In this document: positions 1 through 28,396 of the stretch, in pieces | How the letters are laid out: the number at the start of each line of letters is the position of its first letter | How positions within the stretch are numbered: position 1 is the first letter of the stretch | Translations under genes and position numbers: made by a program | The notes under the pieces: generated by a model | What the model was told of the DNA's origin: nothing | The model's input: the letters and a program-made list of their open reading frames with translations, nothing else | Database searches by the model: none | From: an uncultured Anaerolineae bacterium | GTDB taxonomy: Bacteria > Chloroflexota > Anaerolineae > SpSt-600 | NCBI GenBank assembly: GCA_964404055.1 | Contig: CAYOIS010000002.1 | Coordinates: 1 to 28,396 of the forward strand | DNA: 28,396 bases | Direction of reading: 5' to 3'

Positions 1-1
1 A

Positions 2-391
2 TTACGCTTGTATTTGAAGCAAGCGCAAATGGGTAACCCGCGGGTCTATGATTACTTCGTCGGCCTCAAAGTCCAGTTTCAGGCGCCATTTTTGCAAGGT
101 TGCCGCACCGATTATCACCGGCTCAGAAAGGCCTGGAATGAGCATGAATTCATCGGAGAAGCGGTAGCCTTCCAAATAGAAGTTGAGGCGTACCACCTGT
201 TCTGCCCGTAATGTTCTTCCCTCTTCAGCCGTGCTAAAATCCATCGGTTCAGGAAGGGGCACCACGATTTCAAGTTTCTCGGCTAGTTCAGGCTGAATGC
301 ACGAGTAGATAGCACCACTGTCAAAGATGGCCACCACTTCTTGGCTTCCCTTTGAGCCAGCCAGGCGGATACGTTTCTGAATTACGCCCAT
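2..391 (-). CDS. Retropepsin-like (clan AA) aspartic protease family protein, ~129 aa
   Basis: IFDSGAIYSCI is a D-S/T-G motif, followed by the typical IIGA(A)TL flap region. Start moved from 520 to the ATG at 391 (MGVIQKRIRL) because GGAGGT lies just upstream. Confidence 0.8.
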   Translation of the reverse strand: MGVIQKRIRLAGSKGSQEVVAIFDSGAIYSCIQPELAEKLEIVVPLPEPMDFSTAEEGRTLRAEQVVRLNFYLEGYRFSDEFMLIPGLSEPVIIGAATLQKWRLKLDFEADEVIIDPRVTHLRLLQIQA

Positions 392-409
392 AGGTTCACC
401 TCCAGCTAA

Positions 410-438
410 ATTGTACCATAAGAGTGCAGGCAATGGAA
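410..438 (-). promoter_or_regulatory. Putative sigma70-type promoter of the aspartic protease gene
   Basis: Minus strand reads TTCCAT-N17-TACAAT with TG at the extended -10 position (TGGTACAAT). Confidence 0.45.
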
Positions 439-525
439 AAAGTCTCTTATTTCGGCGGAGGTCTGGCCCGGTGCTAAACCTTAACCGGCCTTCGCCGCTT
501 AAGGGGTAAAGACCTATCAAGAAGT

Positions 526-553
526 TTGCACTGGCCTACCAGGCTTGTATAAT
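526..553 (+). promoter_or_regulatory. Putative sigma70-type promoter of the glpD operon
   Basis: TTGCAC (526-531)-N16-TATAAT (548-553); AGGAGG RBS precedes the ATG at 586. Confidence 0.55.
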
Positions 554-585
554 TGAAGTGAGTAGAGAAAGCCAGGAGGGGTGAG

Positions 586-2238
586 ATGGATTTCTCATTC
601 CGAGAGCGGCAGGATAATCTGGAACGCGCCAATAGAGAAGAGTTTGATATCGTGGTGATAGGCGGGGGGATAACAGGGGCAGGGATAGCTTGGGATGCAG
701 CACTGCGGGGCTTCACCACAGCCTTGATTGAAAAAGGGGATTTTGGAGACGGCACGAGCTCTCGCTCTTCTCGCCTCATTCATGGCGGATTGCGTTACCT
801 GCGCTATTTCCAGGTGGATTTGGTTTACGAGGCTTGTCAGGAGCGATTCTTGCTCCTGCGGCACATCGCTCCACACATGGTAAGGCCATTGCCTTTCATC
901 TACCCCGTTTACAAAGGCCATGGAATGGGGCTTTCAGGAGTGCGGGTGGGTATGTGGCTTTACGACCTCTTGGCCTTTTCCCGCCGGGTTGGGCGATACC
1001 AGATGCTTGGCCCCGATGAAGCTTTGAAGGCAGAGCCAGCTCTGGAGAAAGCAGGCCTAAAAGGAGCAGCTTTCTTCTACGATTGCTTGGGCAACGATAG
1101 CCAAATCACCTTGGCTACCGTAAAGGCCGCTTGCAAGGCGGGGGCTGTGCCCCTAAACTACGTAGAAGCCATTGGATTGCTCAAAAGCCAGGGGAAGGTA
1201 CGAGGGGTAGCTGCCCGCGATGTCCTCACCGGGAAGGAATTGGAGGTCAAAGCCAAGTTAGTGGTGAATGCTGCTGGCCCTTGGGCCGACCGGATACTGG
1301 CTATGGATTCACCAAGTTATACCGAGGGGCTTCGCCTGACTAAGGGGATACACTTAGTGGTGCGGAGGGAAAGGGTAGGCAACCAGAATGCCGTGACCAT
1401 TTCCTCCCCCAGGGATGGAAGGTTCGTCTTCCTAATCCCTTGGTGGCAGTTTACCATAATAGGCACTACCGATACCGATTACCAAGGGGACCCTGATATG
1501 GTCTATGCCGATGCCGAGGATGTGGATTACCTTCTGGAAGCTGTAAATTATACCTTGCCCCACGTTGAATTGAGGTCAGAAGACGTAATAAGCACTTTTG
1601 CTGCCCTCAGACCCTTGGCTTTCAAAGGGGGCTCATCCCCTTACGAGGTCTCCCGCAAGCACCGCATCTTTGAGACGCCCGGAGGGATGCTCTGCATCGC
1701 CGGAGGCAAGTTCACTACTTACCGCAAGATGGCCTGCGATTTGGTGGACAAGGCAGCGGAGAAGCTGGCCAAAGAATTCTCCCGCTTCCCTAAGGATAAA
1801 TGCCGCACTTACCAAACCCCTCTGCCTGGGGGAGAACGCCTGCCCGATGAAGAAACTTTGGCGCTTTGGGAAAAGGCTACGGGCTTAGGCAAAGAGCAAA
1901 TGGATTACCTGGCCTTCTCCTACGGCTCTGAACTGGAAAACGTGGTCCGCCTCATTCAGGCGGACCATTCCCTGGCCGAGCCTATAGTTCCTGGGTTGCC
2001 GTACGTGAAAGCTCAAATCCTTCACGCTATTCACCACGAAATGGCCATTACTTTGAAGGATTTTATGATGCGACGTACCCGCATCCTCTACGAAGCCCCC
2101 GATGGTGGCCTTAGCGCTGCTCCAGAAGTAGCTCGGCTAATGGCTGCGGAGCAAGGTTGGGACCAAGCCAGGGTGGAAAAGGAGCTGACTGAGCTCAAGC
2201 AAGAATGGGAGAAAACTCAGCGGTTCCGTCGCTCATAA
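586..2238 (+). CDS. glpD: FAD-dependent glycerol-3-phosphate dehydrogenase/oxidase
   Basis: DIVVIGGGITGAG FAD-binding motif, GTSSRSSRLIHGGLRYL, KGIHLVV, FLIPW, GTTDTDY and GGKFTTYRKMA; 550 aa. Confidence 0.93.
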   Translation: MDFSFRERQDNLERANREEFDIVVIGGGITGAGIAWDAALRGFTTALIEKGDFGDGTSSRSSRLIHGGLRYLRYFQVDLVYEACQERFLLLRHIAPHMVRPLPFIYPVYKGHGMGLSGVRVGMWLYDLLAFSRRVGRYQMLGPDEALKAEPALEKAGLKGAAFFYDCLGNDSQITLATVKAACKAGAVPLNYVEAIGLLKSQGKVRGVAARDVLTGKELEVKAKLVVNAAGPWADRILAMDSPSYTEGLRLTKGIHLVVRRERVGNQNAVTISSPRDGRFVFLIPWWQFTIIGTTDTDYQGDPDMVYADAEDVDYLLEAVNYTLPHVELRSEDVISTFAALRPLAFKGGSSPYEVSRKHRIFETPGGMLCIAGGKFTTYRKMACDLVDKAAEKLAKEFSRFPKDKCRTYQTPLPGGERLPDEETLALWEKATGLGKEQMDYLAFSYGSELENVVRLIQADHSLAEPIVPGLPYVKAQILHAIHHEMAITLKDFMMRRTRILYEAPDGGLSAAPEVARLMAAEQGWDQARVEKELTELKQEWEKTQRFRRS

Positions 2239-2251
2239 GGAGGGGAACGAA

Positions 2252-2767
2252 TTGAACCTGCTTTTAACTGGAAAACCGGGCATAGGCAAAACCACGGTTA
2301 TAATGCGTGTGCTGGAAGCTTTGAGCATCCCGGCTACTGGCTTCTACACCAGGGAAATCCGAGGCCCCAGAGGGCGCTTGGGTTTTGAAGCCGTAACTTT
2401 GGATGGAAAAAGGTGCACCCTGGCCCATGTAGATTTCCGTAGCCCATACAAGGTGAGCAAATACGGGGTTGATGTAGCCACCTTTGAGCGAGTAATTGTG
2501 CCATCAATAGAGCCAAGCCTTAACCTTCAAGCCGCCATGATAGTGATAGACGAAATCGGCAAGATGGAGTGCTTCTCCACCCTGTTCTGCGAGGCTGTGC
2601 TTAGGGCATTAGATTCCGAAAAACCGGTTTTGGGCACGATAACTTTCGGGGGAGGGGATTTCATAGAAAGCATCAAACGCCGTCCCGATGTGGAAATCAT
2701 CCTGGTGACCGTTGCCAATAGGGATAGCCTACCAAAAGCCATTTTGAGCAAATTAGGCGCGGTGTAA
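2252..2767 (+). CDS. P-loop nucleoside-triphosphatase (NTPase_1/THEP1 family)
   Basis: Walker A GKPGIGKTT, GFYTREIR, and Walker B VIDEIGKME; TTG start with AGGAGG RBS. Confidence 0.88.
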   Translation: MNLLLTGKPGIGKTTVIMRVLEALSIPATGFYTREIRGPRGRLGFEAVTLDGKRCTLAHVDFRSPYKVSKYGVDVATFERVIVPSIEPSLNLQAAMIVIDEIGKMECFSTLFCEAVLRALDSEKPVLGTITFGGGDFIESIKRRPDVEIILVTVANRDSLPKAILSKLGAV

Positions 2768-2770
2768 GAA

Positions 2771-4606
2771 ATGCCGTTACCTTGGGAAACATTGGAAAGG
2801 CTTTTAAGCAAAGTCACAAAACCTGCTCGCTACGTAGGCGGTGAACTCAACAGCATCGTCAAAGACTGGGGCAAAGCCAAGGTGAAAATCGCCCTGGCTT
2901 ATCCGGATGCCTATGAAGTAGGCATGTCCAACCTCGGCCTTGCCATCCTTTACGACATCATAAACAGCCAGGAAGAATTCGTAGCCGAGCGGGTCTATGC
3001 CCCCTGGCCTGACATGGAAGAGGTAATGCGCCAAGAGAAAATCCCGCTTTTCAGCTTGGAAACCCGCCACTTCCTGAAAGAGTTTGACTTTGTAGGCTTC
3101 AGCTTGCAATACGAACTCACTTACACCAATGTCCTGAATATGCTGGACCTGGCCGGTATTCCCCTGATGTCGTTTCAGAGGACCGACGATGACCCGTTGG
3201 TGATAGCTGGTGGGCCATGCACCTTTAACCCCGAGCCTATGGCCCCCTTCGTTGATTTCTTCGTCATCGGGGATGGGGAGGAGGTGATTCTGGAAATACT
3301 GAAGGCTTATGCCGAGTGGAAGGAAAAGGGTGGTAAAAGGCGGGAATTCTTGCGCCAGGCTGTTTCTATAGAAGGTGTGTACGTTCCCTCTTTCTACCGG
3401 ACCAATTACAACCCTGACGGGACCTTTGGCGGTGTGACGCCGCTTCTTCCGGAAGCGCCAGCCAGTGTGCGCAAGCGTTTAATTCCAACCCTTACCCCAA
3501 TCCCTACTAAGCCTGTCCTGCCACACATGGAAACTGTCCACGACCGGGGGAACATTGAAATCCAACGGGGGTGCGGTCAAGGCTGCCGCTTCTGTCAGGC
3601 GGGGATAATCTACAGGCCTGTGCGGGAAAGGCCGCTTGAGGAAATCTTGGGAGCAATAGGGGAACTGCTCCAGAACACGGGGTATGAAGAGATTGCCTTG
3701 ACCTCCCTTTCCAGTGCCGATTATTCCCGGATTGAGGAGCTGTTAGAGAAGCTAGACAGTAAGCATTACCCGTGGCCTTTAGCTATATCCCTCCCTTCCC
3801 TTAGGGTTGATTCTTTCTCCGTTTCCTTGGCTGAAAAACTGGAGAAGCGCGGGCGGACAGGGCTTACCTTTGCTCCTGAGGCTGGTAGCCAGCGCTTGCG
3901 GGATGTGATAAACAAAAAGGTCACCGAAGCCGATATCTTAGAAGTGGCTGAAGCCGCTTACTCCCGCGGTTGGCATCGCCTGAAATTCTACTTCATGATT
4001 GGCCTACCTACGGAAACAATGGAGGATGTAGCTGAGATAGGCAGAATAGTGCACAAAGTCTTGGACATTGGCCGTAAGTACCAAGGAGGGCGAGCCGAAT
4101 TAGCCGTAAGTGTTGCCACTTTTGTACCTAAGCCCCATACCCCGTTCCAATGGTTGCCGATGGCCGGTGAAGAAGAAGTGGCGGAGAAGCAGAGGATGCT
4201 GCGCAGACTCCTCAAGCGCAGGGGCATTTTCCTGAGCCTATCGGATTACCGCACTTCCCTTTTGGAAGCTGTCCTTGGCCGTGGGGACAGAAGGCTGGGT
4301 GAAGTCATCTATAGGGCCTGGCGCAAGGGAGCTAAATTTGATGCCTGGGGTGAGCTCTTCCGCTGGGATTTGTGGGATGAAGCTTTCCGCGAGGCCGGTT
4401 TGAGTCCTTCCTTCTACGCTCACCGCTTTCGCTCTAGGGATGAAATTTTCCCTTGGGACCACATTGACACCGGGGTTGAGAAAGAATTCCTCTGGGAGGA
4501 ATACCAGAGGGCACTTCGGGGCGAAACCACCCCAGATTGCCGGAGGAATTGCTACGCTTGCGGCATAAGGAAAGCTTTCAAGATTAAGGAGCCGGTCCTA
4601 GCTTAA
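2771..4606 (+). CDS. Radical SAM protein, TIGR03960-like (B12-binding-like N-terminus)
   Basis: KPARYVGGELN, YPDAYEVGMSNLG, RGCGQGCRFC (CxxxCxxC), FAPEAGSQRLR, YFMIGLPTET, C-terminal CRRNCYACG. Confidence 0.88.
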   Translation: MPLPWETLERLLSKVTKPARYVGGELNSIVKDWGKAKVKIALAYPDAYEVGMSNLGLAILYDIINSQEEFVAERVYAPWPDMEEVMRQEKIPLFSLETRHFLKEFDFVGFSLQYELTYTNVLNMLDLAGIPLMSFQRTDDDPLVIAGGPCTFNPEPMAPFVDFFVIGDGEEVILEILKAYAEWKEKGGKRREFLRQAVSIEGVYVPSFYRTNYNPDGTFGGVTPLLPEAPASVRKRLIPTLTPIPTKPVLPHMETVHDRGNIEIQRGCGQGCRFCQAGIIYRPVRERPLEEILGAIGELLQNTGYEEIALTSLSSADYSRIEELLEKLDSKHYPWPLAISLPSLRVDSFSVSLAEKLEKRGRTGLTFAPEAGSQRLRDVINKKVTEADILEVAEAAYSRGWHRLKFYFMIGLPTETMEDVAEIGRIVHKVLDIGRKYQGGRAELAVSVATFVPKPHTPFQWLPMAGEEEVAEKQRMLRRLLKRRGIFLSLSDYRTSLLEAVLGRGDRRLGEVIYRAWRKGAKFDAWGELFRWDLWDEAFREAGLSPSFYAHRFRSRDEIFPWDHIDTGVEKEFLWEEYQRALRGETTPDCRRNCYACGIRKAFKIKEPVLA

Positions 4607-6147
4607 ATCCTCACCACCTTCTCCCATGGAGTAGGCTCTTTCCTGGGCCAAGGGCCGAGGTATTTGCCCCTTTCCAGCCCTGCCTTCTCCAGTGCCTTTT
4701 CCCAGCGCGAAGGCGTGACTTTTTCCCCACTCTCGACTACTTCGGCCAGAGCTAAACCTATGTGCCTATCGCCACGGCTAAGAGTGGCCTGAACAATGGC
4801 CCAGGCGGGGCTTTCGGCCCGAACTTTAACCTTGAGTCGGCCCAAAAGCCGCCGCAGAAGCTTTAAGCGTTCTTCAAGCTCTTCCTCTGAGGCCATGCCT
4901 ATCCTTTGAAATGGGGTGTGGGGCTTGGGGACGAAGGGGGAAATGTTCACCACTAATTCGCCTTCAAACCGTTTGAGAACTTCCGCTACCAGCTTCCCGA
5001 TTGCCTTTACATCCTCCTCGCTCTCCCTTGGGAGGCCTATCATAAAGTAAAGCTTCATCCGGCGGATGCCATGCTTTTCGGCCAGCTCAGCTACGCGGAG
5101 GACGTCCTCTTCCGGAATCGGCTTGCCGATTACCCTTCTGAGGGCGAAGCTTCCGGCTTCGGGGGCCAATGTTATGGTGGCCGAACTTTGAGCTATGGCC
5201 TTGATGAGCTTATCGGTTACGGATTCGGCCCTTAAAGAGGAGGTAGAAATTCCTGCTCCGAGGGCCATGAGGCCATCCAAAAGCTCGTCCATCTTGGAAT
5301 AATCGGAAACGGCGAACCCCACAAGGCCGATGGTCTTGCGCCAATTTAGCCCTTGCCGAGCCTGGGCTAAGATTGAATCCACTGAGCGCTCCCTTAGGGG
5401 AGGGTAAATGCACCTTGCCAAGCAGAACCGGCAATCCCTCCCGCAGCCCCTCTCTATCTCTACGAGGTACATCCCTCCGAACTCGGTGTCCTCCGTAAGC
5501 ACAACCGAATGGACTGGGTAAAGGTCCAAGTTACGGACCCATTGCCTGGGCACAGGGGGATCGGAAATGGAGTGCAGGAGTGGGACATAAACCCCTTGAA
5601 TTTTTTTCAGCGCTCTGAGGAGCTCATTCCGGGAAAGAGAAGGGGCTTCCCTCAAAACAGCCACCAACTCCGGGATTACCTCTTCGGCCTCGCCTATCAC
5701 GAAAGCGTCCATGAACAAAGCCAAGGGCTCGGGGTTGGCTGAGACAGCTGGTCCTCCGGCGATGACTAAAGCATCTCCTTCCCCTCGGTCGGCGGAAAAA
5801 AGGGGGATGCGGCTGCGCCTTAGCACCTCTAAAACGTTGAAGTAATCAAGCTCGTAAGGGATGGAGAAAGCTATGACTGAGAAGTCGGCTAAAGGGCGTT
5901 GCGATTCCAGGGAAATTGGTCCCCCTTCATCCATAAAGAGGGGGTCAGCAAAAACTCTCTCGCAAACCACGTCCTTTTCGGTATTGAAAAGGCGATAGAC
6001 GGTCTGGAAGCCGAGGCTGGACATGCCGATGTAGTAAGTGTTGGGATAAACGAGGGCAATTGGGATTTTCCCTCCCCAATCTTTTAGTGTGAAGCCTATC
6101 TCCTTTTGCAGAGTGGCTCTGGCTTTTGCCTTCTTTTTCCAGCTCAT
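4603..6147 (-). CDS. Radical SAM protein, paralogue of 2771-4606
   Basis: YPNTYYIGMSSLGF, IAGGPAVSANPEP, RGCGRDCRFC, LAPEAGS, YFMIGLP, PFVPKPHTPFQ. Confidence 0.88.
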   Translation of the reverse strand: MSWKKKAKARATLQKEIGFTLKDWGGKIPIALVYPNTYYIGMSSLGFQTVYRLFNTEKDVVCERVFADPLFMDEGGPISLESQRPLADFSVIAFSIPYELDYFNVLEVLRRSRIPLFSADRGEGDALVIAGGPAVSANPEPLALFMDAFVIGEAEEVIPELVAVLREAPSLSRNELLRALKKIQGVYVPLLHSISDPPVPRQWVRNLDLYPVHSVVLTEDTEFGGMYLVEIERGCGRDCRFCLARCIYPPLRERSVDSILAQARQGLNWRKTIGLVGFAVSDYSKMDELLDGLMALGAGISTSSLRAESVTDKLIKAIAQSSATITLAPEAGSFALRRVIGKPIPEEDVLRVAELAEKHGIRRMKLYFMIGLPRESEEDVKAIGKLVAEVLKRFEGELVVNISPFVPKPHTPFQRIGMASEEELEERLKLLRRLLGRLKVKVRAESPAWAIVQATLSRGDRHIGLALAEVVESGEKVTPSRWEKALEKAGLERGKYLGPWPRKEPTPWEKVVRI

Positions 6148-6698
6148 TTAGCGAGTGGCTCTAACAGCGGCACCACCTCTCCTTTCAATTGCTTTAGCAC
6201 TTTTCCCAATTCTGTATCCTTAAGCCTGATGGAGACAGGGACTTCCATCTGGACCGGGATAGTTTGGCTTACCGGCACTTCTACGTAGAGTTCTATAGGC
6301 AACTTTAGGCCGGGAGGGAGTGCCAAGCTCACGGTACCCCTTATGGAGCCTCCTCCCCCTGGGAGGACGAAATTGGCGTTAGTGCTAAGGGGGACAGAGC
6401 CTACTATGGTAACCCTGGTGCGGGTATTTAGAGGCAGGGTGAAATTGATGGGGATTGTATCGCTTATGGGCACTTTGACGTTTATAGTGGCCTCTTCCAA
6501 CCGGTTGAGCTCGGTCATAATTCTGGTAACCTTTGGCTTTATGAGCGCTTGGTGGGCTTGAGGTAACCGCCAGAAGAGCAAGTCCAGGAGGATAATAAGG
6601 GCTATGAGGAGGATGAGGTTAGTGCAAAAGGAAAAGACGATGGCAATATTCTTGAAGGCATCCCAAAGCTTGTTCCATTGGATAGGGATTTTGCCCAT
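6144..6698 (-). CDS. Hypothetical membrane-anchored protein
   Basis: N-terminal hydrophobic helix (IAIVFSFCTNLILLIALIILLDLLFW), then a V/I/P-rich beta-strand region. GGAGG RBS; 4-nt overlap with the downstream radical SAM gene. Confidence 0.75.
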   Translation of the reverse strand: MGKIPIQWNKLWDAFKNIAIVFSFCTNLILLIALIILLDLLFWRLPQAHQALIKPKVTRIMTELNRLEEATINVKVPISDTIPINFTLPLNTRTRVTIVGSVPLSTNANFVLPGGGGSIRGTVSLALPPGLKLPIELYVEVPVSQTIPVQMEVPVSIRLKDTELGKVLKQLKGEVVPLLEPLAK

Positions 6699-6749
6699 GT
6701 TTATCCTCCTTGTGAGACTTTAAGCCAAGCTAAATGCCGCGCCTTTGCA

Positions 6750-6778
6750 ATTATATCAGCGGAAACGATATATGCCAA
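6750..6778 (-). promoter_or_regulatory. Putative sigma70-type promoter for the 6698/6147 operon
   Basis: Minus strand reads TTGGCA-N17-TATAAT with extended -10 (TGATATAAT). Confidence 0.6.
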
Positions 6779-7109
6779 TTGGAGCTCGGAGCTTTTACAT
6801 TGCAATCGAGAAGCCTTCGCAATTTTGGGGTCCTGCGCCGGCCCCTGGCCGAGAGCCCAAAGGAGCTTACAACTCAGGTGAGGAGCCTCGGTAGAAAGGT
6901 TTTCTCCTGTTAGCTTTAGGTTTGCCAAAGCTTTGGTCCCCGCTCATGGTAGGCTTGTAATAGTCCGAAGCTCGCCCCCTTTTACTCCCTCCTCGTAGTG
7001 AGCTATGGGAGGTTTGGGGAATACTTCACACAAGCCTTGGGAGGGTGTAAGTCGCATTCCACTGCCAGTTTAATGGAGGTCGGTGGAGGCTGGCCCAAAG
7101 CCTGAGGAG

Positions 7110-7125
7110 GCCGATTTCAGTCGGC
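7110..7125. repeat. Short REP-like palindrome, copy 1
   Basis: GCCGATTTCAGTCGGC. With flanks it matches 18/20 nt (AGGCCGATTTCAGTCGGCAT vs AGGCTGATTTCAATCGGCAT) to the copy at ~27656-27675. Confidence 0.45.
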
Positions 7126-7185
7126 ATGGAAAGCCAAAGGAAGAGACTTGATAAACTTGGGGCATGCCTTGTGCGCACTTTTTAA

Positions 7186-7214
7186 TTGCCAAAAAAAGCT
7201 TTTTGAGGTATAAT
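7186..7214 (+). promoter_or_regulatory. Putative sigma70-type promoter upstream of the M28 peptidase
   Basis: TTGCCA (7186-7191)-N17-TATAAT (7209-7214). Confidence 0.65.
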
Positions 7215-7334
7215 TGAAAATGTCACCGCCCAAACTGGTCCCATTGCTCCGTTGTCTTTAGGGGGATAGTGTAATAAACTTTGGAGCAAAGGGATTATGA
7301 AGAAGAGCCCCTTTGGTGTTGAAGCTGTAAAGTG

Positions 7335-7414
7335 CCTTAACCCCCTTCCCGGCAGGGGAAAGTGGAGTAGTAGGGTTGTAAATTGCTCCCCTTGCTTTAT
7401 GGAAAGGTTAGGGG
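7335..7414. repeat. Degenerate copy of the GC-rich REPIN-like element
   Basis: Left arm CCTTAACCCCCTTCCCGGCAGGGGAAAG resembles the arms at 8967 and 18673. The complementary right arm GGAAAGGTTAGGGG abuts the ATG at 7415. Confidence 0.5.
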
Positions 7415-8593
7415 ATGCTCCCGCAAGTTGCTCGCTGGCAAGAGCATGTTCGGATACTGGCTGAGGTAATCGGCCCCCGCGGCTCTACTACTGAGGGAGA
7501 ACGGCGTGGTTCCGAATACTGCTACGAAGTGTTAGCTGGCTTGGGCTTCAGCCCTCATCTGGAATCTTTATCCAGCGCCCGCTCTATCTACCATCCTCAT
7601 CTTATCGCTGCCCTAATGTTTCTAACTGCTTGGCTTATCTATCCATTGGGAGGACGGGTCACCGCTGCCGTTGCCGTTCTCCTCTCGCTTATTGCCCTCA
7701 CTTCTGAGCTTTTGGAACTCTCTTTTCACGATAACCTTTTGCGCCGGTTAATCCCCAAAGGGCAGAGCCAGAACGTCTTCGCTATTATCCCGCCCAAGGA
7801 GGAGCACCGTCAGGACCTTATCCTCATTGGCCACGTGGATAGCCACCGCACTCCCCTCATCTTCCGCAGCCCCCGCTGGGTTTCCGCTTACACCATCTTC
7901 ACTACCGTTGCCTTTGTCGCTTTCTTGGCCCAGGCTTTTCTTTTCCTTTTGGGGATGATTGCTGGCTGGGAATGGGTCTGGCCCGCTTCAGCTCCTGGTG
8001 CAGTATGTGCTGTCTTGCTCTTGGCCCTTTGCATTCAAGCAGACCTGACCCCATTCAGCCCTGGGGCGAACGACAACGCTACGGGTGTTGGTTTAGTGCT
8101 GAGCTTGGCGGAAGCATTGCGGGATTCCCCCTTGCGCTACACCCGCGTCTGGGCTGTCTGCACAGGCTGTGAGGAAGTCCAGCACTACGGTGCAGCTGCC
8201 TTTTTCGCTCGCCACCGGACGGAGTTCCGCAACCCTGTAGCTTTGGTTTTTGAGATGTTGGGCTGCAGTGGGCCTGCTTGGCTAATCAAGGAAGGCATCG
8301 TCGTTCCCTTCCGGGCCGACAAACGCTTGGCGAAGCTGGCGGAGGAATTAGCTCAGGCTCATCCTGAATGGGGTGCTTTTCCAACCAGCCTTTCCGGTGG
8401 CAATACGGAAATGGCTGATGCGTTGCGGGCTGGCATCCCTGCCATCACTCTGATTGGGATTGGGCGCCGGGGGGATAAACCATACTGGCATCGTATAGAC
8501 GATACGCCCGACAAGATGAACCCAGCGGTTATGGAGCGGGCTTGGGCTTTTGCCTGGGCCTTTATCCAAGCTTTAGACCAACAAGCAGGGTAA
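7415..8593 (+). CDS. M28 family zinc metallopeptidase with transmembrane insertions
   Basis: GHVDS, GANDNATG, GCEEV, FEMLG and YWHRIDDT metal-ligand motifs; four hydrophobic segments. Confidence 0.85.
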   Translation: MLPQVARWQEHVRILAEVIGPRGSTTEGERRGSEYCYEVLAGLGFSPHLESLSSARSIYHPHLIAALMFLTAWLIYPLGGRVTAAVAVLLSLIALTSELLELSFHDNLLRRLIPKGQSQNVFAIIPPKEEHRQDLILIGHVDSHRTPLIFRSPRWVSAYTIFTTVAFVAFLAQAFLFLLGMIAGWEWVWPASAPGAVCAVLLLALCIQADLTPFSPGANDNATGVGLVLSLAEALRDSPLRYTRVWAVCTGCEEVQHYGAAAFFARHRTEFRNPVALVFEMLGCSGPAWLIKEGIVVPFRADKRLAKLAEELAQAHPEWGAFPTSLSGGNTEMADALRAGIPAITLIGIGRRGDKPYWHRIDDTPDKMNPAVMERAWAFAWAFIQALDQQAG

Positions 8594-8687
8594 GAAGTGC
8601 CGTGGGACACAGCTTAGAAGTGTTGGTTGCCTTTGATGCGGAGGTCTTGGGGGAGCCGAGGCCATTGCTGTGTTAGGGTTTAGGGCG

Positions 8688-8923
8688 AAAATCCGAGGAT
8701 GAAGGGGGGTCGGGGCACTTTTGGAGATGCTCGGAATTTTGGCGCGGTATGCCACTACAAGTAGTGGGGCAACAGCTCCAAACTGGCACTTATGGGGTAT
8801 TTGGGCGGCAAAAATCCGAGCATCCTCCCACTTTTTGGGGCCTGTGGAGATGCTCGGAAATGGAAAAGATGGTAGTTTTTGGCCAAATTCTGGTTACAGA
8901 GATGATGTTTAATGGCTTCATAG
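8688..8923 (+). promoter_or_regulatory. CRISPR leader-like sequence, copy A
   Basis: Homologous to 18361-18629 (identical 28-mer GCACTTTTGGAGATGCTCGGAATTTTGG at 8715-8742 and 18388-18415). Two inverted-repeat units at 8692-8735 and 8815-8858; ends at a CRISPR repeat. Confidence 0.75.
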
Positions 8924-8960
8924 GTGAAAGATTGAGCTATCCCCTTCGGGGGATTGAAAC
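8924..8960 (+). CRISPR. Solitary CRISPR repeat A (37 nt)
   Basis: GTGAAAGATTGAGCTATCCCCTTCGGGGGATTGAAAC has the hairpin ATCCCC-TTCG-GGGGAT and a 3' ATTGAAAC handle; the 3' half matches repeats at 18630 and 28063-28238. Confidence 0.75.
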
Positions 8961-9057
8961 ATCAGACCTAACCCCCTGGCCCCCTTCCCTAGCAGGGAAG
9001 GGGGAGAATTCCGGCGGGGGGTCTCCCCGCTCCGGGAAAGGGCCGGGGGAAGGGTTA
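8961..9057. repeat. GC-rich REPIN-like palindromic element A
   Basis: Perfect 11-bp hairpin CCCCCTTCCCT-AGC-AGGGAAGGGGG (8980-9004). Outer arms TAACCCCCTGGCCC and GGGCCGGGGGAAGGGTTA are complementary. Near-identical start to 18667-18710. Confidence 0.7.
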
Positions 9058-9092
9058 AAAGTGTAGATGAGACCTGCAGGAGGATTTGATTT

Positions 9093-11555
9093 ATGGAAGA
9101 GAAAAATGCCGTTTACTTTATCGCTCTTGCCTCTTTGCTTCAGCACATTGGGAGGTTTGCCAAGCTGGCCGGCTTTGAGGAGTTACTCCTGGAGAAGCCT
9201 CTGGAGGAACGAGAGAAGAAAATCCTCACGCTGGCCGACTATCTATCCACGGGCGAATTGCACCTTGCAGAAGGAAAGCAGCCCCGTCAGCTTCGCTCCA
9301 TCTTCTGTTCCCTCACTGCCGATGGCCAACAGGCCCCGGAAGTCCTATACTGGCCCCTGCAACCTCTGCAAATGCGTCAGGATGCCATCTTCCCTCAGAA
9401 AGAAGCGGTCTCTGAGACGATAAAGAAGGCCTATGAAGACCTCGGGGCAAAGTTTAAGGAGCAAGCTGAAAGCTTAAGAAAAACCCAGGGTGAGAACTTG
9501 CCTATCTACTTGGAAAGCCTGCTCCTTCTGCTTCAGCGCTATGCTTGGTGCATCCCTTCTGCCCTTCCGGACGTAAGCCTTTACGATCACGCCCGAATTG
9601 CCGCTGGGTTGGCAGCCTGCCTGTTGGAGCAAGACGAGGCTACGCTGGGGCAAATTCTAAATGCGCTGGAGGGATGGTTTCAGGCCCGCAATACGAACAA
9701 AGCTGCCCCGGCGTCCGAAGTGCTGGAGAAGGCAGAACTTGCCCTGCTGGTCGGTGGGGATATAAGCGGGGTACAGGACTTCATCTATACCATCACAGCA
9801 CGAGGTGCAACGAGCGCACTGCGGGGCCGCTCATTCTACCTCCAACTCCTAACTGAGGCAGTGGCCCGTTACGTCCTCCGGCGGCTTGGTTTGCCCATCA
9901 CTAACCTCATCTACCAAGGTGGCGGAGTCTTCTACTTGCTGGCCCGCCCATCCGACCAGGCTCGCCTTGAAGAAATCCGGCGGGAAGTGAGCTGCATCTT
10001 GCTGGCTCACCACCGGGGCGACCTCTACTTGGCGTTGGCTTTTGTCCCCCTCCACGCTGCTGACTTCTACGGCGGGCGCATCTCCGGAAGGTGGGAAGAG
10101 CTGGGGGAGCGGTTGCAGAAGGCCAAGCAGCGTCGCTTCTCCGAATTGGGGGATGAGCTGGCTTGGCTATTCCAGCCCGAAGGACACGGTGGTAGCGCGG
10201 AGAGAGAATGCCAGGTCTGCGGGCGGGAGCATCCAGGCACTAAAGAAGATAATGGAACCCGCAAATGTCCACCCTGCCTTTCGTACGAAGAGTTAGGGGA
10301 TGATTTGCGGCAGGCCCGTTACCTTTGGATGGCCCAAGAGGACCCGGCCGTGCCGGCTAAGCCCCTGGATGTAACACAAGGCGGCTGGAAAGAAGTCCTC
10401 GCTGCCTTCGGGATGAAAGCTGGTGTAGTGAAAGAACTCAAAGACGTGCCCAATACTATCAGGCCACGTTGGATTTTAGCCCTGAAAGATGAGGCAATGG
10501 CAGACTTGCAGCCTGATCCCCAAACCGTCGTTGGCCGCCGGTTCTTGGTCAATGTGACCCCGATTTTGACCCAAGAGGAATGCAATGAATTCCGGGGAAA
10601 GATAGAAGGCCTCTCTAAGCCGGGAAGCGTTAAGGATTTCTCCGTGATGGAACATCAGTCTAAGGGCATCAAGCGGCTGGGAGTCCTACGGATGGATGTA
10701 GACAACCTGGGCAAGCTCTTTGCCGAGGGATTTGGAGAGAAGGCGAGCTTTTCCCGGGTTGCCGCACTCAGCTTCGCCATCAGCCTATTCTTTGAGGGGT
10801 GGATAGAGGTACTGGCAGAAAGGCTGGGGAAGGATGAGAAAGGCCACGACCGCTTATACTCAATCTACTCCGGTGGGGATGACCTTTTCTTCGTGGGCTC
10901 TTGGGATGCTGTGGTAGAACTGGCGCGAGCGATTCGGGCGGATTTTTCCCGCTTTGTGGCTGGCCATCCGGGCGTCCATACCAGTGCTGGAATCGCCCTG
11001 ATCGGTGCCAAGTACCCCCTTTATCAGGCAGCAGAGGACGCTGGAAGGGCTGAGAGTCAGGCAAAGGGATTGCGCTGGGAAGAGGATGGAAAGAAGCGTG
11101 AGAAGGATGCCATCTCTTTCTTGGGGCAGGCTCTACCGTGGTACCGCTTTGGCATGGAGGACTGCGTAGAGGGTATGGATACCGTTCACAGCTTGGCTCA
11201 CCTTCTGTTCAGGTTAACCTCCCCGCAGGATAAAGGTGGGGAAGGTGTTCCCAGGGCCTTGCTCCAATTGCTGATTCGTCTCCGGGAGCTGCACCAGGAG
11301 ACTGCCGAAAGGCGGGCCCGAGTTGGGGAAGACCGTAATCTGGCCGGGACGGTTCAGACCTACTATGGCCCTTGGATTTGGCGAGGATACTATTTCCTGA
11401 AGAGGATGGCGCGGCGGCTGGAAAAGGAGCAACCGAAAGCCAGTAAAGATGTGGATAAGTTAGCAGATATGCTCCACAAAGGAAACTTCCGGGCAATAGA
11501 GTGGATTGGCTTAGCCGCCCGATGGGCGGAACTGCTGGGAAGGGAGGAAAAATAG
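9093..11555 (+). CDS. cas10: Type III-A Cas10/Csm1; HD motif degenerate, GGDD cyclase motif intact
   Basis: LLQHIGRF at the HD position, SLYDHAR, Palm1 GGDISGVQDFIY...LRGRSFYLQLL, Zn finger CQVC...CPPC, Palm2 RMDVDNLG...YSGGDDLFFVG. Confidence 0.96.
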   Translation: MEEKNAVYFIALASLLQHIGRFAKLAGFEELLLEKPLEEREKKILTLADYLSTGELHLAEGKQPRQLRSIFCSLTADGQQAPEVLYWPLQPLQMRQDAIFPQKEAVSETIKKAYEDLGAKFKEQAESLRKTQGENLPIYLESLLLLLQRYAWCIPSALPDVSLYDHARIAAGLAACLLEQDEATLGQILNALEGWFQARNTNKAAPASEVLEKAELALLVGGDISGVQDFIYTITARGATSALRGRSFYLQLLTEAVARYVLRRLGLPITNLIYQGGGVFYLLARPSDQARLEEIRREVSCILLAHHRGDLYLALAFVPLHAADFYGGRISGRWEELGERLQKAKQRRFSELGDELAWLFQPEGHGGSAERECQVCGREHPGTKEDNGTRKCPPCLSYEELGDDLRQARYLWMAQEDPAVPAKPLDVTQGGWKEVLAAFGMKAGVVKELKDVPNTIRPRWILALKDEAMADLQPDPQTVVGRRFLVNVTPILTQEECNEFRGKIEGLSKPGSVKDFSVMEHQSKGIKRLGVLRMDVDNLGKLFAEGFGEKASFSRVAALSFAISLFFEGWIEVLAERLGKDEKGHDRLYSIYSGGDDLFFVGSWDAVVELARAIRADFSRFVAGHPGVHTSAGIALIGAKYPLYQAAEDAGRAESQAKGLRWEEDGKKREKDAISFLGQALPWYRFGMEDCVEGMDTVHSLAHLLFRLTSPQDKGGEGVPRALLQLLIRLRELHQETAERRARVGEDRNLAGTVQTYYGPWIWRGYYFLKRMARRLEKEQPKASKDVDKLADMLHKGNFRAIEWIGLAARWAELLGREEK

Positions 11556-11661
11556 GAAATCCGCACTCTGGATGCAAAAGCAAGGGCTGTAAATCCGGGG
11601 TGCTTAAGTCTAAGCCTGGTAGTTTACGGCCAGGCCTCAAAATTATAACAGGAGGTGACAA

Positions 11662-12120
11662 ATGACACAGCAACAGAAAGGAACAACTTTCAATCCTCCC
11701 ACCGATCAAGACCTGTGCACCATCATCACTGACCCCAACGGCACGCAGAAACTGGTGGAGTGGGCTGACCGGCTGGGAAAGCACCTGAAGGATATAGGCC
11801 TTACTTCTCATCAGATCCGCACCCTTTTCGGTGAAGTCCGCCTGATTCAGGCGGAGTGGAACACTAACCGTCAGCGGGCATTCCGCCGTCTGGTCCTACT
11901 CAAACCCAAGATGGCCTATCGGGCCCGCAAAGAGCGCGGCAAAGCCGTTGGGGAACTGGTCAAAGTCCTGGACCCGGCACTGGATTATGTGATTAAGGCT
12001 AAACCCCGTCCAAAGGACCAACCGCCGGGGACTGGGGACAACCAAGATGACAATTTCCAGCGGTTTGTGGAATTCCTTGAGGCCATCCTGGCTTACCACA
12101 AAGCTTACGGCGGAGAGTAA
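11662..12120 (+). CDS. csm2: Type III-A small subunit Csm2
   Basis: LTSHQIRTLFGEV, LLKPKMAYRARK, FVEFLEAILAYHK; lies between cas10 and csm3. Confidence 0.92.
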   Translation: MTQQQKGTTFNPPTDQDLCTIITDPNGTQKLVEWADRLGKHLKDIGLTSHQIRTLFGEVRLIQAEWNTNRQRAFRRLVLLKPKMAYRARKERGKAVGELVKVLDPALDYVIKAKPRPKDQPPGTGDNQDDNFQRFVEFLEAILAYHKAYGGE

Positions 12121-12138
12121 TCCCTGAGGAGGTGAACC

Positions 12139-12963
12139 ATGCCGAATAAAACCATCCAACTTAAAGGCCGCATTTTCTTGACCTTTAATTTACGAGCTTG
12201 CACAGGTTTGCACATTGGCGGTTCAGAGACTGGAATTGAAATAGGCGGCATAGACAAAGTTGTCATCCGTGACCCCATCACTAACCGTCCGTACATTCCC
12301 GGCTCTTCCCTCAAAGGCAAGGTTCGCTCCCTCCTGGAGAAGTACCGCGGCCTCCCCCTGAACCGCAAAATTGGGCAAACCTTCATCCACAGTTGCGAAA
12401 AGCCGGAAGAATACCAAGGTTGCGACATCTGCCAAGTCTTCGGCGTCCCAGGGGAAATGGAATTCGCCACCCCTACTCGCCTCGTTGTCCGGGACGTCCA
12501 CCTGACGGAGGAAAGCGCTCGCATCCTGACCGAGCAAGCTCGTACCGACCTTCCATATACCGAAGTCAAGACGGAAGTAGCCATTGACCGGGTCACCTCT
12601 GCCGCTAACCCCCGCCGCATGGAGCGGGTCCCTGCCGGAGCTGTCTTCGGCCCTGCTGAACTGGTTTACTCCATCTATGAAGGAAGCGATGGTGAAGACA
12701 ACATCGCCGACCCTGGGAAAGATGTGGAGAGGTTCCGTACCTTGGTGGAAGGGCTTCAGCTCCTGGAAGATGACTACTTGGGCGGCTCGGGCTCCCGCGG
12801 CTCAGGCAAAGTGAAACTGGAAGGCATAACCGTTTCCGTCCGGCCCGGTGAAAAGTATCTGGAAGAGCCCCAAAAGGTGGGAGAATACAAAGACCTGGCT
12901 GCTCTTGTGGCTGAGCTGCCGATTCTGCTCCAAGAGTTAAAGCAGGCTTTTGGACTGGCGTAA
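12139..12963 (+). CDS. csm3: Type III-A Cas7-family backbone RNase Csm3
   Basis: LHIGG...IGGIDKVVIRDP (catalytic Asp position retained), PYIPGSSLKGKVRSLLE, EVKTEVAIDR, YLGGSGSRGSG. Confidence 0.95.
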   Translation: MPNKTIQLKGRIFLTFNLRACTGLHIGGSETGIEIGGIDKVVIRDPITNRPYIPGSSLKGKVRSLLEKYRGLPLNRKIGQTFIHSCEKPEEYQGCDICQVFGVPGEMEFATPTRLVVRDVHLTEESARILTEQARTDLPYTEVKTEVAIDRVTSAANPRRMERVPAGAVFGPAELVYSIYEGSDGEDNIADPGKDVERFRTLVEGLQLLEDDYLGGSGSRGSGKVKLEGITVSVRPGEKYLEEPQKVGEYKDLAALVAELPILLQELKQAFGLA

Positions 12964-12976
12964 GAGGAGGCGGGCG

Positions 12977-14128
12977 ATGGCTAAATTAACCGTCTACCGC
13001 CTCGCCTTTCATGCTGGCTTCCACGTCGGTATCCGGGGCGTTAACTTGGAGGAAAGCGGAACGCATATACCTTCAGACACCCTCTTCGCTGCCCTTTTGG
13101 ATGCTTTCATACGCAGCGGCGGTGATGCGGAGGGGTTCGCAAAGCCGTTCAAGGAAAGAACCCCGCCTTTCCTCCTTACCTCTGCTTTCCCCTTTGCCGG
13201 GGGCGTCCGCTTCTTCCCAATGCCAGTCCCTCTGGACCGCTGGTTTTCCCCCGAAACGCTCCGGGAGCGCTCCAAGGACCTGAGGAAAGTGAAGTTTCTC
13301 TCCGAGGGGCTTTTCCAGCTGATGCTGAAGGGGGAGCAAATGGACGATTGGCTCTTCCCGAAAGGAGAAGCTGAGCCAGAACGCGGTGTTGCCCTGCAAG
13401 ACGGGGTTTTCTGGCTTAGTGCGGACGAAGTCAAGCAACTGCCAGAATCTATGTGGATAAACCCTCGCACTCATCAGCCAATCCCTTTGCGTGCACTGCG
13501 GCGCCACTCAGTCTTCGCCTTACAGCAGGTGCCACGTGTTACCCTGGACCGAGTTTCCTCGGCCTCAAACATCTTTCATGCCGGGCGGGTATCCTTTAGC
13601 CTCGGCTGCGGGCTCTGGTTCGGTGTCCATTGGCTCAACCCCGACATGCAGGTGAGCGCAACCGGCCCTTCTTTCCGCAATGCTTTCTTAAGGGCCTTGG
13701 CAACCCTGGCCGATGACGGTCTGGGTGGGGAACGCACCGTCGGCTATGGTGGATTCTCCTGGACCGAGGAGCCAGATAGCCTTTCTCTGCCTGACCCGAA
13801 GGGAGAAAGCCTCATGTGGCTGCTATCCCGCTATCACCCACGTCAGGACGAGCTTCCGGTGGCATTGACTGAATCCCCCGGATACCGTTTGACCGCCGTG
13901 GCGGGATGGCTCCGCTCCTGGCAAGGCCCATCTCAGCGACGCCAACGCCTCTGGTTAGTGGCTGAAGGAAGTCTCATCTGCTCCGTTGGCTCCGGCCCCT
14001 GGGGCGATATTACTGACGTCCGCCCTCGCTACCTCAACCCCGCTGGCGACCTCCCACACCCAGTCTGGCGCTACGGTTTCGCCTTAGGAGCCGGCGTAGC
14101 AGAGGATTCACAACGCCAGGAGGTGTGA
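12977..14128 (+). CDS. csm4: Type III-A Cas5-family subunit Csm4
   Basis: HIPSDTLFAALL, FLLTSAFPF, RVTLDRVS, G-rich loop GLGGERTVGYG. Start set to the ATG at 12977 after a GAGGAGG RBS. Confidence 0.92.
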   Translation: MAKLTVYRLAFHAGFHVGIRGVNLEESGTHIPSDTLFAALLDAFIRSGGDAEGFAKPFKERTPPFLLTSAFPFAGGVRFFPMPVPLDRWFSPETLRERSKDLRKVKFLSEGLFQLMLKGEQMDDWLFPKGEAEPERGVALQDGVFWLSADEVKQLPESMWINPRTHQPIPLRALRRHSVFALQQVPRVTLDRVSSASNIFHAGRVSFSLGCGLWFGVHWLNPDMQVSATGPSFRNAFLRALATLADDGLGGERTVGYGGFSWTEEPDSLSLPDPKGESLMWLLSRYHPRQDELPVALTESPGYRLTAVAGWLRSWQGPSQRRQRLWLVAEGSLICSVGSGPWGDITDVRPRYLNPAGDLPHPVWRYGFALGAGVAEDSQRQEV

Positions 14129-14129
14129 A

Positions 14130-15257
14130 ATGGCCGACTACATCCTTTACAAAGCTAAGGCTACGCTCCTAACCCCACTCCACATCGGCACTGGGCGGAA
14201 CCTGCTCCTCTCTTACGACTACGCTGTTTATGGTGGGCGGACTTGGCGGCTGAACGAGGACGCTATTTTAGAGGCCCAGAACGTGGATGACCCAAGGGTC
14301 ATGGCTTTGCTGATGAAGACCCCGCCTGCTCAATTGTTGAAGCCAGGGGATTTCCAAGAGGGAAGCCCATTCTTCCGGTACGTCATCCGTGGTGTACCTC
14401 GCTCTCAAGCTGAAGGAGCCCAGCTGCAGGAGCAATGGAAAGACCCATATGACCGTCCGTACCTCCCTGGCACCAGCCTCAAAGGTGCGCTGCGAACTGC
14501 ACTGGCCTGGCATGCTTGGGAAATCCTGAAGCTCCGCCCAGAGCGGTCTCGCCTCAACCCCAATCCCCGCTTCGCTGCTCAGGGCTATGAGCGCCAAATT
14601 TTCGGCCCTGACCCCAACCACGACCTCCTGCGCGCCTTGCACGTGGGAGACAGCGAACCGGTCGGAGCAGACAGGCTGATTTTGATTAACGTGCGGGTCA
14701 TAAACAAGACAGGCACAATGGGACCACCAATTGAGCTTGAAGCAGTTGCTCCGGAGACAGTTTTCCACTTCACTGTCAAACTGGACCTGACGCTCTTCTC
14801 CGACTGGGCCAAGCGGCACCGGCTGGAGATGCATGGGGAAGACTGGCTGCGGAACCTGCCAGCGGTGGTCAACCGCCACACTGCACAACGGTTAGAAGAG
14901 GAGCGGGCGTGGTTCAACGGTGTCCCCGGTGCGGAACGGATTCTGCAATTCTACAAGGAGCTGAAAGTTCCCGCTCGTGGCTTCCTCTTGCAGGTTGGCT
15001 GGGGCACCGGCTGGGACGACAAAACTTTCGGCAGTCACCTGCGGGCTGACCCCGACTTCTTGGAGGGAATCCTGCGACCTCCCAAGGCAGGAGGCTACGG
15101 CATCGCTCGGGGCCGCCGCCAGCCTGGAGACCCATTCCCTAAAAGCCGCCGGGTTATAGTCCAAATTCATCGTGCCCCGGATGGCCGCATCATCCAAGAG
15201 CGCCCTGTCGCCCCTCTGGGGTGGATGTGGGTAGAATGGGAGGAGGCGGCCTTGTAG
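14130..15257 (+). CDS. csm5: Type III-A RAMP subunit Csm5
   Basis: LLTPLHIGTG, PYLPGTSLKGALRTAL, LRALHVGDS, LQVGWGTGW, PLGW. Confidence 0.92.
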   Translation: MADYILYKAKATLLTPLHIGTGRNLLLSYDYAVYGGRTWRLNEDAILEAQNVDDPRVMALLMKTPPAQLLKPGDFQEGSPFFRYVIRGVPRSQAEGAQLQEQWKDPYDRPYLPGTSLKGALRTALAWHAWEILKLRPERSRLNPNPRFAAQGYERQIFGPDPNHDLLRALHVGDSEPVGADRLILINVRVINKTGTMGPPIELEAVAPETVFHFTVKLDLTLFSDWAKRHRLEMHGEDWLRNLPAVVNRHTAQRLEEERAWFNGVPGAERILQFYKELKVPARGFLLQVGWGTGWDDKTFGSHLRADPDFLEGILRPPKAGGYGIARGRRQPGDPFPKSRRVIVQIHRAPDGRIIQERPVAPLGWMWVEWEEAAL

Positions 15258-15424
15258 CTTTCCAATCCGAGAAATGCTGAGCTTGCTACGGAAGGCCTTT
15301 CACTGTGTCACTTCAGAGTGCTGCCGGGGAGAATAAAGTTCGCCAACAGGCCCTACTCAATATCAAGAGCGATTCCTTCCTTGCCTTAAAAGGCGGGTTC
15401 TGGCGCAGAAAGTAGGAGGAAAGC

Positions 15425-16312
15425 TTGGGTAAATTAATGGTTTGCTTAATTGGCGAACAGCCTATTCCCAACCTCTTGCCGCTGCGCCACCAGCCACCGG
15501 ATATAGCTTTGTTAGTGCACACTGACCGGACGAAGGGAGTGGCTCAGCGGCTCAAGAAATTGCTGGAACCCAAGGTTAAAGTTTACTTGCTTCAGACAGA
15601 CCCTTACGATGTTCAGAAAATCCATGAAGACCTTCAGAAATTCCTTGCTGAGAATATTGAGGAAGGGACGGAACTGGTGTTCAACCTGACCGGAGGTACT
15701 AAGACAATGGTTCTGGCTGCGTACGAGTTGGCTCGGGAACACAATGCCCCTTTCCTCTACCTTCAAAGCGAAGGTAAGCGCTCCGTCCTTTACCGATACC
15801 GGTTTGAGGCGAAGGAGCCCTTTTATGAAGACAAGGAAACAATACCAGGCGTCATCACCATTGAGGATTACCTGAAGGCTTACGTGGACAACTACAATGT
15901 TACCGAGCCGAGGAACCCCTTTGAGAAAGAAATTGGGAAAGCCTTGGAAGGAGCAGTGGATGAAGTGGTTAGTGGGGTAACTTTAGCTGCAGCGCTGGAG
16001 GTGGACTTGGTCGTTCGGAAAGGAAACCAGGTGGGCGTGATAGAGGCCAAAACAGGCGCCAGGGCAAGGAGTAAAGAAGGCCTGGACCAATTGAATGCTG
16101 TATGCGAGCAAAGATACTTGGGCACATACACCCATAAAATCCTGGTCGTAAACCAGCAATGGAGTCAAACTCTAACTAACCTCCGCGAACTGGCTAACGC
16201 CTGGCGCGTAACCGTAATTGAATTGCCCTCATTTACTGAAGAGCACCCTTTTCTGTCCGAAGAAGATAAAGAAGTCCTTCGGAGCGAAGTTATCAAAGTC
16301 CTAAGTGGATAA
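15425..16312 (+). CDS. CARF + PD-(D/E)xK nuclease effector (Card1/Can2, DUF1887-like)
   Basis: N-terminal CARF (VCLIGEQPIPNLL...FNLTGGTKTM) and C-terminal restriction-endonuclease-like motif EVDLVV...VIEAKTG. TTG start with GGAGG RBS. Confidence 0.82.
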   Translation: MGKLMVCLIGEQPIPNLLPLRHQPPDIALLVHTDRTKGVAQRLKKLLEPKVKVYLLQTDPYDVQKIHEDLQKFLAENIEEGTELVFNLTGGTKTMVLAAYELAREHNAPFLYLQSEGKRSVLYRYRFEAKEPFYEDKETIPGVITIEDYLKAYVDNYNVTEPRNPFEKEIGKALEGAVDEVVSGVTLAAALEVDLVVRKGNQVGVIEAKTGARARSKEGLDQLNAVCEQRYLGTYTHKILVVNQQWSQTLTNLRELANAWRVTVIELPSFTEEHPFLSEEDKEVLRSEVIKVLSG

Positions 16313-16321
16313 GGAGGCCCT

Positions 16322-16705
16322 ATGATCGTCCTCAACTTTTCTCACCCCCTCACCGAAGAGCAATTAGCCCAGATAGAAGCGCTCACAGGCCAGAAAGTAG
16401 AGCGGGTCATAGAAGTGCCAACTCAACTGGACCCTGAAGCACCGTTCGCCCCGCAGGTGATGGAGCTTGTGGAGAAGGTGGGGCTTTCTCCCAAGGAATG
16501 GCAAACTTTGCCCATCCTCATTAACCCCCCATCCCTGAACGCCATTGCTGTTATCCTCTTGGCTGAACTCCATGGGCGGATGGGCTACTTCCCCACCATC
16601 ATCCGGCTTCGTCCTGTTCCGAACGCTATCCCTCCACGCTTTGAAGTGGCCGAATTAATCAACCTGCAAGCCGTGCGAGACAAAGCAAGGGAGCAGAGGA
16701 GATGA
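16322..16705 (+). CDS. csx15: CRISPR-associated protein Csx15-like
   Basis: MIVLNFSHPLT..Q...IE..TG, ILINPPSL, LAELHGRMGYFP recalled as Csx15 signatures; located among type III ancillary genes. Confidence 0.75.
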   Translation: MIVLNFSHPLTEEQLAQIEALTGQKVERVIEVPTQLDPEAPFAPQVMELVEKVGLSPKEWQTLPILINPPSLNAIAVILLAELHGRMGYFPTIIRLRPVPNAIPPRFEVAELINLQAVRDKAREQRR

Positions 16706-17457
16706 GGGAGCGAAAGGAACTCCTCAACTTTTTGAGAGCCTTCCTTCAGAGCGCCGAGTCCTCGCCAGAACTGCTGGCTGCCTTCATCCTGGGACTAATC
16801 GTAGCGAACACCTTAGCCCAGTTAGTTTACGAGCTGCTAATGGCGCCCAAAACCTGGTCTACCCTGTGGCGGCCTGCTTTGGCAATCTTTGTGATGACGG
16901 GTGTGGCTTATTTGCTCTACCGACGTGACCGGCAGCGTGCTCGCACCATGCATGTTGTCGTAGATGAGAACCGATTGGCTCCGCCTCACCCTGGCATAAT
17001 CTGGCTCTTCGGGCCAGGCCGGTTTGACCATCTGCTGTTCGCCCTTGAGCACCACCAGAAAGGAGGCGGGGCATCCCACTGCTGGTTAGTGATGCAGAAC
17101 ACAGAACCAGTGCAGAGGACATATAGCCAACTTATCCAGCAGCTGAATGCCAAGGGGCTGAAGACCCAACTGCATCCCATTTACATCCCCCAACTGGAAG
17201 CTGGAGATGCCTACCAGGCCGTCCGGAGGGTCTTTGAAGAGGAAGCGCCTAAGGTGGGCCTGAAGCCAGAAGAGGTTATAGCCGATATCACCGGTGGCCT
17301 TAAGCCTTTGACTGCAGGCATGATACTGGCTGCCATCACTCTTGACCGCGAGTTGGAATACGTGGAGAGCGAAAGGGACCCTCAAGGAGAGCCAATTCCT
17401 GGTACACTACGTGTTGTGCTAATAGACCTGAATTTCTATGTTACACGAAAGGGGTGA
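16702..17457 (+). CDS. Transmembrane CARF effector (Cam1-like architecture)
   Basis: Two N-terminal TM helices (LLAAFILGLIVANTLAQLVYELL; LWRPALAIFVMTGVAYLLY), then a CARF-like Rossmann domain with IADITGGLKPLTAGMILAA. Confidence 0.78.
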   Translation: MRERKELLNFLRAFLQSAESSPELLAAFILGLIVANTLAQLVYELLMAPKTWSTLWRPALAIFVMTGVAYLLYRRDRQRARTMHVVVDENRLAPPHPGIIWLFGPGRFDHLLFALEHHQKGGGASHCWLVMQNTEPVQRTYSQLIQQLNAKGLKTQLHPIYIPQLEAGDAYQAVRRVFEEEAPKVGLKPEEVIADITGGLKPLTAGMILAAITLDRELEYVESERDPQGEPIPGTLRVVLIDLNFYVTRKG

Positions 17458-17458
17458 C

Positions 17459-18340
17459 ATGCTTTTAGCAGCAGTAATCTTCCTTTCCCCTTTATACCCA
17501 GTAACCCTCCCCGCTGACCTGGGGCGGGCGGTCCATGCCTGGTTCTTAGGGCAGGTGCAAAGGGTTGACCCCGCCCTGGCCGAACGTCTCCATGAGCCCA
17601 ACCGCCCTCGCCCTTTCACCCTCTCCTCTCTCCGGGGTGTAGGGAAAACCACAGGGGGAATGGTAGCCCTTACCCCGGAGCAGGATTACTGGCTGCGGGT
17701 GACCAGCATGGAAGCGACCATCTCCCGCTGCTTGCTGGAGCATATCCTCCCGGCCCTGCCTGGGGAAGAGATAGAGCTGGCGGGGGCAACTTTCAAGATT
17801 AAGGGAGCAACCTACGACCCAGCAGAGCATCCTTGGGCTGGGCAGACAACTTACGAAGCACTGGTTAAAGAACACTTGCTTGGGACAGGGCAATTGGAGC
17901 GCACGCTGACCCTCCAGTTTGCCTCGCCTACCACCTTCCGGCGGACAGGGATGACCTCAAGCCTGACCGATGGGGAGGGGCAAGCCTACCGGGTAGTGGG
18001 GCACAATTTCCTGCTGCCTTTGCCTGGGCTGGTCTTTGACAGTTACCTTCAGCGATGGAATGCCTTTGCCCCAATAGCACTTCCGCTGGAGGTGAAGCGG
18101 TTTGCGGAGGAATGTGTGGCAATAAGCCGATACCGGCTCCAAACCGTGCTGGTGGAGTTTGGGGAGGTCCGTGAGCTTGGATTTGTGGGGACATGCCAGT
18201 TCACTGCGCTGGTAGCAGACCCCTACTGGTTGCGTATCTTGCACCTTCTGGCGGCCTTTGCCTTTTACGCTGGCACAGGCCACCACACCGCCCGTGGGAT
18301 GGGGCAGACAAGGGAATTGACAATAACCAGCGAGAAATGA
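17459..18340 (+). CDS. cas6: CRISPR precursor-processing endoribonuclease Cas6
   Basis: LHEPNRPRPFTLS, FASPTTFR, C-terminal G-rich loop FAFYAGTGHHTARGMGQ. Start set to the ATG at 17459, right after the upstream stop codon. Confidence 0.92.
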   Translation: MLLAAVIFLSPLYPVTLPADLGRAVHAWFLGQVQRVDPALAERLHEPNRPRPFTLSSLRGVGKTTGGMVALTPEQDYWLRVTSMEATISRCLLEHILPALPGEEIELAGATFKIKGATYDPAEHPWAGQTTYEALVKEHLLGTGQLERTLTLQFASPTTFRRTGMTSSLTDGEGQAYRVVGHNFLLPLPGLVFDSYLQRWNAFAPIALPLEVKRFAEECVAISRYRLQTVLVEFGEVRELGFVGTCQFTALVADPYWLRILHLLAAFAFYAGTGHHTARGMGQTRELTITSEK

Positions 18341-18360
18341 TAAAATAAGTGTGGAAGGGA

Positions 18361-18629
18361 AGAATCCGAGCATGAAAGGGGGTAAGGGCACTTTTGGAGA
18401 TGCTCGGAATTTTGGCCAAGTGTGCCCCTACAATTAGTGGTGCAAAGGTTCTAAATCGGCACCGGTAGTGTATAATGGAGGCAAAAATCCGAGCATCCCC
18501 CCACTTTTTAAGGCCTGTGGAGATGCTCGGAAGTGAAAAAGATGGTAGTTTTTGACCAATTTTTGGTTACAAAGATGATGTTTGATGGCCTCTTGGGTGA
18601 AAAATTGAGCACCTTAACAATCTTGAGGA
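18361..18629 (+). promoter_or_regulatory. CRISPR leader-like sequence, copy B (most complete)
   Basis: Inverted-repeat units at 18365-18408 and 18488-18531; TATAAT at 18471-18476; starts ~20 nt after the cas6 stop and ends at a repeat. Confidence 0.78.
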
Positions 18630-18666
18630 GTAGAAATGAATAGTGCTCCCTTCGGGGGATTGAAAC
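18630..18666 (+). CRISPR. Solitary CRISPR repeat B (37 nt)
   Basis: GTAGAAATGAATAGTGCTCCCTTCGGGGGATTGAAAC; its 5' end matches repeat C1 (28063) and it carries the ATTGAAAC handle. Confidence 0.78.
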
Positions 18667-18776
18667 ATTAGACCTAACCCCCGGCCCCCTTCCCTTGCAG
18701 AGAAGGGGGGATTCTGGTGGGGCGGGTTTTCCCCTCCCCGTTTCGGGGAGTGGCCGGGGGAGGGGTTGATTGAAAC
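18667..18776. repeat. GC-rich REPIN-like palindromic element B, followed by a second GATTGAAAC
   Basis: ATTAGACCTAACCCCCGGCCCCCTTCCCT-TGC-AGAGAAGGGGG. Outer arms CCCCCGGCC and GGCCGGGGG pair perfectly. GATTGAAAC at 18768-18776. Confidence 0.7.
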
Positions 18777-18796
18777 TTTAAAGTGAGGGTGTGGGG

Positions 18797-21151
18797 ATGA
18801 TGCGAAGTCTACGGTGGTTAGCACTTCTTCTGCTTTTACTCTTGCTGGCTGTAGGCCAAGGAGCAAAAGCCCAACAACCTGCCCCAGCCGAGAATGTTTC
18901 GGTAGTTCTGGTTGTTGATAGCTCCGGAAGCATGAAGACCAATGACCCTACAGACCTCCGCTTCACGGCCGCAAAGCTCTTCATCAGCCTCTTAGATTTG
19001 AAAGATTCAGTGGGCATAGTAAACTTCGCCAGCAGGAGCCACGTCCTTGTAGATTTGGTGAGGATTGAAGCCGAGAGGGAAAAAGAGCCTTTGATGAAGA
19101 AGCTTGAAGGCATTGAAGCTAAGGGAAATACCCATATGCTCGCTGCGCTGAAAGATGCACGCACCCTCCTCTCTAAGGATACTTCCCCGAACGACAAATT
19201 CGTCGTCTTCCTCACCGATGGCGAACCGCACCCCGATAACTGGGATAAGATGAGCGATGATGAGAAACGGAATTACATAGAGGAAACCTTGAAAGTGGTT
19301 GGTGAGATAGACTGGCCTGTCCTCTCCATCGCCTTTACGAAAGAGGCCTATGTCCCGTTCCTTGAAGATGTGAGCAGAATAAGCAAGGGAAAGCTTTTCT
19401 ATGCCGCTACCCCAAGAGAGCTTCCGGAGGTCTATGAGGAGGTCTTCGGCCACCTCAAGGACAGGACAATATTCGGCCCCGGATTCGTGGACGCTCCGAC
19501 CTCGGTCAAGTTTACGATTGACCCCTTTGTCAAGAAAGTAAGCTTCGTAATCGTCAAGCCGGAATCGGTAACAGTGAAAATCCTCACCCCTGGTGAAAGA
19601 ACTCTTGACCTTAGCGACCCGAAGGTGGTTCGCTTCTTAACCCCTCGCTTTGAGACCGTGACAATTGAGGATCCGGCCCCTGGGACTTGGACAGTGGAGC
19701 TGAGTGGCTCTGGGGAGGCGCATGTTAAGGCCATCGTCAAATCCAAGCTCCGCATCCTAAGCCCCTCACCTCTATCCCCTCACCCAAAGGGCAAACCAAT
19801 GCTCGTGGCGGCCAGCCTGAACGAGCTTCAACCAGATGGTTCATACAAACGTTTAGTCGGAGATCGCATCTTCTTGGCTGAGCTGACCACCCCCAAAGGT
19901 GAACGGCTATCCCTTACCCTCTACGATGACGGGACCCATGGAGACAAAATGATGGGGGATGGCATCTTTTCCACACTTTATAACCCTGAGCTTGAAGGCC
20001 CCTTCAACATCCTCTTCCAAACCTGGGAAGGACCCATCCCTGTCCGCTCGGAGAGGACAATATGGGTTTTGCCATTCCCCGAATTAATCGTTGATTCTCC
20101 GAAGGGGGAGGAATACGAACTTAAGGAGCCCTCCTTAGCCATCAAGGCCCATTTGGAATTAGAGGGGAAACCTTTCACATTGGAGGGGGCCAAGGTCATA
20201 GCAAAGGTGCGAAGGCCCGATGGAAGCGTGGAGACATTGGCCTTGCTCGAGAGGCATGGCTTTTACGAGGCCGCTTTCATCCCTACCGAAGGGAAGCATG
20301 AAGTCACTTTTACCCTGGAAGGGATTTATAAGAAGACCCCCTTCACCGATTCCAAGGGTGTATCCTTCGGAGTTAAGTTCTTTATCCCTACCATCTTCAT
20401 TCGCCCCGGCGAGGTGAACCTGGGGCGTATTGATGGCCTCAAGGAGGGGAAGGTAATAACCTTCACCGTGGAATCCTCCTCTCCCCATGAGGAGCTCCTG
20501 ACGGCAAGTGTGCCCGAGTTTGAGAATTTAAGGGTCTCTTTAGAGCCGAACCGAATCCCACCGAGTGGGAAGGTGCAAGTTAAGCTCACCATCTCGGCGG
20601 TGCCCCCCTTTAAGCTCAGCCTTTTCAAAGCGATGGACTGTAAGGGAAGCATCGTCTTCTCCTCACGGGCGGGGGTGGTTATCTCACCTGCCGAGGTCCA
20701 CCTCAGGTTTCACATACCTTCCCTTTGGGAGATTTATCGGAAATGGGTATTCTTAGCAGTTTTGCTCCTCTTGAGCGTCATCTTTGGGGGAAGAAAAGTG
20801 AAACAAATTATGAAGGGGCCCCTTCTCACTGGCACCCTCCTCTACTGGACGGAAGCCACTAAGGGTTCGCCAACCATGGTAAGTTTAGATGAGCTTGAGA
20901 AAAAGGCGATAACCATTGGCCAGGACCCTAAATGTGATATATGCTTGCCTGATCCGAAGCTCAACCCTAAACATGCCCAACTGAGGGCAAGGAAAGAGGA
21001 GGGGGAGGTTGTGGTAGAGCTAAACCCCTTGGAGGATTCCGAAATATACATTGGCTTTCGCCGCTTGACCACCTCCATAACGCTGCGCCATAAGGACGAA
21101 TTTCGGATGGGTGATTACACCTTTAAGTATCTGAAAGAAGAAGCCTTTTAA
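18797..21151 (+). CDS. Single-pass surface protein: signal peptide, vWA, beta-sandwich repeats, TM helix, FHA-like domain
   Basis: Signal peptide ending AKA; MIDAS DSSGSM...T...FLTDGEP; LYDDGTHGD...GDG motif; TM WVFLAVLLLLSVIFGG; C-terminal ITIGQDPKCDICL...KHAQL. Alternative starts at 18791 and 18800. Confidence 0.82.
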   Translation: MMRSLRWLALLLLLLLLAVGQGAKAQQPAPAENVSVVLVVDSSGSMKTNDPTDLRFTAAKLFISLLDLKDSVGIVNFASRSHVLVDLVRIEAEREKEPLMKKLEGIEAKGNTHMLAALKDARTLLSKDTSPNDKFVVFLTDGEPHPDNWDKMSDDEKRNYIEETLKVVGEIDWPVLSIAFTKEAYVPFLEDVSRISKGKLFYAATPRELPEVYEEVFGHLKDRTIFGPGFVDAPTSVKFTIDPFVKKVSFVIVKPESVTVKILTPGERTLDLSDPKVVRFLTPRFETVTIEDPAPGTWTVELSGSGEAHVKAIVKSKLRILSPSPLSPHPKGKPMLVAASLNELQPDGSYKRLVGDRIFLAELTTPKGERLSLTLYDDGTHGDKMMGDGIFSTLYNPELEGPFNILFQTWEGPIPVRSERTIWVLPFPELIVDSPKGEEYELKEPSLAIKAHLELEGKPFTLEGAKVIAKVRRPDGSVETLALLERHGFYEAAFIPTEGKHEVTFTLEGIYKKTPFTDSKGVSFGVKFFIPTIFIRPGEVNLGRIDGLKEGKVITFTVESSSPHEELLTASVPEFENLRVSLEPNRIPPSGKVQVKLTISAVPPFKLSLFKAMDCKGSIVFSSRAGVVISPAEVHLRFHIPSLWEIYRKWVFLAVLLLLSVIFGGRKVKQIMKGPLLTGTLLYWTEATKGSPTMVSLDELEKKAITIGQDPKCDICLPDPKLNPKHAQLRARKEEGEVVVELNPLEDSEIYIGFRRLTTSITLRHKDEFRMGDYTFKYLKEEAF

Positions 21152-21173
21152 CGCTTGCTAAAGGAGGTGGAAA

Positions 21174-24029
21174 ATGGAAAGGGTGCAAGAATTTTACTTC
21201 TCCCCTACCCTCATCATTGGCCTTGGGGGGACGGGGCAAAAAGTGGTTAGGAGGGTAAAGGGAAGGCTGAGGGAGGCCTTCGGTGATGTCCCAATCATAC
21301 GCTACCTGGTTATAGACACGGACAGCACGGCCAATCAGCCAGGTGAGGAGCCTTTAGAGGACTACGAGCGAGTGGAAATGAGAGGATTTGACCTCAACCA
21401 GGTCGTGGAAAATCTGTCGAGGTTTCCTTCCATTCAGAAGTGGTGGCCTGCCCCTGGACTTAAGCCAGGCTTCATCCGTGGCGGCGCTCCCCAGCAGATG
21501 CGATGTGCAGGTAGGTTGGCCCTCTTCAGCAAATATTCTGACTTCATCCCAAAGCTTAGGGAAGCTGCTAGCGCATTGGCGGAGATTGAGAACTATACAA
21601 AGACCGAAGAAATGAGCACCCCTGAAAAAAGATACATCGTTGAAAGGGGAGAAGAAGGGGTGCCCATCATGGCGAAGGTCTTTATCATACTATCCCTCTG
21701 TGGGGGGACGGGGAGCGGCATCTTACTTGATGTCGCCTATCTCTGCCGTTACCTCCTTCAGGATCTCCACCCAAGGATTAACGTCATGGCCGTTTTGCCT
21801 ACCGCGCTGGATACGATACCCACAATAAGAAGAACTACTATCATCAGGGATAAGAACAGGGCCAACACCTATGCTTGCCTTAAAGAGATAGACCATTTCC
21901 TTTCCAACCCTCGCTGGGTCTGCTTATACCCTGATGGGGCAAGCGTTGAGGTTAGTGCTCCTCCCTTTGACTTCATGTACATGGTGGATTTGCATAACCA
22001 AAAGGGGGAAAGGCTGAACTCCATAGATGACATCTGTGAGATGATCGCCAGCGCCATCTTTCTTAGCACTGGGTTGCCCACAGCGAGGGAAATAGAGAGG
22101 CAGGATACTATCTCTCATATCACTCTTGCTCAAGTTCAGGGTAAGTTTAGAGCTTACAGTTCTGTGGCAATCACTTCCCTCATCTTTCCAAAAGAGAGAA
22201 TCTTGGACTATTGTTCAGCAAAGATGGCTGAGGCCTTGATCAGGGAGGGTTTCTTGCAAGGGAGCGAAAGCAGCAGCGTTAAGATAAAGAAGAGCGATGT
22301 TGAACAAGCCGTCTCCGCCTTCCTCGGCGAGGCACACCTTAGAGCCGAGGATGTCATGTCCGAGTTGCGAAGCGGTAGGCAGGTGTTCATCACCAAGAAA
22401 TCCGAGATTCTCAGGAGCCAGGACGCAGCAAACGCCCTCCGGCTGCTCACGGAGCAGGAGGAAGACAATAGGAACCAAAGGCAAGAACAGGCAAACTTGA
22501 TCAAGGAGAAGGCTGCATCGCTCCTTGAAGAAGCAAAGGAGGCCTTAGAACGCAGGGTGCTGGACGAGGTAAAGGAGAGGGGCTTACACTTTGCTGCTCT
22601 TTTCTTGGAAACGCTGACTCGTGAGCCTCAGCCTGGGGAAGTTGGCGTAACCACCACATCGCTATTAGGCTTGCGGCGTAGAATAGAGTCGGAAGGAGTC
22701 CCAGAGGAGGCCCTGAAAAAAGCTGAGGGGAGCTACACCAAGGCGAAAAGCCAGCTCAAAGCATTTGAAGGGAATACTTTCTGGAAGGTGATAAGGTTTA
22801 TCTCAAAGTCCTGGTGGCAGCGAAAATTGAAGGGGCACATCTCAAATTGCCTCACGAACATGGAGGAGGCTAACGGGAGGGCCATTGACATTGAGGCCCA
22901 GAGGAGGGCATTGGATCTCTACAACGCCCTGGTAATGGAGGCGAAGCGCCTTCTATCAAGCCTGGCACAGGTCCGCCAGAAGCTGGTGATTGCTGCAGAA
23001 AAACTCTCAGCCGAGGCTGAAGATAAGCTAAAGCCTCCCTCGGCCATGGAAGGGGTATACGAGCTGGCCACAGAGGTAGTTGATGCCGATTACATCATGC
23101 GATACTATGAAGAGAAAGCAATCTCCATTGACTTACCCACCGCCTTCAGGGGATTTGCCCAGAGCCTCCCGGATACGAGGGTGGCACAGTTGGAGATGAG
23201 GAGTGAGAAAGATTATATCAACCGGCTAAAGGAATATGCTGCTGGCTACTTCCGGGAAGGCCTGGAAAGGATACGCTTGCTCGACCTCTTAAGCGAAAGA
23301 GCACCTGAAGAAATAGAAAGGCAATTCCAGAAGCTCATTAGTCACTGCGAGCCATTCTGTCGGTATAATAAGGCTGGCCTTGGCGAAGAGCCAGAACCTA
23401 TTTTTGTGTCCATCATCGGCGTTGAGGATAAGGGTGACCTTAGGATTCCGGAGCGCTACCGCAACGAGGCCATATCCACCGGCCTCAGGCACCGCATTGA
23501 TGCCCTTAGGGCTTTTCATGGCATCCCCGCTTTCCTAATAAGTGATATGAGAGAATACAAGGGCTGTTACGAGAGGGAGAAAAGGAGAGGCGTAGACCCA
23601 TTGCACATTGGCCAAGGATGGGATAGGTTTGAAGACATTTTCCCAGAGCTTAAGAGGGAGGCCAGGGACATCTTCGCCCTCGCTTTGGCCTTTGACTTCA
23701 TCGTTCAGATAGGGGAGTGGTACTACTTTGACCCCGACCGGAAGTACAAGGAAAAGGGAATACGATTACCCGTAGAGAATAGGCTCGCTCAAGGGAGGGA
23801 GAAAGCAGAGGAAGCTTTCATTGAAAGGGACGATATAGTGAGTAAGGCAATGGAGCTTATTGAAGAGGAAATCACCAGGAAAGGAAATGAGGCCATCATA
23901 AGCTTCTTGGAGCAAAAGATAGAGGAAAACGAAGGAAAAATCAGGGAACGTCCCACCAGCGACTTGCGGGAGTTTTGGGAAAGGGATATTGAAGCCTTCA
24001 AGCGCAAACTAAAAGCTTTGCAAGGGTAA
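21174..24029 (+). CDS. Tubulin/FtsZ-like GTPase (FtsZl1/Tubulin_2 type) with long helical C-terminus
   Basis: LIIGLGGTG, YLVIDTD, AGRLAL, signature SLCGGTGSG, ANTYACLKEID; ~600 aa helical/coiled-coil tail; AAGGAGG RBS. Confidence 0.85.
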   Translation: MERVQEFYFSPTLIIGLGGTGQKVVRRVKGRLREAFGDVPIIRYLVIDTDSTANQPGEEPLEDYERVEMRGFDLNQVVENLSRFPSIQKWWPAPGLKPGFIRGGAPQQMRCAGRLALFSKYSDFIPKLREAASALAEIENYTKTEEMSTPEKRYIVERGEEGVPIMAKVFIILSLCGGTGSGILLDVAYLCRYLLQDLHPRINVMAVLPTALDTIPTIRRTTIIRDKNRANTYACLKEIDHFLSNPRWVCLYPDGASVEVSAPPFDFMYMVDLHNQKGERLNSIDDICEMIASAIFLSTGLPTAREIERQDTISHITLAQVQGKFRAYSSVAITSLIFPKERILDYCSAKMAEALIREGFLQGSESSSVKIKKSDVEQAVSAFLGEAHLRAEDVMSELRSGRQVFITKKSEILRSQDAANALRLLTEQEEDNRNQRQEQANLIKEKAASLLEEAKEALERRVLDEVKERGLHFAALFLETLTREPQPGEVGVTTTSLLGLRRRIESEGVPEEALKKAEGSYTKAKSQLKAFEGNTFWKVIRFISKSWWQRKLKGHISNCLTNMEEANGRAIDIEAQRRALDLYNALVMEAKRLLSSLAQVRQKLVIAAEKLSAEAEDKLKPPSAMEGVYELATEVVDADYIMRYYEEKAISIDLPTAFRGFAQSLPDTRVAQLEMRSEKDYINRLKEYAAGYFREGLERIRLLDLLSERAPEEIERQFQKLISHCEPFCRYNKAGLGEEPEPIFVSIIGVEDKGDLRIPERYRNEAISTGLRHRIDALRAFHGIPAFLISDMREYKGCYEREKRRGVDPLHIGQGWDRFEDIFPELKREARDIFALALAFDFIVQIGEWYYFDPDRKYKEKGIRLPVENRLAQGREKAEEAFIERDDIVSKAMELIEEEITRKGNEAIISFLEQKIEENEGKIRERPTSDLREFWERDIEAFKRKLKALQG

Positions 24030-24038
24030 AGGGTTTTT

Positions 24039-26453
24039 ATGGAAGAGAGATTAGGCATTACAGTATTCCCTTCGGTGGTCATAGGCCTGGGGGAATTTGG
24101 GCTGAGAATAATTGAGAGAGTCCGCTCCGAGATTATAGAGGTTGAGCCAAAGCTGGAGCTCATCACCAGTTTTGTGGCCGTGCGAGGGGCAGGCGAAGGG
24201 AGAATAGAGGCCTTCTCCCTCACCGACTCGCCGATTGAGGGTGAATGCGTAGACATGCCGCGACGTGAGGCCTTCCAAACATTTCAAATCGCCCTGCCCG
24301 AGGTGCAAGTGCAGTTACATGAAGCCATCAGGAAAGTGAGGCTCCATCGGAGTCTGGTTGCCGTCGGAAAGCGGCCGGAGGAGATAGGCATCTATGTTTA
24401 CATTGTGGCCGACCTGAAGGAAGGCATCTCAAGCGGCATCATCCTTCCCCTGTCCTATCAAGTTCGTGGCCTCCTTGCAGATCAACCTTACCATTCCATT
24501 GTTGGCCTCTTCTCAATTGCTAATTTCTCGCCACCCTTGGAGCAACAAAGGGAGAGGGCAATGCTATATGCTGCCCTTAAGGAATTGGATTACTTCATAC
24601 GGATGCCCTACGACAAGCCCAGCGTGAATGAGATTATGGGTTTTCCCGTGAAAGGTCCTCCCCTTAACCACTGCTACCTGTTTGATGTAACCAAGGAAGA
24701 TGGTTCCTTGGTTGAGGGGCCCGAAGAGTTACGTAGCGCCATGAGTTGTTTCTTGCTTTCTCTACTCATTTCCTCCTTTGAGGAAGAGATGGGGAAGAGG
24801 CTCCATCGCCTCGGTTTGGCAGAGAGAGGCGGATTCTATTCCGGCGGAGGGGTTGCTGTTTTATACTACCCTGTGGATAGGGTAACAACTTGGTGCGCGG
24901 CTAAACTGGGAGCAAATTTCATAGAAGAGCAACTTCTCAGGCCGTCACGCCTCAACCTCAGTGCCTTGAGCGAGGAGGGCGAGCAGGCAGGAGAGGAGGC
25001 CTTAAGCCTTAAAAAGTGGATGGGGAAGCTAATAGACGGGATACCAGCCAGAATGACTGGCAAAGGACTTCACATTGAGCTGGAGGTGGATAGGCCGAAT
25101 TTTGACGAGATAGCCAAGGAGGACTGGGCTGATAGAATTGCCAGCTTTGATTCCCTCTTCGGAACACATCGCTTCCCTCTCTATCAGCGCAAGCTGGAGG
25201 AGAATGCTTCCCGGCTCCATGAGCGGGTTATATCTCGGCTTTCCAAAGCCCTTGATTCTGCCCTAACGGAGGCTCGGCTTTACCCATCCGGCATCCCAGG
25301 GGCTCGGAAAATCCTGGAAAAGTTTGAGGAGACCTTGGCGAAGCGGAAGCAAGAATTGGAGCAATATAGGGCTGAATTCCCATTAGACCCTGAAGGAGAC
25401 CTGCGCACCTTGGAGGAAGCTGCCCTGAACTTCCCACCTTTCCCTGCCCTCTTGGCTCGGCTTCTACTCCTATGTATCCTGGAGGTTTACCTTGGCCTTT
25501 CCTTTTTCCAGTTGCTTGATTTCCTCTCCCTGTTTTCTCTCCTCTCCCTCTTTGCCCTTTGCCTCCTCACCGTGGTAAGTGGCCTTTGTTGGTTCAAGCG
25601 AAAGGACGACCTACTCATCCAGAAGCGGGAGAGGTGCATGGAGAACGTGGGACGCAAGTACAGCGCCATGTTGGAAACCCAGGCCCTTGCCAAAATCAGG
25701 GAGACTATACAGAAAGTTGAGGAATGGATTGGGGAGATGAGGGCAAAGTTGGATGAGCTTTGGAATGAGCTGGAAGAGGCGCAAAACAAGCTGTACCAGG
25801 CGATGGAAGCAAGCCTTGTAGCAGCGGAGCCTTTCGTGCGCTTGGCGGTGAGCGAGGAAGTCCTTAGAGACTTTTACCTCCGCTTTGTCCCTTCAAAGGA
25901 GGCTTTGCTTTCTTCTTTACTGGAGGAAGAAGGGTTACTCAATAATTGGAAGGACCTCAAAGAGGGGATAATTAGGGAAAAGCTCCTTTCTTTTGGAAAG
26001 AAAGCCTTCAGAGGACCGCTGCGGGGGGTCTCGCTTGAGCAAATCTTGCGGGAGCGGATACCCCCTTCCCCGGAGGAGAGGCTGAGACCTCTTTTAGATT
26101 TGGCAGTGCCGCTTTTGAAGTTCAACCTTGAAGGTCTCGGTGAGGGGCTCTCCGCTTGGCCAGGAGATTTCATCGCCTTAGAGAACTTTTCCTCCTCAGT
26201 GCTGAGCTCCTTCATCTCCAAGGAATTAAGAGAAATGGAGCATTTCTCTACTGGTGACCCCTATCACGTCTTCCTTTGCAGGACGAGGCACCTTCTGCCT
26301 TTGATTTCCATCGGGACGGTAGCGAGACTGCTGAGGGAGCTTTATCAAAAGGTGGATAAAGAGGAGAGGAAGGCCCTACATTTACTTGACGAATGGGCTG
26401 ACCTTCCGGAACCATCGGTTAGCGGTCAGAGAGTAGGGGGAAGAGAATGCTGA
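24039..26453 (+). CDS. Degenerate tubulin-like paralogue with an internal transmembrane hairpin
   Basis: VVIGLGEFG, VYIVADLKEGISSG (aligns to SLCGGTGSG), AMLYAALKELDYF, CYLFD; hydrophobic stretch LLARLLLLCILEVYLG...LCLLTVVSGLCWF within coiled coil. Confidence 0.75.
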   Translation: MEERLGITVFPSVVIGLGEFGLRIIERVRSEIIEVEPKLELITSFVAVRGAGEGRIEAFSLTDSPIEGECVDMPRREAFQTFQIALPEVQVQLHEAIRKVRLHRSLVAVGKRPEEIGIYVYIVADLKEGISSGIILPLSYQVRGLLADQPYHSIVGLFSIANFSPPLEQQRERAMLYAALKELDYFIRMPYDKPSVNEIMGFPVKGPPLNHCYLFDVTKEDGSLVEGPEELRSAMSCFLLSLLISSFEEEMGKRLHRLGLAERGGFYSGGGVAVLYYPVDRVTTWCAAKLGANFIEEQLLRPSRLNLSALSEEGEQAGEEALSLKKWMGKLIDGIPARMTGKGLHIELEVDRPNFDEIAKEDWADRIASFDSLFGTHRFPLYQRKLEENASRLHERVISRLSKALDSALTEARLYPSGIPGARKILEKFEETLAKRKQELEQYRAEFPLDPEGDLRTLEEAALNFPPFPALLARLLLLCILEVYLGLSFFQLLDFLSLFSLLSLFALCLLTVVSGLCWFKRKDDLLIQKRERCMENVGRKYSAMLETQALAKIRETIQKVEEWIGEMRAKLDELWNELEEAQNKLYQAMEASLVAAEPFVRLAVSEEVLRDFYLRFVPSKEALLSSLLEEEGLLNNWKDLKEGIIREKLLSFGKKAFRGPLRGVSLEQILRERIPPSPEERLRPLLDLAVPLLKFNLEGLGEGLSAWPGDFIALENFSSSVLSSFISKELREMEHFSTGDPYHVFLCRTRHLLPLISIGTVARLLRELYQKVDKEERKALHLLDEWADLPEPSVSGQRVGGREC

Positions 26454-27508
26454 GGAAGCGTTTCTTTCAATCGGTTTTAGCGTTTGTGTTACTTTTCTTC
26501 GTCTTGCCCACCAACCTTCTGGTTTGGGCATCCACGGCCCCTCATCTTACCGTAGGTGTGAACTATAAATGGTTGCTCCTCTTGGGCATTTGCTTCCTTC
26601 TAGTTCTCATCTTGGTTGTGCTCTTCTTTAAACCTGAGGGGAAACTCGCTTGGGCCGATGAGCTTTGTTGGGCTGGGGATTTGCGGGGGTTGGATAACTT
26701 TCTCCTTTGGGTTTTGCCGCCAATTTCTCTTGGCCTGGCGCTGGCTGCAATCAGGTGGGAGACGGAAGGAGCCCTTTTCCTTTCGGTGCTGGTGTGGTTC
26801 GGCTTGCTGCTTAACCCCAAGGAAAGACCTCCCAGGAAGCCCATCCCTTTACCTGTTAGGGTTCCGGACGGCGATATTCACAAGTGCTACAGGTGGAAGT
26901 TTAGCGAAAGTTTGCCCCACTCTGCGGAGAAGATCCCCGTGGAGTTCACCCTTGAGCTTGATATAAACAGTGGTAGATATAGGGCATGCAAGGAGGAGCC
27001 GAGGGAACTAAACCCTCTGCGGTGGGACAAATATGTATTGGCCCCTCTGCCTGAGGTTGAGGTTTTGGCGTGGAAAATGGCCGAGCTCCATCGGAAGAGG
27101 GGGTATTGCAGCTACGACCAGGCTGCTAACGTGTTAGCTTTTGTCCAGCAGTGCATTGTGTACACTAAAGACCTCTCGCCCGAGGGAGAAGAAATAGAGT
27201 ATCCCAAGTATCCAATTGAGAGTCTGGTAGAGGAAACTGGTGATTGTGAAGACCATGCTATCTTAGCGGCGGCGGTCTTGAAGAGGATGGGATTTGATGT
27301 AGCGCTTCTTTTCTGTCCTGGCCATGCCGCCCTTGGCGTTGCCGGCGCCGAGGGATTACCAGGCACATATATAGAGGACAGGAGAACCGGAATCAAGTAC
27401 TTCTACGCCGAAACCACAGCTGAGGGGTGGGAAATAGGTGAGCTGCCGCAGGAACTGAGGGACGAGGAGTTCATAATTCTGCCCATAGTCTTGGCTATTG
27501 AGCGGTAA
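26447..27508 (+). CDS. Membrane protein with C-terminal transglutaminase-like cysteine protease domain
   Basis: Four hydrophobic segments, then FVQQCIVY, YPKYPIESL, GDCEDHAIL (Cys), PGHAALGV (His), YFYAETT (acidic residue). Overlaps the upstream gene by 7 nt. Confidence 0.8.
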   Translation: MLRKRFFQSVLAFVLLFFVLPTNLLVWASTAPHLTVGVNYKWLLLLGICFLLVLILVVLFFKPEGKLAWADELCWAGDLRGLDNFLLWVLPPISLGLALAAIRWETEGALFLSVLVWFGLLLNPKERPPRKPIPLPVRVPDGDIHKCYRWKFSESLPHSAEKIPVEFTLELDINSGRYRACKEEPRELNPLRWDKYVLAPLPEVEVLAWKMAELHRKRGYCSYDQAANVLAFVQQCIVYTKDLSPEGEEIEYPKYPIESLVEETGDCEDHAILAAAVLKRMGFDVALLFCPGHAALGVAGAEGLPGTYIEDRRTGIKYFYAETTAEGWEIGELPQELRDEEFIILPIVLAIER

Positions 27509-27653
27509 ACAAGAATTTTGATGGCTCCTGGGCCGCGGTTGGATTAGGAATGGGTAAGTTTCATGAAAGATTCGGTTGGAAGTGTGAATGGTCTTGGAAG
27601 CGCCATCTTTTATTTTAAGGTCGGCGCAGGCCGACCCCAGGCCTAAGGCCCAG

Positions 27654-27673
27654 GTAGGCTGATTTCAATCGGC
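27654..27673. repeat. Short REP-like palindrome, copy 2
   Basis: GTAG-GCTGAT-TTCA-ATCGGC; related to 7110-7125. Confidence 0.45.
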
Positions 27674-27846
27674 ATCAAGCTTGCCCTTTCCAGTGAGATG
27701 GGGTGAAATATAGCCAGCAAGCATTTTTATGTTTGTGCCTGTTGCTTTAGGCCGTAGCTGGCTTCACGGGACATTTCCGGACTATGGAATAGGGAAGTGG
27801 ATGGTAACGCAGGAGAGCGGAGGCTATCTTTATATAAGCCAAGGCC

Positions 27847-28003
27847 AAAATCCGAGGATGAGGTGGGGTCGGTGCACTTTCTGCAAGCCTCGGATTTTTG
27901 GGTGGGCATGCCCCTACTGGTAGGGGATAAGCAGCCTTGGACTGGCACTGGTAGGGCATGGTGGTGGCAAAAATCCGAGCATCTCCCCCACTTTTTGGGG
28001 CAT
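27847..28003 (+). promoter_or_regulatory. CRISPR leader-like sequence, copy C (3'-truncated)
   Basis: Perfect 11-bp inverted repeat AAAATCCGAGG/CCTCGGATTTT (27847-27898). The second unit's left arm is at 27974; its right arm is missing. Confidence 0.65.
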
Positions 28004-28238
28004 GGGGATTGAAACGACAGCTTGTGGGTTGGGGAGTGTCCCGAAAATTGCATAAACAGGACGTAGAAATGAAGAGCATCCCCTTCGGGGGATTAAAATC
28101 ACCTATCCTGGGCTTATCGCAGCTACGTTACGCCTGTGAGCTAAAGAAAATCCCCTTCGGGGGATTGAAATGTTGCTGTCGGTTTGAGCCACATCGTCCA
28201 TCGCTTGGGTAAGTGCATCCCCTCTGGGGGACTGAAAT
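28004..28238 (+). CRISPR. Degenerate CRISPR mini-array: partial repeat plus 3 repeats; spacers of 47, 36 and 31 nt
   Basis: C0 GGGGATTGAAAC 28004-28015; C1 GTAGAAATGAAGAGCATCCCCTTCGGGGGATTAAAAT 28063-28099; C2 GTGAGCTAAAGAAAATCCCCTTCGGGGGATTGAAAT 28136-28171; C3 GCTTGGGTAAGTGCATCCCCTCTGGGGGACTGAAAT 28203-28238. Confidence 0.75.
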
Positions 28239-28263
28239 GTGTGAGCACGAATTTTAGAAGTGG

Positions 28264-28308
28264 CAAGGGCGCAGAGGACGCAAAAACTTCGCGCCCTTGG
28301 TGTTTTTT
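28264..28308 (+). terminator. Putative intrinsic terminator after the mini-array
   Basis: 9-bp stem CAAGGGCGC (28264-28272)/GCGCCCTTG (28291-28299) followed by GTGTTTTTT. Confidence 0.5.
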
Positions 28309-28396
28309 GTGGTTCAAAATCAACTGCTTAAGGGGATTACTGCCGCTGAAAGGGGCAAACGAAAGGGCCAGAGTTTAAGGCTAATCCCAGTGGAAA

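Follow-up and report, generated by a model that had tools for sequence, protein, structure and literature searches.

The window, a stretch of 28,396 nucleotides from an uncultured Anaerolineae bacterium (Chloroflexota), contains three look-alike stretches, A, B and C, each built around inverted repeats of the form TCCGAG...CTCGGA, and the question is what these stretches are and what keeps their symmetry and spacing so regular. Direct reading and a regular-expression search returned five complete units of exactly 44 bp, in agreement with the coordinates and length given in the initial annotation, and the start-to-start distance between unit 1 and unit 2 is, as annotated, 123 bp in A, B and C. 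In the whole 1.99 Mb assembly the pattern TCCGAG-N(20-44)-CTCGGA occurs at these five places of the window only. With copies confined to five leader places, the motif fits neither a dispersed repeat (REP/MITE) nor the operator of a regulon. A stricter palindrome pattern matched in 8 of 401 genomes of the class, every time in a leader-like context, and its reversed control gave 0 matches; the units exceed chance expectation. The units and the features around them are listed below in window coordinates, with positions 7 and 8 counted along the arm; the position 7 states agree with those first annotated.

8640..8672, plus strand: remnant of the cas2 3' end before leader A, 29/33 identical to the last cas2 codons in genome G007
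8692..8735, plus strand: leader A unit 1, a 44-bp palindrome with arms TCCGAGGAT / ATGCTCGGA, position 7 G.G
8752..8767, plus strand: leader A middle palindrome, CCACTAC-AA-GTAGTGG
8815..8858, plus strand: leader A unit 2, 44 bp, perfect 10-bp arms
8938..8960, plus strand: 3' half of a CRISPR repeat fused to leader A, hairpin plus ATTGAAAC handle
18317..18346, plus strand: near-consensus sigma-70-like promoter, TTGACA-18-TAAAAT with TG, inside the 3' end of cas6
18365..18408, plus strand: leader B unit 1, 44 bp, perfect 9-bp arms, position 7 C-G, which is the class consensus
18425..18440, plus strand: leader B middle palindrome, imperfect
18488..18531, plus strand: leader B unit 2, 44 bp
18630..18666, plus strand: lone CRISPR repeat after leader B, 98 bp past unit 2
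27753..27787, plus strand: degenerate remains of a cas2 pseudogene before leader C, matching cas2 codons weakly at the DNA level (26/35)
27851..27894, plus strand: leader C unit 1, 44 bp, position 7 G-C, position 8 mismatched
27911..27926, plus strand: leader C middle palindrome, perfect CCCCTAC-TG-GTAGGGG
27974..28002, plus strand: leader C unit 2, the sixth unit, cut off after its first 29 bp and then joined to a repeat 3' end
28003..28238, plus strand: degenerate mini-array after leader C, a repeat fragment and three repeats with divergent 5' halves
28291-28303: terminator-like hairpin past the leader C mini-array

By alignment, A, B and C are paralogous copies of one CRISPR leader, 70-84% identical over matched stretches. 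The initial annotation had called them leader copies, and rightly: behind each of the three comes a repeat, or a piece of one, that ends in the ATTGAAAC handle. Read in the direction of crRNA transcription, they immediately precede the first repeat, homologous leaders precede arrays with up to 17 repeat cores (counted within the fetched contig), and the leader is conserved among related arrays together with adjoining adaptation genes. Traces of one such gene survive in the window. The remnant before leader A was matched to an intact cas2 of G007, which stands ahead of the homologous leader there, and the whole block upstream of leader C is homologous to the block before leader G004_a, which matches the start of cas2. 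Both remnants came from DNA alignment, as a tblastn search of Cas2 against the window gave no significant match. Leader B is placed after cas6. The arrays have collapsed, leaving a single repeat after A and B and a degenerate mini-array after C, and the distances from unit 2 to the repeat, 65 bp in A (taking 8924 as the nominal start of the repeat), 98 bp in B and 45 bp in C, are off phase. No cognate cas1 was detected in this genome, which retains units A and B intact. The palindrome modules in this genome are best read as relics.

Homologous leaders, about 280-290 bp long, were found in five other families of Anaerolineae as well as in two genomes of the same genus and in 11 metagenome contigs. 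Six families of the class share the architecture, which accompanies three different repeat families. The ancestral order is cas6-RT-cas1-cas2, 4 nt, unit 1, unit 2 and array; the 4-nt distance from the cas2 stop to unit 1 is seen in G131, G261, G111 and G025_C557, RT and cas1 stand upstream of the leader in G131, and in G007 the distance from the cas2 stop is about 50 nt. A count of cas1 genes in G145, G025, G333 and G352, all fragmented assemblies, yielded no pairs of integrases matching the half-site variants; the other cas1 genes there lie in a cas1-cas2-cas4 module. Wider searches added little. A scan of contigs with a degenerate 18-mer of the unit 2 arm returned more than 117 loci, three of them real and on the same G004 and G007 contigs; a phylum-wide search with a 19-mer of unit 1 found, outside the class, two chance matches in coding sequence only; and searches at family and order level around G145 and G131 gained one solo unit and nothing more.

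The three window copies carry little weight as evidence for an invariant geometry, because the whole block from unit 1 to unit 2 is nearly indel-free in these recent paralogues, the exception being one extra T in unit 2 of leader C. As the alignments read, the weight of the geometry argument comes instead from the distant homologues. Across all leaders, unit 1 measures 44 bp (43 in one leader), unit 2 measures 43-45 bp, and the spacing between units is 122-125 bp. Between genomes the units share 80-100% identity. In the comparison of the window with G004, identity is 77-100% for the unit blocks, arms and inner parts included, as opposed to 62% for 4-fold degenerate sites of cas6 and 63-67% for the DNA between the units; judged by this comparison, the units are conserved well above the neutral level. 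The inner sequences and the flanking A/T tracts are conserved, with a tract orientation that varies between families, and the inner part of leader C unit 1 is more diverged than that of A or B. The CTAC..GTAG middle palindrome is kept in all leaders, with some changes appearing on both of its sides.

The position of the units relative to the first repeat is likewise constrained. Unit 2 ends exactly 121 bp before repeat 1 in seven leaders from four families (one each in G131, G333 and G352, two each in G145 and G025), and the 121-bp segment itself is only 0.50-0.66 identical between leaders, which is the random level (0.57 for shuffled sequences). In the remaining leaders the distance is 100, 111, 112, 123 or 141 bp, that is, in steps of about 10.5 bp. 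Tested for a 10.5-bp period, the six distinct distances give a Rayleigh R of 0.83 (p about 0.005, uniform null), a statistic based on six length classes from related sequences. Counted from repeat 1, the unit ends fall near -121 and -244, and the start of the leader near -288. A conserved, helically phased distance to the leader-repeat junction is what a DNA-folding scaffold predicts; an RNA element or a plain operator needs none. Selection on symmetry and spacing, as initially proposed, is supported by units above the neutral level and a geometry recurring in six families. The window copies have lost their phasing to the repeat.

Each leader carries four half-sites with the consensus T-[C/G/T]-CGAGCATCG, each beside an A- or T-tract, and the variants TCCGAG, TGCGAG and TTCGAG change in concert within a leader. 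Position 2 has switched in all four half-sites to TGCGAG in G145_C610 and, independently, in G333/G352, and in three of four to TTCGAG in G025_C557; two variants coexist in the genome of G145 and likewise in that of G025. In unit 1 the position 2 pairs are CG in 14 cases, GC in 3 and UA in 1, with none unpaired. Such concerted change favours one reader common to the half-sites over simple pairing within a unit. The genuine mirrored changes are those at position 2, found in distant relatives and in all four half-sites of a leader together. The change between B and C at position 7, which had been taken as compensatory, is weak evidence, since about half of the units in the genus are mismatched there, the states being G-C, C-G, G.G, C.T, C.C and T.C.

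The reading we favour, at a probability of roughly 0.45, is that the units are a protein-docking scaffold for spacer integration that has become vestigial in this genome. The 44-bp units would be two distal modules of an Anaerolineae leader family that ancestrally lay between the RT-cas1-cas2 operon and the array. Their half-sites form two palindromes separated by about 123 bp, of which the second ends 121 bp, plus or minus whole helical turns, before repeat 1, and each palindrome may be a site in double-stranded DNA on which a protein surface with two-fold symmetry docks. The leading candidate for the binder is the Cas1-Cas2 integrase, possibly together with an architectural protein. Once bound, it would fold the leader and so offer the leader-repeat junction for the insertion of a spacer, much as in type I-F, where inverted repeats serve this purpose. 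The window lacks neighbouring cas1-cas2, its arrays have collapsed and its unit-to-repeat distances are off phase. The absence of cas1 and cas2 had initially been read as pointing to regulation, which misses the history of the locus: cas2 remnants before A and C, the ancestral RT-cas1-cas2-leader order and the phasing to the first repeat all point to adaptation. One expected companion of a scaffold leader, an IHF/HU site between the motifs together with a DNABII protein in the genome, was not found. No DNABII gene (HU/IHF; PF00216) was found in G000, G007 and G131 (completeness 94-97%), which leaves no evident counterpart of the bending factor in known models, and by eye the inner segments showed no match to the IHF consensus, nor was there a match to the sigma-54 consensus.

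Some of these observations would also suit transcriptional control, with the units as operators of a dimeric or tetrameric regulator that controls leader promoters by looping the 123 bp between them. Unit 1 would then lie at or just after the start site of the upstream promoter, and a second promoter would have its -35 box right next to unit 2. Promoters are predicted directly before unit 1 in leader B of the window (11/12, 19 nt before the unit and kept in G004_b and L145), in G025_C143 (10/12) and in G333 (9/12, with TG), and directly after unit 2 in G025_C557 (TTGAGA-17-TAAAAT, 10/12). Four identical half-sites changing in concert suit one sequence-specific reader, and the window units are kept ahead of two operons despite missing adaptation genes, the promoter-bearing leaders now preceding the csm operon and a vWA/tubulin-like operon. 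That units A and B are intact in the absence of a detected cognate cas1 could reflect another function rather than a recent loss. However, an operator gives no reason for the exact, helically phased distance to repeat 1, promoter positions are not kept in all contexts, and with no further site copies in the genome there is no regulon. The csm locus holds no HTH regulator, its only candidates being two CARF proteins that match only Can2/Card1 and the TIGR02710/Csa3-like CARF domain. We regard an operator role as unlikely. Given that several leaders have a strong promoter-like site upstream of unit 1, or cas2 directly before it, the units are probably also transcribed, and they might act as RNA hairpins in the cas2 3' UTR and the pre-crRNA 5' leader, for stability or processing or as a platform for RT or Cas6. 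The predicted hairpins are moderately stable (-22 to -25 kcal/mol, z -1.1 to -3.2), and the mirrored arm changes at position 2, among them the U.G of G025_C557 unit 2, would fit pairing. Yet the covariation term of RNAalifold is positive, that is, penalising, leaving covariation support at nil; departures from pairing are mostly true mismatches (G.G, C.C, C.T, A.A) and not wobbles; the 5' arm of unit 2 is far less conserved than its partner; loops are as conserved as arms; and both units switch variant jointly, which independent stems need not do. Rfam covariance models gave 0 matches at the gathering score in the whole window, and a hairpin leaves the phasing to the repeat unexplained, making an RNA role quite improbable.

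Terminators or insulators were first suggested by the A- and T-tracts of the genus, where unit 1 lies between GGCC-AAAA and TTTT(T)-GGCC, and where AAAAA before unit 2 would give a minus-strand hairpin of 13-15 bp followed by five U. Unit 1 would be a bidirectional intrinsic terminator ending the upstream operon, and unit 2 a minus-strand one shielding cas from array antisense transcription. Other families, however, have an A-tract after unit 1 and a T-tract after unit 2, which leaves neither strand with a conserved tract pattern; only in the genus does a T-tract follow unit 1, and on these grounds the idea was dropped. A terminator scan called no unit because the loops are 12-26 nt long, and loop conservation, half-site identity and phasing would all go unexplained, which leaves termination very unlikely. 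A geometry without function, left by recent duplication of one leader in this genome, would account for A, B and C being 70-84% identical and nearly indel-free throughout, beyond the units too, but it is scarcely credible in view of units and spacing kept across six families while the DNA around and between the units is no more alike than expected under neutrality or at random.

The scaffold reading has precedents in better-known systems. In type I-F, two inverted-repeat motifs and two IHF sites fold about 150 bp of leader around Cas1-2/3, and the two inverted repeats are bound by the Cas2 dimer, which offers a symmetric surface to each arm (10.1101/2023.05.26.542337; a survey of leader motifs, Santiago-Frangos et al. 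2021, is cited there). Both leaders have inverted-repeat arms upstream of repeat 1 at conserved, phased distances. The type I-F leader has one pair of arms, whereas the Anaerolineae leader has four half-sites in two 44-bp palindromes, for which docking is a prediction; it is also about twice as long (about 288 bp), tied to RT-cas1-cas2 and type III loci, and shows neither an IHF consensus by eye nor, in three genomes, a DNABII gene. The type I-E leader, as summarised in the same paper, combines an IHF site with an upstream motif that contacts Cas1 and is brought to the integrase by DNA bending, so that spacing to the repeat matters (10.1101/2023.05.26.542337). A leader-encoded motif spaced relative to the repeat is common to both, with bending a proposal in our case, but the I-E motif is single, short and within about 60 bp of the repeat, and the sites described here are palindromic and 121-288 bp upstream. 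Archaeal leaders of Thermococcales and Methanococcales have conserved motifs as far as 500 bp upstream, with histones coordinating them (PMC13748974), and resemble ours in being long, with distal conserved motifs, there aiding integration with a non-IHF architectural protein; phyla, motifs and architectural protein differ, and the distal motifs there have modest effects only. In type III-A adaptation of Thermotoga profunda, HU promotes leader-repeat integration (PMC13769266). That array is likewise bacterial and type III-associated, and its Cas1-Cas2 needs help finding the leader-repeat junction, but HU there has no preference for leader DNA and palindromic leader modules are not described, and no HU gene was found here in G000, G007 and G131.

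The look-alike stretches of the window can thus be explained as vestiges of duplicated cas2-leader-array modules that now stand ahead of other operons. For the way in which type III and RT-associated CRISPR integrases find the junction, the known solutions (IHF with leader motifs in I-E and I-F, histones in archaea) are not obviously applicable to Chloroflexota. Tentatively, the leaders may represent an undescribed, class-wide architecture for type III-associated RT-Cas1-Cas2, in which two 44-bp palindromic docking modules with four co-evolving half-sites at fixed, helically phased positions would allow about 300 bp to be folded onto the integrase in bacteria apparently lacking HU/IHF. Its four identical half-sites, exact 121-bp distance and natural variants differing by whole helical turns make this a directly testable design.

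The stretches that we call leaders A, B and C each carry two palindromic units, running from TCCGAG to CTCGGA. Direct reading agrees with the initial annotation that five units are complete and span 44 bp, that the distance from unit 1 to unit 2 is 123 bp in all three leaders, and that at arm position 7 leader A has G.G, B has C-G and C has G-C.

Palindromic units of the three leaders, from reading the sequence
8692-8735, unit 1 of leader A, 44 bp
8815-8858, unit 2 of leader A, 44 bp
18365-18408, unit 1 of leader B, 44 bp
18488-18531, unit 2 of leader B, 44 bp
27851-27894, unit 1 of leader C, 44 bp
27974, cut off at 28002, unit 2 of leader C (the sixth unit), incomplete

A pattern search for TCCGAG-N(20-44)-CTCGGA found five places only in the 1.99-Mb assembly, all of them the window's units, and the reversed control pattern gave 0 matches in 401 genomes; the units are therefore more than a chance feature. 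Two of the seven other genomes of the genus and 11 metagenome contigs also have such leaders; pattern searching and BLAST across 400 genomes of the class added five further families, and no comparable leaders were found in about 355 genomes from other classes of the phylum. In those five families the genes run cas6, RT, cas1, cas2; unit 1 starts after a further 4 nt, a short CTAC..GTAG palindrome lies between it and unit 2, and the array comes last. Three different repeat families accompany the leaders. One solo unit 1 of TGCGAG type (L188, G145:C260:333-376) has neither unit 2 nor an array nearby.

Comparison of the window with the congeneric genome G004 shows that the units, inner sequences and adjoining A/T tracts included, are under purifying selection, because unit blocks (arms plus inner parts) are 77-100% identical, versus 62% for 4-fold sites of cas6 and 63-67% for inter-unit DNA. 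The spacer between units drifts at the neutral rate while its length is kept. Across 18 leaders, the length of unit 1 is 44 bp, or 43 in a single case, that of unit 2 is 43-45 bp and the unit spacing is 122-125 bp. Seven leaders of four families have exactly 121 bp between the unit 2 end and the start of repeat 1, even though this segment is only 0.50-0.66 identical between families (shuffled sequences, 0.57); the remaining distances are 141 (G261), 112, 111, 123 and 100 bp. With a period of ~10.5 bp, the six length classes fall in phase (Rayleigh R 0.83, p ~0.005 against a uniform null), and the decayed leaders of the window, at 65, 98 and 45 bp, do not. The original proposal of selection on symmetry and spacing is supported by far more than is visible in the window, namely by conserved units and class-wide geometry. 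Within the same segment, leaders L140 and L146 have an 11-nt tandem duplication (112 to 123 bp, one helical turn), and leaders of families f18 and f43 (L159, L160, L161, L162, L171, L172) have a Shine-Dalgarno sequence and an ATG micro-ORF of 19-27 codons (M.Q.W.KVV..W..RPIW; 121-bp segment), not present in the window's genus, which could be a leader peptide or merely conserved DNA.

Each leader contains four half-sites, the palindrome arms, with the consensus, read outward-in, T-[C/G/T]-CGAGCATCG. Most leaders have C at position 2; G145_C610 has G in each of its four half-sites, as do, independently, G333 and G352, and G025_C557 has T in three of four. Two variants can coexist in one genome (G145, G025). 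In unit 1, the position 2 pairs are CG 14, GC 3, UA 1 and unpaired 0. At position 7 the class consensus is C-G. The compensatory change between B and C, cited earlier as evidence of selection, carries little weight, as position 7 in the window's genus is not only C-G or G-C but also G.G, C.C, C.T or T.C. Pairing as such is not maintained there; in the G004-like clade three of four half-sites have switched to G and unit 2 remains mismatched, and the difference between B and C may belong to a slow, concerted switch.

We assign a probability of roughly 45% to the units being double-stranded DNA recognised by a symmetric protein surface, with a role at the integration site, because their distance to the leader-repeat junction is fixed and helically phased, the four like half-sites change jointly, the inner sequences are conserved and the orientation of the A/T tracts is not. 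Such a surface would bind the double-stranded palindromes, and the bound units would act at the leader-repeat junction, where integration takes place. That they are instead regulator operators at leader promoters is unlikely: promoter-like sites lie just upstream of unit 1 in non-cas2 contexts and just downstream of unit 2, but the phasing to the repeat is left unexplained. RNA hairpins in the transcribed leader are somewhat more doubtful. The units, which are probably transcribed, fold moderately well; RNAalifold gave no covariation support, departures from pairing are mostly true mismatches with few wobbles, and unit 2 has a 5' arm far more degenerate than its partner. Terminators are improbable, matching the A/T tracts of the window's genus only.

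Layout of the window, which is an entire contig of an Anaerolineae MAG, in order
M28 peptidase gene
leader A with half a repeat
type III-A operon: cas10/csm1, csm2-5, Can2/Card1-like CARF protein, csx15, second CARF protein, cas6
leader B with one repeat
18791-27508, four-gene operon in leader orientation: vWA-FHA, Tubulin_2, degenerate Tubulin_2, transglutaminase-like
leader C with degenerate mini-array and terminator

The 33 nt just 5' of leader A match, at 88% identity, the end of an intact cas2 that in a congeneric genome stands before the homologous leader, and the block upstream of leader C is a decayed cas2; the three copies are therefore paralogous cas2/cas6-leader-array modules with collapsed arrays. 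Contig C6 of the assembly has a fourth leader, which is partial. Leader A retains only the 3' 23 nt of a repeat, fused to leader sequence (8924-8960), and leader C is cut within unit 2 and joined to the last 12 nt of a repeat at a GGGGA microhomology (27997-28014); each looks like the product of a deletion. The last cas6 codons contain, 19 nt ahead of unit 1 in leader B, a near-consensus promoter (TTGACA-18-TAAAAT with TG, 18317-18346), which is kept in L145-type leaders, where the remainder of cas6 is lost. At 15425-17457 the csm operon encodes csx15 and two CARF proteins, a short one (295 aa) of Can2/Card1-like type and a second whose C-terminal half holds a TIGR02710/Csa3-like domain; no HTH was detected. 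A MITE-like palindromic element of ~95 nt, with ends TTAACCCC...GGGGTTAA and G/C-rich hairpins inside, occurs at 8965-9058 and 18671-18767, elsewhere in the same genome (C6 ~9100-9200, C65:307-402) and in L003, L005 and L006; it stands directly 3' of the last repeat of arrays, truncates that repeat in G004 and breaks a leader just before unit 2 in G007:C244.

The nearest parallel comes from type I-F, in whose leader a Cas2 dimer binds two inverted repeats and IHF folds a 150-bp stretch (10.1101/2023.05.26.542337). Archaea, too, are known to have long leaders that carry distal motifs (PMC13748974), and in Thermotoga profunda HU aids a type III-A integrase (PMC13769266). Three Anaerolineae genomes (G000, G007 and G131; 94-97% completeness) yielded no HU/IHF gene (DNABII, PF00216) in a search that was positive for 9 of 14 control genomes. 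The window's assembly (95.6% complete) has no detected cas1, and its sole cas2, at a contig edge, is part of another system. Given the cas2 remnants, the ancestral RT-cas1-cas2 order and the phasing to the repeat, a vestigial adaptation scaffold is more likely than regulation, which the initial annotation had suggested in view of the missing cas1 and cas2. Judged from sequence, the architecture looks new within the known class of leader integration motifs.

Follow-up and report, generated by a model that had tools for sequence, protein, structure and literature searches.

Two cassettes of about 400 bp, located directly 5' of cas10 (8673–9056) and of a vWA gene (18348–18767) in a 28,396-nucleotide stretch of DNA from an uncultured Anaerolineae bacterium (the window), are likely to be CRISPR arrays reduced to a leader and a single repeat, any regulation then probably being a by-product of co-transcription. 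The preliminary description had taken them for purpose-built regulatory cassettes, but the corresponding sites of related loci are either occupied by full arrays or empty. The repeat count at the vWA site is ten in one congener, seven in another relative, and one in the window, and a single genus shows the arrays of a type III locus shrinking, being copied, and being invaded by a dispersed repeat. A leader plus a single repeat in front of an operon is not necessarily a regulator.

Leader–repeat units of the type III-A locus

The forward-strand operon at 9093–18340, assigned by Pfam and NCBIfam matches, consists of cas10 (9093–11555), csm2 (11662–12120), csm3 (12139–12963), csm4 (12950–14128), csm5 (14130–15257), a CARF protein gene (15425–16312), csx15 (16322–16705), a second CARF protein gene (16702–17457), and cas6 (17438–18340). 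It is of type III-A (Csm), as Csm1, Csm3, Csm4, and Csm5 score above the cut-offs of the NCBIfam equivalog models and Csm2 is matched in Pfam. The Cas10 retains GGDD at residue 594 and carries QH where its relatives have LLHDIGKF. Downstream on the same strand lie four genes (18797–27508) whose Pfam matches are vWA-FHA, Tubulin_2, a second Tubulin_2-like protein, and a transglutaminase-like protein. In five of the six contexts sampled outside the genus, homologues with 35–39% identity have type III, RT-Cas1-Cas2, or Cas6 genes as neighbours; the vWA–tubulin operon is a recurrent CRISPR-linked accessory module rather than an unrelated non-cas operon.

The two cassettes are evidently related. 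Self-BLAST aligned 8690–9056 with 18363–18767 at 76% identity (E 1.4e-85), and the repeat finder linked 8675–9034 to 18348–18740 through a 263-nt pair and a 93-nt pair. The repeat finder also returned three leader copies starting at 8684, 18357, and 27843, with 73–82% identity, the third of which matches the first with an E-value of 6e-27 in self-BLAST. Leader copy 1 (8673–8923), with its two inverted-repeat modules, is thus paralogous to copy 2 (18348–18629) and to 27843–28008 of copy 3 (27843–28015), in which the second module is truncated and fused to a repeat-end remnant (28004–28015). All three copies are on the forward strand. Copy 1 is itself fused to a remnant of a cas2 3' end (8594–8672, forward strand) that starts right after the stop codon of an M28 peptidase gene (8591–8593); about 40 nt of it show, by eye, about 80% identity to the final cas2 codons before the homologous leader of the congener G007, and no cas2 reading frame is present here.

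Each cassette contains one repeat unit, namely solo repeat 1 (8924–8960, forward strand), with a hairpin at 8939–8954 and the handle ATTGAAAC at 8953–8960, and the full-length solo repeat 2 (18630–18666, forward strand), with its handle at 18659–18666. The hairpin and the ATTGAAAC tail are intact in both, so the Cas6 cut sites proposed earlier, 8952/8953 and 18658/18659, are correctly placed. No second repeat or spacer follows the single repeat of cassette 1 or 2. Neither cassette therefore has the two or more direct repeats with a unique spacer between them that define a CRISPR array, whereas the forward-strand mini-array at 28063–28238, which the repeat finder resolved into two spacers and three repeats whose handles are degenerate, does. 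Both cassettes fit the definition of a single repeat unit (SRU), a repeat nearly identical to the array repeat that lies inside or beside a cas locus and has no recognisable repeat downstream. Only the 3' 21–23 nt of solo repeat 1 are repeat-derived, and its 5' half can be aligned to the end of leader 2. Around the solo repeats, 37 of 38 nt are identical between the cassettes, against 76% overall; this match, together with the perfect hairpin and handle, could reflect selection beyond recent copying alone.

A GC-rich palindromic element follows each repeat on the forward strand (8965–9056 and 18671–18767); 36 nt separate it from the cas10 ATG (9093) and 29 nt from the vWA ATG (18797). The latter interval (18768–18796, forward strand), interpreted from the junctions in relatives, comprises 9 nt left over from the end of a further repeat (18768–18776) and a 20-nt vWA 5' UTR with the ribosome-binding site. 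The repeat finder and self-BLAST thus confirmed a cassette pair co-oriented with cas10 and vWA and with no array behind it, and the further premises of the preliminary description, an intact hairpin with an 8-nt handle and a cas6 gene in the operon, hold as well.

A fourth, orphan unit was found on another contig of the same genome (C6:8943–9203). It consists of half a leader, a repeat, a degenerate repeat, and the GC-rich element, is flanked by housekeeping genes, and has no co-oriented gene behind it.

The same sites in related genomes

Relatives of the tubulin protein were located through homologous proteins and the contigs that encode them. In the congener G007, a homologous leader, 81% identical to leader 1, directly follows cas2, and leader 1 is 76–78% identical to the leaders preceding true arrays in the congener G004. 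Homologues thus occur after cas2 (G007) and before arrays of 3, 7, and 10 repeats (G004 and L027/L028, the latter being two metagenome contigs of one relative), and the mini-array of the window is likewise preceded by a leader copy, copy 3. The leader in the window is a genuine CRISPR leader.

The array state at the two cassette sites varies strongly. The vWA site holds seven repeats and six spacers in L027/L028, whose tubulin protein is 89% identical to that of the window, and ten repeats in G004; the cas10 site holds three repeats in G004. Full arrays at these places are what the preliminary description had itself named as refuting its proposal. In G007, by contrast, the cas10 gene starts about 50 nt after the M28 stop codon with no cassette between them, and no repeat-like handle was found 5' of cas10 in G003 or in five more distant relatives. 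The position of the cassette is therefore not conserved among close loci, as it is absent in one and replaced by arrays of varying length in others. The terminal spacer is common to both G004 arrays, and, in view of this and of the orphan unit on C6, the leader–array unit is one that gets copied.

These observations suggest the following history. The genus would keep leader–array units at three places of the type III-A locus, before cas10, at the cas6–vWA junction, and after the vWA operon, and the cassettes would occupy two of the three. Their spacers were probably lost via repeat–repeat recombination; for cassette 1, the recombination partners would have been a repeat and the repeat-like leader end. 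The GC-rich element would be a separate, genome-wide repeat that landed at array ends and was then copied along with them.

The cassettes have no adaptation genes in their vicinity, and such genes and further arrays were sought in the whole metagenome-assembled genome (MAG). Cas1 was not found in this 95.6%-complete MAG, where it could be unassembled, the MAG being incomplete, and the sole cas2 belongs to a different locus. A naive search for more CRISPR arrays in the MAG returned only tRNA clusters and coding repeats.

The GC-rich element behind the repeats

The palindrome had been regarded as part of the CRISPR device. We found that it is an unrelated dispersed element of 85–105 nt, with inverted ends and two internal hairpins, whose intergenic copies lie on both strands. 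The profile search and BLAST located four copies in the genome of the window, including those on contigs C65 and C6, and at least 16 copies on 13 contigs in G004; further copies occur in G019, G021, G025, and G034, which represent four other Anaerolineae families. Many dispersed intergenic copies, inverted termini, and internal hairpins are features that the element shares with REP/REPIN or MITE-like elements. In G034, two copies flank a gene with a DUF559 nuclease fold.

The ends of the element pair in the consensus fold, and covariation is seen in just 3 of 24 pairs. Because covariation is almost absent, a young spreading repeat fits the element better than an old structured RNA, which is disfavoured. 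An Rfam scan of the whole window at E-values up to 1 matched no family, so the leader and the GC-rich element are not known RNA families. A terminator was also rejected, as the element has no T run, the scan showed no terminator-like site in it, and the genes start 29–36 nt later. A transposon-like insertion into the terminal repeat, with the GATTGAAAC found on either side of the element in cassette 2 as a 9-bp target duplication, was set aside as unproven: the 9-nt duplicate is explained equally well as a repeat remnant, the remnant at this position is longer in G004, and no duplication accompanies other copies of the element.

Probable read-through, predicted Cas6 cutting, and repeat-derived regulators

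A sequence scan returned no promoter-like or terminator-like site between either solo repeat and the start codon behind it. The transcripts of cas10 and of the vWA operon therefore probably include the repeats, and read-through transcription with Cas6 cutting at the two predicted sites is plausible. A terminator-like hairpin with a T run appears solely after the last array (28265–28312, forward strand, stem 28291–28303), 3' of the mini-array. The best candidate promoter, TTGACA-18-TAAAAT (18317–18346, forward strand), is a consensus match only, with 11 of 12 positions and a TG; it lies inside the 3' end of cas6, before leader 2, and G004 retains an equivalent TTGACA-18-TAAGAT. Consensus matching found no promoter-like site for leaders 1 and 3. 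Transcripts initiated at the leader or upstream of it would cross the repeat and the GC-rich element and continue into cas10 and the vWA operon, respectively. Cas6 probably still cleaves the intact hairpins, which would free the leader RNA; the remaining mRNAs would begin with a 5'-OH and the 8-nt handle and be strongly folded at their 5' end. If the cassettes are reduced arrays, any regulatory effect would be a side result of array–operon co-transcription, with no dedicated cassette.

The vWA junction suggests a closer connection. In L027/L028, an intact terminal repeat directly precedes the 20-nt sequence and vWA start codon found in the window; G004 has the same 20-nt UTR with a longer repeat remnant ahead of it, and the window has the 9-nt remnant at this place. 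Since the vWA start codon lies 20 nt past the terminal repeat in relatives, array and vWA operon are probably co-transcribed, and the vWA operon mRNA is probably released from the pre-crRNA by Cas6; the kept spacing hints that this coupling matters. It is possible, though rather unlikely, that the vWA–tubulin operon has no promoter of its own, that its expression is tied to the pre-crRNA with Cas6 making the mRNA 5' end, and that Csm or Cas6 gates its output. With only 20 nt between the repeat and the start codon, a Csm complex assembled on the handle-tagged 5' end would cover the vWA ribosome-binding site, and free Csm or Cas6 could gate the accessory module. The type III system would then possess a natural Cas6/Csm-dependent post-transcriptional switch, and the coupling, if functional, would represent a new mode of accessory-gene control in type III systems.

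It is unlikely that the cassettes are portable promoter/operator modules in which the leader inverted repeats bind a regulator, possibly a CARF protein of the locus, the repeat and Cas6 being irrelevant. Such modules would subject the array, cas10, and the vWA operon to a common control. Both inverted-repeat modules recur in the three leader copies, with two-arm changes that preserve complementarity, and the fold of the leader, as RNA or DNA, is better than that of shuffled controls (z −3.1); however, this conservation is equally expected of a leader serving spacer integration. The strong promoter-like site that abuts leader 2 and is conserved in G004 has no counterpart at leaders 1 and 3, the cas10 of G007 lacks any leader, and Pfam and NCBIfam detected no DNA-binding domain in the CARF proteins of the locus.

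The original proposal, in which the Cas6-cut 5' UTRs are dedicated regulators whose handle-tagged mRNAs are loaded into Csm and trimmed, providing feedback on the cas operon and control of the vWA operon, is quite unlikely. The intact hairpins and handles, the cas6 in the operon, the lack of a promoter-like site between repeat and ATG, and the vWA UTR common to L027/L028, G004, and the window all agree with it. Loading into Csm and feedback control are nevertheless unsupported here: the would-be guide is sense to its own mRNA and finds no full-length complementary match in the genome; directly behind the handle, it consists of the dispersed GC-rich element, buried in stable hairpins and a poor Csm substrate. 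The 40 nt behind the two handles match each other and copies of the GC-rich element, the best inverted match being 18 nt on C65, and a search of the own genome for targets of these 40 nt and of the mini-array spacers returned only copies of the element. Moreover, any terminal repeat gives such a tagged trailer RNA, so there is nothing special to these cassettes, and neither the orphan unit on C6, with no co-oriented gene behind it, nor the cas10 sites of G007 and G003 and the varying arrays elsewhere fit a dedicated device.

An assembly artefact, in which real multi-spacer arrays at both sites were collapsed to one repeat by the metagenome assembler, is very improbable even though the sequence comes from a MAG of 249 contigs, mis-assembly of CRISPR arrays is frequent, and relatives have arrays at the same sites, since the independent JGI metagenome contig L038 (99.72% identical, 30 mismatches, no gaps) has the solo repeat and the mini-array in exactly the same form, the junction in cassette 1 joins a diverged leader to the 3' part of a repeat without a long shared word for graph collapse, and arrays of 7 and 10 copies of the same repeat were assembled in relatives.

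Reduced arrays of this kind resemble several known systems. In Methanocaldococcus jannaschii, a truncated long repeat (the leader) with a single short repeat is scattered in the genome; the organism and the repeat family differ from those described here, and we know of no described link between those copies and downstream operons. Cas6/Csy4 cleavage sites were reportedly used as synthetic mRNA insulators by Qi and colleagues in 2012. The cassettes would likewise place a Cas6-type hairpin in a 5' UTR, where cutting would part the mRNA from upstream RNA, but the insulator is an engineered device and the natural role here is putative.

SRUs and mini-arrays lie near 10–14% of type III loci; their positions were not found to be conserved, and they were judged to be probably degraded repeats (Shmakov et al. 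2023, bioRxiv 10.1101/2023.03.03.530964, PMC10120712). Like them, the solo repeats stand alone, closely match the array repeat, and lie in intergenic regions bordering a type III cas operon, with an unconserved position and no target. Unlike them, each has a full leader of about 250–280 nt, a co-oriented gene that starts about 130 nt downstream, and true arrays at the same place in congeners. CreR/CreA (types I and V-A), scaRNA, and long tracrRNA (type II) are regulatory crRNA-like RNAs (PMC10120712; bioRxiv 10.1101/2024.10.29.618823), and the resemblance lies in a repeat-derived RNA of the cas locus proposed to tune the expression of cas or cargo genes. Those RNAs have two degenerate repeats and a spacer partly complementary to a promoter, and repress via DNA binding, whereas the cassettes combine a single repeat with a type III effector and lack both a spacer and a complementary target. 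In place of two repeats with a 20–60-nt spacer, we found one repeat and the dispersed element of about 95 nt; in place of partial complementarity to a cas or cargo promoter, only matches to the GC-rich element; and in place of a conserved position, differences among G007, G003, G004, and L027/L028. Finally, like the RNA anti-CRISPRs (Racrs), the solitary repeat units that phages carry (Nature 2023, PMC10651486), the solo repeats could occupy Cas6 or other Cas proteins without guiding immunity. Viruses and plasmids are the source of Racrs, whereas the repeats described here lie in a host cas locus behind a host leader.

Organization of the locus and its cassettes

The M28 peptidase gene (7415-8593), the last of a run of housekeeping genes, is followed by cassette 1, a type III-A operon (9093-18340; cas10, csm2-5, a CARF protein gene, csx15, a second CARF protein gene, and cas6), cassette 2, and a four-gene operon (18797-27508) encoding a vWA-FHA protein, two Tubulin_2 proteins, and a transglutaminase-like protein. 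After this operon come the third copy of the leader, a mini-array of three repeats (28063-28238), and finally a terminator-like hairpin. Each cassette consists of a leader, one repeat, and a GC-rich element of ~95 nt. A repeat finder and self-BLAST aligned 8690-9056 with 18363-18767 at 76% identity (E 1.4e-85), and a further copy of the first ~165 nt is found at 27843-28008. The preliminary description of matching cassettes before cas10 and the vWA gene is thus confirmed, as is a single repeat in each (8924-8960 and 18630-18666); hairpin and ATTGAAAC tail are present in both repeats, and the predicted Cas6 cut sites were thus correctly positioned. The cassette-1 "repeat" is repeat-derived only in its hairpin and handle; its 5' half aligns with the leader end of cassette 2, a pattern that loss of 36 nt between the repeat and a repeat-like end of the leader would produce.

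All cas ORFs in the window are intact. Cas10, whose nearest named relative is from an uncultured Anaerolineae bacterium, keeps the GGDD cyclase motif (residue 594), and its N-terminus (9093-9200) reads LLQHIGRF where more distant relatives have LLHDIGKF; the HD nuclease may have been lost in this Cas10 clade, leaving cyclic-oligoadenylate signalling. The Cas10s of the congeners G004 and G007 read similarly to that of the window here. No Cas1 was found in the source MAG (1.99 Mb, 249 contigs, 95.6% complete), of which the window is the entire contig C2, and its sole cas2 is part of another locus, on contig C47, which is consistent with arrays that have stopped growing. This second CRISPR-Cas locus (C47:1-1000, L026) begins at the contig edge with part of a cas2 gene; the next gene, read by eye, is possibly cas6-like, and no array of this system is assembled in the MAG. 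A block of ~60 nt, in which GATTTCA-TCGGCAT comes after a GC-rich hairpin, was seen by eye in two similar copies, one ahead of the M28 peptidase gene (7050-7130) and one after the transglutaminase-like gene (27600-27680), roughly bracketing the whole CRISPR island.

The cassette sites in related genomes

The leader is, by sequence comparison, a true CRISPR leader. Its homologue in G007 (81% identity) lies directly after a cas2 gene, similarity to the final codons of this cas2 persists over ~40 nt ahead of cassette 1, and ordinary arrays follow the same leader in G004 and on the metagenome contigs L027 and L028, whose tubulin protein is 89% identical to that of the window. Full arrays in relatives, which the preliminary description had named as refuting its own reading, were looked for and found: G004 holds 10 repeat units between cas6 and the vWA gene and three repeats before cas10, and L027 and L028 hold seven repeats and six spacers before the vWA gene. 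G007 (Cas10 87% identical) has no cassette: ~50 nt separate the M28 stop codon from the cas10 ribosome-binding site, which is the same as in the window. No repeat-like handle was detected upstream of cas10 in G003 or in any of five more distant Anaerolineae that have a related cas10. The cassette before cas10 is, on this comparison, a variable ~475-bp insertion and no conserved part of the operon. The cassettes are most likely array remnants through which the downstream operons are transcribed.

Leader-array units are evidently copied around. The two G004 arrays have a terminal spacer in common, and a fourth, orphan unit of the MAG (C6:8943-9203; L004 1501-1761) comprises the 3' half of a leader, one repeat, a degenerate repeat, and the GC-rich element. 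No cas gene lies anywhere near it. The genes on either side, which encode a phosphodiesterase-family protein and a CO-dehydrogenase flavoprotein, both run on the other strand, so no co-oriented gene follows this unit. The sequence that flanks the G004 cas10 leader on its upstream side (L023 1-500) is a paralogue, at 85% identity, of that after the transglutaminase-like gene (L025 5510-5812), indicating that ~170 nt of upstream flank were duplicated together with the leader. Two neighbouring G004 spacers (L023 10798-10916) have the same sequence, suggesting that a repeat-spacer unit was duplicated within the array.

The dispersed GC-rich element

The GC-rich element had been described as a palindrome belonging to the cassette, a view that its distribution does not sustain. 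Within the MAG, a lone copy sits on contig C65, and others are in the orphan unit and after each solo repeat; G004 has at least 16 copies on 13 contigs, and four other Anaerolineae families also carry it. Its ends pair and enclose two internal hairpins, and the element shows almost no covariation, as expected for a young spreading repeat. The element is missing from L027 and L028, where the terminal repeat directly abuts the vWA 5' UTR, and it interrupts the G004 arrays, which makes it an array invader rather than a designed component. In another relative (G034, C51; L009 1500-2051), two copies bracket a gene for a 129-aa protein with a DUF559 nuclease fold, which looks like the autonomous partner of the element. 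The element and the 5' end of the DUF559 gene are tandemly duplicated in G021 (L010). The window has a possible degenerate copy, below the profile-search threshold, immediately ahead of the start codon of the M28 peptidase gene (7330-7414).

Probable transcription through the repeats and predicted Cas6 processing

Consensus scans found neither a sigma-70-like promoter nor a terminator-like site between either repeat and the start codon, a terminator-like hairpin only after the last array, and a near-consensus promoter-like site just before leader 2 (18317-18346; TTGACA, 18 nt, TAAAAT, with TG) that is conserved in G004. Most simply, the leader, repeat, and GC-rich element would be co-transcribed with the downstream genes. 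The vWA start codon lies exactly 20 nt past the intact terminal repeat in L027 and L028, and G004 and the window keep the same 20-nt UTR after a repeat remnant; array and vWA operon are therefore very probably a single transcription unit across the genus.

Cas6 cleavage leaves an 8-nt 5' handle. Cleavage of the solo repeats, with its effects, would follow from this established behavior, and the preliminary description proposed that the handle-tagged mRNAs are loaded into Csm, giving feedback control. The structure is real, but the mechanism is unproven. Any terminal repeat gives a handle-tagged trailer RNA, so such tagging is not special to the cassettes. Three results argue against a guide or feedback role: stable hairpins bury the sequence 3' of the handle, this sequence has the sense orientation of its own mRNA, and the genome contains no full-length complementary match to it. 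What remains of interest is the predicted, and probable, release of the accessory-operon mRNA by Cas6.

Single repeat units and mini-arrays have been reported beside 10-14% of type III loci, without positional conservation or targets, and were concluded to be probably degraded repeats (Shmakov et al. 2023, PMC10120712). The cassettes fit these single repeat units, to which our analysis adds the features found here; they lack the two repeats, promoter-matching spacer, and conserved position that define regulatory mini-arrays. Collapse of full arrays during assembly is unlikely, since an independent metagenome contig (L038, JGI 3300022546) covers 17756-28396 at 99.72% identity (30 mismatches, no gaps) with the same solo repeat, GC-rich element, and mini-array, relatives' arrays with this repeat assembled well, and the cassette-1 junction joins diverged sequences without a long common word.

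The preliminary description took the vWA operon for a non-cas operon; its homologues show that it is not an unrelated cargo. Among six contexts sampled outside this genus on unrelated metagenome contigs, five place homologues of the tubulin-like protein (35-39% identity) beside type III effector genes, RT-Cas1-Cas2, WYL, or Cas6. The vWA/Tubulin_2/Tubulin_2-like module (L030, L032, L034, L036, and L037) adjoins type III effector genes and an RNase H/RemA-like/RT/Cas1/Cas2 block, and vWA systems with tubulin-domain proteins are listed among CRISPR-associated genes (Altae-Tran et al. 2023). A sigma-70 region-4 gene lies ahead of the module in three of the contexts.

Follow-up and report, generated by a model that had tools for sequence, protein, structure and literature searches.

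The short repeat array at positions 28004-28238 of the window, by which we mean the whole 28,396-nt stretch of DNA analysed here, is almost certainly a relic of a type III-A (Csm) CRISPR array. We lean towards the view that the array, frozen as it appears from its sequence, still supplies a few fixed crRNAs to the Csm complex, that of spacer S2 above all. This mini-array would be the surviving trailer end of an array of the adjacent type III-A system. The window is an entire contig of a metagenome-assembled genome (MAG) of 1.99 Mb and 95.6% completeness, whose Cas6-based relatives are Anaerolineae; DNA of this contig is also contained in hot-spring metagenomes.

A repeat search places 28072-28099, 28144-28171 and 28211-28238 in one 28-nt direct-repeat family, spaced by 72 and 67 nt, and these segments fall within repeats C1, C2 and C3 (Table 1). 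A hairpin of the form ATCCCC-loop-GGGGA(T/C) is predicted in each of the three repeats, with a 5-bp stem in C3, and their 8-nt tags begin at 28092, 28164 and 28231. A first-pass annotation of this DNA had arrived at the same tag starts, and had described both a conserved hairpin-and-tag half in C1-C3 and a terminator-like hairpin after the array. The tag coordinates agree with ours, the shared half is borne out by repeat family, alignment and folds, and the closing hairpin is indeed present (28262-28303, followed by a T-run). A minus-strand gene converges on the latter, with its stop codon, located by eye, at about 28337-28339.

The array is the same in three independent samples. Two more metagenome contigs, with 99.7-99.8% identity over ~10 kb, carry it unchanged, and no alternative array forms were found in the contigs of two DNA runs; S0 shows one G>A variant at 28059 in a second sample. 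We considered whether further repeats lie beyond the contig end and rejected this, as two metagenome contigs span the end of the window and lead into contig C178 (with a short overlap of ~16 nt). Open reading frames running across the array (27958-28212 on the plus strand and 27727-28079 on the minus strand) are spurious, because the leader and repeat DNA is homologous to non-coding DNA of relatives. The start of S2 can partly pair with the C0/S0 junction (inverted repeat I7, 75% over 20 nt), which was judged to be chance, and a scan of 26000-28396 against Rfam gave only a sub-threshold Gut-1 match (21 bits, E 0.54), which we likewise take as chance.

Table 1. Features of the mini-array and of the linked type III-A locus, with positions in the window.
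Feature	Position	Strand	Basis or remark
Type III-A effector genes cas10/csm1, csm2, csm3, csm4, csm5	9093..15257	+	NCBIfam equivalogs E 1e-175 to 5e-17; Pfam concordant
Accessory genes: CARF (Card1-type), Csx15, Csa3-like CARF	15425..17457	+	Pfam CARF_Card1 3e-16; NCBIfam Csx15 2e-54; weak Csa3/CARF matches
cas6 endoribonuclease, presumed processor of the mini-array repeats	17438..18340	+	Pfam CRISPR_Cas6 5e-17, Cas6_N 4e-10
Promoter-like TTGCCC-17 nt-TGAAAT, upstream of leader, weak -10	27681..27709	+	Found by eye; not called by consensus scan
Truncated CRISPR leader module (proximal ~165 nt of ~190-nt conserved module + distal leader)	27838..28003	+	Aligns with 8684-8848 and 18355-18521
C0, final 12 nt of a repeat (GGGGATTGAAAC), joined to leader	28004..28015	+	Leader comparison with relatives
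Spacer S0, 47 nt	28016..28062	+	Unique in genome
Repeat C1, near full length, tag ATTAAAAT	28063..28099	+	5' half matches solo repeat 18630-18666 and GTAGAAATGA-type repeats of G004
Spacer S1, 35 nt	28100..28134	+	Unique in genome
Repeat C2, perfect 22-nt core, tag ATTGAAAT, diverged 5' half	28135..28171	+	Repeat family, fold, alignment
Spacer S2, 30-31 nt, common to sister species	28172..28201	+	28/31 identical in G007 and four metagenome contigs
Repeat C3, terminal, unrecognisable 5' half, loop TCTG, tag ACTGAAAT	28202..28238	+	Repeat family, fold, alignment
Intrinsic-terminator-like hairpin (28262-28303) and T-run closing the array	28262..28309	+	Scan match 28291-28303; 13-bp stem, -24 kcal/mol

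The assignment to CRISPR rests on the repeat core and on the leader. A search of the 1.99-Mb genome for the 22-nt core ATCCCCTTCGGGGGATTGAAAT, with up to three mismatches allowed, finds four copies, all of them in the window, and a reversed control gives zero; allowing four mismatches adds two matches, at 18645 in the window and on contig C6. The same core is present in the 37-nt repeat of the congener genome G004 and in the array of the sister-species genome G007; it is widespread in long Anaerolineae arrays, and related cores adjoin cas6 homologues. The ~190-nt leader module is found at three sites of the window (8684-8848, 18355-18521 and 27838-28003), and the copy ahead of the mini-array is 78-82% identical to leaders that head real arrays in G004 and G007. 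Because the module heads real arrays in G004, we identify it as the CRISPR leader and the mini-array as an array of this system. The three spacers are unique in the genome, and the repeats lie at array-like spacing. That chance or non-CRISPR hairpin repeats, such as REP-like terminator hairpins, merely mimic an array is an explanation we hold to be next to negligible: two of the repeat hairpins do score as terminator-like on the minus strand, and the genome contains other dispersed hairpin elements, but a core identical to that of bona fide arrays in relatives, found only behind CRISPR leaders, with array-like spacing and an empty reversed control, is not what such elements would give.

The cas10-to-cas6 block (9093-18340) lies on the same strand as the mini-array, so that linked cas genes including the processing nuclease are at hand, and every reading frame of the csm effector genes is open. 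Cas6 scores 52 bits against NCBIfam cas_cas6, slightly below the cut-off. Cas10 (9093-11555) has the GGDD cyclase motif, while the site expected for the N-terminal HD nuclease motif reads QH (LLQHIGRF) by eye; this suggests that the effector depends on cyclic oligoadenylates as signals to the CARF proteins (15425-17457). We also observed a near-consensus promoter-like site with a TG extension (TTGACA-18-TAAAAT, 18317-18346), which overlaps the cas6 stop and reads into the leader that follows. Between this leader and that of the mini-array lies an operon of four genes (18791-27508) coding for a vWA-FHA protein, two Tubulin_2 proteins and a transglutaminase-like protein; the vWA gene of G004 likewise begins directly after a final array repeat.

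The leader of the mini-array is damaged. It is without the distal third; in the leader whose module lies at 18355-18521, the part missing here includes a rather weak promoter-like site about 50 nt before the repeat (TTGACC-16-GATGAT, 18552-18579). Leaders of relatives continue GGGGCATGGGGAGAT.CTCGG, and this one reads GGGGCATGGGGATTGAAAC, switching into the end of a repeat; the fusion of leader and C0 probably arose by a deletion across the shared GGGGA. A consensus promoter scan of 27400-28396 returned no promoter. The candidate upstream of the leader (Table 1) has a counterpart at the matching position in two G004 leaders (TTGCCC-17-TAAAAT), and is poorer than this counterpart, with a G at the key second position of the -10 element. 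Within the leader, the segment 27889-27900 can pair with either of two others: with 27968-27979, to which it is 100% complementary (inverted repeat I16), and with 27846-27857, in a hairpin that is followed by a T-run. These interchangeable arms (27846-27900 and 27968-27979) look like an attenuator or an alternative-structure element; no Rfam family matched this region in the scan of 26000-28396.

The other two leaders of the window each keep a single repeat (8924-8960 and 18630-18666), followed by a C/G-rich hairpin element, and of these stubs, the one at 8684-9090 immediately precedes cas10 and the one at 18355-18790 the vWA gene. In G004 (JAPWUT010000030), a congener with the same locus layout, the leader module heads a 10-repeat array right after cas6 and a 3-repeat array before cas10, and the last repeat of both arrays is interrupted by the same hairpin element as in the stubs. 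A six-frame Pfam Cas1 search found no cas1 in the MAG (95.6% complete, with unbinned contigs possible) nor in G004; cas1 is present in four other congeners, and that of G007 is flanked by cas6 and a leader. The G004 arrays (contig C271) contain two identical adjacent spacers (~10761-10916) and a spacer-plus-repeat shared between arrays (616-715 and 11063-11153), which points to remodelling by duplication and recombination, not by integration. A spaced k-mer search detected no ordinary array elsewhere in the MAG, with the caveat that repeats may be missing from such an assembly and that a full array, like cas1, could lie on a contig left unbinned; the array remnants of the window are thus the only sources of crRNA seen for an intact effector operon. 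The repeats of the mini-array are non-identical, unlike those that acquisition maintains, and no Pfam Cas1 was found in the genome (95.6% complete); we therefore class the array as a relic and not as an active array.

The decay of the repeats is strongly asymmetric. In the 37-nt register of C1-C3, 18 of the 22 columns of the 3' part are invariant vs 3 of the 15 columns of the 5' part (Fisher p=5e-4), and pairwise identity amounts to 58/66 in the 3' part vs 17/45 in the 5' part. The first-pass annotation had called the first ~14-15 nt of the repeats nearly unrelated. This holds for the three repeats taken together, with 3/15 columns invariant, but not in detail: conservation extends ~6 nt further in the 5' direction (AAG at -6 to -4), and the 5' half of C1 agrees with the solo repeat at 18630-18666 in 13/15 positions and closely resembles the G004 repeats, so that C1 is near a full-length repeat. 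The same bias is seen in relatives. The G004 repeats deviate from their consensus at 34/195 positions in the 5' part vs 7/274 in the 3' part, counts that do not represent independent events; the deviating repeats are the older ones. In related arrays across the class Anaerolineae, the 5' repeat half varies widely, whereas both the tag A[TC]TGAAAC and the hairpin are kept, the latter through compensatory changes in its stem. An even spread of substitutions over the repeats of relatives, which had been named beforehand as an outcome that would speak against selection for guide processing, was thus not seen.

Cas6 cuts at the 3' base of the repeat hairpin and thereby leaves an 8-nt 5' tag on the crRNA, and the 3' end of type III crRNAs is trimmed. 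Since maturation by Cas6 and the type III complex needs the hairpin and the 8-nt tag, only the 3' half of the repeat should matter once integration has stopped. The asymmetry fits the earlier proposal that selection maintains guide processing rather than acquisition, as the half that is retained corresponds to the Cas6 hairpin and the tag; the proposal gains further from the failure to find cas1, the truncated leader, the identity of the array in three samples and the conservation of the S2 unit described below. C3 has TCTG instead of TTCG as its tetraloop and ACTG instead of ATTG in its tag, with a 5-bp stem retained; these changes are of a tolerated kind, judging from related arrays in which ACTGAAAC is a natural tag. 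The tags of C1-C3 all end in T, where the solo repeats and most repeats of full arrays end in C, and the tag of C1 has a second change besides; such deviant tags could impair loading into Csm.

Based on these observations, we suggest the following course of events. The lineage would have lost spacer acquisition, as indicated by the failure to find cas1 and by the truncation at the leader-repeat junction, and its arrays would since then change solely by recombination and point mutation, which has left only one repeat behind each of two of the three leaders. The 3' hairpin and tag half would remain under selection, and the 5' half, relevant to integration, would drift. Cas6 would cut a presumed transcript of the array at 28092, 28164 and 28231, yielding two or three fixed crRNAs (S1, S2 and perhaps the tail after C3) that may be loaded into Csm and may have a target. 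These crRNAs would amount to a frozen immune memory, in which S2 is best supported, by its conservation.

This conservation emerges from the comparison with a sister species. In G007 (CAZPWR01) and on four metagenome contigs, an orthologous array end is found at the syntenic site, adjoining the genes of contig C178, which are 85-88% identical between the two lineages. The block 28150-28224, comprising the C2 hairpin, S2 and the start of C3, is identical to the sister species at 70 of 75 positions. Going through the array end from 5' to 3', identity is 9/15 (60%) for the 5' half of C2, 22/22 for the C2 core (21/22 in three of the four contigs and in G007), 28/31 for S2, 12/14 for the 5' part of C3 and 15/28 for its 3' part, where an indel destroys the tag; it is 52-57% in the tail after the array. 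Third codon positions of the three largest adjacent ORFs are 71-74% identical to the sister species, and with these as the yardstick, only 5 mismatches in the 75-nt block have P ~8e-6, and S2 alone has P 0.018. From the C2 hairpin through S2 to the start of C3, the conserved block covers the elements that an S2 crRNA requires, and the element that has decayed in the sister, the terminal C3 tag, is one that such a crRNA can do without. We read this as selection on one Cas6-processed crRNA unit, from a single comparison; the conservation of the S2 block, seen against one sister lineage, is the best evidence for function that the sequence offers.

S0 and S1 are private to the lineage studied here, and a genome scan with the 5' part of C3 retrieved no genome besides the sister MAG. 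The remaining congeners that we examined yielded neither the array nor S2 at the syntenic site; three or four of them have unbroken sequence across it. The S2 unit of the sister lineage lies 1.7 kb from the leader and first repeat, behind a two-gene insert, a position that counts against a crRNA still in use. On Ga0197143_1019479 (minus strand, ~382-2145), this insert consists of two ORFs of 315 and 130 aa and resembles a giant spacer between two repeats; the predicted proteins are Pro-rich/membrane-like and Cys-rich, the stop codon of the second ORF and the beginning of the next repeat overlap, and neither gene matches a Pfam family.

Several observations weigh against an array that still supplies crRNAs, namely that no promoter was called by the scan, that the tags deviate from the consensus, that no protospacer was found and that the site is empty in other congeners. 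Along with the truncated leader and the collapse of the other two arrays of the contig to single repeats, they would also fit an inert fossil, untranscribed or unused, in which both the asymmetry and the survival of these repeat-spacer units are by-products. In the absence of acquisition, recombination between repeats shrinks arrays, so that only units whose flanking repeats had already diverged escape, and gene conversion among the repeats of the contig could keep the GC-rich hairpin cores alike. Degenerate repeats have been shown experimentally to resist recombinational loss of spacers (PMC9458426), and a survey judged the mini-arrays that flank type III loci to be degraded (PMC10120712). 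We consider an inert fossil a genuine if minority possibility, since survivorship explains the divergence of the 5' halves but not an S2 that is 28/31 identical next to non-coding DNA of ~55% identity; S2 and the 5' part of C3, both unique, are beyond the reach of gene conversion, and an intact csm-cas6 operon would be left with no other source of crRNA in the assembly. The reading of a frozen array still in use seems to us the likelier one.

Searches for a target of the spacers gave no protospacer. Against the own genome, the longest exact self-match of S0, S1 and S2 by blastn-short was 13-14 nt (E >=0.14), and an ungapped scan with up to 10 mismatches gave no match above shuffled controls; the best host match of S2 has 8 mismatches in 30, and shuffled sequences reach 7-10. 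The relaxed search against the host that the first-pass annotation had proposed therefore came out no better than its controls. INPHARED phages yielded only blastn matches of E 0.3-0.9, and exact 20-21-mers of the three spacers were absent from IMG/VR. Among the matches listed for 400 Anaerolineae genomes there were repeat cores and two weak matches to the terminator tail, and none confined to a spacer. A metagenome scan with a 24-mer of S2 retrieved only array-bearing contigs of the two known lineages, and no protospacer.

These results bear on the first-pass suggestion of a regulatory or toxin-antitoxin-like role. Spelled out, one or more spacers would act as a domesticated guide, for regulation or addiction, against a host transcript, a toxin or the neighbouring vWA/tubulin-like operon. 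The crRNA-like regulators named in the literature that we checked, CreA, CreR and scaRNA, use DNA-binding effectors, namely Cascade (CreTA), Cas9 (scaRNA) and the effectors of types I-B, I-E and V-A (CreR), which they guide to a partially matching promoter in the same genome (PMC9458426; bioRxiv 10.1101/2023.03.10.532045). The mini-array is like these in that degenerate repeats flank a fixed spacer, a divergence that would stabilise the unit against recombination, and the conservation of S2 across two species and the fixation of the array across samples would suit such a role. It is unlike them in that the effector is the Csm complex, an RNA-targeting type III effector and not a DNA-binding repressor, and that no self-match was found: host complementarity does not rise above shuffled controls, no toxin-like small gene or conserved RNA partner was seen between 27509 and 28396, and the S2 unit of the sister species stands in a different upstream context. 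With neither a self-target nor a toxin-like partner, and with a type III effector, the suggestion finds no support here, and we give it very little credence.

A related and bolder proposition, drawn from the same sequence comparison, is that S2 and the upstream Cas6 hairpin form a hard-wired guide that has been under purifying selection in at least two Anaerolineae species since adaptation was lost. We regard this as improbable; if it were true, S2 would be a type III crRNA with a fixed, heritable target, which might be either a mobile element, resident or constantly present, or a host transcript. In the latter case it would be the first crRNA-like regulator to work through a type III effector, as none of this type is described in the literature on mini-arrays and crRNA-like RNAs that we checked.

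Canonical type III-A arrays processed by Cas6, such as those that provide the substrates of Thermus thermophilus Cas6A/B, have repeats with a 3' stem-loop and an 8-nt tag. The mini-array resembles them in its 37-nt repeat with a GC stem of 4-6 bp, a tetraloop and an 8-nt tag of the ATTGAAAC type, in having its leader on the 5' side, and in the proximity of cas6 and csm genes. It differs from them by its non-identical repeats, its truncated leader, its two to three spacers, and in that no adaptation genes were found. In static arrays that lack active adaptation, the spacers at the trailer end are conserved. As in such arrays, the oldest, leader-distal spacer is shared here between lineages and the array is invariant across samples; in contrast to them, the lineages that share it are separate species, with neighbouring genes only ~85-88% identical, and the divergence of the repeats is asymmetric.

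The closest published counterparts are the mini-arrays that adjoin 10-14% of type III loci (Shmakov et al. 2023, PMC10120712). The survey found those flanking type III loci to be mostly degraded and non-functional, on the grounds that close relatives do not share their position and that targets are lacking (PMC10120712). Our mini-array is similar to them in being short, with degenerate repeats of which the distal one is the most degenerate, in its location just outside a type III operon, and in the lack of a detectable target; it is different in that one spacer unit is kept at a syntenic site in a sister species, much better than the DNA around it, and that decay spares the Cas6 hairpin and the tag. 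It reveals no new mechanism, and is of the kind described in that survey (PMC10120712), departing from it on conservation. On this point, the published picture of such mini-arrays as simply dead needs to be qualified in the light of this case. The case shows what becomes of arrays when acquisition stops and the interference genes stay intact, that is, a collapse to single repeats, with the surviving repeats keeping only the half needed by Cas6 and the type III complex. The asymmetric decay and the spacer unit shared across species together make up a natural experiment that separates the repeat positions required for interference from those required for integration.

Elsewhere in the genome, an orphan CRISPR vestige is located at ~8950-9200 of contig C6, between housekeeping genes and with no cas genes nearby. 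It consists, in this order, of the distal half of a leader, one good repeat, a 26-nt spacer, a second repeat and the hairpin element, and the second repeat has decayed in its 3' half and not in its 5' half.
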